64,000 nt of DNA from an uncultured Polaromonas sp. (GTDB lineage: Bacteria; Pseudomonadota; Gammaproteobacteria; Burkholderiales; Burkholderiaceae_C), in contig CAYJMW010000008.1 in NCBI GenBank assembly GCA_964371235.1, positions 11,055 through 75,054 on the forward strand, in the 5' to 3' direction. How positions within the stretch are numbered: position 1 is the stretch's first letter; every line of letters begins with the position of its first letter. Below, piece by piece: positions 1 to 64,000 of this stretch. The notes under the pieces were generated by a model, which was not told the DNA's origin, made no database searches, and saw only the letters and a list, made by a program, of their open reading frames with translations. The translations under genes were made by a program, and so were the position numbers.

Positions 1-150
1 GCCGGCGCGCTCGGGTATGGGAAGACACTCGCGAACGGGCTGGGCCTGCTGCTCGGTTTCATCTTCGTCTCGTTGTTGCTGCTCGTTGCAGCGCGTTTGC
101 AGAGGGTCTTTGCCAAGACCAATGCGCCGGACGGTGGCCGCCACGTATGA
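1..150 (+). CDS. 3' end of a membrane protein (partial, window edge)
   Basis: Frame 1 is open from base 1 (AGALGYGKTLANGLGLLLGFIFVSLLLLVAARLQRVF...) to TGA at 148-150; hydrophobic helix. Confidence 0.6.
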   Translation, partial: AGALGYGKTLANGLGLLLGFIFVSLLLLVAARLQRVFAKTNAPDGGRHV

Positions 151-282
151 GACGAAAGGCCAACGGCTTCTACCCACACCGGTAGCAGCAGGGGCGGTGA
201 AGGCGCTGACTTGTAACCGATCCAAAGGTCCGAACGGTGCCCCGAGAGGACGCGTGCATGGCTGGATGTGCGCGGATGCGGG

Positions 283-600
283 TCAGATACGTGTCAATTG
301 GCGTGCTGGCAGCCAGCCTTCAAATATCGAAATTACGCTATTGATGCGTTCGGCTGCCTCGGCTTGGCTGTGTACTTTTGCAATGCATTGGTGCAGGTCG
401 CTACGCAATTGCCACAGCTCGGCCGGTGTCTGGGCGACGTTGATTTTGCGGAGGGTCCGCAGTGCACAGATGTCTTTGCAGTCATGCAGGAGCGCATGCA
501 GGTTTTTGCGGATTTGCCCAATCGGCACCCGATGGTTAGCCTTTTCCGAATCGGAAAATGCGCGCGCTATCGTATTAAAGATACGGGAGAGGATGACCAT
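283..600 (-). CDS. hypothetical protein (~105 aa, helical)
   Basis: ORF 283..702; ATG at 600 (MVILSRIFNT...) is the more plausible start; no recognisable catalytic motif. Confidence 0.6.
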   Translation of the reverse strand: MVILSRIFNTIARAFSDSEKANHRVPIGQIRKNLHALLHDCKDICALRTLRKINVAQTPAELWQLRSDLHQCIAKVHSQAEAAERINSVISIFEGWLPARQLTRI

Positions 601-859
601 GTTCTCAACTTGATGTTCCCGGCAGTCTTGTGAACTGGCGGGATGGATGAAAGGAAGGCGTGGGATTGAACAGAACCAGCCGGGTACGGGCTTTCTATTC
701 ATCCATGATCAGACTTTAGGGTTTGTACCTAGTGCAATCTTGATGAAAAAGTGACGAAACGTCACCTTCGGGACAATCCCCATGACGCCTGCGTCATGAC
801 CGATCCGGTGGAAATGCCTTTGCAGGCGTGCCGGTCTTGACGCGACGGCGCGGACCGCT

Positions 860-2776
860 TCAGCGCCCGCGCATGAACAGCGCATCCAGTTCTTTGATGC
901 TCACCTGCCGCCAAGTCGGCCGCCCGTGGTTGCACTGGTCCGAGCGCTCGGTGGCCTCCATCTGGCGCAGCAGGGCATTCATTTCGCCCTGCGTGAGCTG
1001 GCGGTTGGCGCGCACGGCGCCGTGGCAGGCCATGGTCGAGAGCAACTCGTTTTGTGCCCGCTGGATCACGGTGCTGGCATCAATCTGTGCCAACTCGGCC
1101 AGCACGCTGCGCGCCAGTTCCACGGCGTCGCCCTGCGCCAGGCTGGTCGGCACGGCGCGCACAGCGAGCGTTCTGGGCGAAAACGGGGTGATTTCCAGGC
1201 CCAGCGTGCCCAGCACTTCGGCGCTGGCCTCGGCGGTTGCCACTTCCTGCGGCGTCGCGGCAAAGGTGACCGGAATCAACAACGGCTGGCTGGCGATGCG
1301 GGAGGAGGTATCGAGCTGGTTTTTCAGCCGCTCATAAACGATGCGCTCATGGGCGGCATGCATATCGACGATAACCAGGCCCTGCGCATTTTCGGCCAGC
1401 ACGTAGATGCCCTGCAACTGGGCGATGGCGCGGCCCAGCGGCCACGGGTTCACTGCCTCTCCTGCCGGGACGGGGCAGGCCTGTCCGGAGCCTGTCGAAG
1501 CGGCCTGTCCTGAGCCTGTCGAAGGAGGTTGAGGGCTGCTCTCCAACCCACTCGGTCCACCGGTTACTGCCGCTCGCGCCGGCCCCCAAAGCGCTTCCAG
1601 GTCGGACGCGTAGTTGCCTCCATTCGCTCCCAAATTAATAGCTGGTTGCGCCCATTCCATATGGGCTAGAGCATGATTTTGCTTGAGAAATCCGCTCCCG
1701 GCGTGCGCAGGGGTGGCTTCGGGTGGCTGGCCTGCCAGCCCTGCCCGTGGCGCCGCCAGCGCATCTTCCGTGGCATGGTGCACCGCCTGGTGTACTTCGC
1801 GGCTGTCCCGAAAGCGCACCTCGATCTTGGTCGGGTGTACGTTAACGTCCACGCGGGCCGGGTCCATTTCGACATACAGCGCGTAGACCGGCTGGCGCTG
1901 GCCGTGCAGAACGTCTTCATAGGCGCTGCGTGCGGCGTGCGTGAGTACCTTGTCGCGCACGTAGCGGCCATTGACATAGGCAAACTGCTGGTCGGCGCGC
2001 GAGCGGGCAGCGTCCGGAATGCCGGCGCGGCCCCAGACCCGCACGGCGGGCCGGCCATCGGCCCGGCGCGCTGCGCTTTCATGGTTGACAGCCACCGATT
2101 GCGTCACAAAGTCGCTGCCCAGCACGTCAACCAGGCGCTGCTCGTGCGCCAACTCACCACTGCGGGCGCGCCATTGCTCGACCAGCCTGCCTTCGTGCCA
2201 GATCGCAAAACCGACATCGGGGCGCACCAGCGCATGGCGGCGCACGGCCTCAATGCAGTGCGCCAGCTCGGTGGCATCGGTTTTCAGGAATTTTCGGCGG
2301 GCCGGCGTGGCGTAAAACAGCTCGCGCACTTCCACGCTGGTGCCGCGGACGCGCGCGGCGGGTTTGATCTCGCCGGTGCGGCCATCGAGTTGCCAGGCAT
2401 GGTCGGCCTCCGGCGTTCTTGACAGCAGGCTGATGTCGGCAATGGAATTGATGGCCGCCAGCGCCTCCCCCCTGAAACCCATGGTGCCGACGGCCTCCAG
2501 CTCTTGCAGCGAGGCGATCTTGCTGGTGGCGTGGCGCTTGAGGGCAATCGCCAGCTCGCCCTGCGCAATGCCCATGCCGTCGTCTTCCACCCCGATCAGG
2601 CGCACGCCACCGGCCAGCAAGCGCACCGTGACTTGTGTGGCCCCGGCATCCAGCGCGTTGTCCAGCAGTTCGCGCACCACCGAGGCTGGCCGCTCGACCA
2701 CTTCGCCGGCAGCAATCTGGCTGATCAACTCGTCGGGAAGTTCGCGGATCGGGCGGCGCGGGGTCTGGGAGGTCAT
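860..2776 (-). CDS. mutL: DNA mismatch repair endonuclease MutL
   Basis: QIAAGEVVERPASVVRELLDN, GFRGEAL, DVNVHPTKIEVRF and C-terminal DMHAAHERIVYE / CNHGRPT endonuclease motifs. Confidence 0.98.
   Translation of the reverse strand: MTSQTPRRPIRELPDELISQIAAGEVVERPASVVRELLDNALDAGATQVTVRLLAGGVRLIGVEDDGMGIAQGELAIALKRHATSKIASLQELEAVGTMGFRGEALAAINSIADISLLSRTPEADHAWQLDGRTGEIKPAARVRGTSVEVRELFYATPARRKFLKTDATELAHCIEAVRRHALVRPDVGFAIWHEGRLVEQWRARSGELAHEQRLVDVLGSDFVTQSVAVNHESAARRADGRPAVRVWGRAGIPDAARSRADQQFAYVNGRYVRDKVLTHAARSAYEDVLHGQRQPVYALYVEMDPARVDVNVHPTKIEVRFRDSREVHQAVHHATEDALAAPRAGLAGQPPEATPAHAGSGFLKQNHALAHMEWAQPAINLGANGGNYASDLEALWGPARAAVTGGPSGLESSPQPPSTGSGQAASTGSGQACPVPAGEAVNPWPLGRAIAQLQGIYVLAENAQGLVIVDMHAAHERIVYERLKNQLDTSSRIASQPLLIPVTFAATPQEVATAEASAEVLGTLGLEITPFSPRTLAVRAVPTSLAQGDAVELARSVLAELAQIDASTVIQRAQNELLSTMACHGAVRANRQLTQGEMNALLRQMEATERSDQCNHGRPTWRQVSIKELDALFMRGR
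1478..1524. repeat. 24-bp-period tandem repeat inside mutL linker
   Basis: GGCCTGTCC[G/T]GAGCCTGTCGAAG at 1478-1500 and 1502-1524, one mismatch; encodes STGSGQA twice. Confidence 0.9.
1626..1680 (+). repeat. 55-bp dispersed element, copy A (in mutL)
   Basis: GCTCC-CAAATTA-ATAGC TGGTTGCGC CCATTCCAT ATGGGCTAG AGCATGATTTT. Confidence 0.8.
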
Positions 2777-2861
2777 GAGCCGGTGATTTTAGGCGCAGCC
2801 CCAGCTTCTCGTGGAACGCCGGGCGAGCGGGGACAAATCCAGACCTGTCAAAATCGCGGCC

Positions 2862-3524
2862 ATGGAACTGGCTGCCTTTCTCTTCGACTTCATCGTCCAC
2901 ATCGACAAACATCTTGAGGTTTTTGTGAGCAGTTACGGCGCATGGGTCTATGCGCTGCTGTTTCTCATCATTTTTGTGGAAACCGGCGTCGTCGTGATGC
3001 CGTTCCTGCCGGGTGATTCGCTGCTGTTTGTGGTGGGCGCCATGTGTGGCGTCGGCTTGCTCAGCTTTCCTCTGGCCCTGGGGCTGCTGTTTGCCGCGGC
3101 CGTGCTGGGCAACCAGTCCAACTACACCATTGGCCACTATTTTGGTCCCAGGGTGTTTCAATGGGAAAACTCAAGATTTTTCAACAAGACGGCATTTAAC
3201 CAGGCCCATGCGTTTTACGAGCGCTACGGCGGCATCACCATCGTGGTGGCGCGCTTCATGCCTTTTTTGCGGACCTTTGCGCCGTTTGTGGCGGGCGTGA
3301 CGCAAATGACGCGCAGCAAATTTACGCTCTACGACATCACCGGAGGCGCGCTCTGGGTCGGCAGCATTGTCACCGTGGGCTACTTCTTTGGCAACGTGCC
3401 CTTTGTCAAGGAGCATCTGGACAAGATCATCTGGGCCATGATCCTGATTCCGGGTCTGGTCATCCTGTGGGGGGGCTGGAAGGCCAGGCGCAGGGCGGCT
3501 CGTTCAGCCGCAAAACAACCCTGA
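2862..3524 (+). CDS. dedA: DedA family membrane protein
   Basis: FVETGVVVMPFLPGDSLLF and ARFMPFLRTFAPFVAG motifs. Confidence 0.93.
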   Translation: MELAAFLFDFIVHIDKHLEVFVSSYGAWVYALLFLIIFVETGVVVMPFLPGDSLLFVVGAMCGVGLLSFPLALGLLFAAAVLGNQSNYTIGHYFGPRVFQWENSRFFNKTAFNQAHAFYERYGGITIVVARFMPFLRTFAPFVAGVTQMTRSKFTLYDITGGALWVGSIVTVGYFFGNVPFVKEHLDKIIWAMILIPGLVILWGGWKARRRAARSAAKQP

Positions 3525-3634
3525 CCAGGAGCTGATTTGCCATCCACGGCGCCGGTTGCGGTGACGTGCCGGAACGCCCGAAATACTGACCGGGCCGCAC
3601 GCTCAATGTCGTCCTGTAGCGGCCCCGCGCGGGT

Positions 3635-4993
3635 TCACAGGGCGCGGCTGCGCGCCAGCGGCGGGTTTTTGGCGAAGTAGCGGGTGATCCCGCGCATCAG
3701 CGCGTCGGCGAGTTGCACCTGGTAGTCATCGCTGCGCAGCCTGGCTTCTTCATCAGGGTTGCTGATGAAGGCGGTTTCCACCAGCACGCTGGGAATGTCG
3801 GGGGCCTTCAGCACGGCAAAGCTGGCCTGTTCAACCCTGGGCTTGTGCAGCTTGCCAACGTTGCCGATCTCGCCCAGCATGGCGCTGCCGAGTTTCAGGC
3901 TGTCCTTGATTTGCGCGGTGGTGCTCATATCGAACAGGGCTTTTTGAACCACGGCGTCCTTGGCTTTCACATTGACGCCGCCCACCAGATCGGCCGAATT
4001 TTCCTTGTTGGCGATCCAGCGCGCGGCGCTGCTGGAAGCGCCTTTTTCGCTCAGCGCAAAAACGCTGGCGCCTTGCGGCCGCTCGGTGAAAAACGCGTCG
4101 GCGTGGAGGCTGATAAAAAGATCGGCCTGCACACGGCGCGCCTTTTGCACACGAACCTGCAGCGGTACAAAAAAGTCCGCGTCCCGGGTGAGGTAGGCGC
4201 GCATGTTGGGTTGCTGGTTGATGCGGCCAGCCAGGCGGTGTGCAATTTGCAGCACCACATCTTTTTCACGCGTGCCGCCGGGGCCGATCGCGCCAGGGTC
4301 TTCGCCGCCATGGCCCGGGTCCAGCGCCACGATGACAAGGCGGTCGGTCTTGCCCTCTGTCTTGGCGAGCGCTGCCAGTATGGCGGGTCTGTTATCCGCT
4401 GGTTTGGCGGCACTGGCCGCGGCGCTTGCGGGCGCCCTGCCGGATTGCCGCGCGATGAGTTCGCCGAGTGGGTCACTATTGCCACCGCCTTGCGCCGGGC
4501 TCGCTGCCGGCTGCTCGCCTGCGAGCCGTTCGGTAATCAGCGCCGCCAGCGGGTCGGGGGCCTGGGCCGGGTAGAGGTCAAACACCAGCCGGTACTGATA
4601 GGCCGCGACGGGCGGCAGGGTGAATACTTGCGGCAGTATGGCTTGCTTGAGGTCGATCACCAGCCGCACCACGCCCGGCGCGTTTTGACCCACCCGGATG
4701 CGTGAAATATTCGGGTCATCCGATTTCACCTTGGCCACCAGTTCGCGCAAGGCCGGGACCAGGTCAATGCCTTCAAGATCAACGGCCAGACGCGGTGGAT
4801 CGGCCACAAAAAACTGCCGCGCCTTGATGGCGCCATCAGACTCGATGGTCAGCCGCGTGTAGTCCTTGGAGGGCCAGACGCGAACGGCAACAATCGTGGC
4901 GCCGCGCGCAATCTGCCGCACCCCCAGCAACAGCACGATGCCGCCCAGTTGCAGAGCGCTGCGTCGGCTCAGGGGCATCAAAGGATTTGTCAT
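3635..4993 (-). CDS. amiC: N-acetylmuramoyl-L-alanine amidase (Tat signal, AMIN and amidase_3 domains)
   Basis: SRRSAL Tat motif, LDPGHGGEDPGA, FISLHAD and SVLVETAFISN. Confidence 0.95.
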   Translation of the reverse strand: MTNPLMPLSRRSALQLGGIVLLLGVRQIARGATIVAVRVWPSKDYTRLTIESDGAIKARQFFVADPPRLAVDLEGIDLVPALRELVAKVKSDDPNISRIRVGQNAPGVVRLVIDLKQAILPQVFTLPPVAAYQYRLVFDLYPAQAPDPLAALITERLAGEQPAASPAQGGGNSDPLGELIARQSGRAPASAAASAAKPADNRPAILAALAKTEGKTDRLVIVALDPGHGGEDPGAIGPGGTREKDVVLQIAHRLAGRINQQPNMRAYLTRDADFFVPLQVRVQKARRVQADLFISLHADAFFTERPQGASVFALSEKGASSSAARWIANKENSADLVGGVNVKAKDAVVQKALFDMSTTAQIKDSLKLGSAMLGEIGNVGKLHKPRVEQASFAVLKAPDIPSVLVETAFISNPDEEARLRSDDYQVQLADALMRGITRYFAKNPPLARSRAL

Positions 4994-5472
4994 GTCAGCA
5001 ATTGCGCACCGGTGGCGCTGTGCGCGGTCAGGGTGACGGCTCGGGATTCGTCGGGCAGCATTTCAATGTGGATCGAGAGGTCAGGGTGCGGCAAATGGGG
5101 GCCGGCCTTTTCCGGCCATTCAACCAGCTTGAGCCCGGGGCTGGCAAAAATATCGCGAAATCCGGCATCTTCCCATTCGCGCGGATCATTGAAGCGGTAA
5201 AAATCAAAGTGCCAGATATTCAGATTCGATTCGGCCAGCGTGTAGGGTTCGACCACGGTGTAGGTGGGGCTTTTGATGCGGCCCTGCACACCGAGCGCCT
5301 GGAGCAGATGGCGCGCCAACGTGGTTTTACCTGCTCCCAGGTCACCCTGCAACTCGATCAGGGCACCACCAATCGCCCGCTTGCGGGCCAGTGCCTGCGC
5401 AAAGGCCGCGGTGGCCGCTTCGCCCTGCCAGACAATATTTTTTACAATCAGCGGATGGTCCTGAACAGTCAT
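4990..5472 (-). CDS. tsaE: t6A biosynthesis ATPase TsaE
   Basis: GDLGAGKTT, IKSPTYT, HFDFYR and LVEWPE; start uncertain. Confidence 0.93.
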   Translation of the reverse strand: MTVQDHPLIVKNIVWQGEAATAAFAQALARKRAIGGALIELQGDLGAGKTTLARHLLQALGVQGRIKSPTYTVVEPYTLAESNLNIWHFDFYRFNDPREWEDAGFRDIFASPGLKLVEWPEKAGPHLPHPDLSIHIEMLPDESRAVTLTAHSATGAQLLT

Positions 5473-6552
5473 CAATTTGTTTCTCAAATTCAAACTTGGG
5501 CGCGCGAGCTTGGATTTTCGCAAATTGGCGTGGCTGGCGTTGATTTGTCGTCAGCTGAACCGGGATTATCGGCCTGGCTCGCCGCGGGCTTTCATGGTGA
5601 CATGTATTACATGGCGGCGCACGGGCTCAAACGGGCGCGGCCGGCCGAACTGATTCCGGGTACCGTGAGCGTCATCACGGCACGAATGGATTATTTGCCT
5701 GCAGCCACATTTGTCAACCCTGGCCAGTGGCAGGCCATGGAGCTGAGCCGCCTTGAGCGGCCCACCGAGGGCATTGTGTCGGTCTATGCGCGTGGTCGCG
5801 ACTATCACAAGCTGATGCGCGCCCGCCTGCAAAAACTAAGCGAGAAAATTGCCCTGCAGGTGACGCAACTCGGTCATCGCGTTTTCACCGATTCGGCCCC
5901 GGTGCTCGAAGCCGAGCTGGCGGCCCGCAGCGGCCAGGGCTGGCGCGGCAAGCACACGCTGCTGCTCAATCGCGAAGCGGGATCGATGTTTTTTCTCGGT
6001 GAAATTTATGTCGATGTGGCCTTGCCGCCCAGCGCGCCGGTGGCGCAGCACTGCGGCAGCTGCAGCGCCTGTATTGACGTGTGCCCCACGCAAGCCATCA
6101 TTGCGCCCTACCGTCTTGACGCACGGCGCTGCATTTCCTACCTGACGATCGAACATGCCGGGCCGATTCCGCTGGAGCTGCGCCCCTTGATGGGCAACCG
6201 CATTTACGGCTGCGATGACTGCCAGCTCATTTGCCCGTGGAACAAGTTTGCGCAGCGCAGCACCCTGCCGGACTTTGACGAGCGCCAGGGCCTCACGGGG
6301 CAGCAACTGGCGACCCTGTTTGCCTGGACCGAGGAAGAATTTTTGCGCTTCACGGAAGGCGGCGCCATCCGCCGGATTGGGCATGAGCGCTGGTTGCGCA
6401 ACATTGCGGTGGCGATGGGAAACGCGTTGCGTGCGAGCGTTGCCGACGATGCCGCGATACAGGCAGGCTTGCAGGCCCGTGCCGAACACCCGAGCGGGAT
6501 CGTCAGGGAACATGTTCTGTGGGCGCTGGATCAGCGGATAGACTCGAAGTAA
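5455..6552 (+). CDS. queG: epoxyqueuosine reductase
   Basis: YARGRDYH, FTDSAPVLE, CGSCSACIDVCP, RCISYLTIE and YGCDDCQLICPWN; start uncertain. Confidence 0.95.
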   Translation: MVLNSHQFVSQIQTWARELGFSQIGVAGVDLSSAEPGLSAWLAAGFHGDMYYMAAHGLKRARPAELIPGTVSVITARMDYLPAATFVNPGQWQAMELSRLERPTEGIVSVYARGRDYHKLMRARLQKLSEKIALQVTQLGHRVFTDSAPVLEAELAARSGQGWRGKHTLLLNREAGSMFFLGEIYVDVALPPSAPVAQHCGSCSACIDVCPTQAIIAPYRLDARRCISYLTIEHAGPIPLELRPLMGNRIYGCDDCQLICPWNKFAQRSTLPDFDERQGLTGQQLATLFAWTEEEFLRFTEGGAIRRIGHERWLRNIAVAMGNALRASVADDAAIQAGLQARAEHPSGIVREHVLWALDQRIDSK

Positions 6553-6584
6553 TTTAATGCAACCCAATTCCAGGAGAATTTCCA

Positions 6585-7313
6585 ATGGGCGCTGATCCTC
6601 TTCCACTGGACCCGGACCTGGTCCGTGTACTGTCCGGCATCACGACCGCAACGATTACCACCGTTCTGCTGAAGAAAGGGTTGCGCAATGTCTGGATGCG
6701 CGGTGCCAAACCACTGCAGCCCGGACAGACGCGACGGGTCGGGCGCGCCTTTACGCTGCGGTTCGTGCCGGCGCGCGAGGATCTGGCAACGCCCGCGTCC
6801 TGGGGCGCGCCGATATCGACGCGGGCCGCGATCGAGGCCATGCCTGGCGGCTGCATTGCCGTGGTGGATGCCATGGGTGTCGTCGATGCCGGCATTTTTG
6901 GTGACATCCTGTGTGCGCGCATGAAGAAACGCGGCGTGGCCGGGCTGGTCACGGACGGCGTGATCCGTGACCTGGCGGGTGTGCTGGCGACAGGGTTGCC
7001 CGTGTGGTGCCAGGGTAACGCCGCGCCGGCCTCGGTGACGGGACTGACCTTCGTCGCCTGGCAGGAGCCGATCGGCTGCGGTGGCGTGGCGGTGTTTCCC
7101 AACGATGTGGTGGTGGTTGATTCGGATGGCGCAGTGTTGATTCCGGCCGCTTTGCTGGACGAAGTGGCCGGTTTGGCCGTGGAACAGGAGCGCCTGGAAG
7201 ACTGGATCATGCGGGAAGTCGAGAACGGCCATACCTTGCCAGGACTTTATCCGCCTGACGCCGAGAACCGGGCGCGATACGACGCGTACAAAGCCGGCAA
7301 CAAAACTGCTTGA
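6585..7313 (+). CDS. RraA-like / HMG-CHA aldolase family protein
   Basis: GRAFTLRF, FGDIL, LVTDGVIRD and VFPNDVVVVDSDG; RBS AGGAG upstream. Confidence 0.85.
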   Translation: MGADPLPLDPDLVRVLSGITTATITTVLLKKGLRNVWMRGAKPLQPGQTRRVGRAFTLRFVPAREDLATPASWGAPISTRAAIEAMPGGCIAVVDAMGVVDAGIFGDILCARMKKRGVAGLVTDGVIRDLAGVLATGLPVWCQGNAAPASVTGLTFVAWQEPIGCGGVAVFPNDVVVVDSDGAVLIPAALLDEVAGLAVEQERLEDWIMREVENGHTLPGLYPPDAENRARYDAYKAGNKTA

Positions 7314-7399
7314 GCGCGAAGACCGAAGCAAGGTTGACTCCTTGCGGCCAGCGGGTCGATCAATCCAGTTCGTCAACCAATCAAATCAGGAGTCTGCGC

Positions 7400-8335
7400 G
7401 TGAATAAATTAGATGCTACAGCCAAGGGCGTTTACCTGATCGCGGTAACGCCCTTTGCTGAAGATGGCTCGCTTGATCTGGCCAGTACAGATCGCATGGT
7501 TGATTTTTATCTGGAACGTGGCGCGACGGGCCTGACCATCCTGGGCATTCTGGGAGAGGCGACCAAACTGACTGCAGACGAGTCGCGGCTATTCGCCAAA
7601 AGGGTTTTGGCTCGGGTCGGTGGGCGGGTTCCAGTCGTCGTTGGGGCTTCGTCGCCAGGGTTTGCGCCGATGCGGGAATTGACTGAAAGCGTGATGGCGA
7701 TGGGCGCGTCCGGCGTGATGATCGCGCCGCCCCCTACGGTTCGAAGTGATGAGCAGATCATTGCCTATTTCGATATGGTCAATGAAACGCTGGGCGCCAG
7801 GGTTCCCTGGGCCCTGCAGGATCACCCGGTTTCGACGGGGGTGCAGATGTCAGTCTCCGTTGTTTTGCGCATTCTAAAAAACTCGCCGCAGTGCGTGATG
7901 CTCAAGCATGAGGCCTCCCCAAGCCTGGCCAAGCTGTCGGCGATCCGCGCGGCGAGCGAAAGCGGCGAAGTCAGGCGGGTGTCAATTCTCACTGGCAATG
8001 GCGGCGGCCTCTTCTTGCCGGAGGAACTCGCGCGCGGCGCGGATGGCGCAATGACCGGATTTGCCTATCCTGAAATGATGGTGGAGGTCTGCAAGGCGCA
8101 CGCAAATGGAGATATCGAGCGAGCCCATGACCTCTTCGATGCTTATCTGCCGCTTGCGCGCTATGAACAGCAGACCGGGATCGGACTGGCGGTCAGGAAG
8201 CACATCATGGCCGAACGAGGTGTGATTGCCTCTGCCGTGCTTCGCAAGCCAGGGCCGAAATTGTCGGCTGCCGATATTGCTGAAATTGAGCACTTGACGA
8301 GGCGGCAGCTCAAGCGTTTGCAGGAGATTCAATAA
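7400..8335 (+). CDS. DHDPS/NAL-family class I aldolase or dehydratase (not DapA)
   Basis: GTG at 7400 after AGGAG; VTPF..DG.LD, GILGE and Schiff-base Lys in MLKHE. Confidence 0.85.
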   Translation: MNKLDATAKGVYLIAVTPFAEDGSLDLASTDRMVDFYLERGATGLTILGILGEATKLTADESRLFAKRVLARVGGRVPVVVGASSPGFAPMRELTESVMAMGASGVMIAPPPTVRSDEQIIAYFDMVNETLGARVPWALQDHPVSTGVQMSVSVVLRILKNSPQCVMLKHEASPSLAKLSAIRAASESGEVRRVSILTGNGGGLFLPEELARGADGAMTGFAYPEMMVEVCKAHANGDIERAHDLFDAYLPLARYEQQTGIGLAVRKHIMAERGVIASAVLRKPGPKLSAADIAEIEHLTRRQLKRLQEIQ

Positions 8336-8422
8336 GCCACCTATTGTGGCGTGATCCAGGCAAACACATGGCCTTGCACCATTGATAACGCGACCCACGC
8401 AGCCGCCCAAGGGGCCGCCAGG

Positions 8423-9328
8423 CTACCGCAGCAGGCCCAGTGCAAACGGCAAGCTCACCACGCCAAGCATCGTTGACAGGGTCACCAGGCCTGCGACATA
8501 GCCGCCGTTGTAACCCATGCGCGCCGCCAGCACGTACGCACTGGAGGCCGTGGGCAGCGCGGAAAACGCCAGCAGTATGGTGGTCTGCGGGGACGACAGA
8601 CCGAACGCTTTGGCCAGGCCCATGGCCACGATCGGCAGGAGCAGGTGCCGTATCGACAGCACCGCCACCGCCAGAGTTTTGGCCTGCGACAAATGGCCAA
8701 GCTGCATGCCGGCGCCGGCCGCCATCAAACCCAGTGGCAGTGACGCCGTGCCGATGCGGGTGAGCGTGGGCTCCAGCCAGGGCGGCAGTGTGAAGCCGAG
8801 CAGGTTGGCTGCCAGGCCGCTGGCAGTGGCCAGGATGAACGGGTTGCGCACCAGCTCACGTACGAGGCCGCGCTGTGCGTGCCTGGCCATGGGCCACACC
8901 GCCGCCACATTGAAGAGCGGCACGCAAACGCCGATCAGCACGGCCAGCAGCAGCAGACCCTGGCTGCCCGCCAGCCGCTCGGTCAGGGCCAGGCCGATGA
9001 AGGAGTTGAAACGGAAGGCCACCTGTACGCTGGCCGCATGTTCGCGCCGGTCGATATGCCGGCCCAGCCACGGCAGGTAGGGCAGGCTATATGCCAGCGC
9101 GATGCCGGTCAGTCCCACCGCCAGACCCGCACCGACAAAGCTGGAAGCGGCCACCAGATCCAGCGGGCTTTTGACAATCGACTGAAACAGCAGTACCGGA
9201 AACAGAAAGTAATACACCAGGCTTTCCACCTGCGCCCATACCGTGCGGTTGAGCGCGGTGTAGCGGCAAAGCAGGTAGCCACAAACGATGAGGGAAAAGT
9301 CGGGGAATAGAAGCTGCGCGTAGAACAC
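8423..9328 (-). CDS. AEC (auxin efflux carrier) family transporter
   Basis: ~10 TM helices; YYFLFPVLLF, FRFNSFIG, LVRNPFILA and ALPTASSAYVLA. Confidence 0.88.
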   Translation of the reverse strand: MFYAQLLFPDFSLIVCGYLLCRYTALNRTVWAQVESLVYYFLFPVLLFQSIVKSPLDLVAASSFVGAGLAVGLTGIALAYSLPYLPWLGRHIDRREHAASVQVAFRFNSFIGLALTERLAGSQGLLLLAVLIGVCVPLFNVAAVWPMARHAQRGLVRELVRNPFILATASGLAANLLGFTLPPWLEPTLTRIGTASLPLGLMAAGAGMQLGHLSQAKTLAVAVLSIRHLLLPIVAMGLAKAFGLSSPQTTILLAFSALPTASSAYVLAARMGYNGGYVAGLVTLSTMLGVVSLPFALGLLR

Positions 9329-9555
9329 CCGTCGAGAATAACCGCAATCCTTGCATGAGCGCTCCCGGGCCTCGATGATCAGCGCGGACGGGTTTCAATA
9401 TCAATCCGGACAAGGGAGATGCCTGGATGCGCGAGCAGGTCGAAATTGGCCGACCGAGGGAAAGTCTGTAGTCGCGCCAGTGTCGGTGCGTGGCAGAATG
9501 AATCAAGCCCTTGACCGAGCACGAATGAGGGCAGTGATCTTTTTCAGGAGATGTT

Positions 9556-10515
9556 ATGAAAGCCATCAAACCCGCACTCGGCTTATTCCTCGCCAGCCTT
9601 GTGCTGTCATTCAGCGCAAGCGCCCAGAATATTTCCATTGCCACGGGCGGCACCGGCGGGGTCTATTACCCCATGGGAGGTGGCATTGCGGCGGTGCTGT
9701 CGAAATATGTCCCCGGCATGCAGGCCACGGCAGAGGTCACAGGCGGCTCGGTGGACAACCTCAAGCTGGTGGCTAGCGCCAATTCCTACGTTGGCTTTAG
9801 CATGACCGATGCCAGTCAAGAGGCTTACCAGGGTGAGGGCAAGTTCAAGGGCAACAAGGTTGCAGTGCGGACCCTGATGGTGCTCTACCCCAACCACATG
9901 CACGTGGTCAGTGTTGATGGCCGCGGTATCTCAAAAATGTCCGACCTCAAGGGCAAGCATGTTTCCACAGGTTCCCCCGGGAGTGCTACCGAGGTGATGG
10001 CTTTTCGCCTGATCGAAGCGGCTGGTCTGGACAAGGACAAAGACCTCAAGCGCGAGCGCCTGAGCGTAGCCGAGTCGGTCAATGCCATCAAGGACGGCAA
10101 GATTGATGCCTTCTTCTGGGTCGGCGGCCTGCCCACCGCAGGCATCACTGATCTTGCCAACACACCCGGCACCAAGCTAAAAATGGTGGACAACGCCGAG
10201 CAAGTTGCTGCCATGAACAAGAAGTACGGCAACCTGTATGTCGAGGACGTGATCAGCAAGAGTGTTTATCGGGGCATGGATGCCGACAACAAGCAAGCCA
10301 CCGTGATGAACATCCTGGTCGTCAACGCCAGCATGGACGACAAGACTGCTTACAACATTGTCAAGACCATTTTCGACAAGCGTGATGACCTGATTGCCGT
10401 CCACAAAGAAGCCAGCAACTTCAAGCTTGAAAACCAGAAATCAAGCGCCACACCGATTCCATTTCACCCCGGTGCTGCGAAATATTTTGCAGAAAAAGGC
10501 ATCAAGCTCAACTGA
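9556..10515 (+). CDS. TAXI-family TRAP solute-binding protein
   Basis: Signal peptide; IATGGTGGVYY, TGGSVDN, STGSPGSATE and IPFHPGA..YF. Confidence 0.93.
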   Translation: MKAIKPALGLFLASLVLSFSASAQNISIATGGTGGVYYPMGGGIAAVLSKYVPGMQATAEVTGGSVDNLKLVASANSYVGFSMTDASQEAYQGEGKFKGNKVAVRTLMVLYPNHMHVVSVDGRGISKMSDLKGKHVSTGSPGSATEVMAFRLIEAAGLDKDKDLKRERLSVAESVNAIKDGKIDAFFWVGGLPTAGITDLANTPGTKLKMVDNAEQVAAMNKKYGNLYVEDVISKSVYRGMDADNKQATVMNILVVNASMDDKTAYNIVKTIFDKRDDLIAVHKEASNFKLENQKSSATPIPFHPGAAKYFAEKGIKLN

Positions 10516-10530
10516 ATTCCAAAAAACAAT

Positions 10531-10565
10531 CCCCTCCCAAATCGCCGTTGGGAGGGGCTTTTTTT
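10531..10565 (+). terminator. intrinsic terminator between TAXI SBP and permease genes
   Basis: CCCCTCCCAA-7 nt loop-TTGGGAGGGG, then C and T7. Confidence 0.8.
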
Positions 10566-10604
10566 ATCTGATCCGGAAAAGCCTGACACACAAGGTTCCC
10601 CAGC

Positions 10605-12632
10605 ATGAGTCAACCCCTCTCACCGGGCACACCCGACGTCATCGTCAGCGAAGAAGCACTCCACAAGGCCGAGGAATTCATCGAGGCCGAAGAAGGCGCG
10701 GCCAACAAACTCATAGGCTGGCTGGGCGTTTTTGTGACTGCGGTTGCCTTTGTGATGTCGGCGTTTCACCTCTACACCGCCTACGGCATTGTGCCCACGC
10801 AAACTCTGCGCCCGGTTCACGTCGCCTTTGTGCTGTTTCTGTGCTTCCTGGTGTTTCCGGTTCACCAGCGCTTTCGCCATCGCATCATGTGGTGGGACTG
10901 GCTGGCTGCGGCCCTGTCCATTGCCGTGGCGGTGTATCTGATTCAGGGCGGTGACGACTTCACTGACCGCAACACCGCCCCTAATCCCTGGGACATTGCC
11001 TTTGGCATCGCGCTGATCGCACTGGTGCTCGAAGCCATGCGGCGCACCAACGGCTGGATCATGCCGGTCATCACCTCGGCCTTTATCCTCTATGCCCTGT
11101 TGGGTCCCTACCTGCCCGCGCCATGGACGCACAAGGGCTACGAAGTGGGACGCCTGGTGGGTGTGATGTACATGACGCTGGAAGGCATTTACGGTGTGGC
11201 GGTGGACGTCTCGGCGTCGCTGATCATTCTGTTCACGATTTTCGGCGCGTTCCTGCAGTACTCGGGCGCAGGCAAGTTCTACATTGATTTCTCGTTTTCG
11301 GCGATGGGTGGCAAGCCCACCGGCGCGGGCCGCACGGTAGTGCTGGCTTCGTTTCTGCTCGGCGGTCCATCCGGCTCGGGGGTTGCAACCACTGTCACGC
11401 TAGGGGCTGTGGCCTACCCGATGCTGGCCAAGGTGGGTTACGACAAGAATACCGCTGGTGGCCTGCTGGCGGCCGGCGGTCTGGGTGCGATTATTTCACC
11501 ACCGGTGCTTGGTGCCGCGGCATTCCTGATTGCGGAGTTTCTGAAAATCTCCTATCTCGACGTGCTCTTGATGGCTGTCATTCCGACCCTTCTCTTTTAC
11601 CTGGCCCTGTTCCTGATGGTGGAAATCGATGCCCGCAAATACGGCATGGGCAACACCCAATTCGACAAGGTGGACACGGTCTGGAACCTGACGAAAAAAT
11701 ACTGGTACCACTTTCTGTCCCTAGTCTCCATCGTGTTCTTCATGATGTGGGGCTTCTCCCCGGTGCTGTCGGTGTTCTGGGCCACAGTGGTGTCATTTTT
11801 CACCAGCTTTTTGCGGCGTGACACTGCCTTGATCTCTTATGGCCTGTTCACTGGCAAGGGGGCACTCACCAAGAACCTGTTCCAGTCGCCCTTTGTGAAG
11901 GCCATGGAAGGCGGCTCGATTGGCGTGCTCAACGTGGCGGCCACCTGCGCCGGTGCGGGCATTATCGTGGGTGTTGTCACGCTAACCGGACTGGGCCTGA
12001 AGTTCAGCACCATCGTGATCGACTACGCCGGCGGCAACCTGATGCTGACCGCGGTGTTTACCTCGCTGGTGGTGTGGATTGTGGGTCTGGCCGTGCCGGT
12101 CACGGCTTCCTACATCATCTGCGCGGTGATTGCTGCCCCGGCGCTGATCAAGCTGGGTGTGCCCGACTTTGCGGCCCACATGTTCATCTTCTATTACGCG
12201 GTGCTCTCCGAGGTGTCTCCCCCCACCGCGCTGTCGCCCTTTGCAGCGGCGGCCATCACCGGAGGCGACCCCTACAAAACTACGTTGCAATGCTGGAAAT
12301 ACACCGTGCCGGCCTTCCTGGTGCCCTTCATGTTCGTACTGGACCCCAGCGGGCAGGGGCTGTTGTTGATGGGCTCTACCAAGGCGCTGGCGACGGCTAA
12401 TTGGTGGTCGATTGCAGAGGTGACGCTCACCGCCGCCATGGGTGTGGCTGCACTCGCCGGTGGTTTCCAGGGCTGGGCGCTTAAACGCACCACTGCCGTG
12501 GAACGGTGGATGCTGATCGTGGCCGGATTCGCGCTGGTGTACCCGAGCGGCATGGCCGATGTGATCGGCTTCGGACTGGTGATCGCAGCACTGGCAATGC
12601 AATACTTCCGCAGGGAGTTGCAGCCGACCTGA
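10605..12632 (+). CDS. TAXI-TRAP fused 4TM/12TM permease
   Basis: Polytopic; GPSGSGVA, PPVLGAAAFLIAE and SEVSPPTALSPFAAAAI. Confidence 0.92.
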   Translation: MSQPLSPGTPDVIVSEEALHKAEEFIEAEEGAANKLIGWLGVFVTAVAFVMSAFHLYTAYGIVPTQTLRPVHVAFVLFLCFLVFPVHQRFRHRIMWWDWLAAALSIAVAVYLIQGGDDFTDRNTAPNPWDIAFGIALIALVLEAMRRTNGWIMPVITSAFILYALLGPYLPAPWTHKGYEVGRLVGVMYMTLEGIYGVAVDVSASLIILFTIFGAFLQYSGAGKFYIDFSFSAMGGKPTGAGRTVVLASFLLGGPSGSGVATTVTLGAVAYPMLAKVGYDKNTAGGLLAAGGLGAIISPPVLGAAAFLIAEFLKISYLDVLLMAVIPTLLFYLALFLMVEIDARKYGMGNTQFDKVDTVWNLTKKYWYHFLSLVSIVFFMMWGFSPVLSVFWATVVSFFTSFLRRDTALISYGLFTGKGALTKNLFQSPFVKAMEGGSIGVLNVAATCAGAGIIVGVVTLTGLGLKFSTIVIDYAGGNLMLTAVFTSLVVWIVGLAVPVTASYIICAVIAAPALIKLGVPDFAAHMFIFYYAVLSEVSPPTALSPFAAAAITGGDPYKTTLQCWKYTVPAFLVPFMFVLDPSGQGLLLMGSTKALATANWWSIAEVTLTAAMGVAALAGGFQGWALKRTTAVERWMLIVAGFALVYPSGMADVIGFGLVIAALAMQYFRRELQPT

Positions 12633-12764
12633 GTGTGCCGGGCCGTGCCCCGCTCAGGGGGTGAGCATGGCGAGCCTTAGAGTGGTTATCGTTGTTCCCT
12701 GACGCCGCCGTGCCTGCTTCGGCAAGGCCAAGCCCCCCGCGCCTCATTCGCCGGTTGCGCGAAT

Positions 12765-13706
12765 GTGAATGGCGGTACGGAAATTTTTGTTATCGTCAAC
12801 ACCATGCCAACACAAAGCCAGCCCAGCATTGATGCGTTTATTGACGCCCTGTGGCTCGAAGATGGGCTGAGCAGGAATACGCTGGACGCTTATCGGCGAG
12901 ACCTTTCGCTGTACGCCGCCTGGCTGGCGGCGCGGAGCCAGGGGGCACGCAAGCTCGATGACACGCTTGAGAGCGATCTCAACGCTTACTTTGCTGCCCG
13001 GCATGCGGTCACCAAGGCGACATCGGCAAATCGGCGGCTGACCGTGTTCAAGCGCTACTTTCGCTGGGCGCTGCGCGAGCGCTTTATTGCCGCGGACCCG
13101 ACCCTGAAGCTGCAATCAGCCAGGCAGGCGTTGCGGGTGCCCAAGCTGATGAGCGAGGCGCAGGTGGAGTCTTTGCTGGCAGCGCCTCGCCAGGACACGG
13201 CGCTTGGGCAGCGCGATCGCGCCATGCTGGAGCTGATGTATGCAAGCGGCCTGCGCGTGAGTGAGCTGGTCGGGCTGAAGACGTTTCACGTGGGTTTGAA
13301 TGAAGGCGTGCTGCGCGTCATGGGCAAGGGCAGCAAGGAGCGGCTGGTGCCCTTCGGGCAGGTGGCGCGCGAGTGGATCGTGCGTTACCTGGCCGAGGCA
13401 CGGCCCACTATTCTGGGTGGCCAGCAGACCGATGACCTGTTCGTGACTGGCCGTGGCCACGGCATGAGCCGGGTGATGTTCTGGATGCTGGTCAAAAAGT
13501 ACGCGCTCCTGGCGGGCATCACTTCCCCGTTGTCACCGCACACCTTGCGCCATGCCTTTGCCACGCATTTGCTCAACCACGGCGCCGACCTGCGCGCCGT
13601 GCAGATGCTGCTCGGGCACGCCGACATTTCCACCACCACAATTTACACCCACGTGGCCCGGGAGCGGCTCAAGGCGCTGCATGCGCAGCACCATCCAAGG
13701 GGTTGA
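12765..13706 (+). CDS. xerD: site-specific tyrosine recombinase XerD
   Basis: LWLEDGLSRNTLDAY, RDRAMLELMYASGLRVSEL, SPHTLRHAFATH and TTIYTHV; start may be ATG at ~12805. Confidence 0.96.
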   Translation: MNGGTEIFVIVNTMPTQSQPSIDAFIDALWLEDGLSRNTLDAYRRDLSLYAAWLAARSQGARKLDDTLESDLNAYFAARHAVTKATSANRRLTVFKRYFRWALRERFIAADPTLKLQSARQALRVPKLMSEAQVESLLAAPRQDTALGQRDRAMLELMYASGLRVSELVGLKTFHVGLNEGVLRVMGKGSKERLVPFGQVAREWIVRYLAEARPTILGGQQTDDLFVTGRGHGMSRVMFWMLVKKYALLAGITSPLSPHTLRHAFATHLLNHGADLRAVQMLLGHADISTTTIYTHVARERLKALHAQHHPRG

Positions 13707-13729
13707 TTTGCCCCGTGGCTGGATGGGAA

Positions 13730-15019
13730 TCAGCGGTACATGTAGTCGCGGTTGAAGGGATAAACCGACTGGCCGCCCAAGACTCGCGTGACCGGCGCGT
13801 CGCGCGCATCGCCTGAGGGGCGCGTAGCGAGCAACTGGTGCAGCGAGAGCCAGCCCTGCTCAAAACTCATGGCGCTGCCCGCCAGATACAAGCGGTAGGC
13901 GCGCAGGGTTTTTTCGGCGCGCTCGGGACCGCCGTCTGTTGCCAGTACCTGGTGTGCTTCGTCCTGCCGGGCTTCCAGCGCATCGGACCAGTCCCACAGC
14001 GTGCGGGCGTAGTGCGGACGCAGATTTTCGACATCGACCATCTCCAGACCCGAGCGGGCCAGGTGTTCCAGCACGGCGCTGACGTGCATCAACTCCCCGC
14101 CAGGGAAAATGTATTTCTCAATGAAGTCGCCCATGCCGGCACCGAGTTGCCGGTTTTCAAGTCCGCCGGCCGTAATGCCGTGATTCAGGACCAGACCGCC
14201 CGGGGTCAGCAGTCGCATGATTTTCCTGAAATAGGCGTTCATGTTGGCCTGTCCGACGTGCTCAAACATACCCACCGAGGAGATTTTGTCGAAGGGCTGG
14301 TCTTCGGCCATGTCGCGGTAGTCGCGCAGTTCCATGCGAACGCGCCGCCCCAGGCCTTTCTGGTCAATCAGGCGCTGCACATGCGCGTACTGATTTTTTG
14401 ACAGGGTGATGCCGGTGGCATCCACGCCGTAATGCTCGGCTGCCCACAGCAGCAGCGCTCCCCAGCCGGCTCCGATGTCCAGAAAACGCTCGCCTGGCTG
14501 CAGCATCAGCTTGCGGCAGATATGGTCGAGCTTGGCTTCCTGGGCGCGTGCCAGTGTCATGGATGGGTCGCCGAGGTTGCGGTAATAGGCACAAGAGTAA
14601 ACCCGGCGCGGGTCCAGCCACAGCGCATAGAAAGCGTCGGAAACATCGTAATGAAACTGCACCTGCGCAGCGTCCCGGGCTGGCGTGTGAGCCGTCAGGG
14701 ATTTGGCCAGGTGCAGCCAACCCGACCACCAGCCCGTATCGCTTTGCACCGGGTTGCCGGGCAGCAGCTTGGTCACGGCGCGCATGACATCGCGCATGGC
14801 CCCTTCAATCTGGAGTTTGCCCTCGACGTAGTCTTCGGCCAGGGCGCCAATCTGACCGGCCTTGAGGCGGGCGATGCCCGACCATCTGGAAAACGACAGT
14901 GTGACCGGCGCGTTGGCCGAACCCAGACGAGTGCCCTGGGGCAGTTGCAGCGCGATGTCCGCGGGCAGGCGCGTCATCTGCGATGCAATGTCGGGAGCCA
15001 GGTGGCGAACCATGCGCAA
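13730..15019 (-). CDS. cyclopropane-fatty-acyl-phospholipid synthase-like SAM methyltransferase
   Basis: HYDVS, YSCAY, LDIGAGWG, VGMFEHVG, YIFPGG and HYARTL. Confidence 0.9.
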   Translation of the reverse strand: MRMVRHLAPDIASQMTRLPADIALQLPQGTRLGSANAPVTLSFSRWSGIARLKAGQIGALAEDYVEGKLQIEGAMRDVMRAVTKLLPGNPVQSDTGWWSGWLHLAKSLTAHTPARDAAQVQFHYDVSDAFYALWLDPRRVYSCAYYRNLGDPSMTLARAQEAKLDHICRKLMLQPGERFLDIGAGWGALLLWAAEHYGVDATGITLSKNQYAHVQRLIDQKGLGRRVRMELRDYRDMAEDQPFDKISSVGMFEHVGQANMNAYFRKIMRLLTPGGLVLNHGITAGGLENRQLGAGMGDFIEKYIFPGGELMHVSAVLEHLARSGLEMVDVENLRPHYARTLWDWSDALEARQDEAHQVLATDGGPERAEKTLRAYRLYLAGSAMSFEQGWLSLHQLLATRPSGDARDAPVTRVLGGQSVYPFNRDYMYR

Positions 15020-15111
15020 ACTCCTTTCGGAAATTACTCTTGCTAGCGTTTCAGTCTAGCGCCTTCCCGGTGTTTCCGCCACCACGAAGCGAGGCCGACT
15101 GAGCGTATTGC

Positions 15112-15933
15112 TCAGGCGCTGGCACTGAGCAGCGCCAGTTCGGCCTCGTCAAACCCTGCAGCGCGGCGCGCGGCGAGGTTCAGCGGGCCTTTCAGGCGCG
15201 GCGCGCCGTACTGTTTGGCCAGCACCTCATAGGTGGCGAGTGGGTCCAGCCCGCGCTGGGCGCACAAATAGCGGTACCAGCGGTTGCCGGTGGCCACGTG
15301 GCCGATTTCATCGCACAAAATGGTATCCAGAATGTCCACGGCACGCAGCGCATCAGCTGTGCCGACCTTGCGCAGCCTGGCCTGCATCGGCGGCGTGGCA
15401 TCCAGTCCCCGGGCCTCCAGCGTGCGCGGCACCAGAGCCATGCGCGCCAGCACATCGCCTGCGGTTTTCCGGGTCATGTCCCACAGTCCGGTGTGGGCGG
15501 CGAAGTCGCCATAGTCGTAGCCCATGGTCTGCAGGTGGTCGCGCAGCAGGCTGAAGTGCCGCGCTTCTTCTGCGGCCACTTTCAGCCAATCCAGGTAGTA
15601 GGTGCGTGGCATGCCGCCAAAGCGCCAGACGGCGTCCAGCGCCAGATTGATGGCGTTGAACTCGATATGCGTTACGGCATGGATCAGCGCGGCCAGGCCT
15701 TCCGGGGTGAATGGGGAGCGTTTTGGAACATCCAGATGCGACCGCAACTTTGGCCGGGCAGGGCAGCCAGGCAGACCATCGGGGGCCTCAAAATCATCGT
15801 CAATTGCTATCAAAACAGTAGCAGATTGTGTCCACAGGACGTGGGCAAGATGCGCTTTTTGTTGTGGATTTTGCGCCATCAGCGCCTGCAGGGCAAGCTG
15901 GCGCAGTTCCGCGGGTGCAGGCGTGGCAGTCAT
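15112..15933 (-). CDS. ferritin-like domain protein (DUF455 type)
   Basis: HAVTHIEFNAINLALDA, AEEARHF, LVPRTLEARGLD and DEIGHV di-iron motifs. Confidence 0.88.
   Translation of the reverse strand: MTATPAPAELRQLALQALMAQNPQQKAHLAHVLWTQSATVLIAIDDDFEAPDGLPGCPARPKLRSHLDVPKRSPFTPEGLAALIHAVTHIEFNAINLALDAVWRFGGMPRTYYLDWLKVAAEEARHFSLLRDHLQTMGYDYGDFAAHTGLWDMTRKTAGDVLARMALVPRTLEARGLDATPPMQARLRKVGTADALRAVDILDTILCDEIGHVATGNRWYRYLCAQRGLDPLATYEVLAKQYGAPRLKGPLNLAARRAAGFDEAELALLSASA
15806..15860 (+). repeat. 55-bp dispersed element, copy B (in ferritin-like gene)
   Basis: GCTAT-CAAAACA-GTAGC AGATTGTGT CCACAGGAC GTGGGCAAG ATGCGCTTTTT. Confidence 0.8.
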
Positions 15934-16020
15934 GGCTCAATTGTCAACGACAGGCGGCTCCGTACAATCAAAACCGACTCCCAAGAGCTGAAACCCAAGA
16001 CGACCGAATCAAGGACATCC

Positions 16021-16545
16021 ATGGCTATTTATCAGATCGACGATTTGACCCCTGACATCCACGAATCCGCCTGGGTGGCTGACAGCGCTCAGGTCATCGG
16101 CCAGGTGACGCTTGCTGAGGGTGCCAGCGTCTGGTTCGGTGTGGTGATCCGGGGCGACATGGATGCCATTCATGTGGGCTCGGGCTCCAATATTCAGGAT
16201 AACAGTGTTTTGCACGTCGACCATGGCCAGCCGCTGAACATTGGCGAGAATGTCTCCGTCGGCCATCAGGTCATGCTGCATGGTTGCACCATCGGCGACG
16301 GATCGCTGATTGGCATTCAGGCGGTCGTGCTCAATGGCGCGAAGATAGGCAAAAACTGCCTGGTCGGTGCGGGCGCCTTGGTGACGGAGGGCAAGGAGTT
16401 CCCGGATGGCTCCATGATCCTGGGAAGCCCGGCCAGAGCGGTCAAGCAACTCTCCGCGGAACAGGTTGATGGTTTAAAAATGATTGCGAAGCACTATATG
16501 GACAACGCCCGGCGCTTCAGGGCCGGGATCAAAAAGCTGAACTGA
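16021..16545 (+). CDS. gamma carbonic anhydrase family (YrdA-like) hexapeptide-repeat protein
   Basis: IRGDMDAIHVGSGSNIQDNSVLH and VGHQVMLHGC. Confidence 0.93.
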   Translation: MAIYQIDDLTPDIHESAWVADSAQVIGQVTLAEGASVWFGVVIRGDMDAIHVGSGSNIQDNSVLHVDHGQPLNIGENVSVGHQVMLHGCTIGDGSLIGIQAVVLNGAKIGKNCLVGAGALVTEGKEFPDGSMILGSPARAVKQLSAEQVDGLKMIAKHYMDNARRFRAGIKKLN

Positions 16546-16594
16546 ACGGCTGGTTTTTGTTTTCTCCTCCTGTTGGCTGACCCTTGTTTTTGCC

Positions 16595-17560
16595 ATGTCT
16601 GAACTGCATAAATTTCTATTTGATGGCCTGCCGGTTCGAGGCATGCTGGTGCGCCTGACTGATGCCTGGCAGGAGATTCTCAAGCGCCGTGCAGCCGCCG
16701 GAGGGTATCCGCTGGAAGTGACGCACCTGCTCGGGCAAATGACTGCGGCAGCCGCCCTGATGCAGAGCAACATCAAGTTCAATGGGAAACTGATCCTGCA
16801 GATTTTTGGGGACGGCCCGGTCAAGCTCGCGGTGGCGGAGGTGCAGCCTGACCTGGGCCTGCGCGCGACCGCAACGGTGACCGGCCCGATTGATCCGGGC
16901 AGTTCGCTGAGCCAACTGGTCAATGTCAATAATCAGGGGCGATGCGCCATCACTCTGGACCCGAAAGACCGGTTTCCGGGTCAGCAGCCTTATCAGGGCG
17001 TGGTGCCGCTTCTCGGCGACCACCACGAAAAAATTGAAAGCCTGAGCCAGGTGCTGGAGCACTACATGCTGCAAAGTGAGCAGCTCGATACCCGGCTGAT
17101 TCTGGCCGCCGACGGGAAGGTTGCCGCCGGGCTGCTGATCCAGCGCCTGCCTGTGAAAGGGCGGGGCAATCTGGAAGGCCAGATGGACCGCGATGCGAAT
17201 GAAGACCAGATTGGCCTGAATGAAGATTACCAGCGCATTGCGATGCTGGCCGCGACGCTTAAACCCGAAGAGCTGTTAACGCTGGACGCCGACACGATCT
17301 TGCGTCGCCTGTTCTGGGAGGAGCCGCATACGCGGTTTGCGCCCCTTACCCCCCGCTTTGCCTGCAGTTGCTCCCAGCAGCGGGTTCGCAACATGCTGCG
17401 CGGTCTGGGCGCTGCGGAAATTGAAAGCATCATTGCCGAGCGCGGCGTGGTCGATGTCGCTTGCGAGTTTTGTGGCGCGCAATATGGTTTCGATCCGGTC
17501 GATGCGGCCCAACTTTTCACCGGCCAAAGCCAGCCGCCGCCTTCCGCCACCTTGCAATAA
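16595..17560 (+). CDS. hslO: Hsp33 redox-regulated chaperone
   Basis: FACSCS...CEFCG Zn motif and AAGLLIQRLP. Confidence 0.95.
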   Translation: MSELHKFLFDGLPVRGMLVRLTDAWQEILKRRAAAGGYPLEVTHLLGQMTAAAALMQSNIKFNGKLILQIFGDGPVKLAVAEVQPDLGLRATATVTGPIDPGSSLSQLVNVNNQGRCAITLDPKDRFPGQQPYQGVVPLLGDHHEKIESLSQVLEHYMLQSEQLDTRLILAADGKVAAGLLIQRLPVKGRGNLEGQMDRDANEDQIGLNEDYQRIAMLAATLKPEELLTLDADTILRRLFWEEPHTRFAPLTPRFACSCSQQRVRNMLRGLGAAEIESIIAERGVVDVACEFCGAQYGFDPVDAAQLFTGQSQPPPSATLQ

Positions 17561-17565
17561 GCCGC

Positions 17566-17847
17566 TTACGGGGTGATCTGCACAAAAATTTCATTGGGCT
17601 TGACCATGCCCAGTTCGCTGCGGGCTTTTTCCTCAACCATTTCCAGACCTTCCTTGAGGTCCCGGACTTCGGCGGTCAACTGGTCATTGGCGAGCTGAGC
17701 TTGCGCATTTTTCGCAAGTTGCTCATCGAGTCGCTGCTGCATCTCGCTCACGCTGGGGAGGCTGCCCCGTCCAACCCAGAGCTGCACGTGAAAAATCACA
17801 AGCAATGCAATCAGGATGGCAGGGATGAGGTGCTTTTCCACTTGCAA
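17566..17847 (-). CDS. ftsB: cell division protein FtsB
   Basis: TM helix, coiled coil and EEKARSELGMVKPNEIF; downstream of eno. Confidence 0.92.
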   Translation of the reverse strand: MQVEKHLIPAILIALLVIFHVQLWVGRGSLPSVSEMQQRLDEQLAKNAQAQLANDQLTAEVRDLKEGLEMVEEKARSELGMVKPNEIFVQITP

Positions 17848-17861
17848 GGCACCCGGTACGG

Positions 17862-19477
<1,616 letters not shown>

Positions 19478-19494
19478 GGCGTTCTTCGGTGGAT

Positions 19495-20349
19495 TCAGTT
19501 GAAGTCGTTTTCGAGAAAACCATTCTTCTTGGTCACGCGGTCCAGTTCGAGCAGCGTTTCCAGCAGCGCTTTCATGTGTTTGAGCGGAACGGCATTGGGG
19601 CCATCGCTCAGGGCTTTGTCGGGATCTGGGTGCGTTTCCATGAAGATGCCGGCCACCCCAACGGCCACCGCGGCGCGCGCCAGCACCGGCACCATTTCAC
19701 GCTGGCCACCGCTGCTGCCGCCATTGGCGCCGGGAAGTTGCACCGAGTGGGTTGCATCAAACACCACCGGCGCGTTGGTGCCCCGCATGATCGCCAGGCT
19801 GCGCATGTCGGACACCAGGTTGTTGTAGCCAAAACTGGCGCCCCGCTCGCAGGCCATGAAGTTGTCTTCGTTGAGGCCTTTCTCACGTGCCGCGGCGCGC
19901 GCCTTGTCGATGATGTTCTTCATGTCACCCGGTGCCAGAAACTGGCCCTTCTTGATATTCACCGGTTTGCCCGATTGCGCCACTGCACGGATGAAGTCGG
20001 TCTGGCGGCATAAAAAAGCCGGGGTTTGCAACACATCGACCACGCTGGCAACCTGCGCAATTTGCGACTCGTCGTGAATGTCAGTCAGGATAGGCAAGCC
20101 CAGATCGCGTTTTACCCTGGCCAGAATCTCAAGGCCTTTGTCAATGCCGGGGCCGCGAAAAGTGCCGCCAGACGAACGATTGGCCTTGTCAAAACTGCTC
20201 TTGAAAACAAATGGAATGCCCAGGGCGGAGGTGATTTCCTTCAAGCTGCCCGCGGTATCCATCTGCAGCTGCTCGGATTCAATCACACAGGGCCCGGCGA
20301 TCAGGAAAAACGGCTGCGTCAGGCCGATGTCAAACCCGCAAAGTCTCAT
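19495..20349 (-). CDS. kdsA: KDO-8-phosphate synthase
   Basis: [30 protein letters not shown] and FDATHSVQ. Confidence 0.98.
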
Positions 20350-20351
20350 GC

Positions 20352-22094
<1,743 letters not shown>

Positions 22095-22153
22095 TTATAC
22101 GAGTTGGCTTGCGCGCAGCCCGATGTCAGCGCCAAACTGATACATTGCGAAAC

Positions 22154-23452
22154 ATGACAAATAAAGCAAATGAATCCGGTGACGACGCCTCCTCCGAATT
22201 GGCCGGCAAACACCTGGTGCTGGGCCTGTCAGGGGGCATTGCCTGCTACAAGTCGGCTGAGTTATGCCGCGCCCTGATCAAGGCAGGCGCCAGCGTGCAG
22301 GTCGTCATGACCGCGGCGTCCGAGCAGTTCATCACGGCGGTCACGATGCAGGCGCTCAGCGGCAGACCGGTGTACACCAGCCAGTGGGACAGCCGCGAAG
22401 CCAACAACATGGCACATATCAACCTGTCGCGTGAGGCCGACGCCATTGTGATTGCGCCCTGCAGCGCCGACTTTATCGCCAGGCTGCTTCATGGCCGGGC
22501 CGATGATCTGCTGAGCCTGATGTGCCTGGCCCGGCCGATCGACAAGGTGCCGCTACTGGTGGCGCCGGCAATGAACCGCGAGATGTATGCGCATCCGGCG
22601 ACGCAGCGCAACCTGGCGCAGCTTTGCGCCGATGGCGCCACAGTGCTGGGCGTGGGTACCGGCTTTCAGGCCTGCGGTGAAACGGGCGATGGGCGCATGC
22701 TGGAGCCTGAACAATTGCTTGACGATATCATCGCGTTCTTCGCGCCCAAGGTGCTGGCCGGGCAGCAGGTGCTGGTCACGGCCGGTCCCACCTACGAGGC
22801 CATGGATCCGGTGCGCGGCATCACCAATCTTTCAAGCGGGAAAATGGGCTTTGCGATCGCGCGTGCGGCGCGTGAAGCGGGCGCCGATGTCACGCTGGTT
22901 GCCGGCCCGGTCAGTTTGCCGACGCCACGCGGCGTCGGCCGGGTCGATGTGATGTCGGCACAAAACATGTTGGACGCCGTTATGCTACGGGGGCAAGCAG
23001 CTACCGTTTTTATAGCAACGGCGGCGGTGGCCGATTGGCGGCCGGCAGCGCCGTCGGAGCACAAGATCAAGAAAGACGGAACGGGTCAGGCACCCCAACT
23101 TCAATTCACCGAGACCCCGGATATCCTGGCCACGGTTGCCGCGCTCGCTGCCGCTCATTCGGGCAGGCCGTTTTGCGTGGGCTTTGCAGCCGAAAGTCAA
23201 AACCTGCATGAGAACGCCGTGGCCAAACGCCTGCGCAAAAACGTGCCCCTGCTGGTCGGCAATATCGGACCCGACACCTTTGGACAGGACCATAACGCCT
23301 TGCTGCTGGTGGATGCGCAGGGCTGTACCGAAGTGCCCAGGGCATCCAAGCTCGCGCTTGCGCGGCGACTGGTTCGGGAAATTTCCGCAAGGATGGGCGT
23401 GCAAGACCTCGCTCGCGGGCAAGTCAAATCAACAGGCCCAGTCAATTCATGA
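22154..23452 (+). CDS. coaBC: phosphopantothenoylcysteine decarboxylase/ligase
   Basis: [41 protein letters not shown] and GFAAES. Confidence 0.97.
22962..23016 (-). repeat. 55-bp dispersed element, copy C (in coaBC)
   Basis: Minus strand: GCTAT-AAAAACG-GTAGC TGCTTGCCC CCGTAGCAT AACGGCGTC CAACATGTTTT. Confidence 0.72.
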
Positions 23453-23895
23453 ACATTGACGTTAAGATTCTCGATCCGCGCCTGCAGGGCAACCTTCCCC
23501 ATTACGCCACGCCAGGCAGCGCCGGCCTGGACTTGCGCGCCTGCCTGGATGCGCCGCTCACGCTGGGGGCCAACGCCTGGCAGCTTGTGCCCACCGGCAT
23601 GGCGATTTACCTGCACGATCCCGGCTATGCCGCGCTCATTCTTCCGCGCTCCGGGCTGGGTCACAAGCATGGCATTGTGCTGGGCAACCTGGTGGGCCTG
23701 ATTGACAGCGACTACCAGGGACAGTTGATGGTCAGCGCATGGAATCGCAGCGACGTGCCTTTCACCATTGAACCCATGGAGCGCATTGCGCAACTGGTGA
23801 TCGTGCCGGTCGTGCAGGCGCGGTTTAATGTGGTCACCGGGTTTCCCGTCAGCCAACGCGGTGCAGGCGGGTATGGCTCAACCGGCAAGGGCTAG
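23449..23895 (+). CDS. dut: dUTPase
   Basis: [25 protein letters not shown] and [10 protein letters not shown]. Confidence 0.98.
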
Positions 23896-24100
23896 ATTTT
23901 CAATCACTCCCTGCCGTGCGTCAGGGATTTCCTACATCGATGGATAGCGGTTTCCCACGCCGGGACTGCCTGATGCCCCATTTCCTGTCCGGGATGAAGG
24001 GCATGTAATCAGGCCATGGGTGCCCTCGGATCATCTGCTCGCTGATCGGAGTGAATTGATGGCGAAAGGGCCCCGCGAACTTCATTCACAGGAGATTTCC

Positions 24101-24589
24101 ATGCGCCACGCTTCACGCTTTATTTCAGTTTCTTCTTCAGTGCTGCTTATGGTCAGCCTGGCCGCCTGCGTTGCGCCACCGATGAACGCACAGGCACCAA
24201 CCTACCCGACCTCGAGCTACCCTGCGCAGAATCCGCAGGGCAACTACGTTGAATACGGGCGTGTCAGCAACGTGGAAACCCTCCAGACTCAGGGCCAAGG
24301 CCCGACCACCGGGGTTGGAGCTGTGCTTGGTGGCGTCGCCGGCGCGGTTATTGGCCATCAGATCGGTGGCGGTGGCGGACGTGATGTCGCCACGGTGATC
24401 GGCGCTGTGGGTGGCGCGGTCGCCGGCAATGCCATTGAGAAGAACCGGAACAGCAACGTTCAGCAAAGCTATCGTCTCACCATCCAGCTCGACAATGGCG
24501 GCTTCCGCGCCTATGACGTGCCGTCCTACGGCGATCTGCGGCCAGGAGACCGGGTGCGGATTGAAAATGGGCAGATATTCCGCTCCTGA
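24101..24589 (+). CDS. glycine-zipper 2TM outer-membrane lipoprotein (SlyB-like)
   Basis: Lipobox LAAC; GAVLGGVAGAVIGHQIGGG glycine zipper; RBS AGGAG. Confidence 0.88.
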   Translation: MRHASRFISVSSSVLLMVSLAACVAPPMNAQAPTYPTSSYPAQNPQGNYVEYGRVSNVETLQTQGQGPTTGVGAVLGGVAGAVIGHQIGGGGGRDVATVIGAVGGAVAGNAIEKNRNSNVQQSYRLTIQLDNGGFRAYDVPSYGDLRPGDRVRIENGQIFRS

Positions 24590-24663
24590 GACCCTTTTCG
24601 GGACAGTGGTGGTGCGGCAGTTCTGCCACAACGCCATTGCGTTGCGCAGATCATCTGACTTGA

Positions 24664-25188
24664 TCAGTGCAGCGTGTCGTTGCCGGGCATCAGCGGTTCC
24701 AGCCTGAAAAAGCCGGTACCCAGGGTGCCCTGGCCAATTTCGTTCTCGCTGGCCTGGCGCACGGACTCGACCCTGGCAGATAGCCTGATCGCAATTCCGG
24801 CGAGTGGGTGGTTCCCGTCAAGCACCACGTGCTCCGGGTAAACTTCGGTCACCGTATAAATGTGATCCTGCGGTATTTGCCCGTTGGCGCCCGCCGGCAA
24901 GGCTGCGCCGTCGAAAGTCATGCCTTCTTCCATCTCAGCCGGGAACAGCGCGCGGGCTTCGAGGAAAACCAGGTTCTCATCGTAGTCACCGAACGCGTGT
25001 TCAGGCTCCAGGTGCAACTCAAGCCGGTCTCCGGATTGATGGCCTTGCAATGCTTCCTCGATCTTGGCCAGCAAATCATCGCCGCCGAGCAAAAACTCCA
25101 CCGGCTCGTCCAGCTCATCGAGCACATCGCCCAAGGTGTCTTTCAGCGTCCATGTGAGGGCTACGACGCATTGCGGGGTGATTTTCAT
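24664..25188 (-). CDS. FKBP-type peptidyl-prolyl isomerase (SlyD-like)
   Basis: MKITPQCVVALTWTL, AFGDYDE and LDGNHPLAG. Confidence 0.92.
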   Translation of the reverse strand: MKITPQCVVALTWTLKDTLGDVLDELDEPVEFLLGGDDLLAKIEEALQGHQSGDRLELHLEPEHAFGDYDENLVFLEARALFPAEMEEGMTFDGAALPAGANGQIPQDHIYTVTEVYPEHVVLDGNHPLAGIAIRLSARVESVRQASENEIGQGTLGTGFFRLEPLMPGNDTLH

Positions 25189-25369
25189 CCGGCAATTGTC
25201 CCATGGATGTCCTGCCGCCTGACCCGGCCCGGCCCGTTCGGCAACGAGACCACGTCGCCGAAAAAACAGGCAGGTGCGGCAGAAACGCAATAAACTGCAA
25301 AGTGCAGCGACCTCAAGCGCGCCGCGACGATTCCGCGGAAAATCGGATAAAAACCAAGGAGAATGACTC

Positions 25370-25882
25370 ATGGATTCTCAACAGGTACCCGCTATGCCAC
25401 CGGCCTTGCTTGAAGGCCGTTTCAGCGGCCGGGTCGAGTTCACGGATTTGATCCGTCAGGCGTTTGCCGTAGCCGCGGTTCAGGGCTGGCGCGAGATCAT
25501 TTTGTGTGATCCAAATTTTGAGGACTGGCCTTTGGGCGAGCGCCTGGTGGCGCAAGCCCTGAACGACTGGTCCAAGACCGGTCGCAGGCTCACAATGCTT
25601 GCCACAACTTACGACGAGGTCATGCGGCGGCACACGCGTTTTGTGAGCTGGCGGAAAACCTGGGCGCACATTGTGGAATGCCGCGCAGGCACTGGTGTGC
25701 CGGATGGAGACATGCCGAGCGCCCTATGGGCTCCCGGGTGGAGTTTTGAGCGCTTTGACCGGGAGCGCTGCCGGGGCGTTGCCGGGTCCGAGGCGGCCCG
25801 GCGCGTGGCATTGAGAGAGCGGCTCAATGAGCGCTTGCTTAGAAGCGCACCCGCTTTCCCCGCCAACACTTTGGGTCTTTAG
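25370..25882 (+). CDS. conserved hypothetical protein
   Basis: 170-aa ORF with RBS AAGGAG and typical codon usage; no motif recognised. Confidence 0.75.
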   Translation: MDSQQVPAMPPALLEGRFSGRVEFTDLIRQAFAVAAVQGWREIILCDPNFEDWPLGERLVAQALNDWSKTGRRLTMLATTYDEVMRRHTRFVSWRKTWAHIVECRAGTGVPDGDMPSALWAPGWSFERFDRERCRGVAGSEAARRVALRERLNERLLRSAPAFPANTLGL

Positions 25883-26091
25883 GAGATGTTGTTTTTTTGG
25901 CTGATTCTGTTCCGCGGCGCGATAGATAGAGAGCTCTAAGGGTTTTCAGGGTTGTTTTTTTCAGCATATAATTTATGGCCGAGTCAAGAACTCGAGTCCT
26001 TTCCCAGGTCAGAACATAACTTGGATTTTGATTTTGGTTTCTATTGGCAATTTCCGGAAATTGTTTTCTTAATTCATCAAGGATCGTAAAA

Positions 26092-26337
26092 ATGAACAAG
26101 TCTCTAGTCTTGGCAGCTTTGGTTGCCGCTGTTGCTTTGGCCGCCTGCGGCAAAAAAGAAGAAGCGCCAGCACCTGCACCCGCACCTGTCGTTGTTACGC
26201 CCGCACCTGTGGTGGCTGCACCCGCTCCGGCAGCTGATGCTTCCGCTGCTGCTGGTTCCGCTGCTCCCGCGATGGAGCCCGCCAAGGACGCAAGCGCTGC
26301 TGCGGGCGCTGCCGCTGACGCCGCAAAGAAGCCGTAA
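26092..26337 (+). CDS. small Ala/Pro-rich lipoprotein
   Basis: Lipobox LAAC followed by GKKEEAPAPAP; low-complexity PA repeats; terminator downstream. Confidence 0.85.
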   Translation: MNKSLVLAALVAAVALAACGKKEEAPAPAPAPVVVTPAPVVAAPAPAADASAAAGSAAPAMEPAKDASAAAGAAADAAKKP

Positions 26338-26361
26338 TGAAGTGATTCTTTCGCGCATCGT

Positions 26362-26389
26362 AAAAAAGCCGCCTTTGGGCGGCTTTTTT
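26362..26389. terminator. bidirectional intrinsic terminator
   Basis: AAAAAAGCCGCC-TTTG-GGCGGCTTTTTT between convergent genes. Confidence 0.9.
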
Positions 26390-26428
26390 CTTGGCTACGC
26401 GCGCGGCAACCGGGCAAAAGATGCATCT

Positions 26429-27202
26429 TCAGACCTGCAGCCAGGGTGTGCCACCAGCGGCATCCGCGATCACAATGTCGCTGCCATGGCAGCCCAAAGC
26501 CTTTTGCAGCGCCTCCCGCGCCAGTTCCGGCCGGTTGTTTTGGGCGCTCAAATGGGCTGCTACCAAATGCTTGAGGCCACCGTGCGCCAGGACGCTGGCG
26601 ATGTGGCCTGCCGCCGTATTGGACAGGTGTCCATATTGGCCGCTCACCCGCCGCTTCAGGAATGGCGGGTAGCTTGACTGGCTCAGCATCTCGCTGTCGT
26701 GGTTGCATTCCAGCAGCAACGCATCGCAGGCCTTCAGATGGGCCGTCACGTGAGCCGTGGCATGGCCCAGATCGGTCAGAAGCCCCAGCTTTGCCGAGCC
26801 ATCCGTGCAACTGAGCTGCAAGGGCTCCCGGGCATCGTGTGGAACGGTGAAGGGGGTTAGTTGGAGCCCGCCGAGATCAATCGATTCACTGTCGCACGCC
26901 GTGTGAAGCAAGCCCTCAAAATCGGGTGACCCGATCGCGGCGTGGGTGCCGCGGCTCATCCAGACCGGAGTCCGCCAGCGCAGGCACAGCGCACGCGCGC
27001 AACCGATATGGTCCGCGTGTTCATGGGTGATAAACACGGCATGGATGTCCTCAGGACACAGCCCGGCTTGGGCCAGCCGCTGCAGCAGCGGCTTGAGGCC
27101 CAGCCCGCAATCGACCAGCAGACGGAACGTTGGCGTGCCAATGGCTTCGACCAGCGTGGCGTTTCCGGAACTGCCGCTGCCCAGACTTTTGAACCTTAGC
27201 AC
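26429..27202 (-). CDS. MBL-fold metallo-hydrolase (YycJ/WalJ-like)
   Basis: SLGSGSSGN, THEHADH, VPHDA and LECNHD. Confidence 0.92.
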   Translation of the reverse strand: MLRFKSLGSGSSGNATLVEAIGTPTFRLLVDCGLGLKPLLQRLAQAGLCPEDIHAVFITHEHADHIGCARALCLRWRTPVWMSRGTHAAIGSPDFEGLLHTACDSESIDLGGLQLTPFTVPHDAREPLQLSCTDGSAKLGLLTDLGHATAHVTAHLKACDALLLECNHDSEMLSQSSYPPFLKRRVSGQYGHLSNTAAGHIASVLAHGGLKHLVAAHLSAQNNRPELAREALQKALGCHGSDIVIADAAGGTPWLQV

Positions 27203-27239
27203 CGCGATTGCGCTCGTTCGCTGGGGTCCGATGCTGCCT

Positions 27240-28397
27240 TTATTTCAGGTCGTCGGCGATCACCTTCACAATGCGCTCGGCATTGGCTGACGATTCGGGC
27301 GCGCCCTGTTCATTCAGGACGGATACGACGGAATTCTCGCCCTGGCTCTTGACCGCGATGCGGTATTTCAATGGGGGCAGCGCGGGCGGGGTGCTGCTGA
27401 ACAGTTTGCCGAAGAAGCCGGGTTTGCTGGGGTTGGTGTCAGGCGCGACATAGCGTACAAAGTAAATGCCCTGAGCGCGGTCCCGGTCCTCGACGGTAAA
27501 GCCGGTGCGGTCCAGTGCCAGGCCGACCCGGCGCCAAGCCCGGTCGAAGCCCTCGTCGATCTGCACCACCGGCAGGTTGTTAACCACGGCGGCACGAGAT
27601 GTCGGAGGGGTGGCGCCAGAGGCCACGAGGACTTTGGATTGCTCCTGCGTCACGCCCAGCTTGACCATCAGACGGCGCAAGAATTCGGCTTCCAGTTCCG
27701 GGTCGGCCGGTCGGGGTTGCCAGACGGTGCTGCCGTCAAGCTTGCCCGTGGAAGCCTTGTTCCCGGAGGCAAAGACCTCCTCCATGCCGCGATGGCTGAC
27801 GTAAATTTCGGTGCCGCCGTCGGGTCTGCGCTCCAGACGGGTGCGGAACTTGTCGCGCTCCGAGGTGGAGTAGATCGAATCGAACACCTTGCCGAGCGTC
27901 TGACGAATGAAATCTTGTGGAATTTTGGCGCGGTTTTCGGCCCAGTCGGTTTCCATGATGCCCAGGTTAGCCTGATCCAGCGCCAGCAGAAAGCCGCTTT
28001 CCTGCCAGAAATCACGCACCGGGCCCCAGAGTTTGTCAGCGGGCCGGTTGACGACCAGCCAGCGCTGGCTGCCTGCTCGCTCGATCCGGACGTCGCCCAC
28101 CGCAAGCGTTGCGGTCGGCACCGTCTGTGCGGCTGCCTGGCCCACCTGGTAGCTGCTGGCCGTCACGGCCGTGCCGGGAACGACGTAATGCCCTTCGCGG
28201 GTGAGCTGGGTCAGGTCGGGCGGAATTTCCAGCGACGGAGCTTTGCCGCCGCTGGATTTGTAGTCAACCCGGTCGCCCTCCGTCATTTCCTTGAGGGTGG
28301 AGCAGCCCGCCAGCAGGCTGATGGCCAGCAGCGCCGAGATGGCGGCCGCACTGTGGGCTTGGAATGCGAAGAGGGGGCGTTTTTGCAGTAGCGTCAC
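27240..28397 (-). CDS. bamC: outer membrane assembly lipoprotein BamC
   Basis: Lipobox LAGC, LEIPPDL and METDWAENRAKIP; follows dapA. Confidence 0.93.
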   Translation of the reverse strand: MTLLQKRPLFAFQAHSAAAISALLAISLLAGCSTLKEMTEGDRVDYKSSGGKAPSLEIPPDLTQLTREGHYVVPGTAVTASSYQVGQAAAQTVPTATLAVGDVRIERAGSQRWLVVNRPADKLWGPVRDFWQESGFLLALDQANLGIMETDWAENRAKIPQDFIRQTLGKVFDSIYSTSERDKFRTRLERRPDGGTEIYVSHRGMEEVFASGNKASTGKLDGSTVWQPRPADPELEAEFLRRLMVKLGVTQEQSKVLVASGATPPTSRAAVVNNLPVVQIDEGFDRAWRRVGLALDRTGFTVEDRDRAQGIYFVRYVAPDTNPSKPGFFGKLFSSTPPALPPLKYRIAVKSQGENSVVSVLNEQGAPESSANAERIVKVIADDLK

Positions 28398-28415
28398 TTG
28401 GAGTTCCCTAAATAG

Positions 28416-29300
28416 TCAGATCAGGCCGCACACGCGCAGGGCGTTTTCCACGACCGCTTCGTTCGACGTGTCAAGCGGAGTCATAGGTAGCCGCAGCGTG
28501 CCACCGCAAAGCCCCATCCGGGCCATCGCCCACTTGACGGGAATCGGGTTGGCTTCGACAAACAGGTTCTTGTGCAGCGGCAGCAGCTTGAGTTGCAGTT
28601 CCATCGCGCTCCTGGCGTTGCCCGCCACGGCAGCCACGCACAACTCGTGCATGAGCCGGGGCGCGACGTTGGCCGTCACGCTGATGTTGCCCTGGCCACC
28701 GCAAAGCATCAGGGCCACGGCGGTTGAGTCATCGCCGGAATACACGGCGAAGCCTTTGGGGACTTCCTTGATCAGCCACTGCGCCCGATCGATGTTGCCG
28801 GTGGCTTCCTTGATGCCCACAATACCGGGCACCTGGGCCAGGCGCAGCACGGTGTCGTGCGCCATATCGGTCACGGTGCGACCCGGTACGTTGTACAGGA
28901 TGGTCGGTAAATCGCCCACTGCTTCGGCAATCGCCCTGAAATGGCGGTACTGGCCCTCTTGCGTTGGCTTGTTGTAGTAGGGCACCACCTGCAACTGGCA
29001 GTCGGCGCCCACCTGCCTGGCAAACCTGGCCAGTTCGATCGCCTCAGTGGTGGAGTTGGCGCCGCAGCCGGCCATGATGGGGACGCGTTTTTTTGCCTGC
29101 TCCACCGCGACGCGGATGACTTCGCAGTGCTCTTGAACGTTGACGGTGGGCGATTCGCCCGTGGTGCCGACCACACAGATGCAGTCGGTGCCTTCGGCGA
29201 TGTGCCAGTCCACCAGCTTGCGCAGCGCGGGATAGTCCACGCTGCCGCCTTCGTGCATGGGTGTCGCGAGTGCAACGATGCTGCCAATAATGGTTTTCAT
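28416..29300 (-). CDS. dapA: 4-hydroxy-tetrahydrodipicolinate synthase
   Basis: [24 protein letters not shown] and GIKEATG. Confidence 0.97.
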
Positions 29301-29392
29301 GTCTGGGTGGTTCGGTTGGAGGCCAAGGTGCTGGCCGGGTTGGACAATCCGGAAACCAGCCCGGAGGGCCAAACCTGCATTCTACCCAGAGC

Positions 29393-30022
29393 CTAAGGGA
29401 GTCGATATCGCGGCGGGTGGGCGTTCGCCACGCCACGTGATGCAGGCAAGCCCGCCCCCTTTCCGGCTTCACGAACAGCGGCAATGCGCTGGATGAAGCG
29501 TGGCAGCAGGCCTTGGGATTCCTCCTGAAAACCATCCTCGAAAGCCACCACCCGCAAGCCGCGGCACAACTCAAGCAACTCGCCTGTGCGCAACAAAAAA
29601 TCGGGGTGGGCGGGCTTGCCGACCGTCTCGTTGCCCTGGGTAAAGGTCTCGTAAATCAGCACGCCACCGGGTGCCAGGCTGCCCAGCAGCGTGGGCATCA
29701 GCGGGCGCCACAGGTAGTTGGTGACCACCACTGCGTCAAACTGGCGGCCCGCAAACGGCCAGGGGCCGGTTTCAATATCGGCTACCACAGCCTCGCAGGC
29801 ATGGGCCGGAAGTGCTATCGATTCAATAGCTGACTGCGACCTATCCACAAGGGCTAACCGGTGATTTCGTTCATAGAACCAGCGGGCGTGGCGACCGTGC
29901 CCACAGGCAACATCGAGCACCACGCCAGCGGCAGGCACCAGGTGCGACCAGCGCTTCACCCACGGAGAAGGCGGTGCCGTGTGGGCATCGATGGCATTGG
30001 AGGGATTGATGCTGACTACCAT
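29393..30022 (-). CDS. class I SAM-dependent methyltransferase
   Basis: VLDVACGHGRH, VVTNYLWRP, GGVLIYETF and FLLRTGELL. Confidence 0.88.
   Translation of the reverse strand: MVVSINPSNAIDAHTAPPSPWVKRWSHLVPAAGVVLDVACGHGRHARWFYERNHRLALVDRSQSAIESIALPAHACEAVVADIETGPWPFAGRQFDAVVVTNYLWRPLMPTLLGSLAPGGVLIYETFTQGNETVGKPAHPDFLLRTGELLELCRGLRVVAFEDGFQEESQGLLPRFIQRIAAVREAGKGAGLPASRGVANAHPPRYRLP
29814..29868 (+). repeat. 55-bp dispersed element, copy D (in methyltransferase)
   Basis: GCTAT-CGATTCA-ATAGC TGACTGCGA CCTATCCAC AAGGGCTAA CCGGTGATTTC. Confidence 0.85.
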
Positions 30023-30069
30023 ATTAATAGCTAACTATGCCCGTTCTGACTGGGCCACAGGCCAAAAAA
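30015..30069 (+). repeat. 55-bp dispersed element, copy E (overlaps methyltransferase start)
   Basis: ACTAC-CATATTA-ATAGC TAACTATGC CCGTTCTGA CTGGGCCAC AGGCCAAAAAA. Confidence 0.8.
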
Positions 30070-30091
30070 GCTTGTTAAAGATCCGGAAAAG

Positions 30092-30211
30092 CTAAAAGCA
30101 GGCCCAGACCTGATTAGCCAGCGTGAACAGAAAATCAGGCCGGGTGTAAAGGGCAAATACCGCCAGCAACGCGATGATGACGAGCGCCCAGAGGGCAATT
30201 TTTCTGGCCAT
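30092..30211 (-). CDS. 39-aa small membrane protein (not in the ORF track)
   Basis: ATG at 30211 lies 2 nt after the MFS stop codon; MARKIALWALVIIALLAVFALYTRPDFLFTLANQVWACF, TAG at 30092-94. Confidence 0.7.
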   Translation of the reverse strand: MARKIALWALVIIALLAVFALYTRPDFLFTLANQVWACF

Positions 30212-30212
30212 T

Positions 30213-31463
30213 TCAGGCTCCTTGCGGCAACTTGCCGTGGCCGGGCTGGCCAGCACGGGCAATGGGCGCTTCGCGCACCGGCAAATTTATCAATGCCGCA
30301 AACACGCCCAGCGCGATCGCGATGTACCAGACGATGTCGTAGCTGCCGGTGCGGTCATACAAATAGCCGCCGAGCCAGACGCCCATGAAGGAGCCAATCT
30401 GGTGGCCGAAGAAAATAAAGCCGCTAAGCATCGAGAAGTGCTGGATGCCGAAGATTTGCGCCACCGCCGCATTGGTGGGCGGCACGGTCGATAGCCAAAG
30501 CAGCCCCATCAGGCTGGAAAAAACATAAACACTGGCCGGGCTCAGCGGCGCGGCCAGAAACACCGCAATGACCACCGCGCGCGAAAGATAAATCGTCGCC
30601 AATATTTTTCTTTTGGCGATTCGCTGGCCTAGCGCACCGGCGGCGTAGGTGCCAAACACATTGAACAGGCCAATCAGCGCCAGCGCGTAACCCGCCACCT
30701 GCGGTGACAGGCCATGGTCCTTGAGGTAACTTGGCATATGCACGGCAATAAACACGACCTGAAAGCCACAGACAAAGTAGCCCGCCATCAGCAACTGAAA
30801 GCTCGGGTATTTGAAGGCCTCGCGCAGCGCCTGCACGATGGTTTGCTCACGCTTGGCCAGCGCTGCACCTTTGAAGCTTCCCTCATGCAAACCCAGCGCC
30901 AGCGGGATGATCAGCAGCACGGCGGCGCTGAGCACCAGCAAGGCCTCTTTCCAGCCCAGGCTGCTGATCAGGAAGCTTTCGGCCGGCACCATCAAAAACT
31001 GGCCAAACGAGCCCGCCGCCGCTGCTACGCCCATGGCCCAGGAGCGCCTGTCCGGCGCGATATGGCGACCGATCACGCCGTAAATCACTGCGTAGGTGGT
31101 GCCCGCCTGCGCGGCCCCAATCAACACCCCGGCGGTCAGCGTGAACAAGAGTCCGGTGGGCGACAACGCCATGCCCACCAGGCCCAGCGCATAAAGCAAG
31201 GCGCCGCCAACGACCACGCGAAATGCGCCAAACCGGTCGGCCACCATGCCCGCGAAAATGCCAAAAACGCCCCAGGCCAGGTTCTGCACGGCAATCGCAA
31301 AGGCAAAGGTCTCGCGCGTCCAGCCCTGCGCCTGGGTGATCGGCTGCAGCCACAGCCCGAAACCATGGCGGATGCCCATGGACAGCGTCACAATGGCGGC
31401 GCCGCAGGCCAGCACCTGAAACACCGAAAGCTTTTTGAGGGAAGTGGCGGCGATTGAACTCAT
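30213..31463 (-). CDS. MFS transporter
   Basis: 12 TM helices; GMVADRFGAFRVV MFS motif. Confidence 0.92.
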   Translation of the reverse strand: MSSIAATSLKKLSVFQVLACGAAIVTLSMGIRHGFGLWLQPITQAQGWTRETFAFAIAVQNLAWGVFGIFAGMVADRFGAFRVVVGGALLYALGLVGMALSPTGLLFTLTAGVLIGAAQAGTTYAVIYGVIGRHIAPDRRSWAMGVAAAAGSFGQFLMVPAESFLISSLGWKEALLVLSAAVLLIIPLALGLHEGSFKGAALAKREQTIVQALREAFKYPSFQLLMAGYFVCGFQVVFIAVHMPSYLKDHGLSPQVAGYALALIGLFNVFGTYAAGALGQRIAKRKILATIYLSRAVVIAVFLAAPLSPASVYVFSSLMGLLWLSTVPPTNAAVAQIFGIQHFSMLSGFIFFGHQIGSFMGVWLGGYLYDRTGSYDIVWYIAIALGVFAALINLPVREAPIARAGQPGHGKLPQGA

Positions 31464-31560
31464 GCGCAGACTGTATCGAAAATGTTCCCGGGCCGCCGAC
31501 GGCAGCGCGGATTCCCGTCCGCCGAAATAGCTCGCTTATTGATTGGTCGATTGAACTTAG

Positions 31561-31576
31561 CTGGATATTCATCCAG
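31561..31576. promoter_or_regulatory. palindromic CTG-N10-CAG site (possible LexA box)
   Basis: CTGGATATTCATCCAG in the divergent MFS/parE intergenic region. Confidence 0.45.
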
Positions 31577-31623
31577 TTACTTTCGTGGCCCGGATTACAA
31601 TTACGCGCTTCACCCGAACCGCC

Positions 31624-33594
31624 ATGGCCGACAAACCCATCCCCGAATACTCCGAAAGCTCGATCCGCGTGCTCAAGGGCCTGGAGCCCGTCAAGCAGCG
31701 GCCGGGCATGTACACCCGCACCGAAAACCCCCTGCACCTGATCCAGGAAGTGATCGACAACTCGGCCGACGAAGCGCTGGCCGGGCATGGCAGGAAACTC
31801 AAGGTCACCTTGCATACTGACGGCTCCGTGACCGTCGAAGACGACGGCCGCGGCATCCCGTTTGGCATGCATCCGGAGGAAAAAGCGTCGGTGCTTGAAC
31901 TGGTGTTCACGCGTCTGCATGCGGGGGGCAAGTTCGACAAGGGCAAGGGCGGCGCCTACAGTTTTTCGGGCGGCCTGCACGGCGTGGGCGTGAGCGTCAC
32001 CAATGCCTTGTCGAAGCGGCTTGAAGTCAGCTCTTACCGTGAAGGCAGGGTCGCCACACTGGTATTTTCCGGTGGCGATGTCATTGAAAAACTGGTCTTG
32101 CGCAAGAACGGCGACGGCGACCGGCGTTCGGGCACCACGGTCCGGGTCTGGCCCGACACCAGCTACTTTGAGTCCGCCGTTCTGCCCCTCGCCGATTTGA
32201 CGCATTTGCTGCGCAGCAAGGCGGTGCTGATGCCAGGCGTGAGTGTGACCTTGAGCAATGAGAAAACGAAGGAAAGCCAAACCTGGGTGTTCAAGGGCGG
32301 CTTGCGCGACTACCTGTTGCAGACGCTGACTGCGGACCCGGTGATTCCGGTGTTCGAAGGAGAAAGTTTTGCCGATGCTTCGCATGACAGTTTTGCCGAA
32401 GGCGAGGGCGCCAGCTGGTGCGTGGCCTTTACCGAAGACGGCCAGCCGGTGCGCGAAAGCTACGTCAACCTGATCCCGACCAATGCCGGCGGCACGCACG
32501 AGAGCGGGCTGCGCGATGGCCTGTTCAATGCGGTCAAGAGCTTTATCGAGCTGCATTGCCTGCTGCCCAAAGGCGTCAAGCTCCTGCCCGAAGACGTGTT
32601 TGCCCGTGCCAGCTATGTGCTCTCTGCCAAGGTGCTGGACCCGCAGTTTCAGGGCCAGATCAAGGAGCGCCTGAACTCGCGTGACGCCGTCCGGCTGGTC
32701 TCAAGCTGCGTGCGCCCGGCGCTCGAGTTGTGGCTGAACCAGCATGTCGATTACGGCAGGAAACTGGCCGAACTGGCCATCAGGGCCGCACAAACGCGCC
32801 AGAAAGCCGGGCAAAAGGTTGAAAAGCGCAAGGGCTCGGGCGTAGCGGTGTTGCCCGGCAAGTTGACCGATTGCGAAAGTCGCGACCTGGCCTACAACGA
32901 GGTGTTTCTGGTCGAGGGTGACTCGGCCGGCGGCAGCGCCAAGATGGGCCGCGACAAGGAGAGCCAGGCGATTCTTCCCCTGCGCGGCAAGGTTCTCAAC
33001 ACCTGGGAAGTCGAGCGCGATCGGCTCTTTGCCAACACCGAAATCCATGATATTGCGGTGGCCATCGGGGTCGATCCGCACGGCCCGAATGACACGCCGG
33101 ACCTGAGCGGATTGCGCTATGGCAAGGTCTGCATCCTGAGCGACGCGGACGTGGACGGCTCGCACATCCAGGTGCTGCTGCTGACGCTCTTTTTCCGCCA
33201 CTTCCCGAAATTGATAGCCGCCGGTCACGTTTATGTGGCAAGGCCGCCGCTGTTTCGTGTGGACGCGCCGGCCCGCGGCAAGAAACCGGCCTCCAAGGTC
33301 TATGCCCTTGATGAGGGTGAGCTGATTGCCATTTTGGATAAACTGCGCAAGGACGGCGTTCGCGAAAACGCCTGGAGCATCAGCCGCTTCAAGGGCCTGG
33401 GTGAAATGAGTGCGGAACAATTATGGGATACCACACTCAATCCGGACACCCGCCGCCTGATGCCGGTGCAACTGGGCAACCAGGATTTTGAGCAAACCGA
33501 GAGCCTGATCACCAAACTGATGGGCAAGGGCGAAGCGGCAGCGCGCCGCGAACTGATGGAGTTGCACGGCGATGCCGTGGAAATTGATATTTGA
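31624..33594 (+). CDS. parE: DNA topoisomerase IV subunit B
   Basis: EVIDNSADE, GGLHGVG, VEGDSAGGS, SDADVDG and RFKGLGEM; no GyrB insertion. Confidence 0.97.
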   Translation: MADKPIPEYSESSIRVLKGLEPVKQRPGMYTRTENPLHLIQEVIDNSADEALAGHGRKLKVTLHTDGSVTVEDDGRGIPFGMHPEEKASVLELVFTRLHAGGKFDKGKGGAYSFSGGLHGVGVSVTNALSKRLEVSSYREGRVATLVFSGGDVIEKLVLRKNGDGDRRSGTTVRVWPDTSYFESAVLPLADLTHLLRSKAVLMPGVSVTLSNEKTKESQTWVFKGGLRDYLLQTLTADPVIPVFEGESFADASHDSFAEGEGASWCVAFTEDGQPVRESYVNLIPTNAGGTHESGLRDGLFNAVKSFIELHCLLPKGVKLLPEDVFARASYVLSAKVLDPQFQGQIKERLNSRDAVRLVSSCVRPALELWLNQHVDYGRKLAELAIRAAQTRQKAGQKVEKRKGSGVAVLPGKLTDCESRDLAYNEVFLVEGDSAGGSAKMGRDKESQAILPLRGKVLNTWEVERDRLFANTEIHDIAVAIGVDPHGPNDTPDLSGLRYGKVCILSDADVDGSHIQVLLLTLFFRHFPKLIAAGHVYVARPPLFRVDAPARGKKPASKVYALDEGELIAILDKLRKDGVRENAWSISRFKGLGEMSAEQLWDTTLNPDTRRLMPVQLGNQDFEQTESLITKLMGKGEAAARRELMELHGDAVEIDI

Positions 33595-34472
33595 TGAATC
33601 CTTTTGCGACGTTTTTTTCTTTTCTGCAAGGGGCAGCCCGTGGCCGCTGGCGCGCGCTGGTCTTGCCAGTGTTGGTCATGCTGCTCGCGGCTTTGCAGGC
33701 TACGCCAGCCCGGGCTGATGTCTGGGGCTACGTTGATGCGCAGGGCATTGCGCACTTTTCAGTGCTGCGGCTCGATGAGCGTTACCAGCTTTTTTTCCGC
33801 GGTAATGCGAGCTTTAGCGCCGGGAACACGGGTCACGCCGGCAACGCCGCGGCAGACAGTACTTACCAGGCGACGGACATGGCCACGGCGCCGCCCAAAT
33901 TACTTGCCTATTTTGATGTGTCGCCCAGCTACAAGGCGGTCAAGCACTTGCTGCGCGAAGCTTCCCTGACGCACGGGATTGATTACGAACTGCTGCAGGC
34001 CTTGATCGCCACCGAATCCGGATTCAATACCCAGGCGGTTTCACCGAAAGGTGCGGTTGGCCTGATGCAGCTGATTCCACCGACGGCTGCGCGTTATGGC
34101 GTGCGGGCCGACAAGAATTCCCCCGTCCAGAAAAAGCTTACTGACCCCAGGACCAACATCCGGGCCGGATCAAACTACCTGAGCGACCTGATCAAGCTGT
34201 TTCCCGGACAGCTTGAACTCGCCATAGCCGCCTACAACGCCGGTGAGGGCGCGGTACAGCGGGCGGGCAACAAGATACCGAACTACCCCGAAACCAGAAA
34301 TTACGTCAAGACCGTGATGCAACTCTATGAGCAGCTCAAGCCCCCCAGCATGACCGCCGCGTCCAGCCGGGTGCGCATGGAAATGATGGGCGGCGCCAAG
34401 GGTCGAAGCACCAGGGTGGCTTCCACCGGGGTGTCGTCCGTCCCGTCAGAGGTCAGCGCTCAACTGGACTGA
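33591..34472 (+). CDS. lytic transglycosylase (SLT domain)
   Basis: ALIATESGFN, SPKGAVGLMQL and AAYNAGEGAV; ATGA overlap with parE. Confidence 0.92.
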   Translation: MMNPFATFFSFLQGAARGRWRALVLPVLVMLLAALQATPARADVWGYVDAQGIAHFSVLRLDERYQLFFRGNASFSAGNTGHAGNAAADSTYQATDMATAPPKLLAYFDVSPSYKAVKHLLREASLTHGIDYELLQALIATESGFNTQAVSPKGAVGLMQLIPPTAARYGVRADKNSPVQKKLTDPRTNIRAGSNYLSDLIKLFPGQLELAIAAYNAGEGAVQRAGNKIPNYPETRNYVKTVMQLYEQLKPPSMTAASSRVRMEMMGGAKGRSTRVASTGVSSVPSEVSAQLD

Positions 34473-34602
34473 CCGCCCTCTTTACCGGTTCCAGATCAAC
34501 CCGCAGGGCGGACCGAAAATCGACTCTGCCTGCTTATCCCGTGCCTGACGCCACCTGCGCAACCAGCCAAGGCACAAGCTGCTCAACCCAAGCAAACGCA
34601 CC

Positions 34603-36957
34603 ATGGACCTTTTTACGCCCGACGCTCAAGCCCAGAACCCGGAACCCGCTGACGAGGACTGCCTTGCCGCGTACGCGCAGCGCGCTTACCTTGAATACGC
34701 GCTGAGCGTCGTCAAGGGCAGGGCCCTGCCCGATGTGTGCGACGGCCAAAAGCCGGTGCAGCGGCGCATTTTGTACAGCATGGCGCGCATGGGTCTGGGC
34801 TTTGGCGGCGCCAATGGCGCTAGCGGTGCCAGGCCGGTGAAAAGCGCCCGCGTGGTGGGTGATGTGCTGGGCCGCTTCCATCCGCACGGCGACCAGGCCG
34901 CTTACGATGCGCTGGTGCGCATGGCGCAAGACTTTTCACAGCGTTACCCGCTGATTGATGGCCATGGCAACTTTGGCAGCCGTGACGGCGATGGCGCCGC
35001 CGCCATGCGTTACACCGAGGCGCGGCTGGCCCGCATCACCAGCCTGCTCATGGAAGAAATCGATGAGGGCACGGTGGAGTTCGTGCCCAACTACGATGGA
35101 TCGACCGAGGAGCCCAGCCAGCTCCCGGCACGCCTGCCATTCACGCTGCTTAACGGCGCCAGCGGCATTGCCGTGGGACTGGCCACCGAAATTCCCAGCC
35201 ACAACCTGCGCGAGGTGGCCGACGCCTGCGTTGCCCTGATCAAGACCCCCAAGCTCGGTGATGATGAGTTGTACACACTGATCGCCGGGCCCGACTACCC
35301 GGGCGGCGGGCAAATCATTTCAAACCCCGCGGACATCGCGGCGGCGTACAGCACCGGACGGGGTTCGCTCAAGGTGCGCGCGCGCTGGAAGATTGAGGAC
35401 CTGGCGCGCGGCCAGTGGCGGCTGGTGGTGCAGGAGCTGCCGCCCGGTGTCAGCACGCAGCGGGTGCTGGAAGAAATTGAAGAGCTGACCAATCCCAAGA
35501 TCAAGGCCGGCAAAAAAACACTCAGCCAGGATCAGGTGCAACTCAAGCAGACGATTCTGACCGTGCTCGACGTGGTGCGCGACGAATCGAGCAAGGACGC
35601 CGCCGTGCGCCTGGTCTTTGAGCCCAAGAGCAGCAAGATCGGGCAAATGGAGCTCATCAACACCCTGCTGGCGCACACCAGCCTGGAGAGTTCCTCCTCC
35701 ATCAACCTGACCATGGTCGGGCTCGATGGCAAGCCGACGCAAAAGTCCCTGCGGCAAATGCTGACGGAGTGGCTGGCGTTCCGCCAGACCACGGTGCAGC
35801 GGCGCTCGCAGCATCGCCTCACCAGGGTATTGGACCGCATTCATATTCTGGAGGGGCGGCAGTTGGTGCTGCTCAATATCGATGAGGTGATTGCCCTCAT
35901 CCGCCAGTCCGACGAGCCCAAAGCCGCGTTGATTGCGGGCTTCAAGTTAAGCGACCGGCAGGCCGAAGACATTCTTGAAATCCGCCTGCGCCAACTGGCC
36001 CGGCTCGAAGCCATCAAGATTGAGCAGGAGCTTAAAACCCTGCGCGAGGAGCAAGGCAAGCTCGAAGAAATTCTGGGCAGTCCGGCGGTGTTGCGCAGGT
36101 TGCTGATCAAGGAAATTGAAGCCGATGCCAAGCAGTTTGCCGACCCGCGCCGCACACTGATCCAGGCCGACAAAAAGGCCGCGCTCGAAATCAGGGTGCC
36201 CGACGAGCCGGTCACGGTGGTGGTCAGCAGCAAGGGTTGGGTGCGCGCCCGGGGCGGGCACGGGCATGATGCGGCCAGCTTTGCCTTCAAGCCGGGCGAC
36301 GCGCTTTACGGCACGTTTGAATGCCGCACGGTCGACACCTTGCTGGTGTTTGGCAGCAACGGCCGGGTGTACTCCGTGCCCGTGGCCATGTTGCCCGGCG
36401 CACGCGGCGATGGCCAGCCGCTGACCACCCTGATCGAGCTGGAATCAGGAACGCAGATGCTGCATTATTTTGCCGGGCCCGCCGCTGCCGTGCTGCTGCT
36501 GTCCAGTTCGGGCGGCTACGGATTTCTGGCCACGCTGGAGAGCATGATTTCACGCAACAAGAGCGGCAAGGCCTTCATCAGTCTGGGCGAGGGTGAAACC
36601 GCCTGCCGTCCCTCGCATGCGCAGGGCAGCACGGGTGCGCAACCGCTGCCGCCCGCCACGCATGTGGCCTGTGCGTCAACTGGCGGGCGCATCCTCACAT
36701 TCGAGATCGGCGAACTCAAGCAGATGGACAAGGGCGGGCGCGGCCTCATGCTCATCGACCTGGAGCCCAAAGACACGCTGGCGGGCGCGGCGGCTTATAC
36801 CCGCAGTGTGAAAATTGAAGGCGTAGGGCGCGGCGGCAAAGCGCGCGAGGAAACGCTGGAAATCCGCAGTTTGAACAATGCCCGGGCCGCCCGGGCCCGC
36901 AAAGGCAAGGCGGCTGATCTGGGCTTCAAGCCGACTTCGATCACACGGGTTGAGTAA
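34603..36957 (+). CDS. parC: DNA topoisomerase IV subunit A
   Basis: DGQKPVQRR, KSARVVG, HPHGDQAAY and AAAMRYTEARL. Confidence 0.97.
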   Translation: MDLFTPDAQAQNPEPADEDCLAAYAQRAYLEYALSVVKGRALPDVCDGQKPVQRRILYSMARMGLGFGGANGASGARPVKSARVVGDVLGRFHPHGDQAAYDALVRMAQDFSQRYPLIDGHGNFGSRDGDGAAAMRYTEARLARITSLLMEEIDEGTVEFVPNYDGSTEEPSQLPARLPFTLLNGASGIAVGLATEIPSHNLREVADACVALIKTPKLGDDELYTLIAGPDYPGGGQIISNPADIAAAYSTGRGSLKVRARWKIEDLARGQWRLVVQELPPGVSTQRVLEEIEELTNPKIKAGKKTLSQDQVQLKQTILTVLDVVRDESSKDAAVRLVFEPKSSKIGQMELINTLLAHTSLESSSSINLTMVGLDGKPTQKSLRQMLTEWLAFRQTTVQRRSQHRLTRVLDRIHILEGRQLVLLNIDEVIALIRQSDEPKAALIAGFKLSDRQAEDILEIRLRQLARLEAIKIEQELKTLREEQGKLEEILGSPAVLRRLLIKEIEADAKQFADPRRTLIQADKKAALEIRVPDEPVTVVVSSKGWVRARGGHGHDAASFAFKPGDALYGTFECRTVDTLLVFGSNGRVYSVPVAMLPGARGDGQPLTTLIELESGTQMLHYFAGPAAAVLLLSSSGGYGFLATLESMISRNKSGKAFISLGEGETACRPSHAQGSTGAQPLPPATHVACASTGGRILTFEIGELKQMDKGGRGLMLIDLEPKDTLAGAAAYTRSVKIEGVGRGGKAREETLEIRSLNNARAARARKGKAADLGFKPTSITRVE

Positions 36958-37024
36958 GCGGGCCTGGCTTTCAACGTTCATGCCGGTTTTGACGCAGGCC
37001 GCCAAACCATAAGACAATACGGTC

Positions 37025-37450
37025 ATGCACGCCAAGCCCATCGATCTGTCGCCACTCGTCAAGGCGCTTGCCCAGTTGCAGGAAGCGTTGCGCTTTTGGC
37101 ATGAACAGCCGAAAGACTCCGCGCTCAAGCCGCATTTGCGCTCGGCGGTTATTCAGTCGTTTGAATTCACCTATGAGCTGTCGGTGCGTATGCTCAGACG
37201 CGTTTTGATGGAACGCTCCGAGGCGGCTGATCTGGTGGCTGATTTGTCTTTCAACGATCTGCTGCGCAAAGCAGCCGACGCAGGTTTGCTTACCGCGCCC
37301 GAGCTGTGGCGGCAGTGGCGTGAAATGCGCAATGCCACCAGCCACACCTATGACGAAGCCAGGGCGGCTGAAGTTGCGGCAGGTGTTGATGGCTTTGCCG
37401 CTGGCGCAGTTGAGCTGCTGGCCAAACTGGAGGAAAACCTTGGGCATTGA
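37025..37450 (+). CDS. HEPN / nucleotidyltransferase substrate-binding protein (HI0074-like)
   Basis: AVIQSFEFTYEL and RNATSHTY (R-X4-H-X-Y). Confidence 0.88.
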   Translation: MHAKPIDLSPLVKALAQLQEALRFWHEQPKDSALKPHLRSAVIQSFEFTYELSVRMLRRVLMERSEAADLVADLSFNDLLRKAADAGLLTAPELWRQWREMRNATSHTYDEARAAEVAAGVDGFAAGAVELLAKLEENLGH

Positions 37451-37784
37451 CACGCAAACCGCATTGCACATCCAGAGCAAGCTTGCGGTGACACTGAGCC
37501 CGGACCAACTGCACGATGTGCGTCAAATCATCGCGCAAGTCATTCCTGGCGCGCAGGTTTGGGTCTTTGGTTCCCGCGCAACCGGTAGAGCACGGCCGTT
37601 TTCAGACCTTGACCTGTTGCTCACGCAACCCCCGCGGCTCAACTGGGCGCAGCGTGCGGCATTGAGAGACGGCTTTGAGGCCAGCGATCTGCCTTTCTGT
37701 GTTGATGTGGTCGAAAGCGCCGGGCTGGCTCCGGGCGTGGCAGAGCGCATTCAGTCGGAGCGGGTGGCCTTGCCGGTTTCGTAG
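37440..37784 (+). CDS. minimal nucleotidyltransferase (MNT)
   Basis: TTG at 37440, 6 nt after GGAGG and overlapping the HEPN stop; FGSRATGRARPFSDLDL (GS-X10-DXD) and LPFCVDVV. Confidence 0.88.
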   Translation: MGIDTQTALHIQSKLAVTLSPDQLHDVRQIIAQVIPGAQVWVFGSRATGRARPFSDLDLLLTQPPRLNWAQRAALRDGFEASDLPFCVDVVESAGLAPGVAERIQSERVALPVS

Positions 37785-37833
37785 CTGGGCGCAAGGCCCC
37801 GAAACCCCGCGCAATCGCTCCAGCCAGGGCGCC

Positions 37834-38304
37834 TCACCCCACCTCGGCAATCAGCTCGATCTCCACGCAAGCTCCCAGTGGAATTTGCGCCACGCCAAAC
37901 GCGCTGCGGGCATGCTTGCCGGCGTCGCCAAACACTTCACCGAGCAGTTCGCTGCAACCGTTGGTCACCAGATGCTGCTCGGTGAATTCGCCAGTCGAGT
38001 TGACCAGGCTCAGCACCTTGACAATACGCTTGACCTTGTTCAGGTCGCCGACGGCCGCGTGCAGCGTCCCCATCAGGTCAATCGCGATGGCGCGCGCCGC
38101 CGCCTTGCCTTGTTCGGTGGAGATGTTTTTGCCGAGCTGGCCGACGATGACCTGGCCGTCTTTTTTGGGGAGATGACCGCTCAGGAAGATCAGGTTGCCG
38201 GTCTGCACGAAAGGCACGTAGGCGGCAGCCGGGGCGGCTACCGCGGGCAGGGTAATGCCCAGTGTTTTTAGTTTGTCATAGACGTTTTTGGCGTTGATAC
38301 TCAT
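37834..38304 (-). CDS. RidA/YjgF family protein
   Basis: AAYVPFVQTGNLIFLSG, QHLVTNGCS and HARSAFGVAQIP. Confidence 0.92.
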   Translation of the reverse strand: MSINAKNVYDKLKTLGITLPAVAAPAAAYVPFVQTGNLIFLSGHLPKKDGQVIVGQLGKNISTEQGKAAARAIAIDLMGTLHAAVGDLNKVKRIVKVLSLVNSTGEFTEQHLVTNGCSELLGEVFGDAGKHARSAFGVAQIPLGACVEIELIAEVG

Positions 38305-38359
38305 GGGGGTGTCCTGGGGGGTGAATGATTGAATCCATGAATATAACTGCGAATAGCTG

Positions 38360-40996
38360 ATGGACTTAGCGGCGACAGCCAGACTTCGAGCAGGCAGCGT
38401 GAGCCCCGGCTTTCTTTTCAGCGGTTTCATTGCCGGGGTGGCGCTGCAACTGCAGCAGGCCAGCCTGTGGCAGGGCGTGGGGTATGCCACGCTAGCGGCG
38501 CTGGGCGGTGCGCTGGTGGGGGTTCTATATGCTGCCGCGGCGAGAAGAAACTTTCGCGGCGCCGGATGGGCTGTTTTACTGAGCACAGCGCTGCTGGGTT
38601 TCGGCGTAACAGGTTGGCGGGCCAGCGCTTTTCAGTCCACCACATTGAACCCGGCGCTGGAAGGGCGCGACATTGTGGTGACTGGCGCCGTGCTGGCAAT
38701 GCCGCAGCCCGGTCAGGACGGGGTGCGTTTTCGCCTTGGCATCGAATCGGCCCGTCTCAACGGGCAGCCCGTGACCCTGCCGCCGCAGCTTCTGCTAGGC
38801 TGGTATGCGGGTTTTGGTGTGCGGGAGGCCAAAAGTTCGGCACTGGAAAGTGCTGATCCTTCCGAGTTGGAGCTGGCCTTGCAGCGCCAGCCGCAAACCC
38901 TGCGTGCCGGCGAGCGCTGGCGCATGACGGTGCGGCTCAAGGCGCCGCATGGCAACAGCAACCCTCATGGTTTTGACTACGAGCTCTGGCTGTGGGAGCA
39001 GGGCATTCAGGCCACCGGCTATGTGCGAGCCGGGCCGCACGATGCGCCACCTGTCAAACTCTCCAGCAGTTGGGCGCATCCGGTTGAGCGCGTCCGCCAG
39101 TCGGTGCGTGAAGCCATCTATGAGCGCGTCGAAAACCGGCCACTCGCCGGTGTGCTGGCCGCGCTGGTGGTGGGTGATCAAAACGCCATTGAGCGCGCCG
39201 ACTGGGATGTTTTCCGGGCGACGGGCGTGGCGCATCTGATGAGCATTTCTGGCCTGCACATCACCATGTTCGCGTGGCTTGCGTCCCTGCTGCTGAGCAG
39301 TCTGTGGCGGCGCTCCGCCCGGCTGACGCCGCGGCTTTGCCTGGCGCTGCCGGCCAGCAGCGCTGGTGCCTTGGGTGGGCTTGTCCTGGCTGCCCTGTAC
39401 GCGCTGTTCTCCGGCTGGGGCGTGCCGGCCCAGCGCACCATCTGGATGCTGGCGACGGTCGTGCTGCTGCGGCAAAGCGGCAAGCAGTGGCCCTGGCCGC
39501 AAATATGGCTGCTGGCCATGGCCGTGGTGGTGGCGCTGGATCCCTGGGCCCTGATGCAGGCCGGGTTCTGGCTGTCGTTTGTGGCGGTGGGTGTGCTCTT
39601 TGCCGCCGGGCCGTCCCAAGGCAAAGAAGCCCCCCCGGGGGGCAGCGACCCACACGCAGTGGATGAGCGTGGGGGCCATCTTGCTACAGATTCAGGAGCT
39701 GATCACGTAAGTGGTACAAGGGCTGGCGGCCAATTTGACTCACAAAATGGGGTTGATCCCTGGTATTGGCGACCCTGGCTGGCCAAACCCCTGGCCGGCC
39801 TGATGCGTGCCGCCCATGAGCAATGGGTGGTCACGCTGGCGCTTACCCCCTTGTCTCTGCTGCTGTTCAATCAGGTGTCGCTGGTTGGCTTGCTGGCCAA
39901 TGCGGTGGCGATTCCCTGGGTCACCCTGCTGGTCACGCCGCTGGCCATGCTGGGCGTGCTGTGGGCTCCGGTGTGGGACGTGGCGGCATGGGCGGTCGGC
40001 TTGCTGGCGGCGTTTTTGCAGTGGCTGGCCGCATGGCCGCTGGCTTCCCTCAGTGTGGCCGCGGCGCCGCTGTGGTGCGCTGTGGCAGGCGTGCTGGGCG
40101 GCGGCCTGCTGGCCTTGCGGCTGCCGTGGCACTGGCGCGTGCTGGGCCTTCCGCTGCTGCTGCCGGTGCTGCTGTGGCAGCCCGCGCGCCCGGCCCCCGG
40201 GCAGTTTGAACTGCTGGCCGCCGACATCGGGCAGGGCAATGCGGTCCTGGTGCGCACCGCCAGCCATGCGCTGCTGTACGACACCGGCCCGCGGTTTTCA
40301 CGCGAGAGTGATGCCGGCAACCGCGTGCTGGTGCCGCTGTTGCGCGCGCTGGGCGAGAAGGTGGACATGCTGGTGTTGAGCCACCGTGACGGCGACCATA
40401 CCGGCGGCGCGCCCGCCGTGCTGGCGATGCAGCCGCAGGCCAGCTTGCTCAGCTCGATTGAAGACGCGCACGAGTTGCAGGCGCTGCGCAAGGCCACCCG
40501 CTGCGTGGCGGGCCAGCGCTGGAATTGGGACGCGGTGACTTTTGAAGTGCTGCATCCGGCGCTGGCTGATTACGAGGTGGCCAACAAATCAAACGCCATG
40601 AGCTGCGTGCTGCGTGTTTCCAACGGCAACCAGACCGCGCTGCTGGTGGGAGATCTGGAGTCCGCGCAGGAACTCAGGCTGGCGTCAGGCACCGACTCTG
40701 CCCGCTTGCAGGCCAACTTCCTGCTGATGCCGCACCATGGCAGCAAAACCTCATCGAGCGGGCCGTTTCTGGATGCGGTGCAGCCGCAACTGGCGCTGGC
40801 GCAGGCGGGTTACCGCAACCGCTTTGGCCACCCGGTCGAATCGGTGCTGGCGCGCTACCGGGAGCGCGGCATCCGGCTGGTCAAGTCGCCACAGTGCGGG
40901 GCCGCGACCTGGCAAAGCCTCAAACCCGGCGACATCACCTGCCAGCGGCAAGAGGGCCAGCGCTACTGGCATCATGTGATCGGGATGGATAAATAG
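38360..40996 (+). CDS. comEC: DNA internalization competence protein ComEC/Rec2
   Basis: NPHGFDYE, HLMSISGLH, GFWLSFVAV, DIGQGNA, SHRDGDH and PHHGSKTSS. Confidence 0.95.
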   Translation: MDLAATARLRAGSVSPGFLFSGFIAGVALQLQQASLWQGVGYATLAALGGALVGVLYAAAARRNFRGAGWAVLLSTALLGFGVTGWRASAFQSTTLNPALEGRDIVVTGAVLAMPQPGQDGVRFRLGIESARLNGQPVTLPPQLLLGWYAGFGVREAKSSALESADPSELELALQRQPQTLRAGERWRMTVRLKAPHGNSNPHGFDYELWLWEQGIQATGYVRAGPHDAPPVKLSSSWAHPVERVRQSVREAIYERVENRPLAGVLAALVVGDQNAIERADWDVFRATGVAHLMSISGLHITMFAWLASLLLSSLWRRSARLTPRLCLALPASSAGALGGLVLAALYALFSGWGVPAQRTIWMLATVVLLRQSGKQWPWPQIWLLAMAVVVALDPWALMQAGFWLSFVAVGVLFAAGPSQGKEAPPGGSDPHAVDERGGHLATDSGADHVSGTRAGGQFDSQNGVDPWYWRPWLAKPLAGLMRAAHEQWVVTLALTPLSLLLFNQVSLVGLLANAVAIPWVTLLVTPLAMLGVLWAPVWDVAAWAVGLLAAFLQWLAAWPLASLSVAAAPLWCAVAGVLGGGLLALRLPWHWRVLGLPLLLPVLLWQPARPAPGQFELLAADIGQGNAVLVRTASHALLYDTGPRFSRESDAGNRVLVPLLRALGEKVDMLVLSHRDGDHTGGAPAVLAMQPQASLLSSIEDAHELQALRKATRCVAGQRWNWDAVTFEVLHPALADYEVANKSNAMSCVLRVSNGNQTALLVGDLESAQELRLASGTDSARLQANFLLMPHHGSKTSSSGPFLDAVQPQLALAQAGYRNRFGHPVESVLARYRERGIRLVKSPQCGAATWQSLKPGDITCQRQEGQRYWHHVIGMDK
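39605..39676 (+). repeat. GC-rich palindromic element inside comEC loop
   Basis: GCCGGGCCGTCCCAAGG...GCCCCCCCGGGGGGCAGCGACCCACACGCAGTGGATGAGCGTGGGGGC; C7/G6 hairpin and GCCCCC...GGGGGC inverted ends. Confidence 0.55.
39683..39737 (+). repeat. 55-bp dispersed element, copy G (in comEC)
   Basis: GCTAC-AGATTCA-GGAGC TGATCACGT AAGTGGTAC AAGGGCTGG CGGCCAATTTG. Confidence 0.75.
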
Positions 40997-41025
40997 CGCT
41001 GGATGCACCGGTGAATACACCGGGT

Positions 41026-41041
41026 TGGCGCATAACTTGCT
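41026..41041 (+). promoter_or_regulatory. sigma54 -24/-12 promoter
   Basis: TGGCGC-ATAAC-TTGCT; GG (41027-28) and GC (41039-40) at canonical spacing; 52 bp upstream of the ATP-grasp ATG. Confidence 0.75.
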
Positions 41042-41092
41042 AAGCTACAGTCAAGCCACGCGCTTGCTACAACCCCGCCGGAGATCAAACCC

Positions 41093-42595
41093 ATGAGCCG
41101 CCCGATGTTTGATGAGATGAATGCCACGCCGTCCAGCGTCCGTGCGCACTACCAGAGCTATCAGCGCTGGCTGGCCCGGCAATCGGCCGAGGGGATGCAG
41201 GCGCGCCGGGCTGAGGCGGAAATGATTTTCCGCCGGGTCGGAATCACCTTTGCCGTGTACGGTGTCAAAGACGCAGTCGGGAGCGATGAAAATGGCGGTA
41301 CCGAGCGGCTGATTCCGTTTGACCTGATTCCCCGCATCATTCCGGCGCATGAATGGGCCAGCATGGAGCGTGGCCTGGTGCAGCGCGTCACCGCGCTCAA
41401 CCGCTTCATTCACGATGTTTATCACGGGCAGGAGATCATCAAGGCGGGTGTGATTCCGTCGGAGCAGATTTTCCAGAACGCGCAGTTCCGGCCCGAGATG
41501 ATGAATGTGGACGTGCCGGGCAACATTTACTCGCACATCAGCGGCATCGACATCGTTCGCGCGCCCAATGCGCAGGGCGAGGGCGAGTACTACGTGCTTG
41601 AAGACAACCTGCGCGTTCCCAGCGGAGTCAGCTACATGCTGGAAGACCGCAAGATGATGATGCGGCTGTTTCCCGAGCTCTTCAGCGAGAACCGCGTGGC
41701 CCCGGTGGCGCATTACCCGGACTTGCTGCTGGAAACCCTGCGCTCCATGGCGCCGCCCGCCACCGCCGATCCCACCGTTGTGGTGCTCACCCCCGGCATG
41801 TACAACTCGGCCTACTTTGAACACGCCTTCCTGGCGCAGCAAATGGGTGTGCAACTGGTCGAGGGGCAAGACCTGTTTGTCAAGGACAACTTTGTCTATA
41901 TGCGCACTACCCGCGGCCCCAGACGCGTCGATGTGATTTACCGCCGCGTGGACGATGACTATCTCGACCCGCTGGCTTTTCGGCCCACCTCCACCCTGGG
42001 CTGCGCGGGCCTGCTCAATGTTTATCGCAGCGGCAACGTCTCGCTGTGCAACGCCATCGGAACCGGCGTGGCCGATGACAAGTCGATTTATCCCTACGTG
42101 CCGAAAATGATCGAGTTCTACCTCGGCGAAAAACCCCTCCTCAACAACGTGCCAACCTACCTCTGCCGCAACAGTGAAGACCTGCGGTACACCCTGGCCC
42201 ACCTGAAGGACCTGGTGGTCAAGGAAGTGCATGGCGCGGGCGGCTACGGCATGCTGGTGGGGCCAGCGGCATCGCAGACTGAAATTGAAGACTTTCGCAA
42301 AGCGCTGCTGGCCAACCCGTCGGGTTACATTGCCCAGCCCACGCTCAGCCTCTCGACCTGCCCCACCTATGTTGAAAGCGGCATTGCACCGCGACACATT
42401 GACTTGCGGCCTTTTGTGCTGAGTGGCAAAGTGGTCCAGATGGTGCCCGGCGGCCTGACGCGAGTCGCGCTGAAAGAAGGCTCGCTGGTCGTCAATTCAT
42501 CGCAGGGCGGCGGCACCAAGGACACCTGGGTTTTGCAGGGCGACCCCGCCGTAAACATGCAGTCGTCGTTGTCAAAGGCTGGAGGAATCCCATGA
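41093..42595 (+). CDS. circularly permuted type 2 ATP-grasp protein
   Basis: RRVGITFAVY, VLEDNLRVPSGVSY, NSAYFEH, DVIYRRVDD, GTGVADDK and NSSQGGGTKDTW. Confidence 0.93.
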   Translation: MSRPMFDEMNATPSSVRAHYQSYQRWLARQSAEGMQARRAEAEMIFRRVGITFAVYGVKDAVGSDENGGTERLIPFDLIPRIIPAHEWASMERGLVQRVTALNRFIHDVYHGQEIIKAGVIPSEQIFQNAQFRPEMMNVDVPGNIYSHISGIDIVRAPNAQGEGEYYVLEDNLRVPSGVSYMLEDRKMMMRLFPELFSENRVAPVAHYPDLLLETLRSMAPPATADPTVVVLTPGMYNSAYFEHAFLAQQMGVQLVEGQDLFVKDNFVYMRTTRGPRRVDVIYRRVDDDYLDPLAFRPTSTLGCAGLLNVYRSGNVSLCNAIGTGVADDKSIYPYVPKMIEFYLGEKPLLNNVPTYLCRNSEDLRYTLAHLKDLVVKEVHGAGGYGMLVGPAASQTEIEDFRKALLANPSGYIAQPTLSLSTCPTYVESGIAPRHIDLRPFVLSGKVVQMVPGGLTRVALKEGSLVVNSSQGGGTKDTWVLQGDPAVNMQSSLSKAGGIP

Positions 42596-42756
42596 TGTTA
42601 TCTCGCACCGCCGATCATTTGTTCTGGATGTCGCGTTATATGGAGCGCGCCGGCGATATGCCGCAGGCATTCGCGGGGATGACTCATCAACTGCGCGAAG
42701 CGCTTGTGATGTCATCACCAAAATACGCAAAGCGCGTAAGCGCTTTCGGTGTTTGA
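42592..42756 (+). pseudogene. truncated duplicate of the alpha-E gene 5' end (54-aa ORF)
   Basis: 42595-42652 matches 42776-42833 at 55/58 nt; translates as MMLSRTADHLFWMSRYMERA followed by an unrelated tail; TGA at 42754-56. Confidence 0.8.
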
Positions 42757-42775
42757 GGCTTTGTCAGGAGGAAAT

Positions 42776-43738
42776 ATGTTATCTCGCACCGCCGATCACC
42801 TTTTCTGGATGTCGCGTTATATGGAGCGCGCCGAAAACACCGCCCGCATGCTCGATGTGAACTACCAGACTTCACTGCTGCCGCAATCGGCTGCCGTGGC
42901 GCAACTCGGCTGGCAGGGGCTGCTCAGCATCAGTGAGCTCAAGCAGGACTACGCCGAAAAGCATGGCGACGGCGTCAAGCCGCGCGACGTGATGGACTTC
43001 ATGGTGCGCGATGAAAAAAACGCGTCCAGCATCATCTCGTGCCTGCGCAATGCCCGCGAAAACGCCCGCGCCGTGCGCGGCACGCTCACCACCGAGGTGT
43101 GGGAAACGCAAAACCAGACCTATCTGGAAGTCATGCGCATGTTGCGTCAAGGCGATTTCGAACGCGATCCGACCCAGTTTTTTGAATGGGTCAAATTCCG
43201 CTCGCACCTGTCGCGCGGCGTCACGGTGGGCACCATGCTGCAAGACGATGCGTTTCACTTTCTGCGGCTGGGCACTTTTCTGGAGCGTGCCGACAATACC
43301 GCCCGCCTGGTGGACGTGAAGTTTCATGCCGTGCCGGGCGACTATCTGGGCAGCGCCAGCGTGCAGGATCAGGAATACGATTTTTACCACTGGAGCGCCA
43401 TTTTGCGCAGCGTCTCGGGTTTCGAGGTGTACCGCAAGGTGTACCGCGACATCATCAAGCCCGAGCGCGTGGCCGAGTTGCTGATTTTGCGCGCCGACAT
43501 GCCGCGCTCGCTGCTGGCCTGTCTGAACGAGGTGATGCACAACCTCCTCAGCGTGACCAGCGACGCGCAAAGCGAAACCCAGCGCCGCGCCGGCAAATTG
43601 CGCACCGAGCTGCAGTACGCCCGAATCGACGAAATTCTGGCAACCGGCCTGCATGCCTATCTGACCCAGTTTCTTGATCGGGTCAACGAGCTGGGCGTGC
43701 ACATCAGCCGTGAGTTTCTGGTGCCGGCGACCCATTGA
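42776..43738 (+). CDS. alpha-E domain protein (DUF403)
   Basis: MLSRTADHLFWMSRYMERAEN, second ER motif GTFLERADN; RBS AGGAGG. Confidence 0.93.
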   Translation: MLSRTADHLFWMSRYMERAENTARMLDVNYQTSLLPQSAAVAQLGWQGLLSISELKQDYAEKHGDGVKPRDVMDFMVRDEKNASSIISCLRNARENARAVRGTLTTEVWETQNQTYLEVMRMLRQGDFERDPTQFFEWVKFRSHLSRGVTVGTMLQDDAFHFLRLGTFLERADNTARLVDVKFHAVPGDYLGSASVQDQEYDFYHWSAILRSVSGFEVYRKVYRDIIKPERVAELLILRADMPRSLLACLNEVMHNLLSVTSDAQSETQRRAGKLRTELQYARIDEILATGLHAYLTQFLDRVNELGVHISREFLVPATH

Positions 43739-43778
43739 GCGCAGCACCGTCAAACATCAGCCGCAGCGGGTGCCGCCC

Positions 43779-44600
43779 ATGAAGCTGCACATTCGGCACA
43801 CCACCGATTACCGCTACACCGAGCCGCTGCGTTACGCGTTGCAAACGCTCTGGCTCACGCCGCAGTCCGGCCCGGCGCAAACAGTGCATTTCTGGAGCCT
43901 GGGCGCGCCCGGAGAACTGTTTGCCCAGCGCGACGCCTTTGGCAACAGCGTTCATTCCTACAGCTTTGTCAGCCAGAGCGCTGACAACGTGCGCTGGAGC
44001 CTGGTCAATGCGGCCGGCCAGGTTGAGACCTTCGGCGTGGCCGAATTCACCGATGCTCAAGCATTGCCGCATCCGGATTTCTTTTTGCGCGCCACGCAAC
44101 TGGCCCGGCCGAGCCCGCTGCTGGCTGATTTTGGCCGCCGCTTTGTGCGCCTTTCAGGCCCGCCGGGGACGGCTGACTTGAGCATGCTTTTGGCCCTTAG
44201 CCAAGGTGTAGCGGGCGCAGTCAGCTATAAAAAGTATAGTACCGATGTCACCACCACGGCGCTCCAGGCGTTTGAAGCCGGTGCCGGTGTGTGCCAGGAT
44301 CAGGCGCATGTGATGGTTGCAGTCTGCCGCAGCCTGGGCCTGCCGGCGCGCTACGTGAGCGGCTATTTTTACGCCGCCAACGAGCCCGACCTGGCCAGCC
44401 ACGCCTGGGTCGATGTCTGCCTGGATGTGGCCGGCAGGCGCTGGGTCAGCATTGACGTGACCCACAGTTGCCTGATAGACGAGCGCCATGTGCGGCTGGC
44501 CATGGGCACCGACTACAACTCATGCCCGCCCATCAAGGGCGTGCGCCAGGGCGGTGGCGAGGAATCCATGACCGTCACGATCACGATTGAGCCGGTTTGA
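43779..44600 (+). CDS. transglutaminase-like protein
   Basis: HTTDYRY, GVCQDQAH (catalytic Cys), ARYVSGY, SHAWVDV and SIDVTH. Confidence 0.93.
   Translation: MKLHIRHTTDYRYTEPLRYALQTLWLTPQSGPAQTVHFWSLGAPGELFAQRDAFGNSVHSYSFVSQSADNVRWSLVNAAGQVETFGVAEFTDAQALPHPDFFLRATQLARPSPLLADFGRRFVRLSGPPGTADLSMLLALSQGVAGAVSYKKYSTDVTTTALQAFEAGAGVCQDQAHVMVAVCRSLGLPARYVSGYFYAANEPDLASHAWVDVCLDVAGRRWVSIDVTHSCLIDERHVRLAMGTDYNSCPPIKGVRQGGGEESMTVTITIEPV
44186..44240 (-). repeat. 55-bp dispersed element, copy H (in transglutaminase)
   Basis: Minus strand: ACTAT-ACTTTTT-ATAGC TGACTGCGC CCGCTACAC CTTGGCTAA GGGCCAAAAG. Confidence 0.75.
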
Positions 44601-44647
44601 TAGTGCCGATATTGATAATTATTAGAATTAAGTTATTGATTTCATTT

Positions 44648-44692
44648 AATGTTCAATATAAACGTGTACTATTGAAAAATGCATTGAACATT
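44648..44692. promoter_or_regulatory. AT-rich promoter region with 10-bp inverted repeat
   Basis: AATGTTCAAT (44648-57) and ATTGAACATT (44683-92), plus an inner TTCAATA/TATTGAA pair. Confidence 0.55.
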
Positions 44693-44697
44693 TCAAG

Positions 44698-45663
44698 GTG
44701 AAACAACACTTCGTTGAACTTTCCGAAAACCAGAGTCGGCAATACCTGGATGCCGAGGCCTTGCTGCGGGCGATGATCCAGGCCCAAAAAGAAGCCCTTG
44801 AGGTGAGAGGCTCCATGATCTGGCGCGAGATGCGTGGCGTTCGTTACCTCATTCGCACCAGCGCCGCCGGAGCGCAAAAAACGATTGGCGTGGACAGCCC
44901 TGAAATGCAAGCCATCCATTCGCGCTTCATGGAGCGCAAACAAACTGCGCAAGCGCGGGTGAAAACACTTGGGCTCAGGTTGATGGAGCAGCGAAAACTC
45001 AACCGACTTTATCGCGTGGGACGAACGCCGAACGTCGTTGTCCGGATACTTCAGCAGTTTGAAAAAGCGGGCATTGCCGAGCAGTTTTTAACCGTGGGAA
45101 CGCACGCTTTGTATGCTTACGAAAGCGCATGCGGCGTCATGGTGGGTACCGAGGCTCTTGCGACCCGCGATATCGACCTGCTCTTTGATACCAGGAAAAG
45201 AGTCGCTTTTCTGAGCACCATGAAGCAGCTCGACACCTCGCTGATGGGGCTGCTGCGCAAAGCAGACCCGACTTTTCAGGTACGGCGCGATCAGCTCCAG
45301 ACGGCCGTCAACGATGAAGGTTTCGAGGTGGACCTGATACGCCGTGACGCTTCCCGGGGCGACCCGCACCCACTGCGAATGACAGACGACGAAAGCGACC
45401 TTTGGGCGGTGCAGGTATCAAGCGGTGAAAAAATGCTTTCATCCGCCAGGTTTGAGCAGATGGTGGTGGCAACCTCAGGCGAAATGGCCATGATGCACAC
45501 CTTGCATCCTTTGGCGTTTGTCAGGGTCAAAACCAGTCTGGCCAAGAGCGCCAGCCGCGAGCCGTTGAAGCGTGGCAAAGACTTGCTGCAAGTGCAAATT
45601 GTTCAACACCTTTGGGATGATTACTTGCGCTTGCGATACCCTGAGCAGGGTGCGAAACAGTAG
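44698..45663 (+). CDS. GSU2403-like / AbiEii-type nucleotidyltransferase-fold protein
   Basis: LTVGTHAL, TRDIDLL (DxD), FEVDL and C-terminal K..R..K.GKD; GTG start uncertain. Confidence 0.75.
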   Translation: MKQHFVELSENQSRQYLDAEALLRAMIQAQKEALEVRGSMIWREMRGVRYLIRTSAAGAQKTIGVDSPEMQAIHSRFMERKQTAQARVKTLGLRLMEQRKLNRLYRVGRTPNVVVRILQQFEKAGIAEQFLTVGTHALYAYESACGVMVGTEALATRDIDLLFDTRKRVAFLSTMKQLDTSLMGLLRKADPTFQVRRDQLQTAVNDEGFEVDLIRRDASRGDPHPLRMTDDESDLWAVQVSSGEKMLSSARFEQMVVATSGEMAMMHTLHPLAFVRVKTSLAKSASREPLKRGKDLLQVQIVQHLWDDYLRLRYPEQGAKQ

Positions 45664-45715
45664 GCCAGCCAAATTTAGCAGCCCGCTGGCCTTGCTGCTG
45701 TTTCTTTGCCGGCAA

Positions 45716-45760
45716 TGAAACAAGTGATGTATAGTTATCTTAAAAGAAACACTTGTTTCA
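45716..45760. promoter_or_regulatory. 11-bp inverted repeat upstream of RpiR gene
   Basis: TGAAACAAGTG (45716-26) and CACTTGTTTCA (45750-60); internal GAAAC-N4-GTTTC at 45746-59. Confidence 0.6.
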
Positions 45761-45764
45761 ACAC

Positions 45765-46628
45765 ATGTCTTTTTTTCCTGATCTTCCCGCCCACGGACTC
45801 AGCCCTGAATTGTTGCGTGCCGCGCACTGGATGGAGGCCCATCCGCGCGAGGCGGCGCTGGTCTCGATGCGCGAGTGCGCACGTCGTGCCGGGCTGGCGC
45901 CGGCCACGTTCACGCGGCTTGCGCGGGCGCTGGGGCATGGCGACTTTCATGCGTTGAAGCTGCGCTTTCAGCGGGCGCTGGCGCCTGAAGCAGGCGCTGC
46001 CGGTTATGCGGCGCGGGCGCAGGCCCTGCAGGCCACAGCACGACGTGATGCGGGCTGGCTTGAAACACTGAACGAGGCCCAGCATGCCAATGCCGCTTCT
46101 GCCTGCGGGCTCAACACCTCGGCGCAGTTTGAATTGGCTGCCGCTGCCATGCTCAAAGCACGCCGGGTCTGCTTTCTCGGGCTGCGGGCGAGCCATGGGC
46201 TGGCGTTTCACCTGCATTACACCTACTGCCTGATTGCATCGAATGGCGAGCTGGCGCAGGACCTGGGAGGGACACTGCTCGACCAGTTGGCGCGCCTCGG
46301 CCCGAATGATTTGCTGGTGGCTATTTCGCTGGCACCTTACACCCGCCAGACCGTGCTGGCCGTGGAGCAGGCCGCGCGGCAGGGCGTGCCGGTGCTGGCG
46401 CTGACCGACAGTTCACTGTCGCCGCTGGTGAAAACTGCGGGGCAGACGCTGTTGTTTCGGGCCCAGGGCGTTTCCTATTTTCAGTCCATGGTCGGCGCCC
46501 TGGCGCTGGCCGAGGCGCTGGCGGCAGCGGTGGCGGTACGTGGGGGCAAGAAGGTGCTGTCGCATTTGCAGACTGTGCAGGAACAACTGGCGGCTCAGGG
46601 CGCGTATTGGGAAAAACCGCAACGTTAG
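45765..46628 (+). CDS. MurR/RpiR family transcriptional regulator (HTH and SIS domains)
   Basis: SMRECARRAGLAPATFTRLARALG HTH; FLGLRAS, AISLAPYT and ALTDSSLSPL. Confidence 0.9.
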   Translation: MSFFPDLPAHGLSPELLRAAHWMEAHPREAALVSMRECARRAGLAPATFTRLARALGHGDFHALKLRFQRALAPEAGAAGYAARAQALQATARRDAGWLETLNEAQHANAASACGLNTSAQFELAAAAMLKARRVCFLGLRASHGLAFHLHYTYCLIASNGELAQDLGGTLLDQLARLGPNDLLVAISLAPYTRQTVLAVEQAARQGVPVLALTDSSLSPLVKTAGQTLLFRAQGVSYFQSMVGALALAEALAAAVAVRGGKKVLSHLQTVQEQLAAQGAYWEKPQR

Positions 46629-46691
46629 GTGCAAGCCAGCGGCAAACCGGCTGTCAACGGAACTATTCGCAAATAAAAGGAGTTAGTGAAC

Positions 46692-48026
46692 ATGACAACA
46701 ACCCATGTTTTCCATCGGCAGTTGCACACCACGCCGCCGGTTGCGGTCAGCGGCAGCGGCGTCTGGCTGACCGATGCAAATGGCAAACGCTACCTCGATG
46801 CCTGCGGCGGCGCGGCTGTGTCGTGCCTCGGTCACGGGCACCCGGACGTGCGGGCCGCCATGCACGCGCAGATTGACCAACTGGCCTATGCGCATACCAG
46901 CTTTTTCACCACCGCCGTGGCCGAGGAACTGGCTGACCAGTTGATTCGCACCGCGCCCGCGGGCATGAGCCATGCGTATTTTGTGAGCGGCGGCTCCGAG
47001 GCGATGGAGGCCGCCATGAAGATGGCGCGCCAGTTTTTTGTCGAAACGGGACAGCCGCAACGCACCCATTTCATCGCCCGGCGGCAGAGCTATCACGGCA
47101 ACACGCTGGGCGCGCTGGCCGTCGGCGGCAACGAATGGCGGCGCGCGCCGTTTGCTCCGATCCTGATCGAGGTCACGCACGTTGCACCGTGCTATCCGTA
47201 CCGCGAGCAACGGGCCAGTGAAACGCCCGGGCAATATGGCGCGCGACTGGCGCAGGAACTCGATGCCACCATCCAGCGGCTGGGACCTGACAGCGTGATT
47301 GCCTTCGTTGCCGAGACCGTGGGCGGGGCGACGGCCGGCGTGCTGGTGCCGGTGCCCGGCTACCTGAAAGCTGTCCGCGAAGTCTGCGACAAATACGGCG
47401 TGCTGCTGATCCTTGATGAAGTCATGTGCGGCATGGGTCGTACCGGCACGATGCATGCCTGCGAGCAGGACGGCGTGGTCCCCGACATCATGGCGATCGC
47501 CAAGGGTTTGGGCGGCGGCTATCAGCCAATTGGCGCCGTGCTGGTGCAGCAAAAAATCGTAGCGGCAATGTCGTCGGGCAGCGGCTTCTTCCAGCACGGC
47601 CACACTTATCTCGGCCACGCCGTCGCCTGCGCGGCGGCGCTGGCGGTGCAAAAGGTGATAGAGCGCGATGGCCTGCTGGCCAAGGTGCGCGAGAGCGGAG
47701 TGCGGCTTCAAGGGCTGATGCACGGCGCCTTCGGCGCGCATCCAAACATTGGCGATATTCGCGGCCGCGGCCTGTTTTGGGGCATTGAGCTGGTGCAGGA
47801 CCGCGCCACGAAAGCGCCGTTCGATCCCGCGCTCAAGCTGCATGCCCGCATCAAGAAAGAGGCTTTATCGCGCGGCTTGATGGTTTACCCGATGGGCGGC
47901 ACGGTCGATGGCCGTTATGGTGACCATATACTTCTGGCTCCGCCCTATATTTGTAGCGGCCCCGAGCTGGAGCTGATTGTCGAGAGGCTTGATGTGGCTG
48001 TTGGGGCTGCCCTTTTGTCTGTTTGA
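46692..48026 (+). CDS. class III PLP-dependent aminotransferase
   Basis: YLDACGGAAV, SGGSEA, SYHGNT, LILDEVMCGMGRTG and AKGLGGG. Confidence 0.92.
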   Translation: MTTTHVFHRQLHTTPPVAVSGSGVWLTDANGKRYLDACGGAAVSCLGHGHPDVRAAMHAQIDQLAYAHTSFFTTAVAEELADQLIRTAPAGMSHAYFVSGGSEAMEAAMKMARQFFVETGQPQRTHFIARRQSYHGNTLGALAVGGNEWRRAPFAPILIEVTHVAPCYPYREQRASETPGQYGARLAQELDATIQRLGPDSVIAFVAETVGGATAGVLVPVPGYLKAVREVCDKYGVLLILDEVMCGMGRTGTMHACEQDGVVPDIMAIAKGLGGGYQPIGAVLVQQKIVAAMSSGSGFFQHGHTYLGHAVACAAALAVQKVIERDGLLAKVRESGVRLQGLMHGAFGAHPNIGDIRGRGLFWGIELVQDRATKAPFDPALKLHARIKKEALSRGLMVYPMGGTVDGRYGDHILLAPPYICSGPELELIVERLDVAVGAALLSV

Positions 48027-48056
48027 CTGACCGATTTTTTAACGAGGAGTAATGAG

Positions 48057-49031
48057 ATGGCTAAAAAGTTTTTTTTCAGTGCGCTGACCACTTCCATAGT
48101 TCTTGCCGGTGCGCTTGCCAGCACGCCAGCCGTGGCCCAGCAGAAGTTCATCACCATCGGCACGGGTGGCATTACCGGGGTCTATTACGCGGTGGGCGGT
48201 GCGATCTGCCGGCTTGTCAACAAGGACCGCGCCAAGCACGGCATGCGTTGCTCGGTTGAATCAACCGGCGGGTCGGTCTATAACGTCAACACCGTCAAGG
48301 CCGGCGAGCTCGATTTCGGCATGGCGCAGTCCGATGTGCAGTATCAGGCCTACAACGGGACCGGGCCGCTAAAGGAAGCCAACAAGGACTTGCGCGCGGT
48401 GTTCTCGGTGCATCCGGAACCCTTCACGGTGCTGGCACGCAAGGAGGCCAACATCACTCAGTTCACCGACTTTAAAGGCAAACGCCTGAACGTCGGCAAT
48501 CCTGGTTCTGGAACGCGCTCTGCGATGGAGGAGTTGCTCGCGGCCGAGAACATGAAACTGTCCGACTTTGCGCTTGCTTCCGAGCTGAAGGCTGACGAGC
48601 ACGGTCCGGCGCTTTGCGACAACAAGATCGATGGTTTCTTCTATGGCGTTGGTCACCCGTCGGCCAACATTCAGGATCCAACGACGACTTGCGGCGCAAA
48701 ACTGGTTTCACTCACGGGCCCGGCCATTGATGGACTGGTGAAAAAGCATTCCTACTACGCCTACGCGACGATTCCTGGCGGGATGTATTCCGGTAACCCG
48801 CAACCGACCAAGACCTATGGTGTGCTGGCGACGATGGTGACCTCGTCGAAGGTACCGGCCGATGTGGTTTACACCATCACCAAGGCAGTGTTCGAGAACC
48901 TGGACGAATTCAAGAAGCTGCATCCGGCGTTCGCCAAACTCGAAGCCGCGAACATGGCCAAGGATGGCCTATCGGCGCCGCTGCATGAAGGCGCGGCAAG
49001 GTACTTCCGCGAAAAAGGCCTCATCAAGTGA
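48057..49031 (+). CDS. TAXI-family TRAP solute-binding protein
   Basis: Signal peptide; [27 protein letters not shown] and PLHEGA..YF. Confidence 0.93.
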
Positions 49032-51601
49032 CGCGTGCCGTTGACGCCGGGTTGCTGGTTCAGGAGGCCGACCTCGGCGGGCGCATGCCCTCCGGGGCGG
49101 TGCGGCGTCTGCTGTCGTCAACGTGCATCGCCTGGTCAGTGTTGCAGCTCTGGTACGCGTCGCCGCTGCCCTTCATCTTCAACGTCCTGGTGCTCAACAC
49201 CACCGAGATGCGCGCGCTGCATCTTGGTTTTGCGCTTTTTCTTGCATTTCTCGCGTTTCCGTTCGCCATGCGCTCGCCGCGCAATCGCATTCCGGTCCCC
49301 GACTGGGTGTTCGCCCTGGTGGCGGCGTTCTGCGGCGCGTATCTGTTTTTTTTCTACCGGGAAATCTCGACGCGGCCGGGCGAGCCGACGATGTTCGACA
49401 TCGTCACCGCGGTTGTCGGCATGGGTTTGCTGCTGGAAGCCACGCGCAGGGTCGTCGGACCCCCGCTGGCGATCATCTCGATCCTGATGCTTGTTTACGC
49501 GTTTGCGGGGCCGTACATGCCCGACGTGATCGCCCACAAGGGGGTCTCACTGAGCAAGGCGGTGTCGCACTTCTGGCTCACCACCGAAGGTGTGTTCGGC
49601 GTCGCGCTAGGCGTCTCGGCGAGCTATATTTTCCTGTTCGTGCTGTTCGGTTCGCTGCTCGAGAAGGCTGGCGCCGGCAATTACTTTATCAAGCTCGCCT
49701 TCTCGCTGCTCGGGCATATGCGCGGCGGACCGGCCAAGGCGGCCGTGGTCTCGTCGGGATTGATGGGAATGATATCGGGCTCGTCGGTTGCGAATGTTGT
49801 GACCTGCGGCACTTTCACGATCCCGCTGATGAAGCGTGTCGGCTATTCACCCGAGAAAGCCGGCGCGATCGAAGTTGCCGCCGGGGTTGATGGTCAGATC
49901 ATGCCGCCGGTGATGGGCGCGGCGGCCTTCCTGATGGCTGAATACGTTGGTGTTCCGTATGCGGAGATTGTCAAGAACGCATTTTTGCCGGCCATTATTT
50001 CGTACATCGCGCTCTTCTACATCGTGCACCTTGAGGCCTGCAAGGCCGGCATCAAGGGCATCCCGCGCAGCGGCAGCTTTTCGCCAATGCACCGGCTGCT
50101 CGGCATCGTGATGACGCTGGCTGGCGCCGTGGTGCTGGCCAATGTTGTCTATTACGGCATTGGCTGGATCAAGACCTTTGCCGGTGACGGATCGCTCTGG
50201 GTCATCCTGGCGCTGGTCGCGGCGGCCTACCTGCTGATTTTGCGGACGGTCGCGGCCGAGCCCGATCTGACCATCGACGACCCCAATGCGCCGGTGATCG
50301 AACTGCCGCCGCTCAAGGAAACGCTGCTTGCGGGCCTGCACTATCTGCTGCCGGTGGTGCTGCTGATCTGGACGCTGCTGGTCGAAAACCTTTCGCCAGG
50401 GCTCTCGGCGTTTTACGCCAGCCTGCTCCTGATCGCGATTTTGCTGACGCAAAAGCCACTGCTGGCGTGGTTTCGCAACGAACCGCTATCGCTTGCGGTG
50501 TACCGCGCTGGCTGGGACGACTTCATCGACGGCCTTGAGCGAGGCGCGCGCAACATGATCGGCATCGGACTGGCAACCGCGGCGGCCGGCATCGTCGTCG
50601 GCACCGTGTCGCTGACCGGCCTTGGCCTCGTGATGACTGATTTCGTCGAAGTGGTTTCAGCCGGCAACATCATGGGCATGCTGTTCCTGGTCGCGTTCAT
50701 CTGCCTCGTGCTCGGCATGGGCATGCCGACCACCGCGAGCTATATCGTCGTGTCAACCCTGATGGCGCCGGTCGTGGTCGAACTCGGCGCGCAGTCGGGG
50801 CTGGTTGTTCCTTTGGTGGCGGTTCACATGTTTGTGTTCTATTTCGGTCTCATGGCCGATGTAACGCCGCCGGTCGGGCTGGCATCATTTGCCGCCGCGG
50901 CAATCTCGCGCGCCGACCCGATCCGCACCGGCATCACGGCGTTCTGGTACAGCAGCCGCACCCTGATCCTGCCGTTCATGTTCATCTTCAACCCGCAGCT
51001 CCTGATGGTCGGCGTCAATTCAATCCCGCAACTGGTGATGATTGTCGCCGCGGCGATTGTCGCGATGTTGCTGTTCGCTGCCGCAACGCAGGGCTGGTTT
51101 GTCACGCGCAGTCGCTGGTACGAGTCTGTCGTGCTGCTGCTGGTCACCTTCACGTTGCTGCGCCCCGGTTTCTGGGTTGACCTGGCGCTGCAGAAATACG
51201 ACGTGCTCGCGCCTGCGCAGCTGACTGAACTGGCTGCCGCGGCACCGCCGGGCGGCAGCTTGCGGGTACGCATTGAAGGTACGACCGTCGAGGGCAAGGA
51301 TGTCCACAAAACCGTGCTGCTGCCGCTCGCCGATGTTGGCAGCGGCGCGCAGCGCATCGCCAAAGCCGGGATCAGCGTGATGGCGCTGCCGGCCGGACTG
51401 CAGGTCATGTCGGTTTCCCTGAAGAGTCCGGCGCAAAAAGCCGGCTTTGAGCAGGGCTTCGTGGTGACCGGTGTCGAAGTCGAGCGTGTCCGACCGGCCA
51501 AGGAGTGGCTGTACCCGCCTGCCTTGCTGCTGGCCGCGATCATCTTCGGCCTGCAGCGCATCAGGGTGCGGCGCGCGGCAACTGCCCCGGCAGCAGCCTG
51601 A
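49028..51601 (+). CDS. TAXI-TRAP fused permease with C-terminal extension
   Basis: [29 protein letters not shown] and [10 protein letters not shown]. Confidence 0.92.
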
Positions 51602-51617
51602 AAGCGCGCCCGCGGCC

Positions 51618-52262
51618 ATGCCCAGGATTGCCCTGATTCACGCACTGAGTCATTCGGTGGCACCCATCAACCAGGCCTTTGCGCGCGACTGGCCCGAGGC
51701 CACGCGCATGAACCTGCTCGACGACAGTCTGTCGGCTGACCTGGCTGCCAGCGGGCGCGGGCTGGACGCCGCCGTGCACGAACGCTTTGCGCGCCTGGCG
51801 CAATATGCCGTGGACTGCGGCAGTGACGCAATTTTGTTCACCTGCTCGGCTTTTGGCCCCTGCATCGAGGCCGTCGCGCGGCAGCACGCGAGCCTGCCTG
51901 TGCTCAAGCCCAACGAGGCCATGATTTCCGACGCGGTGGCCAGCGGTCAACGCATCGGTCTGGTCGCTACTTTCGGGCCGACGCTGGAGGCTATGCCGCG
52001 CGAGTTCCCGGTCGGCGTCATGCCCGATTGCGCACTAGCCACGGGCGCGCTGCAAGCGCTCAATGCAGGTCAGCTGGAAACCCACGATGCGCTGATTGCC
52101 GCGGCCGCCACGCAACTGGCGCGGCGCGGCGCGGGCGTGATTGCGCTGGCGCAGTTCAGCATGGCGCGCGCGCAAGCGCTGGTGGCGCAACGCACCGGTC
52201 TGCCGGTGCTGACCACGGTGGACAGCGCGCTGCGCGAGCTGCGCCGCCGCCTCGGTGGGTAA
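51618..52262 (+). CDS. Asp/Glu/hydantoin racemase-superfamily protein
   Basis: FTCSAFG, PVLKPNEAM, RIGLVATF and IALAQFSM. Confidence 0.8.
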   Translation: MPRIALIHALSHSVAPINQAFARDWPEATRMNLLDDSLSADLAASGRGLDAAVHERFARLAQYAVDCGSDAILFTCSAFGPCIEAVARQHASLPVLKPNEAMISDAVASGQRIGLVATFGPTLEAMPREFPVGVMPDCALATGALQALNAGQLETHDALIAAAATQLARRGAGVIALAQFSMARAQALVAQRTGLPVLTTVDSALRELRRRLGG

Positions 52263-52289
52263 CGCGCAATGTTTTCTGAACCTGCAAGA

Positions 52290-52344
52290 AAAAACAGCCT
52301 GTAGCCCTCATGGAACGTACGCAGTATGCTATAAAAAAAGTAGC
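52290..52344 (-). repeat. 55-bp dispersed element, copy F (intergenic)
   Basis: Minus strand: GCTAC-TTTTTTT-ATAGC ATACTGCGT ACGTTCCAT GAGGGCTAC AGGCTGTTTTT. Confidence 0.85.
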
Positions 52345-52347
52345 AAA

Positions 52348-52773
52348 TCAGCGGCTTTTACCAGGCGTGACTGATGCGCTCCAGCGCTTGTCCCAGCCCT
52401 GCGTGATGTCATCGAGCTCGCGTCGCTCGCGTTTGGTTGGGCGGCCCTGACCCATGCTCAGCGCCGGCTCAGGCGTTAAACGGCGCTGCTCGGCGGCCTG
52501 TTGACGCGCCTGCAGGCTGTCGGCGGTTTCCTCGTAGAGCTGCTGCGCCACCGGCGCCGCCCCGCGCTGGCTGCTGATGCCGCGCACCACCACCATGCGC
52601 GTCACCGGGCCTTGCCGCAGGGCCACGCTGTCACCTGGCTTGACCTCGCGCGCGGGCTTTGCTTCCTGCCCGTTGATGTGAATGCGGCCTTTGTCAACTT
52701 CCAGGGCCGCGAGTGAACGGGTTTTGTAAAAGCGGGCGGCCCACAACCATTTGTCGATGCGTAATTTATCCAT
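52348..52773 (-). CDS. hslR: S4-domain ribosome-associated heat shock protein Hsp15
   Basis: RIDKWLWAARFYKTRSLA and GRPTKRERR. Confidence 0.93.
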   Translation of the reverse strand: MDKLRIDKWLWAARFYKTRSLAALEVDKGRIHINGQEAKPAREVKPGDSVALRQGPVTRMVVVRGISSQRGAAPVAQQLYEETADSLQARQQAAEQRRLTPEPALSMGQGRPTKRERRELDDITQGWDKRWSASVTPGKSR

Positions 52774-54220
52774 CAGGCGCCATTTTGAACCCGCCTGGCC
52801 AGGGGCAGGCGGACCGTGGCGTCCAGGCCCGTGACGTGACCATGCAGCAGTCGGTTTTCCAGCGCGATGCTGCCGCCCAGCGCCTGGGTGATTTCCCGGC
52901 AGATGGCCAGGCCCAAGCCGGAGCCGTGGCGCAGATCACCTGCCGAAAAAGGCTGAAACAGATGCGCCGACAGCTCAGGCGACAGGCCCGGGCCGCTGTC
53001 GCCGATGCTCAGGGCCGCGCAGCCGGAGTCGCGCACGATGCGGATCGTCAATGCGCCGCCGTTGGGTGTGTGCTTGATGGCGTTGTGCAACAGGTTGCAC
53101 GCCAGTTCGCCCAGCATCCATTCGTGCGACTCAATGGCGGCGGGTACGGTTTCAATTTCGAAGTCGATGTCTTTTTCGGCAATCAGCGGCGACAGGTCCA
53201 GCGCAACCTGGCGGACCACCTGCGCCAGGTCGATGGTTTGCCGGCCAGCCTGCTGGCGCAACTGCTCCACCTTGGCCAGCGCCAGCATCTGGTTGGCCAG
53301 CAGCGTGGCGCGGTCCACCGTCTGGTTGATCTCCGCGAGGGCCTCTCGCGCGTCGATGTCGCCGCGCAGTGCCGACTGCACCTGCACCTTCAGCACGGCC
53401 AGCGGTGTGCGCAACTGGTGCGCGGCGTCGCGCACAAAGCGTTTCTGGTTGTCCAGCAGGTGTTGCAGGCGAGCCATCACCGCGTTGGTGGCGTCAACCA
53501 GCGGCAGCAGTTCGCGCGGCGCATCGGCTGCGGCGATGGTGGTCAGGTCGCCTTCGGGGCGCGCCTGCAGCTCGGCGCTGAGACGGCGCACGGGCCGGGG
53601 GCGCGCTGCACCACGATCACGGCCACCAATGCAATCACCGCCAGCAACAGCGCCTGGCGCCACAGGGTGTCGAGCAGGATCTTGCGGGCCAGCGCTGTGC
53701 GCAGCTCCAGGGTCTCGGCGACCTGGATGACGGCCATGCCGCGGCCCTGCGGGCTGGTCACCGGCTGCAGCAACACGGCCACGCGCACAGCGTCGCCGCG
53801 AAAGGTGTCGTCATAAAAATCAACCAGCGCGGCATAGGGCGGCTTGGCCGGGATGCGGCCGCGCCAGAAAGGCAGTTGCGCAAAGCCTGAAACCATCTCG
53901 CCCTTGAGGCTGGACACCCGGTAAAACAGGCGGCTCTGGTTGTCGGCCTCGAACGCTTCCAGCGCGGCATAGGGAACGGTCACGCGCAACTCGGCCTCCC
54001 CGTCGTAGCCGGTCACGTCCAGTTCCTCGCCTATCGATTTGGCAGAGGCCAGCAAGGTGCGGTCGTAGGCCGTGTTCACGGCGCTGAGCGCCTGGCTGTA
54101 AAGGCTCGCAGTATTGAGAATGACCAGCAGGCCGACGGGCAGCAGAATGCCCAGCAGTAACTGGCGCCTAAGCGAGATGGCTCTCCCCGATACTTTGGGC
54201 GATTCTCCATTCAAGCGCAT
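52773..54220 (-). pseudogene. tctE: TctE-like sensor histidine kinase, split by a 1-nt frameshift near 53600
   Basis: N-terminal ORF (2 TM helices and periplasmic domain) and C-terminal ORF (AAHQLRTPL, LLHNAIKH, DSGPG) are in different frames and join at the C5 run (G5 at 53597-53601 on +). Confidence 0.85.
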
Positions 54221-54921
54221 GCGTCCACTTTCAGCAAATAGCCCAGGCCGCGTAGTGTGACCAGCGTGACGCCGGTGTGAACGAGTTTCTTGCGCAGCCG
54301 GTAAACCACCACTTCCACGGCTTCGTAGGGCACGTCGGCTTCACCGGGAAACACCATTTCAAACAGCTTCTCTTTCGACACCGCATGGCCGGGCTTGACG
54401 ATGAGGGCCCGCAGAAGCGCCAGCTCGCGCGGTGCAAGTTCCAGCACCAGGCCCTGATGGTAAATTGCGCCGCTCTCTTTTTCATAGCGAAGGCTGCCCG
54501 CCAAATAAACACTGGCGCCCGCTTCGGTGCTGGATGAGGAACTTGATGCAGCGCGTCGGCGGCTCAGCGCGCGCAGCCGCGCTTCCAGCTCATCCAGATC
54601 AAACGGTTTGGGCAGATAGTCATCAGCCCCCAGGTTCAGGCCCATGATGCGGTCGCCCACGGTGCCGCGGGCCGTCAGGATCAGCACCGGCGCGGTGAGC
54701 CCCTGGCGCCGCGCCTGCTCCAGCACCTGCAGGCCATCGAGCCCTGGCAGGCTGAGGTCAAGCACCACCACATCGGGCCGCGCAGTGGTCCATTGGTCCA
54801 GCGCCTTGCGGCCATCGGCGCAGCCTGAAACCTCCATGCCGCGCCGGCTCAGCGCGCGTTGCAGGGCGGTCTGCATGGAAGCATCGTCCTCGATCAGCAG
54901 TAATTTCAGGGTGGGTGGCAT
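54211..54921 (-). CDS. tctD: TctD-like OmpR-family response regulator
   Basis: LLIEDD, LDLSLPG, GADDYLPKPF, VYRLRKKL and RGLGY. Confidence 0.9.
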   Translation of the reverse strand: MPPTLKLLLIEDDASMQTALQRALSRRGMEVSGCADGRKALDQWTTARPDVVVLDLSLPGLDGLQVLEQARRQGLTAPVLILTARGTVGDRIMGLNLGADDYLPKPFDLDELEARLRALSRRRAASSSSSSTEAGASVYLAGSLRYEKESGAIYHQGLVLELAPRELALLRALIVKPGHAVSKEKLFEMVFPGEADVPYEAVEVVVYRLRKKLVHTGVTLVTLRGLGYLLKVDACA

Positions 54922-55019
54922 GGTCAGGACATTAGCACTTTCCCCAATGCTTTTGGACAGCCGTTTGACAGAAAGAAGGCGCATGATCAATCCGCTACCA
55001 CCACTACAAGGAGACACTC

Positions 55020-55979
55020 ATGCGTCGCGATACCTTTTTGAAATCCATGGCGGCTCTGGCCGCTGCGGGTGCGTTGCCGCTATCGGCTTTTGCCGCAGCC
55101 AACGTCAAGATGATGATTCCAGCCAATCCCGGCGGCGGCTGGGACACCACCGGCCGTGCGCTGGGCAAGGCGCTGCAGGACTCCGGTGCAGCGTCCACCG
55201 TAACATACGACAACAAGGGCGGCGCCGCCGGTGCCCTGGGTCTGGCCCAGTTTGTCAACAGCAGCAAGGGCGACGCCAATGCCCTGATGGTGATGGGCGC
55301 CGTGATGCTGGGCGGCCAGATCACCGGCAAGCCGCCGGTCAGCCTGTCGCAGGCCACGCCGATTGCGCGCCTGACCAGCGAATACAACGTGTTTGTACTG
55401 CCCGCCGGCTCGCCTTTCAAAACCATGAAAGACGTGATTGACCAGCTCAAGAAAGACCCCGGCAGCGTGAAATGGGGCGGCGGTTCGCGCGGCTCCACCG
55501 AGCACATCGCGGCGGCCATGATCGCGCGTGAAGTCGGCGTGGACCCCGCCAAAATCAACTACGTGGCCTTCCGCGGGGGCGGAGAAGCCACTGCTGCCAT
55601 TCTGGGCGGCAATGTCACGATCGGCGGCAGCGGTTACAGCGAGTTTTCGGAATACATCAAAGTGGGCAAGATGAAAGCGCTGGCCGTGACTTCCGAGACA
55701 CGGTTGAAGGGCGTGAACGTTCCCACGCTCAAGGAGCAGGGCATCAATGTCGTGATTGGCAATTGGCGCGGTGTTTACGGCGCCCCCGGCATTACGGCCG
55801 AGCAGCGCAAAACGCTGACCGAGATGATTCTCAAGGCCGTCAAGTCCAAGAGCTGGCTTGAAGCTTTGGAGAAGAACAACTGGACGCCCGCTGTGCTGAC
55901 GGGTCCGGCCTTCGACAAGTTTGTCGATGACGACTTTGCCAGCTTGCGTGCCACCATGGTCAAGTCCGGCATGATCTGA
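55020..55979 (+). CDS. tctC: tripartite tricarboxylate transporter substrate-binding protein
   Basis: IPANPGGGWDTTGR, DNKGGAAG and GNWRGVYG; RBS AGGAG. Confidence 0.92.
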   Translation: MRRDTFLKSMAALAAAGALPLSAFAAANVKMMIPANPGGGWDTTGRALGKALQDSGAASTVTYDNKGGAAGALGLAQFVNSSKGDANALMVMGAVMLGGQITGKPPVSLSQATPIARLTSEYNVFVLPAGSPFKTMKDVIDQLKKDPGSVKWGGGSRGSTEHIAAAMIAREVGVDPAKINYVAFRGGGEATAAILGGNVTIGGSGYSEFSEYIKVGKMKALAVTSETRLKGVNVPTLKEQGINVVIGNWRGVYGAPGITAEQRKTLTEMILKAVKSKSWLEALEKNNWTPAVLTGPAFDKFVDDDFASLRATMVKSGMI

Positions 55980-56123
55980 ATAGACCGGCAGGGTCTGTCC
56001 GGTGTCGGCGCTTACCGCGTCCCCGGCACACCGGGTGACGCCCTCTTGGGCTAACCCGGCCTGTGCGCGCGGGCGGCGCGCGTCGTCACCGTGCATCATC
56101 AATTCAAACTGGCGTTACCACGC

Positions 56124-56633
56124 ATGACAAAACAGCCTCCCTTCCTGTTCCAGACACTGATTGGCGTCGGCGTGGCGCTGGTTGGCCTGGGGCTGGCGCT
56201 CGGCGCCATCAGTATTTCGTCCACCGCCGGCTATGGCGGGATTGGCCCGAACTTCTTGCCCTGGCTGATTGCCGCGTCGCTGCTGCTGTGCGGTGGTTTT
56301 ATCGTGTGGGAATCGCGTAGCGGCGGCTTTCGCTCCATGGACGTGCCCACCGGAGCGGCCCGGGCTTACTGGCCCGGCTTTGTCTGGGTTTCGGCCGGCT
56401 TGCTGGCCAATGCCGCCCTGATCACTTCCATCGGTTTCATCTTCAGTTGCACCTTGTGCTTTGTGCTGGCGGTGCAGGGCTTGCGCGGCGCCGAAGGCAA
56501 GGCCGGCCGGCGTCCGGTAGCCTGGCTGAAGGATGTGCTGATCGGCATGGCGATTGCAGCGCCGGTGTATTGGACCTTCACCCAGTTTTTAGCCATCAAT
56601 CTGCCTGGCATTACTTCAACCGGGTGGCTCTAA
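56124..56633 (+). CDS. tctB: TTT small membrane subunit
   Basis: 4 TM helices, GPNFLP and INLP. Confidence 0.88.
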   Translation: MTKQPPFLFQTLIGVGVALVGLGLALGAISISSTAGYGGIGPNFLPWLIAASLLLCGGFIVWESRSGGFRSMDVPTGAARAYWPGFVWVSAGLLANAALITSIGFIFSCTLCFVLAVQGLRGAEGKAGRRPVAWLKDVLIGMAIAAPVYWTFTQFLAINLPGITSTGWL

Positions 56634-56645
56634 GCCGGCAAATTC

Positions 56646-58136
56646 ATGGACATCTTCAACCAGCTGCTGCAGGGCTTTGCCACTGCGGCGACACCGGTCA
56701 ATCTGCTGTGGTGCCTGGTCGGCTGCGCGCTGGGAACGGCCATTGGCGTGCTGCCGGGCATCGGCCCCGCAGTGGCGGTGGCCATGCTGCTGCCGATCAC
56801 CGCCAAGGTCGAAGCCACCGCTTCCATGATCTTTTTTGCCGGCATTTACTACGGCGCCATGTATGGCGGTTCCACCACCTCGATTCTGCTTAATACGCCC
56901 GGGGAGACGGCGAGCATGGTGACGGCGATGGAGGGTAACCGCATGGCCAAGAGCGGGCGCGCGGGCGCGGCGCTGGCGACGTCTGCCGTGGGCTCGTTTG
57001 TGGCCGGCACGATTGCCACGGTGCTGGTTACGCTGTTTGCGCCCATTGTGGCGGAACTGGCCGTCAAGCTGGGGCCGCCCGAATACTTCATGCTGATGTT
57101 GCTGGCCTTCACCACCGTGAGCGCGGTGCTGGGCAAGAGCACTGTGCGAGGCATGACCGCGCTATTTGTCGGACTGGCGGCGGGACTGGTCGGAATGGAT
57201 CAAATCTCGGGTCAGGCGCGTTACACCGGCGGTGTGCCAGAACTGCTTGACGGCATCGAGATCGTGCTGGTGGCCGTGGGCCTGTTTGCCGTGGCTGAAG
57301 CAATGTATGCGGTGCTCTACGAAGGCCGGGTGGTCGAATTGCAGAACAAGATGAGCAAGGTCCACATGACCAAGAAGGACTGGCGCCGCTCGTGGCCAGC
57401 CTGGCTGCGCGGCACGGCCATCGGCGTTCCTTTTGGCTGCATTCCGGCTGGCGGCACCGAGATTCCGACTTTCCTGAGCTATGCCACCGAGAAGAAACTG
57501 GCCAAGGGCGACAACCAGGCTGAGTTTGGTGCGGCCGGGGCCATTGAAGGCGTGGCCGGCCCGGAGGCATCCAACAACGCCACGGTCACGGCCGCGCTGA
57601 TTCCGCTGTTGACGCTGGGTATTCCCACCTCGAATACAACGGCCATTTTGCTGGGCGCTTTTCAGAACTACGGCATCCAGCCCGGGCCGCAACTATTCAG
57701 CACCTCGTCGTCTCTGGTCTGGGCCCTGATTGCCTCGCTGTACATCGGCAATGTGATGCTGCTCATACTCAACCTGCCGATGGTGGGTTTGTGGGTCAAG
57801 CTGCTGAAGATTCCCAAGCCTTACCTGTATGCCGGCATCCTGATTTTCGCCACGGTCGGCGTCTATGGCATGCGGCAAAGCGCGTTTGATTTGTTCCTGC
57901 TGTATGGCATTGGCGTGCTCGGGGTGGTGATGCGCCGGTTTGATTTTCCGACTGCGCCGGTTGTCGTCGGCATGATATTGGGCCCGCTGGCCGAAGCGCA
58001 GCTGCGCAACGCGATGTCGATCGGGGAAGGCAGTGCGATGATTTTTTTGCAGCGTCCGATGTCACTGATCCTGATCATTGTGGTGCTCACGGTGCTGATA
58101 TTGCCGCGCTTGGCCAAACGTTGGATCGGACGGTAG
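56646..58136 (+). CDS. tctA: TTT large membrane subunit
   Basis: [30 protein letters not shown] and GIQPGP. Confidence 0.94.
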
Positions 58137-58174
58137 CGCGTCTCTTGAGTTTTTCAACCAGTGAGGAGATCAAC

Positions 58175-59188
58175 ATGCGGAATATCAAACGGCGCACCAT
58201 TCTTGGCGGGCTCGGAATGGCCACCCTGGGGGGCATCAACGCCGCTGTATGGGCGCAAACGGGAAAACCCGCTGGAGCGGTAAAAAACAAGGTAACCGTC
58301 AAGCTGGCCTCCAAGCTGCGAGTCGTGATCCCCGCCAATGCGGGCGGTGGCTGGGACCAAACTGGCCGCGCCCTGGGCGCTGCGCTTGTAAGCGCTGGCG
58401 TGACCGATGAGATTGAATACGAAAACAAGGGCGGCAAGGGCGGCACCGTCGGGCTGGCTTACTACGCCGAAAAATACGGCAGCGACGCCAACACCCTGTT
58501 GATCGGTGGCATGGTGATGGTGGGTGCGGTGGCGCTGCAAAAGCCTGCGGTTGACATGAGCCGCATTCACCCCCTTGCCCGCCTGACCAGTGACTACCTG
58601 GTGGTGGTCGTCGCCGCCAATTCCCCTATCCGCAATGTCACTGATTTTGCGGAGCGCATGCGCGTCAATCCCAAAGGCGTGCCCATCGCAGGGGGGTCGG
58701 CCGGTGGCGTGGATCATGTGTTTGCCGGTGTGTTCACACGGGGTTCCCGCAGCAAACCGGAGGAACTGGTTTACATGCCTTTCGCCGGTGGCGCCGAGGT
58801 GGTGCAGGCCGTGCTGTCAGGCAAAGCCGCCGTGGGTATTTCAGGTTACAGCGAGTTCAGTGAACAACTGGCCAGTGGCAAGTTGCGCGCCATCGGCGTA
58901 TCGTCCAAGCGTTCGGTGTTCGGCATTCCGGCCATTCGCGAGCAAGGCGTGGATGTGGACATGTCGAACTGGCGCGGCGTGTTCACCGGCCAGGACGTGT
59001 CGATAGCCCGGCGGGCTGAAATGGTCGAAGCGGTCAAACTGGCGACCAGCCACGAGTCGTGGCAGAAAGTCCTGAAACAGAACCATTGGGAGTCTTCATG
59101 GCTCTCGGGTCCGAGCTTGGACAGTTTCATCGACCTGGACCTGACAACTTCCCGCGTGATGGTGCACCTGCTCAAGCTCAAGACCTGA
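58175..59188 (+). CDS. second TctC/Bug-type binding protein (Tat-like signal)
   Basis: KRRTIL signal, IPANAGGGWDQTGR and SNWRGVF. Confidence 0.9.
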   Translation: MRNIKRRTILGGLGMATLGGINAAVWAQTGKPAGAVKNKVTVKLASKLRVVIPANAGGGWDQTGRALGAALVSAGVTDEIEYENKGGKGGTVGLAYYAEKYGSDANTLLIGGMVMVGAVALQKPAVDMSRIHPLARLTSDYLVVVVAANSPIRNVTDFAERMRVNPKGVPIAGGSAGGVDHVFAGVFTRGSRSKPEELVYMPFAGGAEVVQAVLSGKAAVGISGYSEFSEQLASGKLRAIGVSSKRSVFGIPAIREQGVDVDMSNWRGVFTGQDVSIARRAEMVEAVKLATSHESWQKVLKQNHWESSWLSGPSLDSFIDLDLTTSRVMVHLLKLKT

Positions 59189-59213
59189 GTTGCCCGCGCG
59201 GTACCATAGCCGC

Positions 59214-60722
59214 ATGGAACAAACCGACCCCCCGCCGCATGGCTTGCCGCTTGATGCCCAGAGCATTCTGGCGCTGGCCGCGCGCTCCATGTTTGATCTG
59301 TTTGCCAACGCCAGTGAAGGCATGATGCTGGTGGACCGCAATGCGCGCGTGGTCTGGATCAACGATCAATACAAGCGGTTTTTGCCCGCGTTGGGGTTTG
59401 AGCGGGTTGAAGATTTTGTCGGCCACCCGGTGGCCAGCGTGGTGCAAAACACCCAGATGCATCAGGTGCTGGAAAGTGGCAAGCCAATCCTGATCGATTT
59501 GCTCAGCAACCGTGCCGGCACTTTTGTCGTCAGCCGCATTCCGTTGCGTGACAACCTGGGCGAGGTGATTGGCGCATTGGGCATTGTGTTGTTTGACCAT
59601 GCCGAAACCAGCCTGCAACCTTTGGTCGGCAAGTTTTCCCTGTTGCAGCGCGACCTTGACGACGTGCGCCGTGAACTGGCCAGCCAGCGCAGCAGCCAGC
59701 GAATGAGCCAGCGCAATGGCCAGCGCCAGTCCAGGTACACGTTCGCCAGTTTTGTCGGCACCAGCCCCGCTGCGGTCGAGGTCAAACGCCAGGCTCGCCG
59801 GGCGGCGCAAACCGCCAGTCCGGTGCTGCTGCTGGGAGAAACCGGCACCGGCAAGGAACTGCTGGCGCACGCCATTCACGCCTCATCGGCGCGGGCGGAC
59901 GGCCCTTTCATCAGCCTGAACATTGCGGCGGTGCCCGACAACCTGCTGGAAGCCGAGTTTTTTGGCGTGGCGCCGGGTGCGTACACCGGCGCGGATCGAA
60001 AGGGGCGCGACGGCAAGTTCAAGCTCGCCGACGGCGGCACCCTGTTTCTTGACGAAATTGGCGACATGCCGCAAGCACTGCAGGTCAAGCTGCTGCGCGC
60101 CTTGCAGGAGGGTGAGATCGAGCCGCTCGGCTCGAACAGGCTGCAGCTCTTTGATGCGCGGGTCATCGCCGCCACCTCGCGTGACCTGGCGGCCCTGGTG
60201 CGCGAAGGCAAGTTTCGCGAGGACCTTTTTTACCGCCTCAATGTGCTGCCGATCCGCGTGCCGCCCCTGCGCGAGCGGCGCGCCGACATTCCGGCGCTGC
60301 TGGAGGTGCTGGGCGAGGACATGGCGCTGCGCAGCGGCGAGCAGCCGCCCGAACTGGCTCCCGATGCGCTGGCCCTGCTGTCGGCGCAAACCTGGCGCGG
60401 CAACATTCGCGAATTGCGCAATGTGCTCGAGCAAGCCGCGATGCGCAGCGACTCCCTGACCATCAGTCGTGCACAGTTTGTTGAAGTGCTCAAGGATGCT
60501 GGCATTGAACAGGTTGCGCCCGAGATGCTGGCAGGGTTTGGCGACAGCGCGGAGCAGGGCCAGCCGGATGCCCTGAGACCGCTGGCTGAACAGGTGGCGC
60601 AGGTAGAGCGGCGGGCTATTGCGGCCGCCTTGCTGGCAACCCAGGGCAATAAACTGGCGGCCTCCCGCTTGCTCGGTATTTCGCGCGCCAAGCTCTATGA
60701 ACGTCTCGAAAACCCTGTATAA
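59214..60722 (+). CDS. sigma54-dependent enhancer-binding protein (PAS-AAA+-Fis HTH)
   Basis: GETGTGKE, GAYTGA, LFLDEIGD, RVIAATS, DLFYRLNV, WRGNIREL and GNKLAASRLLGISRAKLY. Confidence 0.93.
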   Translation: MEQTDPPPHGLPLDAQSILALAARSMFDLFANASEGMMLVDRNARVVWINDQYKRFLPALGFERVEDFVGHPVASVVQNTQMHQVLESGKPILIDLLSNRAGTFVVSRIPLRDNLGEVIGALGIVLFDHAETSLQPLVGKFSLLQRDLDDVRRELASQRSSQRMSQRNGQRQSRYTFASFVGTSPAAVEVKRQARRAAQTASPVLLLGETGTGKELLAHAIHASSARADGPFISLNIAAVPDNLLEAEFFGVAPGAYTGADRKGRDGKFKLADGGTLFLDEIGDMPQALQVKLLRALQEGEIEPLGSNRLQLFDARVIAATSRDLAALVREGKFREDLFYRLNVLPIRVPPLRERRADIPALLEVLGEDMALRSGEQPPELAPDALALLSAQTWRGNIRELRNVLEQAAMRSDSLTISRAQFVEVLKDAGIEQVAPEMLAGFGDSAEQGQPDALRPLAEQVAQVERRAIAAALLATQGNKLAASRLLGISRAKLYERLENPV

Positions 60723-60758
60723 AAATAATACATGTGTCTTAAAATTAATCAACTTTAC

Positions 60759-60775
60759 TGTCTGCTAATTAGACA
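60759..60775. promoter_or_regulatory. candidate upstream activator sequence
   Basis: TGTCT-GCTAATT-AGACA palindrome, ~50 bp upstream of the -24 box. Confidence 0.55.
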
Positions 60776-60824
60776 AACTGATCGCTTTATATAAAAAATC
60801 CATATTTATCAATGGGCTGAATGC

Positions 60825-60840
60825 TGGCACAAGATGTGCA
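60825..60840 (+). promoter_or_regulatory. sigma54 -24/-12 promoter
   Basis: TGGCAC-AAGAT-GTGCA; GG (60826-27) and GC (60838-39) at canonical spacing. Confidence 0.72.
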
Positions 60841-60875
60841 TTGTTGTTCCGGCAATCTACAACAGGAGACATATC

Positions 60876-62063
60876 ATGCATCGTCGCACTTTGCTCGCGC
60901 TTGCCGCGTTCGCCACCACCTTTGCGTCCAGCGCTGCCTTCAGTCAGTCCGGAGAAATCCGCATCGGCCACATCTACAGCAAGACCGGCCCACTCGAAGC
61001 CTACGGCAAACAAACCGCCACCGGTTTCATGATGGGCCTGGACTACGCCACCGGCGGCACCATGATGGTGGCCGGTAAAAAAATTGTCGTGATTGAAAAA
61101 GACGACCAGGGCAAGCCCGACCTGGGCAAGTCGCTGCTGGCCGCAGCCTATTCAGACGACAAGGTGGACTTGGCCGTCGGCCCGACCTCGTCCGGGGTTG
61201 CGCTGGCGCTGCTGCCGGTGGCTGAAGAATACAAAAAAATCCTGCTGGTCGAGCCCGCCGTGGCCGACTCCATTACCGGTGAGAAGTGGAACAAATACAT
61301 TTTTCGCACCGGCCGCAACAGCTCGCAGGATGCGATTTCCAATGCTGTGGCGCTGGACAAACCGGGCACGGTGATCGCCACCCTGGCGCAGGACTACGCG
61401 TTTGGCCGTGATGGTGTCAAAGCCTTCAAGGGCGCCATCAAAAAAGCCAAGCTGGTGCATGAAGAATATCTGCCGACCGGCACCACTGACTTCACCGCCG
61501 GCGCGCAGCGCCTGATCGACAAACTCAAGGATCAACCCGGGCGCAAGGTCATTTTCATTATCTGGGCCGGTGCCGGCAACCCGTTCAAGATTGCGGACAT
61601 GGACCTCAAGCGCTACGGCATCGAAATTGCCACCGGTGGCAACATCTTGCCGGCCATGGCCAGCTACAAGAACTTCCCCGGCATGGAAGGTGCGGCCTAC
61701 TACTACTTCGGCATTCCGAAAAACGCTGTCAACGAAGCCATGGTCTCGCGCCACTACAGCCAGTTCAAGGCCCCACCGGACTTTTTCACCGCTGGTGGCT
61801 TCTCCGCTGCCATGGCCGTCGTCACGGCGCTGAAAAACAGCAAGGGTGATGCCAGCGCCAACACGCTGATCAAGACCATGGAGGGCATGAGTTTTGACAC
61901 GCCCAAAGGCAAGATGACGTTCCGCAAGGAAGACCATCAGGCGATGCAGAGCATGTACCACTTCAAGATCAAGGTGGACCCGGCCTTCGCCTGGGGCGTG
62001 CCTGAGCTCGTGCATGAGATCAAGGCCGAAGAGATGGATGTCCCGATCCGCAACAAGCGGTAG
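60876..62063 (+). CDS. ABC transporter substrate-binding protein (LivJ/HAAT fold)
   Basis: Signal peptide; IGHIYSKTGPL, KDDQGKPD, VEPAVADSITG and DYAFGRD. Confidence 0.9.
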   Translation: MHRRTLLALAAFATTFASSAAFSQSGEIRIGHIYSKTGPLEAYGKQTATGFMMGLDYATGGTMMVAGKKIVVIEKDDQGKPDLGKSLLAAAYSDDKVDLAVGPTSSGVALALLPVAEEYKKILLVEPAVADSITGEKWNKYIFRTGRNSSQDAISNAVALDKPGTVIATLAQDYAFGRDGVKAFKGAIKKAKLVHEEYLPTGTTDFTAGAQRLIDKLKDQPGRKVIFIIWAGAGNPFKIADMDLKRYGIEIATGGNILPAMASYKNFPGMEGAAYYYFGIPKNAVNEAMVSRHYSQFKAPPDFFTAGGFSAAMAVVTALKNSKGDASANTLIKTMEGMSFDTPKGKMTFRKEDHQAMQSMYHFKIKVDPAFAWGVPELVHEIKAEEMDVPIRNKR

Positions 62064-62180
62064 CAGGGCACCAGACCGCGCGAGGCACAAAGCCTCGCCC
62101 TTACCAGGCGTTGGATAAAACCCCCGGAGATACGGGGGAAGAGCGTCGTTTTGTCAAAAAACAGCCAGGAGTCAATCAAC

Positions 62181-63647
62181 ATGACATTCAAACTTCTTCG
62201 TGCTTTCGCCGCGGCAGCAGCGCTGGCTTGCAGCGTAGCCTCGGCAGCCGTCAACTTGCCGCAACTGAACATTGACCCGGCCCAGACCACCGTATCCGGG
62301 CTTTCGGCCGGCGGCTTCATGGCGGTACAACTGCACGTTGCATATTCGGCCACGTTCAAAAAAGGTGCCGGCATCGTGGCCGGTGGCCCGTTCTATTGCG
62401 CTGAAGGCAGCGTCGTCAATGCCACCGGGCGCTGCATGGCCAGCCCTTCGGGAATTCCCGTCAGCACCCTGGTCAGCACCACCAACAACTGGGCACAGCA
62501 GGGACTGATTGACCCGGTTTCCAACCTGCAGGGCTCAAAGGTTTACATGTTCTCGGGCACGCTGGACAGCGTCGTCAAGCCCGGCGTGATGGATGCGCTC
62601 AAGACCTACTACAACAGCTTTGTGCCAGCTGCGAATGTTGTTTATAAAAAGGACATCGCCGCCGAACACGCGATGATCACCGACGACTACGGCAGCACCT
62701 GTTCCACCAAGGGCGCGCCCTACATCAATGACTGCAACTTCGACCTGGCCGGTGCAATCCTGCAACAGCTGTATGGCACGCTGAACCCCCGCAACAGCAA
62801 CGCGCTGCCCAGTGGCAACTTCGTCGAGTTCTACCAGAGCCAGTTCATCACCAACCACGGGATGGCAAGCACCGGCTGGGCCTACATTCCGCAGGCCTGC
62901 TCGTCCGGCGAGCAGTGCCGGCTGCACGTAGTGCTCCATGGCTGCAAGCAGAACGTCAACGACGTGCAGCAGCAGTACGTGCGCAACACCGGCTACAACC
63001 GCTGGGGCGACACCAACAAGATCGTGATGTTGTACCCGCAGACCAGCCTGGCCGCCACCAACAGTTGCTGGGACTGGTGGGGCTATGACAGCGCCAACTA
63101 TGCCAAGAAGTCCGGCCCGCAGATGGCTGCGATCAAAGCCATGGTGGACCAGGTTTCCGCCGGTGGCAGCACCCCGCCGCCCCCGCCGCCTTCGGGCCTG
63201 CCCGCCCCGACCGGCGTCACCACCTCAAACGCCACCACCAGCAGCATGACCATCAACTGGGGTGCCGTGACTGGCGCGGCCAGCTACAACGTCTATCGCA
63301 ACGCCAACAAAACCAATGCACTGCCCGTGACGACCACCAATTTCACCGACACTGGCCTGTCCGCGGCCACGCAGTACAGCTGGACGGTGAATGCGGCTGA
63401 CAGCAATGGAGTCGAAGGCGCGGCATCCGCCGCGGCCGTCGGAACCACCACGGGAGCGGCTCCCCCGCCGGCGACCTGCTACACGGCGTCGAACTACGCC
63501 CACACCACGGCAGGGCGCGCTCACCAGTCGTGGGGCATCACCTATGCGAACGGGTCCAACCAGTTCATGGGCCTGTGGAACATTTTCACGGTCCAGACGC
63601 TGAAGATGACGGACGTGAACTACTACGTTGTCGGCACCTGCCCCTGA
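62181..63647 (+). CDS. phaZ: extracellular PHB depolymerase (catalytic domain, Fn3 linker, substrate-binding domain)
   Basis: Signal peptide; N-terminal lipase box GLSAG; AGGPFYCA, LHGCKQ, NSCWDWWGY; Pro-rich linker; Fn3; C-terminal CYTASNYAH..AGRA...YANGSNQ.MGL...GTCP. Confidence 0.9.
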   Translation: MTFKLLRAFAAAAALACSVASAAVNLPQLNIDPAQTTVSGLSAGGFMAVQLHVAYSATFKKGAGIVAGGPFYCAEGSVVNATGRCMASPSGIPVSTLVSTTNNWAQQGLIDPVSNLQGSKVYMFSGTLDSVVKPGVMDALKTYYNSFVPAANVVYKKDIAAEHAMITDDYGSTCSTKGAPYINDCNFDLAGAILQQLYGTLNPRNSNALPSGNFVEFYQSQFITNHGMASTGWAYIPQACSSGEQCRLHVVLHGCKQNVNDVQQQYVRNTGYNRWGDTNKIVMLYPQTSLAATNSCWDWWGYDSANYAKKSGPQMAAIKAMVDQVSAGGSTPPPPPPSGLPAPTGVTTSNATTSSMTINWGAVTGAASYNVYRNANKTNALPVTTTNFTDTGLSAATQYSWTVNAADSNGVEGAASAAAVGTTTGAAPPPATCYTASNYAHTTAGRAHQSWGITYANGSNQFMGLWNIFTVQTLKMTDVNYYVVGTCP

Positions 63648-63680
63648 ACCCGCCCTGTGGATTGACTGGAGACACCGAGT

Positions 63681-64000
63681 TTGTTAGCCACCAAAGACTT
63701 GACCATCCGATTCGGCGGGCACGTGGCGGTCAATGCTGTCAGTTGCGCCTTTGCGCCTGGCACATTGACCGCCATCGTCGGCCCCAACGGCGCGGGCAAG
63801 ACGACGTATTTCAACCTGATTTCGGGTCAGCTCAGGGCCAGCAGCGGCAGCGTCACGCTCGGTGGCCAGGACATCTCGGCACTGAGCGCCTCGGCGCGCA
63901 CGCGTGCCGGGCTGGGCCGGGCGTTTCAGTTGACCAACCTCTTTCCCAACCTGACGGTGCTGGAAAACGTGCGTCTGGCGGTGCAGGCAACGCGCCAGGG
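63681..64000 (+). CDS. ABC transporter ATP-binding protein (LivG-like), partial
   Basis: TTG after GGAGA; LTIRFGG..AV, Walker A GPNGAGKTT and RAFQLTNLF; runs off the window. Confidence 0.9.
   Translation, partial: MLATKDLTIRFGGHVAVNAVSCAFAPGTLTAIVGPNGAGKTTYFNLISGQLRASSGSVTLGGQDISALSASARTRAGLGRAFQLTNLFPNLTVLENVRLAVQATRQ

Follow-up and report, generated by a model that had tools for sequence, protein, structure and literature searches.

A ~65-bp motif scattered over the chromosomes of Polaromonas and other Comamonadaceae, possibly maintained in the manner of a DNA uptake signal

Eight copies of the motif in a Polaromonas window

The window, a 64-kb stretch of DNA from an uncultured Polaromonas sp. 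(GCA_964371235.1, CAYJMW010000008.1:11055-75054), carries eight copies of a degenerate motif, here called E, five on the plus strand and three on the minus strand. Six of them lie within genes whose frames stay open, namely mutL, a DUF455 (ferritin-like) gene, coaBC, a SAM-dependent methyltransferase gene, comEC and a transglutaminase-like gene. This agrees with an earlier sequence-only reading of the same DNA, whose eight segments are correctly placed and align without gaps once three of them (22962, 44186 and 52290) are reverse-complemented.

E is ~65-70 bp long and lies dispersed along chromosomes in Polaromonas as well as in other members of the Comamonadaceae. Its consensus, TTGCTAT-N7-ATAGCTGCTTGCGCCCGT-N7-GGGCTAGAGGCC-N-ATTTGAC..AAAA, alternates GC-rich blocks with A/T tracts, and the conserved blocks extend over ~65 bp. 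It contains a 17-bp palindrome with 5-bp arms and an AT-rich spacer; the palindromic core had already been noticed from the sequence, and its exact form, GCTAY-N7-RTAGC, is seen 4 times against 0.01 expected. In leave-one-out nhmmer searches, each left-out copy came back as the 8th-best match in the window with E-values of 1e-7 to 2e-3, background matches having E-values of at least 0.3 (the next one ~0.3). An HMM trained solely on intergenic E copies from other genomes (the intergenic-only HMM) recovered seven of the eight window copies at significant scores. Against codon-preserving shuffles (300 synonymous shuffles per gene), all six genic copies score above every shuffle, with z = 4.4-10.8.

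The window's 8 copies in 64 kb belong to a lineage-wide family, as had been supposed: E is found throughout Polaromonas and also in other Comamonadaceae with 52-72% GC, with a chromosomal density of ~1 per 8-13 kb across these taxa and 105 matches in 1.35 Mb of Polaromonas loci. High-GC contigs bear a variant, ATAGCTGCCTGCGCCCGCCACGCAAGGGCTGGAGGCC, which constitutes a dialect; the nearest named relatives of one such contig are Ottowia and Variovorax. The copy number of E shows both lineage-specific expansion and loss. A literature search with four strings of the E core sequence returned no match.

Copy 1 (1623..1694, plus strand) lies antisense in mutL (860-2776, minus strand) and encodes MutL residues ~365-385 in the interdomain linker (KQNHALAHMEWAQPAINLGAN); over 1623-1694 it scores 48.8 bits with the intergenic-only HMM, with a shuffle z of 7.3. 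The peptide N.AFAQQGWAQPAINF.AN forms a conserved island in this otherwise variable linker, being present in 24 of 24 aligned Polaromonas MutL proteins. Copy 2 (15804..15863, plus strand) is antisense in the DUF455 gene (15112-15933, minus strand) and encodes residues 24-44 in the N-terminal region of the protein. By itself it is weak with the same HMM (7.1 bits over 15803-15850), and its orthologues in 26 DUF455 loci reach up to 46.3 bits. This segment is gap-free across 34 species and has the highest AT3 of its gene, and its native peptide is found in Variovorax too. Copy 3 (22959..23018, minus strand), antisense in coaBC (22154-23452, plus strand), encodes residues ~269-289 of the CoaB domain and scores 19.2 bits over 22984-23018 (z = 5.2). 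An orthologous copy is present in 67 loci, and the segment combines lowered synonymous entropy with an AT3 of 0.6-0.74 versus 0.1-0.35 over most of the remaining gene.

Copy 4 (29812..29872, plus strand) is antisense in the methyltransferase gene (29393-30022, minus strand), encoding residues 51-71, which form the post-motif-I strand (...LALVDRSQSAIESIAL) within the Methyltransf_25 domain with no added length (Pfam). It scores 20.7 bits over 29812-29872, its orthologues reach 48.8 bits, and the segment is again gap-free between species and the AT3 peak of the gene. Copy 5 (30013..30079, plus strand; 30.0 bits over 30016-30079) occupies the spacer between an MFS gene and the methyltransferase gene, whose start codon (CAT on this strand, 30020-30022) sits in the AT-rich spacer of the palindrome. 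This layout recurs in 15 further species, the start codon there being that of a methyltransferase or SDR gene, and the methyltransferase region has an orthologous E in 49 loci. Copy 6 (39681..39750, plus strand; 32.8 bits over 39681-39750; z = 10.8) lies in the sense orientation in comEC (38360-40996, plus strand) and encodes a loop between ComEC membrane segments (ATDSGA...GQFDSQN), with ATDSGA....R...A.GQFDS.N kept in nearly all of 70 aligned ComEC orthologues. Copy 7 (44184..44242, minus strand; 27.4 bits over 44185-44241; z = 4.7), antisense in the transglutaminase-like gene (43779-44600, plus strand), uses another reading frame (MLLALSQGVAGAVSYKKYST) and shows no indel relative to 19 representatives of the family. 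Translation of the genic copies bore out the common frame and shared peptide pattern previously described for four of them. Copy 8 (52289..52347, minus strand; 22.9 bits over 52290-52347) is intergenic. It separates two convergent genes, one of the Asp/Glu racemase family at 51471-52262 on the plus strand and one for an S4-domain protein at 52348-52773 on the minus strand, both assigned by Pfam.

The genic copies and their orthologues

All six genic copies are at orthologous codons throughout the genus, and in each of these genes the AT content of third positions peaks at E. The sequence-only reading had named the Rickettsia palindromic elements (RPEs), which insert in frame, as a precedent and had taken E for a mobile or protein-bound element colonising coding sequence. 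E does occupy genes; its arrival by RPE-like insertion is contradicted for four of the six copies, which have the same length as their distant homologues. The open frame of all six and the common frame of four would suit an insertion, and in the MutL linker and the ComEC loop an ancient insertion is possible. Against this, E adds no residues to CoaBC, the DUF455 protein, the methyltransferase, the transglutaminase-like protein or EarP, whose alignments are all gapless: CoaBC aligns through E without gaps with E. coli and M. smegmatis as well as with Variovorax and Caenimonas, and EarP, the product of a gene elsewhere with a genic E, does so with P. aeruginosa EarP. Judged from Pfam coordinates, a heptosyltransferase and an AMP-binding enzyme likewise bear E without an indel. 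In TilS, compared with E. coli TilS, a 6-residue insertion directly precedes the E-coded AQAAIKSIA.

Neither did we observe presence and absence of E-sized segments among orthologues, as E-poor species keep a segment of the same length in other codons. Thus, the coaBC genes of four loci (L010, L014, L032 and L040) encode the same peptide in GC-rich codons, with no other E at those loci; across 22 coaBC codons, L026 and its E-free relative L032 share 17 identical residues, with 22 nucleotide differences and no gap, showing the E-coded residues to be homologous to those of E-free relatives. Strain YR568 retains just a 13.7-bit remnant of E in mutL and no other E in 22 kb, and more generally genic E decays in species with few E copies. 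Synonymous variation is lowered at E in coaBC and DUF455. From these alignments, genic E appears to be spelled into pre-existing codons through synonymous and conservative substitutions and not inserted. This accommodation by substitution, together with conservation at orthologous sites, is what is seen for uptake signals. We consider RPE-like insertion scarcely credible and hold a non-insertional, DNA-level reading of E to be highly probable.

A true in-frame insertion is available for comparison in comEC, where an 81-bp insertion (39596-39680) directly 5' of copy 6 matches the published list of Betaproteobacterial repeat elements (BREs; Hot et al. 2011, PMC3110155) and represents the known BRE repeat. 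Unlike E, this insertion is polymorphic between ComEC orthologues and lengthens the protein by 27 residues. BREs resemble E in occurring in Polaromonas and other Betaproteobacteria, with some copies inside coding sequence; they differ in being GC-rich (69%), ~80-90 bp long, often tandem, and truly polymorphic in-frame insertions. The BRE sequences listed in the supplement of that paper (PMC3110155) bear no similarity to E.

Intergenic copies, strand symmetry and plasmids

Most E copies are intergenic, with ~25 of 106 classifiable metagenome copies falling inside predicted genes; these and the following context counts come from a crude home-made gene caller. With six of its eight window copies genic, E lacks the extragenic location typical of REPs. 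Intergenic copies lie preferentially at the ends of genes and in spacers between convergent ones (13 convergent vs 4 divergent), and between co-directional genes they show no strand bias relative to transcription (22 antisense, 20 sense). Some fill short spacers beside stop and start codons, some overlap start codons with the ATG inside the palindrome spacer, and some form inverted pairs, such as 5758(+) and 5913(-) in L005. Intergenic sites filled in some species are ~90-115 bp shorter in others, a polymorphism of the kind expected of MITEs; deletion and insertion look alike in such block differences.

The previously drawn analogy with REPs mobilised by RAYT did not survive closer inspection. 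The aligned flanks of ~50 intergenic copies reveal neither terminal inverted repeats nor conservation past the element, comparisons of filled with empty sites yielded no target-site duplication, and the hairpin lacks covariation support (see below). The same reading was right that no mobilising enzyme is encoded in the window: Pfam searches of the main ORFs of the 64 kb found no transposase and no RAYT (Y1 transposase), a XerD-like recombinase being the sole such gene. Likewise, no transposase or RAYT lies next to those E copies whose surroundings were examined.

Two short palindromes followed by a T-rich tract, and the location of some copies directly past stop codons or over start codons whose ATG falls in the spacer of the palindrome, could be taken to mean that E works as RNA, for instance in transcription termination, as a hairpin for processing or stabilisation, as a module of sRNAs or antisense RNAs, or in translation initiation. 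The inner hairpin with compensatory changes that had been described does exist as a pair in copies 1 and 2, but across 56 copies pairing (76.3% vs 76.2% in shuffles) and covariation (the score is equalled by 78 of 500 shuffles) are no better than in shuffles, so that E has no maintained imperfect hairpin of the REP kind. RNAalifold gives essentially no consensus structure, with weak partial stems in two subsets only; folding z-scores average only about -0.8; the coaBC copies never form one of the stem pairs; and searches against Rfam gave nothing at gathering thresholds and nothing over E at E-values up to 10. Along with the equal frequency of sense and antisense copies, these results make a role as RNA very unlikely, and they agree with the earlier view of E as an element that acts at the level of DNA.

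The plasmids of P. naphthalenivorans CJ2 have no E in 200 kb versus ~15-27 expected (P(0) <= 2e-7), whereas its chromosome has 3 in 22 kb, and a blastn search of E against 72,556 plasmids (PLSDB) returned no match. As with uptake signals, E is depleted from plasmids, the class of foreign DNA that this comparison covers, and shows a large excess on its own chromosome in both orientations. Given the lack of covariation and of strand preference and the absence from the CJ2 plasmids, E is therefore a double-stranded chromosomal recognition feature, maintained by a genome-wide sequence-directed process.

Candidate explanations and comparison with known systems

We infer that E is a chromosomal motif which the host recognises and which drive or selection maintains, and that it is most like a DNA uptake signal. 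Our tentative explanation, held at well below even confidence, is that it may be maintained by molecular drive of the uptake-signal type, its function being unproven. A host DNA-binding component, plausibly in the type IV pilus/competence apparatus, would prefer E-bearing DNA; a fragment with a better E match would be taken up and recombined more frequently; and E-like spellings would spread wherever the protein tolerates them and be kept across species. In the Comamonadaceae outside Polaromonas, natural transformation is known from Acidovorax and Verminephrobacter. DNA of another Acidovorax species yielded no transformants in Acidovorax strains, and for Verminephrobacter the authors of that work suggest sequence-specific uptake, neither genus having a reported uptake sequence (PMC4212676). 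The presence of comEC in the window (Pfam) is a plausibility point for uptake specificity. An explanation by uptake is weakened because E has five times the length and about a tenth of the density of known signals, and because the ~90-115 bp intergenic blocks resemble insertions or deletions and not point-mutational drive. It is further weakened by the 17-bp palindrome with its AT-rich spacer, which resembles an operator for a dimeric DNA-binding protein more than a pilin target.

That palindrome, adjoining asymmetric conserved blocks parted by A/T tracts, would be at home in a predicted site bound by an abundant protein or complex of the chromosome, each site being under ordinary purifying selection, also inside genes. 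Candidates would be a nucleoid-associated protein, a partition- or occlusion-type factor, or gyrase/topoisomerase at strong sites such as those proposed for E. coli REP/BIME, for which a role in binding gyrase and IHF has been suggested. The DNA-level, orientation-independent behaviour of E, its conserved positions with constrained synonymous sites, its confinement to the chromosome and its preference for gene ends and convergent spacers are all consistent with such a site, and parS, matS and Noc/SlmA sites provide established precedents inside genes. Yet selecting hundreds of 65-bp sites one by one would be costly, the architectural sites known from within genes measure only 12-16 bp with tens of them in a genome, and E-poor Polaromonas lineages apparently manage without E; we regard this possibility as doubtful. 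The block-wise filled and empty intergenic sites, the inverted pairs, the filling of short spacers by stop and start codons, and the lineage-specific expansion and loss of a many-copy family would suit a selfish, non-autonomous REP/MITE-type repeat, multiplied by a trans-acting enzyme from elsewhere in the genome, with genic copies arising from other copies, either through ectopic gene conversion over short patches or through illegitimate replacement, and surviving only where the peptide is tolerated. This we consider unlikely: terminal inverted repeats, target-site duplications, covariation in the hairpins, and a transposase or RAYT in the window or beside the examined copies are all wanting; the resident plasmids of an E-rich strain are free of E; and the genic copies are ancient, orthologous and low in synonymous variation, whereas neutral relics would have decayed.

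Among known repeats, RPEs share with E the presence of a family inside many unrelated protein-coding genes with the frame kept open. RPE insertions add ~30-50 residues, whereas E adds none in four of six genic copies and in EarP, and occupies fixed orthologous codons whose synonymous sites are constrained. REP/BIME and REPIN sequences with RAYT are likewise short chromosomal repeats in the hundreds, partly in inverted pairs, with a preference for gene-end and convergent spacers. They differ in being extragenic, while a quarter or more of the E copies are genic; in having long, structurally conserved stems with a GTAG-type head, where E has 5-bp arms without covariation; and in their RAYT, which the window around E lacks. 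The cyanobacterial HIP1, parS, matS and Noc/SlmA sites, like E, are DNA motifs within coding sequence that leave protein length unchanged, but they are just 8-16 bp long; we know of no case in which a composite ~65 bp motif is written into codons.

The uptake signals of Pasteurellaceae (USS) and Neisseriaceae (DUS) have a core of 9-12 bp, or ~30 bp including flanks, at a density of about one per kb, whereas E is conserved over ~65 bp, occurs once per 8-13 kb, has a 17-bp palindrome and turns over in blocks at intergenic sites. In other respects they are alike, a likeness seen at the sequence level: both are in excess on their own chromosome in both orientations and often lie behind genes; both enter coding DNA without indels through tolerated codons and peptides, with conserved orthologous positions; and both have family-level dialects and are scarce in plasmids and foreign DNA. 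Written into codons by substitution, E resembles a protected "self" mark on DNA more than a jumping element.

Eight copies of one composite element and its anatomy

We confirm, far beyond chance, the eight copies of a degenerate palindromic element (hereafter E, with copies numbered 1–8 by position) that the sequence-only reading had described in the window: all eight segments are present and align without gaps once those at 22962, 44186 and 52290 are reverse-complemented. In leave-one-out nhmmer runs, every omitted copy was the eighth-best match in the window, with E-values of 1e-7 to 2e-3, and background matches began only at an E-value of ~0.3. The window has four instances of the exact palindrome GCTAY-N7-RTAGC, and shuffles predict 0.01. 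The six copies said to lie in genes do so in genuine ones, identified by Pfam as mutL, DUF455, coaBC, a SAM-methyltransferase, comEC and a transglutaminase-like gene; the frame is open through all six, and four have one frame and a peptide pattern in common. Further, the codon-preserving shuffle by which that reading proposed to refute itself was run, with scoring by a weight matrix from the intergenic copies of other genomes only: in each of the six genes, none of 300 synonymous-codon shuffles scored as high as the real sequence (z = 4.4 to 10.8).

Successive copies lie 14.2, 7.2, 6.8, 0.2, 9.7, 4.5 and 8.1 kb apart (seven intervals only). The 5-kb stretch from a parE-like gene (31585–33594) to a parC-like gene (34603–36957), both of topoisomerase IV and with a gene for an SLT-domain transglycosylase between them, is without a copy. 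The strongest of the matches below threshold covers the left half of E (palindrome + GCTGC) at 63257–63302 on the minus strand (E-value 0.3–0.55) and may be a decayed copy or a chance match. The window also holds other repeats. A 58-nt direct repeat (42595–42652 and 42776–42833; 95% identical, 181 nt apart) looks like a duplicated gene start: its second copy is the start of an Alpha-E domain gene (MLSRTADHLFWMSRYMERA), and its first overlaps the last stop-codon base of a circularly permuted ATP-grasp gene and continues past it. Short tandem or overlapping GCT/GCC-rich repeats, coding for Ala/Ser-rich sequence, lie inside an ORF at 26218–26324, with similar ones at 40141–40181.

Some 50 intergenic copies, aligned together with their flanking sequence, gave the consensus taaTTGCTAT-N7-ATAGCTGCTTGCGCCCGT-N7-GGGCTAGAGGCC-N-ATTTGACt...AAAA, which spans ~65–70 bp. 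Beyond it, neither these copies nor the comparison of filled with empty sites showed a conserved flank, terminal inverted repeats or target duplications. A structured RNA was considered and rejected. RNAalifold, applied to 180 copies in either orientation, found essentially no consensus structure, with weak partial stems in two subsets only, and single-sequence folding was barely under shuffles (mean z ~ −0.8). A hand-drawn three-helix model of 56 copies had 76.3% paired cells versus 76.2% in shuffles (238 of 500 as high), and the covariation score of the same number of copies was 0.148 versus 0.137 (78 of 500 as high); among the coaBC copies, the second stem always lacks one of its pairs. Rfam had no family that matched at gathering thresholds, and relaxing the limit to an E-value of 10 brought up none at the copies. 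The hairpins of E are sequence palindromes, not maintained structures; the compensatory change noted earlier is real between copies 1 and 2 but does not characterise the family. Inspection by eye for sigma-70, sigma-54 and ECF promoters in both orientations brought out only a −35-like TTGAC at the 3' end of E, and this line was dropped because a conserved −10 is absent.

Genic copies and the constraint on their DNA

The sequence-only reading had envisaged a mobile or protein-bound DNA element colonising coding sequence, with Rickettsia palindromic elements (RPE) in genes as one precedent. This mechanism is only partly right; in-frame insertion of the RPE kind is contradicted for four of the six genic copies, which add no length to their proteins. 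The E segment of CoaBC (residues ~269–289) is gapless to the E. coli and M. smegmatis proteins and also aligns with CoaBC from Variovorax and Caenimonas, which is free of E and has a plainly homologous peptide there. In the methyltransferase, E lies within the Rossmann domain with zero added length; in DUF455 it encodes the native N-terminal helix of the family, gapless in 34 species; and in the transglutaminase-like protein the segment is without an indel versus 19 family representatives. In the metagenome sample, E lies inside a conserved domain of EarP, gapless versus that of P. aeruginosa, and within conserved domains of a heptosyltransferase, an AMP-binding enzyme, GpsA and TilS; in TilS, six residues immediately ahead of the E-coded AQAAIKSIA are missing from the E. 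coli protein. The remaining two genic copies of the window form a linker in MutL and a loop in ComEC and are fixed in all MutL and nearly all ComEC orthologues examined. Their peptides are islands of conservation amid variable sequence, and the residues within them are constant or variable as the corresponding blocks of the E DNA family are. One apparent orthologue pair was discarded: the E-bearing 857-aa FtsX-domain gene of the E-rich P. naphthalenivorans strain CJ2 is unrelated to an 857-aa window gene with which it was compared (12.6% identity).

The DNA of these segments is itself constrained. In coaBC of E-bearing Polaromonas, rare AT-ending codons are kept across E (e.g., GCA GCT ACT GTT TTT ATA GCA ACT), and the codons immediately beyond it vary freely. 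Third-position A+T reaches 0.60–0.74 in the segment, compared to 0.1–0.35 over most of the gene and 0.22–0.31 in the same segment of E-poor relatives; synonymous-codon entropy is 0.63–0.72, compared to ~1.0–1.4 in the rest of the gene and 0.97–1.4 in the E-poor segment. The segment is the whole-gene maximum of third-position A+T in coaBC, DUF455 and the methyltransferase, and its synonymous entropy is below that of the rest of the gene in DUF455 as in coaBC; in the methyltransferase, with seven species comparable, it is no lower. Over 22 codons of coaBC, an E-bearing (L026) and an E-poor (L032) locus differ at 22 nucleotides, share 17 residues and align without a gap. The loci with GC-rich spelling of coaBC (L010, L014, L032, L040, L049, L075, L078 and L082) have zero other copies of E, versus usually one to five in each E-bearing locus. 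Likewise, the E-poor strain YR568 retains a 13.7-bit remnant in mutL and no other copy in 22 kb, versus three in 22 kb in CJ2.

In comEC, an 81-bp GC-rich in-frame insertion (AAGPSQGKEAPPGGSDPHAVDERGGHL; 39596–39680, plus strand) lies directly 5' of copy 6 and matches the published Betaproteobacterial repeat element, BRE, whose copy number is highest in Polaromonas (Hot et al. 2011, PMC3110155). BRE is absent, single or tandemly duplicated among Polaromonas ComEC orthologues and thus behaves as a true insertion; related copies occur at other loci, for example two, 82 nt apart, at the comparison locus L076. The identity of E with BRE was ruled out by the supplement sequences of that study: BRE is GC-rich and differs in sequence from E, and the match belongs to the neighbouring insert. 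comEC thus presents the two modes side by side in one gene and, if our reading of E is right, would offer a clean contrast between an inserting repeat and an element written by substitution. Full-text literature searches with four core-sequence strings of E gave no match; E appears to be undescribed so far, and its manner of occupying genes is unusual.

Range, genomic context and turnover

The claim that the family is lineage-wide is borne out across Polaromonas genomes and other Comamonadaceae contigs. The window matches a metagenome contig with complete identity. Its CoaBC is 77–86% identical to that of 80 species-level genomes, nearly all Polaromonas, and 1.35 Mb from these genomes hold E at no fewer than 24 distinct sites. 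A pattern scan of metagenome contigs gave 143 significant copies at 120 loci. Since the E-bearing contigs range from 52 to 72% GC, those of high GC carry a recognisable dialect (ATAGCTGCCTGCGCCCGCCACGCAAGGGCTGGAGGCC), and a gene flanking E on one of the latter has its nearest named relatives in Ottowia, Variovorax, Ramlibacter and Xenophilus, E belongs to the Comamonadaceae rather than to one species. In Variovorax paradoxus, the coaBC and DUF455 sites orthologous to those of Polaromonas have no more of E than its left half (palindrome + AGCTGC), which suggests that the palindrome module is older than the genus Polaromonas; the left-half pattern TTGCTA-N7/8-TAGCWGC is seen there at L081:1240–1267 and in the coaBC segment. 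Sixteen viral contigs match the core pattern, few of them with full copies, which probably sit in host flanks.

For the genomic context of 117 strong copies from metagenomes we relied on a crude gene caller, improved in a second version that is still imperfect, and the counts are therefore approximate: 22 lie between co-directional genes antisense to both and 20 sense to both, 13 between convergent and 4 between divergent genes, 25 within predicted genes (17 antisense, 8 sense) and 12 over gene ends, with 21 unclassifiable at contig edges or beside uncalled genes. The absence of strand preference between co-directional genes counts against an RNA function, and the antisense excess within genes arises because the reverse complement of the consensus leaves more frames open. 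Stop or start codons directly adjoin many of the copies; in the class of copy 5, which in the window lies between an MFS gene and that of the methyltransferase, the palindrome spacer contains the start codon of the gene downstream. Orthologous intergenic spacers are filled by E in some species and ~90–115 bp shorter in others, indicating that intergenic copies are gained or lost as blocks.

As blastn of the consensus against 72,556 plasmids gave no match, we checked the CJ2 plasmids pPNAP01 and pPNAP02 directly: four 50-kb stretches had zero copies (best match at an E-value of 0.33), and with 15–27 expected at chromosomal density the probability of finding none is ≤2e-7. The window was said to encode no mobilising enzyme, and Pfam agrees, detecting on its main ORFs no transposase or Y1/RAYT domain and, as the sole recombinase, a XerD-like one (12765–13706). 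The same genomes contain a separate repeat family, a classical REP-like hairpin, GTCGGGTTA(C/G)CG..CGCTAACCCGAC followed by CTAC, adjoining copies of E (L021:11913–11950 and 12663–12700; also L029, L008, L069 and L005). Downstream of dut (L021:11700–14600; also L005, L008, L029 and L046) lies a variable region of toxin–antitoxin-like cassettes with interspersed copies of E. Among them are an ORF resembling PIN/VapC and, with an HTH partner, a nucleotidyltransferase resembling AbiEii; a ~165-nt repeated unit with 40-nt inverted arms separates the cassettes. In its layout the region is similar to a cassette array, but it showed no integron integrase.

Candidate processes and known systems

E is a long composite double-stranded-DNA motif, chromosome-specific in this family, which in genes is written by substitution and maintained. 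We infer that a genome-wide, sequence-directed process keeps it in place. Of the candidate processes, we rank highest, as a tentative reading by analogy, molecular drive by biased DNA uptake, in which E would act as the uptake signal. We hold it well short of an even chance because E is long and sparse, has an operator-like palindrome and turns over in blocks between genes. Its fullest form is unlikely in our estimate: that E is the self-DNA recognition signal of transformable Comamonadaceae, a new and far longer kind of uptake or watermark sequence, by whose drive the synonymous sites of hundreds of core genes would have been rewritten family-wide. Behind the uptake signal in our ranking comes a selected binding site of a putative chromosomal protein, which we likewise deem improbable. 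Lowest of the three is a REP/MITE-like selfish repeat that would enter genes via short-patch conversion; the intergenic gain and loss of ~90–115-bp blocks speaks for it and is the main point favouring a mobile-element component of E.

If the interpretation of E as a maintained motif is true, a 65-bp non-coding instruction is overlaid on the protein-coding message of many essential genes, coaBC, mutL, tilS and earP among them, and a DNA-reading process holds it in place genus-wide. It would then offer a testable candidate for the sequence specificity of transformation in Comamonadaceae, or, failing that, chromosomal binding sites of a new kind. Rare codons in local islands and synonymous sites that are frozen would also find an explanation, where analyses of codon usage and selection would otherwise misread them. 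In practice, E marks core chromosomal versus plasmid DNA in metagenomic bins of Comamonadaceae.

Members of Acidovorax and Verminephrobacter are reported to be naturally transformable; with DNA of another Acidovorax species, Acidovorax strains yielded zero transformants, and the authors suggested that uptake in Verminephrobacter is sequence-specific, with no uptake signal reported for either genus (PMC4212676). We propose the uptake reading because known drive by biased uptake yields the exact set of properties seen in E: indel-free genic copies, conservation at orthologous sites, dialects, scarcity on plasmids and decay once the process is lost.

Follow-up and report, generated by a model that had tools for sequence, protein, structure and literature searches.

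Dispersed repeats of bacteria are thought to reach genes by insertion, as with the Rickettsia palindromic elements (RPE) and ERIC, or by the build-up of point mutations in very short motifs, as with uptake sequences. Uptake sequences also form inverted pairs between genes and hold stable positions among related species. REPs, about 20-35 nt long, are extragenic by definition, and matS and parS are sites of 13-16 bp whose copies, from a handful up to a few dozen, are grouped in a single region of the chromosome. RPE and other intragenic MITEs such as ERIC are dispersed palindromes that are found between genes and in-frame in unrelated housekeeping genes (Ogata et al. 2000; Delihas 2007; PMC10969869). 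The uptake sequences of Pasteurellaceae (USS) and Neisseriaceae (DUS) occur in coding regions in preferred frames, where they encode recurrent peptides at poorly conserved residues (Findlay & Redfield 2009, PMC2817400). BRE is approximately 90 bp long, has 69% G+C, and often forms tandem arrays; it has been reported to peak in Polaromonas sp. JS666, with some copies wholly within coding sequences (Hot et al. 2011, PMC3110155).

Here, we describe a repeat family of Polaromonas, a 60-80 nt arm of which is embedded in the coding sequence for the folded core of CoaBC, an essential enzyme, with the length of the protein unchanged. Copies are also embedded, at little or no change of length, in mutL, waaC, tilS, truB, and other genes. 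The coaBC copy was analyzed in a 64-kb stretch of Polaromonas DNA, hereafter the window (Table 1). We consider it highly probable that the coaBC segment is an ancient, length-neutral, orthologous embedded copy of the family that is constrained at the DNA level.

Table 1. Genes and family copies in the window, with positions counted from its first nucleotide
Feature	Position	Strand	Description
coaBC	22154..23452	+	bifunctional phosphopantothenoylcysteine decarboxylase / phosphopantothenate-cysteine ligase
dut (dUTPase)	23449..23895	+	PF00692 in syntenic locus; 4-nt overlap with coaBC stop, same operon context
Embedded repeat arm, full register inside coaBC	22958..23018	+	~60 nt
Core of coaBC copy, TACGGGGGCAAGCAGCTACCGTTTTTATAGCAA	22986..23018	+	independent profile match, E=1.1e-5
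Terminal inverted repeat of coaBC copy, GCTAC-N7-ATAGC	23000..23016	.	GCT ACC GTT TTT ATA GC
Copy in mutL linker (gene 860..2776, -)	1632..1695	-	E=2e-9, independent profile; ..NHALAHMEWAQPAINLGA..; coaBC-like orientation and frame
Copy in SAM-dependent methyltransferase (gene 29393..30022, -)	29808..29878	-	coaBC frame, ..LALVDRSQSAIESIA..
Copy in comEC (gene 38360..40996, +)	39679..39752	-	E=3.8e-5; orientation opposite to gene
Copy in transglutaminase-like gene (43674..44600, +)	44180..44242	+	E=4.3e-4; different frame, ..AGAVSYKKYST..
Weak eroded copy in DUF455 gene (15112..15933, -)	15805..15860	-	E=0.077; coaBC frame, ..WTQSATVLIAI..
Weak copy, methyltransferase gene 5' edge or just upstream	30015..30080	-	E=0.0056
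Diverged intergenic copy	52288..52352	+	E=2.3e-9, seed profile (copy itself a seed); E=0.07, independent profile

The repeat family and its copy in coaBC

The repeat unit spans approximately 65-80 nt with the consensus ..AAAT..GCCTnTAGCCCAATnAATACGGGCGCAAGCAGCTAT-N7-ATAGCAA, and combines a core (ACGGGCGCAAGCAGCT) with a terminal inverted repeat. Compared with the genome, the family is AT-rich, and its copies are not arranged in tandem. Inverted pairs of arms, about 210 nt in length, were seen between genes only. There the element extends further inward with a stem of its own and pairs with a second arm. Covariation in the inverted repeat is almost absent, so any hairpin function is putative; pair 5 is in a C-A state in 11 of 74 intergenic copies.

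The family was searched for with a profile of 8 seeds, none from coaBC, which include the diverged intergenic copy of the window, and with an independent profile of 19 intergenic copies from other genomes that contains no window or coaBC sequence. In a 128-kb search, the independent profile matches the core of the window's coaBC copy. Outside coaBC, 24 copies were found in 533 kb of loci, and the window holds 4-7; the density is roughly 1 per 10-20 kb. As a control, 116 viral contigs with the exact 15-mer core yielded no more than 4 extended matches, and the matches to the 15-mer in the viral scan were mostly due to chance. Intergenic copies occur in co-directional (20), convergent (13), and divergent (4) contexts, with no clear departure from background. 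Rfam gave no match at the gathering threshold for the window and none at E<0.1 for four composite-element loci, and blastn of the 221-nt composite against 72,556 plasmids (PLSDB) found no match. No target-site duplications or empty sites were established for intergenic composites in the comparison of three loci (L044, L003, and L019). The sequencing runs in which the window's sequence was found are all DNA metagenomes, with no RNA run among them.

The coaBC reading frame opens at a TTG (22109), and the downstream ATG listed in Table 1 is the start that agrees with orthologs. Its identity is supported by PF02441 and PF04127 in homologs (Pfam) and by a match to E. coli CoaB (1U7U) at E=5e-47. 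The segment of interest comprises the codons at 22962-23016, directly before TAAVADW; its DNA, GCTACGGGGGCAAGCAGCTACCGTTTTTATAGC, occurs once in the window, where GCTA-N9-TAGC was observed 4 times versus 0.21 expected. The core in the window, ACGGGGGCAAGCAGCT, has 1 mismatch to the family core, which many orthologs match exactly. It is followed directly by the inverted repeat GCTAC-CGTTTTT-ATAGC, which has a 7-nt AT-rich loop, fits the family rule GCTAY-N7-RTAGC, and is spelled with the rare codons GTT, TTT, and ATA. The left half of the window's copy (22958-22985) is largely eroded: the left part of the family, ..AAATnnGCCTnTAGCCCAAT.. at a fixed distance from the core, has a PWM score of -9.4 here (empirical p=0.009), compared to +17 to +19 (maximum +18.8) in the best orthologs, and it is clear at the same codons in many of them.

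The segment coincides with the part of coaBC that encodes a helix and a strand of the CoaB core. Residues that are universally conserved (S/T-A, M, A-V, F/L-I/V, and AAVAD) fall within the element-like stretch. The initial annotation proposed that the element appears to overwrite coaBC sequence and was not simply inserted. Its view that this is no simple insertion was borne out, as the DNA resembling the element takes up a coding stretch of homologous length with no indel; the two routes that it offered, replacement or selection within codon constraints, fit the data equally well. The ~18-residue insertion that would have spoken for interruption is absent: the CoaB segment shows no gap in alignments with 80 orthologs or with solved CoaB structures (1U7U, 5INT, and 4QJI, from E. 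coli, Bacillus, and Mycobacterium). It is thus barely conceivable that a mobile repeat similar to RPE was inserted in-frame and added ~20 residues to CoaB, since both the gapless alignment and the conserved residues inside the stretch contradict this. A stop codon in the coaBC frame of canonical intergenic copies (CAA TAA/TGA ATA) also counts against insertion. On the other hand, the family consensus reads open in this frame, genic copies mostly use the one frame able to stay open, and copies in the MutL linker, a MetRS linker, and a ComEC loop occupy plausible sites for an insertion. There is also a small length excess over solved structures in TilS (+6) and TruB (+4), compared to about 0 in WaaC and the +22-26 that an insertion would give. 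Among features of in-frame MITEs of the RPE type, the same element frame does recur in unrelated genes, but CoaB has no added residues relative to element-free homologs and coaBC contains one arm only, not both.

A further suggestion, that the palindrome dictates the Thr found before xFI in place of a usual Asp, did not hold. Thr is present at this position in 67 of 80 orthologs, including palindrome-free ones, and the family consensus there is GCTAT, which would encode Ile; GCTAC, the form present in coaBC, is a minor variant found in 14 of 74 intergenic copies. Asp itself is not a firm rule, because the solved outgroups have N, D, and N.

Synonymous sites in the coaBC segment

The segment is the AT-richest and most synonymously constrained stretch of the gene. 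GC3 is 0.36 in the segment versus 0.75 in the remaining gene, and 0.33 versus 0.90 in one ortholog (L024). In a scan of 66 element-like sequences (65 orthologs and the window), a selection that biases entropy slightly downward, the segment had the gene's lowest GC3 (0.24-0.38) and lowest codon entropy (0.38-0.48 versus a gene mean of 0.64). At the relevant codons, GCT is used in 66, ATA in 58, and GTA in 9 of 80 orthologs, and elsewhere in coaBC ATA accounts for 0-2 of ~18 Ile codons. We compared third positions under conserved family columns with the expectation from codon usage in all 80 orthologs. They equal the family base in 67% of cases versus 27% expected, a strong shift toward the element consensus in the kind of comparison that the initial annotation had proposed. 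G/C-ending codons match the family as well (GCG 75% versus 37%; GCC 82% versus 46%), and therefore the shift exceeds mere AT-richness.

These results bear on whether the resemblance could be due to chance or dictated by codons, with the peptide forcing a series GCN-ACN-GTN-TTY-ATH-GCN that looks like the palindrome. Approximately 13 of 30 core positions are indeed fixed by conserved or ancestral residues, AQxAT-V-F-I-A-T being present in outgroups such as L066 and L075, and the window copy by itself reaches only E=1e-5. However, the matches lie at synonymous sites and use otherwise avoided codons, many orthologs match the family over ~60 nt (model positions 8-67) with E values down to 3e-9, and the same DNA is found in unrelated genes and between genes. 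Outgroups with similar peptides choose other codons. We regard the probability of a chance likeness as close to nil.

A gene-specific signal unrelated to the family, such as a conserved rare-codon cluster that slows the ribosome while CoaB folds, or a site within coaBC that regulates dut, would account for the composition and constraint of the segment and for its position at a helix-strand junction ~440 nt upstream of dut. Such a signal is nevertheless improbable, as the preferred bases track the family consensus position by position, including at G- and C-ending codons, mutL, waaC, and the methyltransferase gene maintain this sequence too, and lineages without the signal retain both the peptide and the operon. 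Reading by eye, we saw no promoter-like hexamer pair with proper spacing in the segment. A LexA box was considered and, also by eye, dropped, as the segment does not fit CTGT-N8-ACAG. A need confined to coaBC looks less likely than a cause common to all copies of the family.

Other genes, age, and origin of the copies

Family copies within genes are common. In a metagenome census, up to 54 of 170 copies lay within long open reading frames, and Pfam confirmed 17 of 20 tested genes. Confirmed carriers include WaaC, WaaA, UvrD, TilS, TruB, RsmB, MetRS, HemD, and YfiH, as well as an acyl-CoA synthetase, an FtsX permease, and DsbD. The frame encoding ..RAQAA[T/I]xxIA.. is shared by coaBC, mutL, the methyltransferase gene, WaaC, TilS, TruB, the FtsX permease, and others. 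The peptides encoded by the mutL and WaaC copies are each conserved in 120 orthologs; the DNA of the mutL copy still resembles the element in CJ2 and P. aquatica, and in CT11-55 and JS666 it has eroded. The methyltransferase copy shows no insertion relative to the Pfam profile, and its orthologous copies are stronger (E=1.6e-8 in L325 and E=9e-8 in L276). The DUF455 ortholog in L325 encodes RTQAASFLIAS and retains GCTA-N9-TAGCAA. The 857-residue open reading frame at 49028..51601 of the window was considered as an ortholog of the copy-bearing FtsX permease of CJ2 and was rejected (17% identity).

In an alternative with the direction reversed, a piece of coaBC or of some other gene gave rise to the dispersed repeat, and coaBC is the source and not a recipient. 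An open family consensus in the coaBC frame and a similarity that spans the codons of conserved CoaB residues are consistent with this origin. Yet at least a dozen unrelated genes carry the sequence, so most must be recipients in any case. The AT-rich codons of the segment are out of keeping with coaBC at large, the outgroup genes have GC-rich codons at this point, and the Polaromonas-specific residues (N and R-A-Q-A-A) are element-encoded at positions that vary in outgroups. In addition, the inward extension of the element, with its stem and second arm, goes beyond what coaBC contains. We consider coaBC an unlikely source.

The distribution among orthologs suggests that embedding in coaBC is old. 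Of 80 orthologs, 65 have GCTA-N9-TAGC at these codons, and in a neighbor-joining tree of coaBC the element-like state spans the whole Polaromonas clade, with the basal Variovorax (L079) and Caenimonas (L076) lacking it. Outgroup coaBC DNA was compared for Variovorax, Caenimonas, L066, and L080, as protein searches gave close Polaromonas relatives only. Shared DNA in outgroups would have argued against the proposal of the initial annotation; Variovorax, Caenimonas, and L080 differ from the element and, like a few nested lineages, have ordinary GC-rich codons at the segment, although Variovorax still has GCTA-N9-TAGC. Three lineages (L008, L012, and L030) encode the peptide RAQAA(N/S)VFIAT with GC-rich codons. 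Some nested lineages may have returned to GC-rich codons with the peptide RAQAA preserved, but this is uncertain on a single-gene neighbor-joining tree, as is the choice between loss and never having gained the element in nested low-scoring lineages. In CT11-55 both coaBC (L030) and mutL (L202) are eroded, and P. aquatica and the window have kept the two copies; erosion of copies may be correlated within a genome.

This distribution also contradicts an event in the window genome itself, a point on which the initial annotation needs correcting. Gene conversion from a nearby copy, with replacement of coaBC DNA of equal length, would explain a length-neutral resemblance, and in several relatives intergenic copies do lie within 1-2 kb of coaBC; the loop of one of them (L010, 4751-4811) is nearly the same as that in coaBC. 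However, the segment is orthologous in those 65 genes, is often closer to the family there than in the window, and is more eroded in the window than in most orthologs. The local family variant of the window, CAGTCAGCTAT, differs from that of coaBC, and the window's own variants (..GCGCAGTCAGCTAT..) do not recur in the copy within its coaBC gene, which argues against ongoing homogenization in this genome. A recent overwrite is thus very improbable, and ancient conversion remains part of the best explanation.

We infer, with moderate confidence, that ancient length-neutral embedding was followed by maintenance through a force acting on the whole family. According to this explanation, coaBC would have acquired the element sequence early in the Polaromonas clade, close to its base. 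The route would have been templated replacement of a short patch or a series of substitutions toward the motif, while purifying selection on CoaB would have kept M, A-V, and V/I-F-I-A. The DNA would since have been held near the family consensus by something that acts family-wide. The likeliest candidates are a trans-acting factor that recognizes the core and terminal inverted repeat, with each copy serving as a functional cis site, and a bias in transmission, for example through biased gene conversion or through uptake.

If a family-wide force maintains the copies, a DNA signal, and not protein function, determines some of the amino acids in many core proteins. The synonymous sites of their genes would then not be neutral, which matters for dN/dS and codon-usage analyses and for phylogenetics. 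If the copies arose by templated replacement, they represent a previously undescribed mode of repeat propagation. In practice, essential genes of the Polaromonas clade will be affected when repeat finders or annotation pipelines mask intergenic repeats, and conserved intragenic copies are potential substrates for ectopic recombination.

Comparison with described repeats and signals

Like RPE and ERIC, the Polaromonas family is both intergenic and genic, with an element frame that is open and compatible with protein function. The two differ in that RPE adds tens of residues, whereas CoaB gains none and WaaC, TilS, and TruB gain 0-6. In addition, the Polaromonas genic copies are one-armed, canonical copies have a stop in the frame that is used, and the orthologs sampled share their genic copies by orthology, with conservation at synonymous sites.

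REPs and REPINs resemble the family in copy density (one per several kb), in their intergenic inverted doublets, and in the lack of a plasmid match in PLSDB. About a quarter to a third of Polaromonas copies are intragenic, however, which is at odds with the extragenic definition of REPs. BRE shares the Polaromonas host and the presence of copies inside coding sequences; identity with BRE was rejected on composition, length, and tandem organization, the architecture differs as well, and it is the description of BRE that sets the family apart from it.

The initial annotation likened the element to matS and parS, with which it shares a palindromic core within coding DNA under codon constraints. 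This comparison fits poorly: the match covers ~60 nt, copies number on the order of a hundred or more per genome, with several dispersed in 64 kb and many genes affected, and inverted pairs of 210 nt occur between genes.

A more tentative possibility is that the family is a long cis-acting signal, and not, or not only, a selfish MITE, for example one for uptake or recombination or for recognition by a chromosome- or RNA-associated protein, and that it enters essential genes through substitutions or through templated replacement of short patches and not by insertion. If so, dozens of conserved Polaromonas housekeeping proteins would share the element-encoded peptide, kept by selection or drive at the DNA level, and the family would be either a 60-80 nt analogue of uptake-sequence evolution or an undescribed form of repeat propagation that overwrites coding DNA. 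To our knowledge, a motif of 60-80 nt far exceeds any gene-accumulating protein-binding or uptake signal, which weighs against the family-wide maintenance proposed above, and we know of no uptake specificity in Polaromonas. Similar to USS and DUS, the family accumulates in genes length-neutrally and in preferred frames, encodes a recurrent peptide, and sits at poorly conserved residues, with up to 32% of copies in open reading frames compared to 34-65% for USS and DUS. The uptake sequences have cores of 9-12 nt, or ~30 nt when flanks are included, and occur about once per kb, in contrast to the 60-80 nt of the Polaromonas family at roughly 1 per 10-20 kb.

The repeat arm embedded in coaBC

The window is Polaromonas-like, with a closest CoaBC ortholog 86% identical and a G+C content of about 0.61. 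In the part of coaBC that encodes the CoaB ligase domain, codons 22962-23016 specify 19 residues that are followed directly by TAAVADW. The underlying DNA (...GTTATGCTACGGGGGCAAGCAGCTACCGTTTTTATAGCAAC) includes the palindrome GCTA-N9-TAGC, which occurs four times in the window compared to 0.21 expected. This segment carries one arm of a dispersed Polaromonas repeat, embedded long ago at orthologous codons and with no change in length. It is gap-free in an alignment of 80/80 orthologs, and the window CoaB aligns without gaps over 34 residues with E. coli CoaB (1U7U), 5INT and Mycobacterium 4QJI. Simple insertion is excluded by this lack of gaps and by the presence, inside the element-like stretch, of the residues common to all CoaB, namely S/T-A, M, A-V, a hydrophobic strand and AAVAD. 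The initial annotation, which saw no extra residues here and proposed a search for indels among orthologs, is therefore borne out: no indel runs through the segment.

The coaBC stop codon is overlapped by dut in the window, by 4 nt. A syntenic Polaromonas locus (L325) has an additional 151-aa ORF between the two genes (11293-11748), without a Pfam match and absent from the window.

Repeat-family copies and other features of the window
Feature	Position	Strand or orientation	Remarks
coaBC	22109/22154..23452	+	Flanked by pyrG (minus strand) and dut
Element-like coaBC segment	22958-23018		21 codons
Copy in mutL linker	1632-1695 in mutL 860..2776	-	E=2e-9, strongest in window; encodes ..NHALAHMEWAQPAINLGA..
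Copy in comEC	39679-39752	Opposite to gene	E=4e-5
Copy in transglutaminase-like gene	44180-44242		E=4e-4
Copy in SAM methyltransferase gene	29808-29878
Copy in DUF455 gene	15805-15860		Weak
Copies other than coaBC, as first located	29812-29857, 44197-44242, 52297-52345, 15806		Repeat search and inspection by eye; all but 52297-52345 fall within copies listed above
58-nt direct repeat	42595-42652 / 42776-42833		95% identical

Membership of the segment in the family is supported by two profiles. The first, built from eight copies with coaBC excluded and searched against the window and 80 coaBC loci of other genomes, matched the segment in more than 50 orthologs, mostly over model positions 8-67 (about 60 nt; best E=3e-9); the window copy was matched in its core only (E=5.8e-4). 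The second, for which 19 intergenic copies from other genomes were the sole input, also matched window positions 22986-23018 (E=1.1e-5). As a control, 116 viral contigs having the exact 15-mer core by chance were searched, and just four gave an extended match. Because independent profiles match and the control contigs seldom do, the resemblance is neither a chance one nor confined to the palindrome. The four contigs with extended copies (L169, 11124-11182; L182, 5662-5715; L144, 2674-2711; L159, 433-463) may stem from Polaromonas-like bacteria, either as prophage or as host-derived regions.

Age of the segment and constraint on its DNA

The same coaBC codons carry GCTA-N9-TAGC in 65 of the 80 orthologs, Variovorax paradoxus included, and the palindrome is kept despite residue changes (ASIFVA, ATVLVA). 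In a neighbor-joining tree of coaBC alone, the whole Polaromonas clade is element-like, whereas Variovorax and Caenimonas are not. Low scores occur in a few nested groups of loci (L008/L012/L030, L038, L047/L073 and L065/L074/L075). The low-scoring Polaromonas genes retain the peptide RAQAA(N/S)VFIAT in GC-rich codons, and RAQAA is absent from outgroup CoaB sequences; judged by these sequences, such lineages look like cases in which an ancestral copy eroded while its peptide was retained. The earlier proposal that the copy overwrote coaBC DNA thus stands with regard to length neutrality, but not as an event of this genome, as the segment is old and widely shared. Nor does the palindrome dictate the Thr residue before xFI, as had been suggested: Thr is found in 67/80 orthologs, palindrome-free ones included, and the family consensus at this position is GCTAT (Ile) rather than GCTAC.

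DNA-level constraint in coaBC tracks the family consensus. Mean GC3 is 0.36 in the 21-codon segment compared to 0.75 in the remainder of the gene (0.33 versus 0.90 in locus L024 and 0.33 versus 0.92 in L042). Along the codon alignment, the segment has both the minimum GC3 (0.24-0.38) and the minimum codon entropy (0.38-0.48; coaBC mean, 0.64). At the Ala codon, 66/80 orthologs use GCT, and at the Ile/Val codon 58 use ATA and 9 use GTA, while ATA accounts for 0-2 of approximately 18 Ile codons in the rest of the same genes. When the expectation was taken from the codons used for each amino acid elsewhere in coaBC, third positions of the orthologs under conserved family columns had the family consensus base in 67% of cases versus 27% expected, and those under variable columns in 34% versus 20%. 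The excess is not a mere preference for A/T or rare codons, because it extends to codons ending in G and C. The local excess of substitutions toward the element consensus that the initial annotation had proposed looking for is clear.

Copies in other genes

A similar pattern is found in other housekeeping genes. In the window, the copies in the comEC, transglutaminase-like, methyltransferase and DUF455 genes show no evident insertion relative to Pfam profiles, and those in coaBC, mutL and the methyltransferase and DUF455 genes share an orientation and frame (..Q[A/S/P]A[T/I]xx[I/G]A..). In L325, which belongs to another species, coaBC (E=1e-9), methyltransferase (E=2e-8) and DUF455 (weak) copies lie at orthologous codons; the latter two are also conserved in locus L276. 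Conservation of the MutL peptide ..AFAQQGWAQPAINF.. extends to 120/120 Polaromonas MutL sequences retrieved; its QPAINF may resemble a clamp-binding-type motif. At the DNA level, the mutL copy is element-like in the window, P. naphthalenivorans CJ2 and P. aquatica (CAGCTATCAATTTTATAGCAAGC), and CT11-55, JS666 and GCA_900103405 have eroded versions with GC-rich codons. In CT11-55, the coaBC copy (L030) is eroded as well. The 58-nt direct repeat of the window is a duplication of the 5' end of an alpha-E (DUF403-like) gene, with the second copy 181 nt upstream; it creates a short ORF (MLSRTADHLFWMSRYMERAGDMPQ...) that immediately follows the ATP-grasp gene in an ATP-grasp/alpha-E/transglutaminase cluster.

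A metagenome scan with the 16-mer core as query yielded 120 loci and 170 profile matches, 54 of which fall within long, high-GC3 ORFs according to an ORF heuristic, supplemented by Pfam for a subset. Pfam confirmed 17 of 20 genic copies tested, with hosts including WaaC, WaaA, UvrD, HAD hydrolase (twice), FtsX permease, TilS, YfiH, MutL, HemD, TruB, acyl-CoA synthetase, RsmB, MetRS, methyltransferase and DsbD. The dominant frame is ..RAQAA[T/I]xxIA..; a stop codon interrupts it in canonical intergenic copies and is replaced in genic ones. A near-canonical full-length copy (L217, 8048-8126; 64 bits, E=4e-18) sits at the junction of the two domains of a WaaC heptosyltransferase; aligned with E. 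coli WaaC, the copy shows a length difference of no more than one residue. Its peptide, ..AQSIRAQAAPKNIAF.., is retained across 120 orthologs. Relative to solved structures, lengths at the element differ by +6 residues in TilS, about 0 in WaaC and +4 in TruB, compared to the +22 to +26 that insertion would have added.

In the CJ2 locus L197, a copy (21827-21905; E about 1e-8) straddles the boundary between ABC ATPase and FtsX permease genes, with the upstream stop and downstream start (GCT ATG A) within the terminal inverted repeat. FtsX-family permeases of 857-887 aa contain core copies (L197, 16466-16500; L229, 7008-7089) encoding GRAQAATDSIAN in CJ2 and IRVQAASDLIAN in a metagenome ortholog, in the same peptide frame as coaBC.

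Proposed maintenance of the family, and known systems

The family consensus, from 24 copies and later from 79 intergenic ones, is ..TTTT..AAATnnGCCTnTAGCCCAATnAATACGGGCGCAAGCAGCTAT-N7-ATAGCAA... Intergenic copies are often paired face to face with the inverted-repeat ends outward, forming a long hairpin of approximately 210 nt that resembles MITEs or REPINs. The terminal inverted repeat has a loop fixed at 7 nt, near-invariant outer pairs and little covariation, and might either form a hairpin or be recognized as duplex DNA. The family had no match in Rfam or in plasmids. Downstream of dut, several relatives show a hot spot for family elements; one genome (L003, 4197-5693) has about 1.5 kb of extra DNA there compared to L044 and L019, and this DNA contains a family copy and has direct repeats of about 175 nt on either side.

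We propose that the element sequence was imposed on coaBC near the base of Polaromonas, through either templated short-patch replacement or stepwise substitution, with selection on CoaB acting as a filter. It would since have been maintained, probably by a force acting on the whole family, such as a putative trans-acting factor that recognizes the core or a transmission bias. Two observations weigh against an active mechanism of this kind: coaBC in the window does not show the family variant typical of the window, and known intragenic signals are far shorter than the element. A need specific to coaBC could alternatively maintain the segment, but we favor this less than a family-wide force, given that synonymous sites agree with the family base by base, that maintenance is likewise seen in unrelated genes, that there are hints of erosion going together within a genome (CT11-55), and that intergenic copies occur solely in loci with an element-like coaBC (14/65 versus 0/15, roughly p=0.04).

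Uptake sequences form inverted pairs between genes, and their positions are stable among related species. In coding regions they are length-neutral, frame-biased and 9-12 nt long (PMC2817400). The Polaromonas family is similar in length neutrality, frame bias and the share of copies in ORFs, but uptake sequences are shorter and about ten times denser. RPE and ERIC insertions are in-frame and sit in many genes (PMC10969869); open-frame presence in many genes is common to the Polaromonas family, whereas only RPE and ERIC add residues. The family is also distinct from BRE, which is GC-rich and tandem (Hot et al. 2011). Because the family lacks defining features of RPE-type insertions, USS/DUS, REP, BRE and matS/parS, the last of which had been offered as an analogy in the initial annotation, we file it as a kind of coding-embedded repeat outside these classes.
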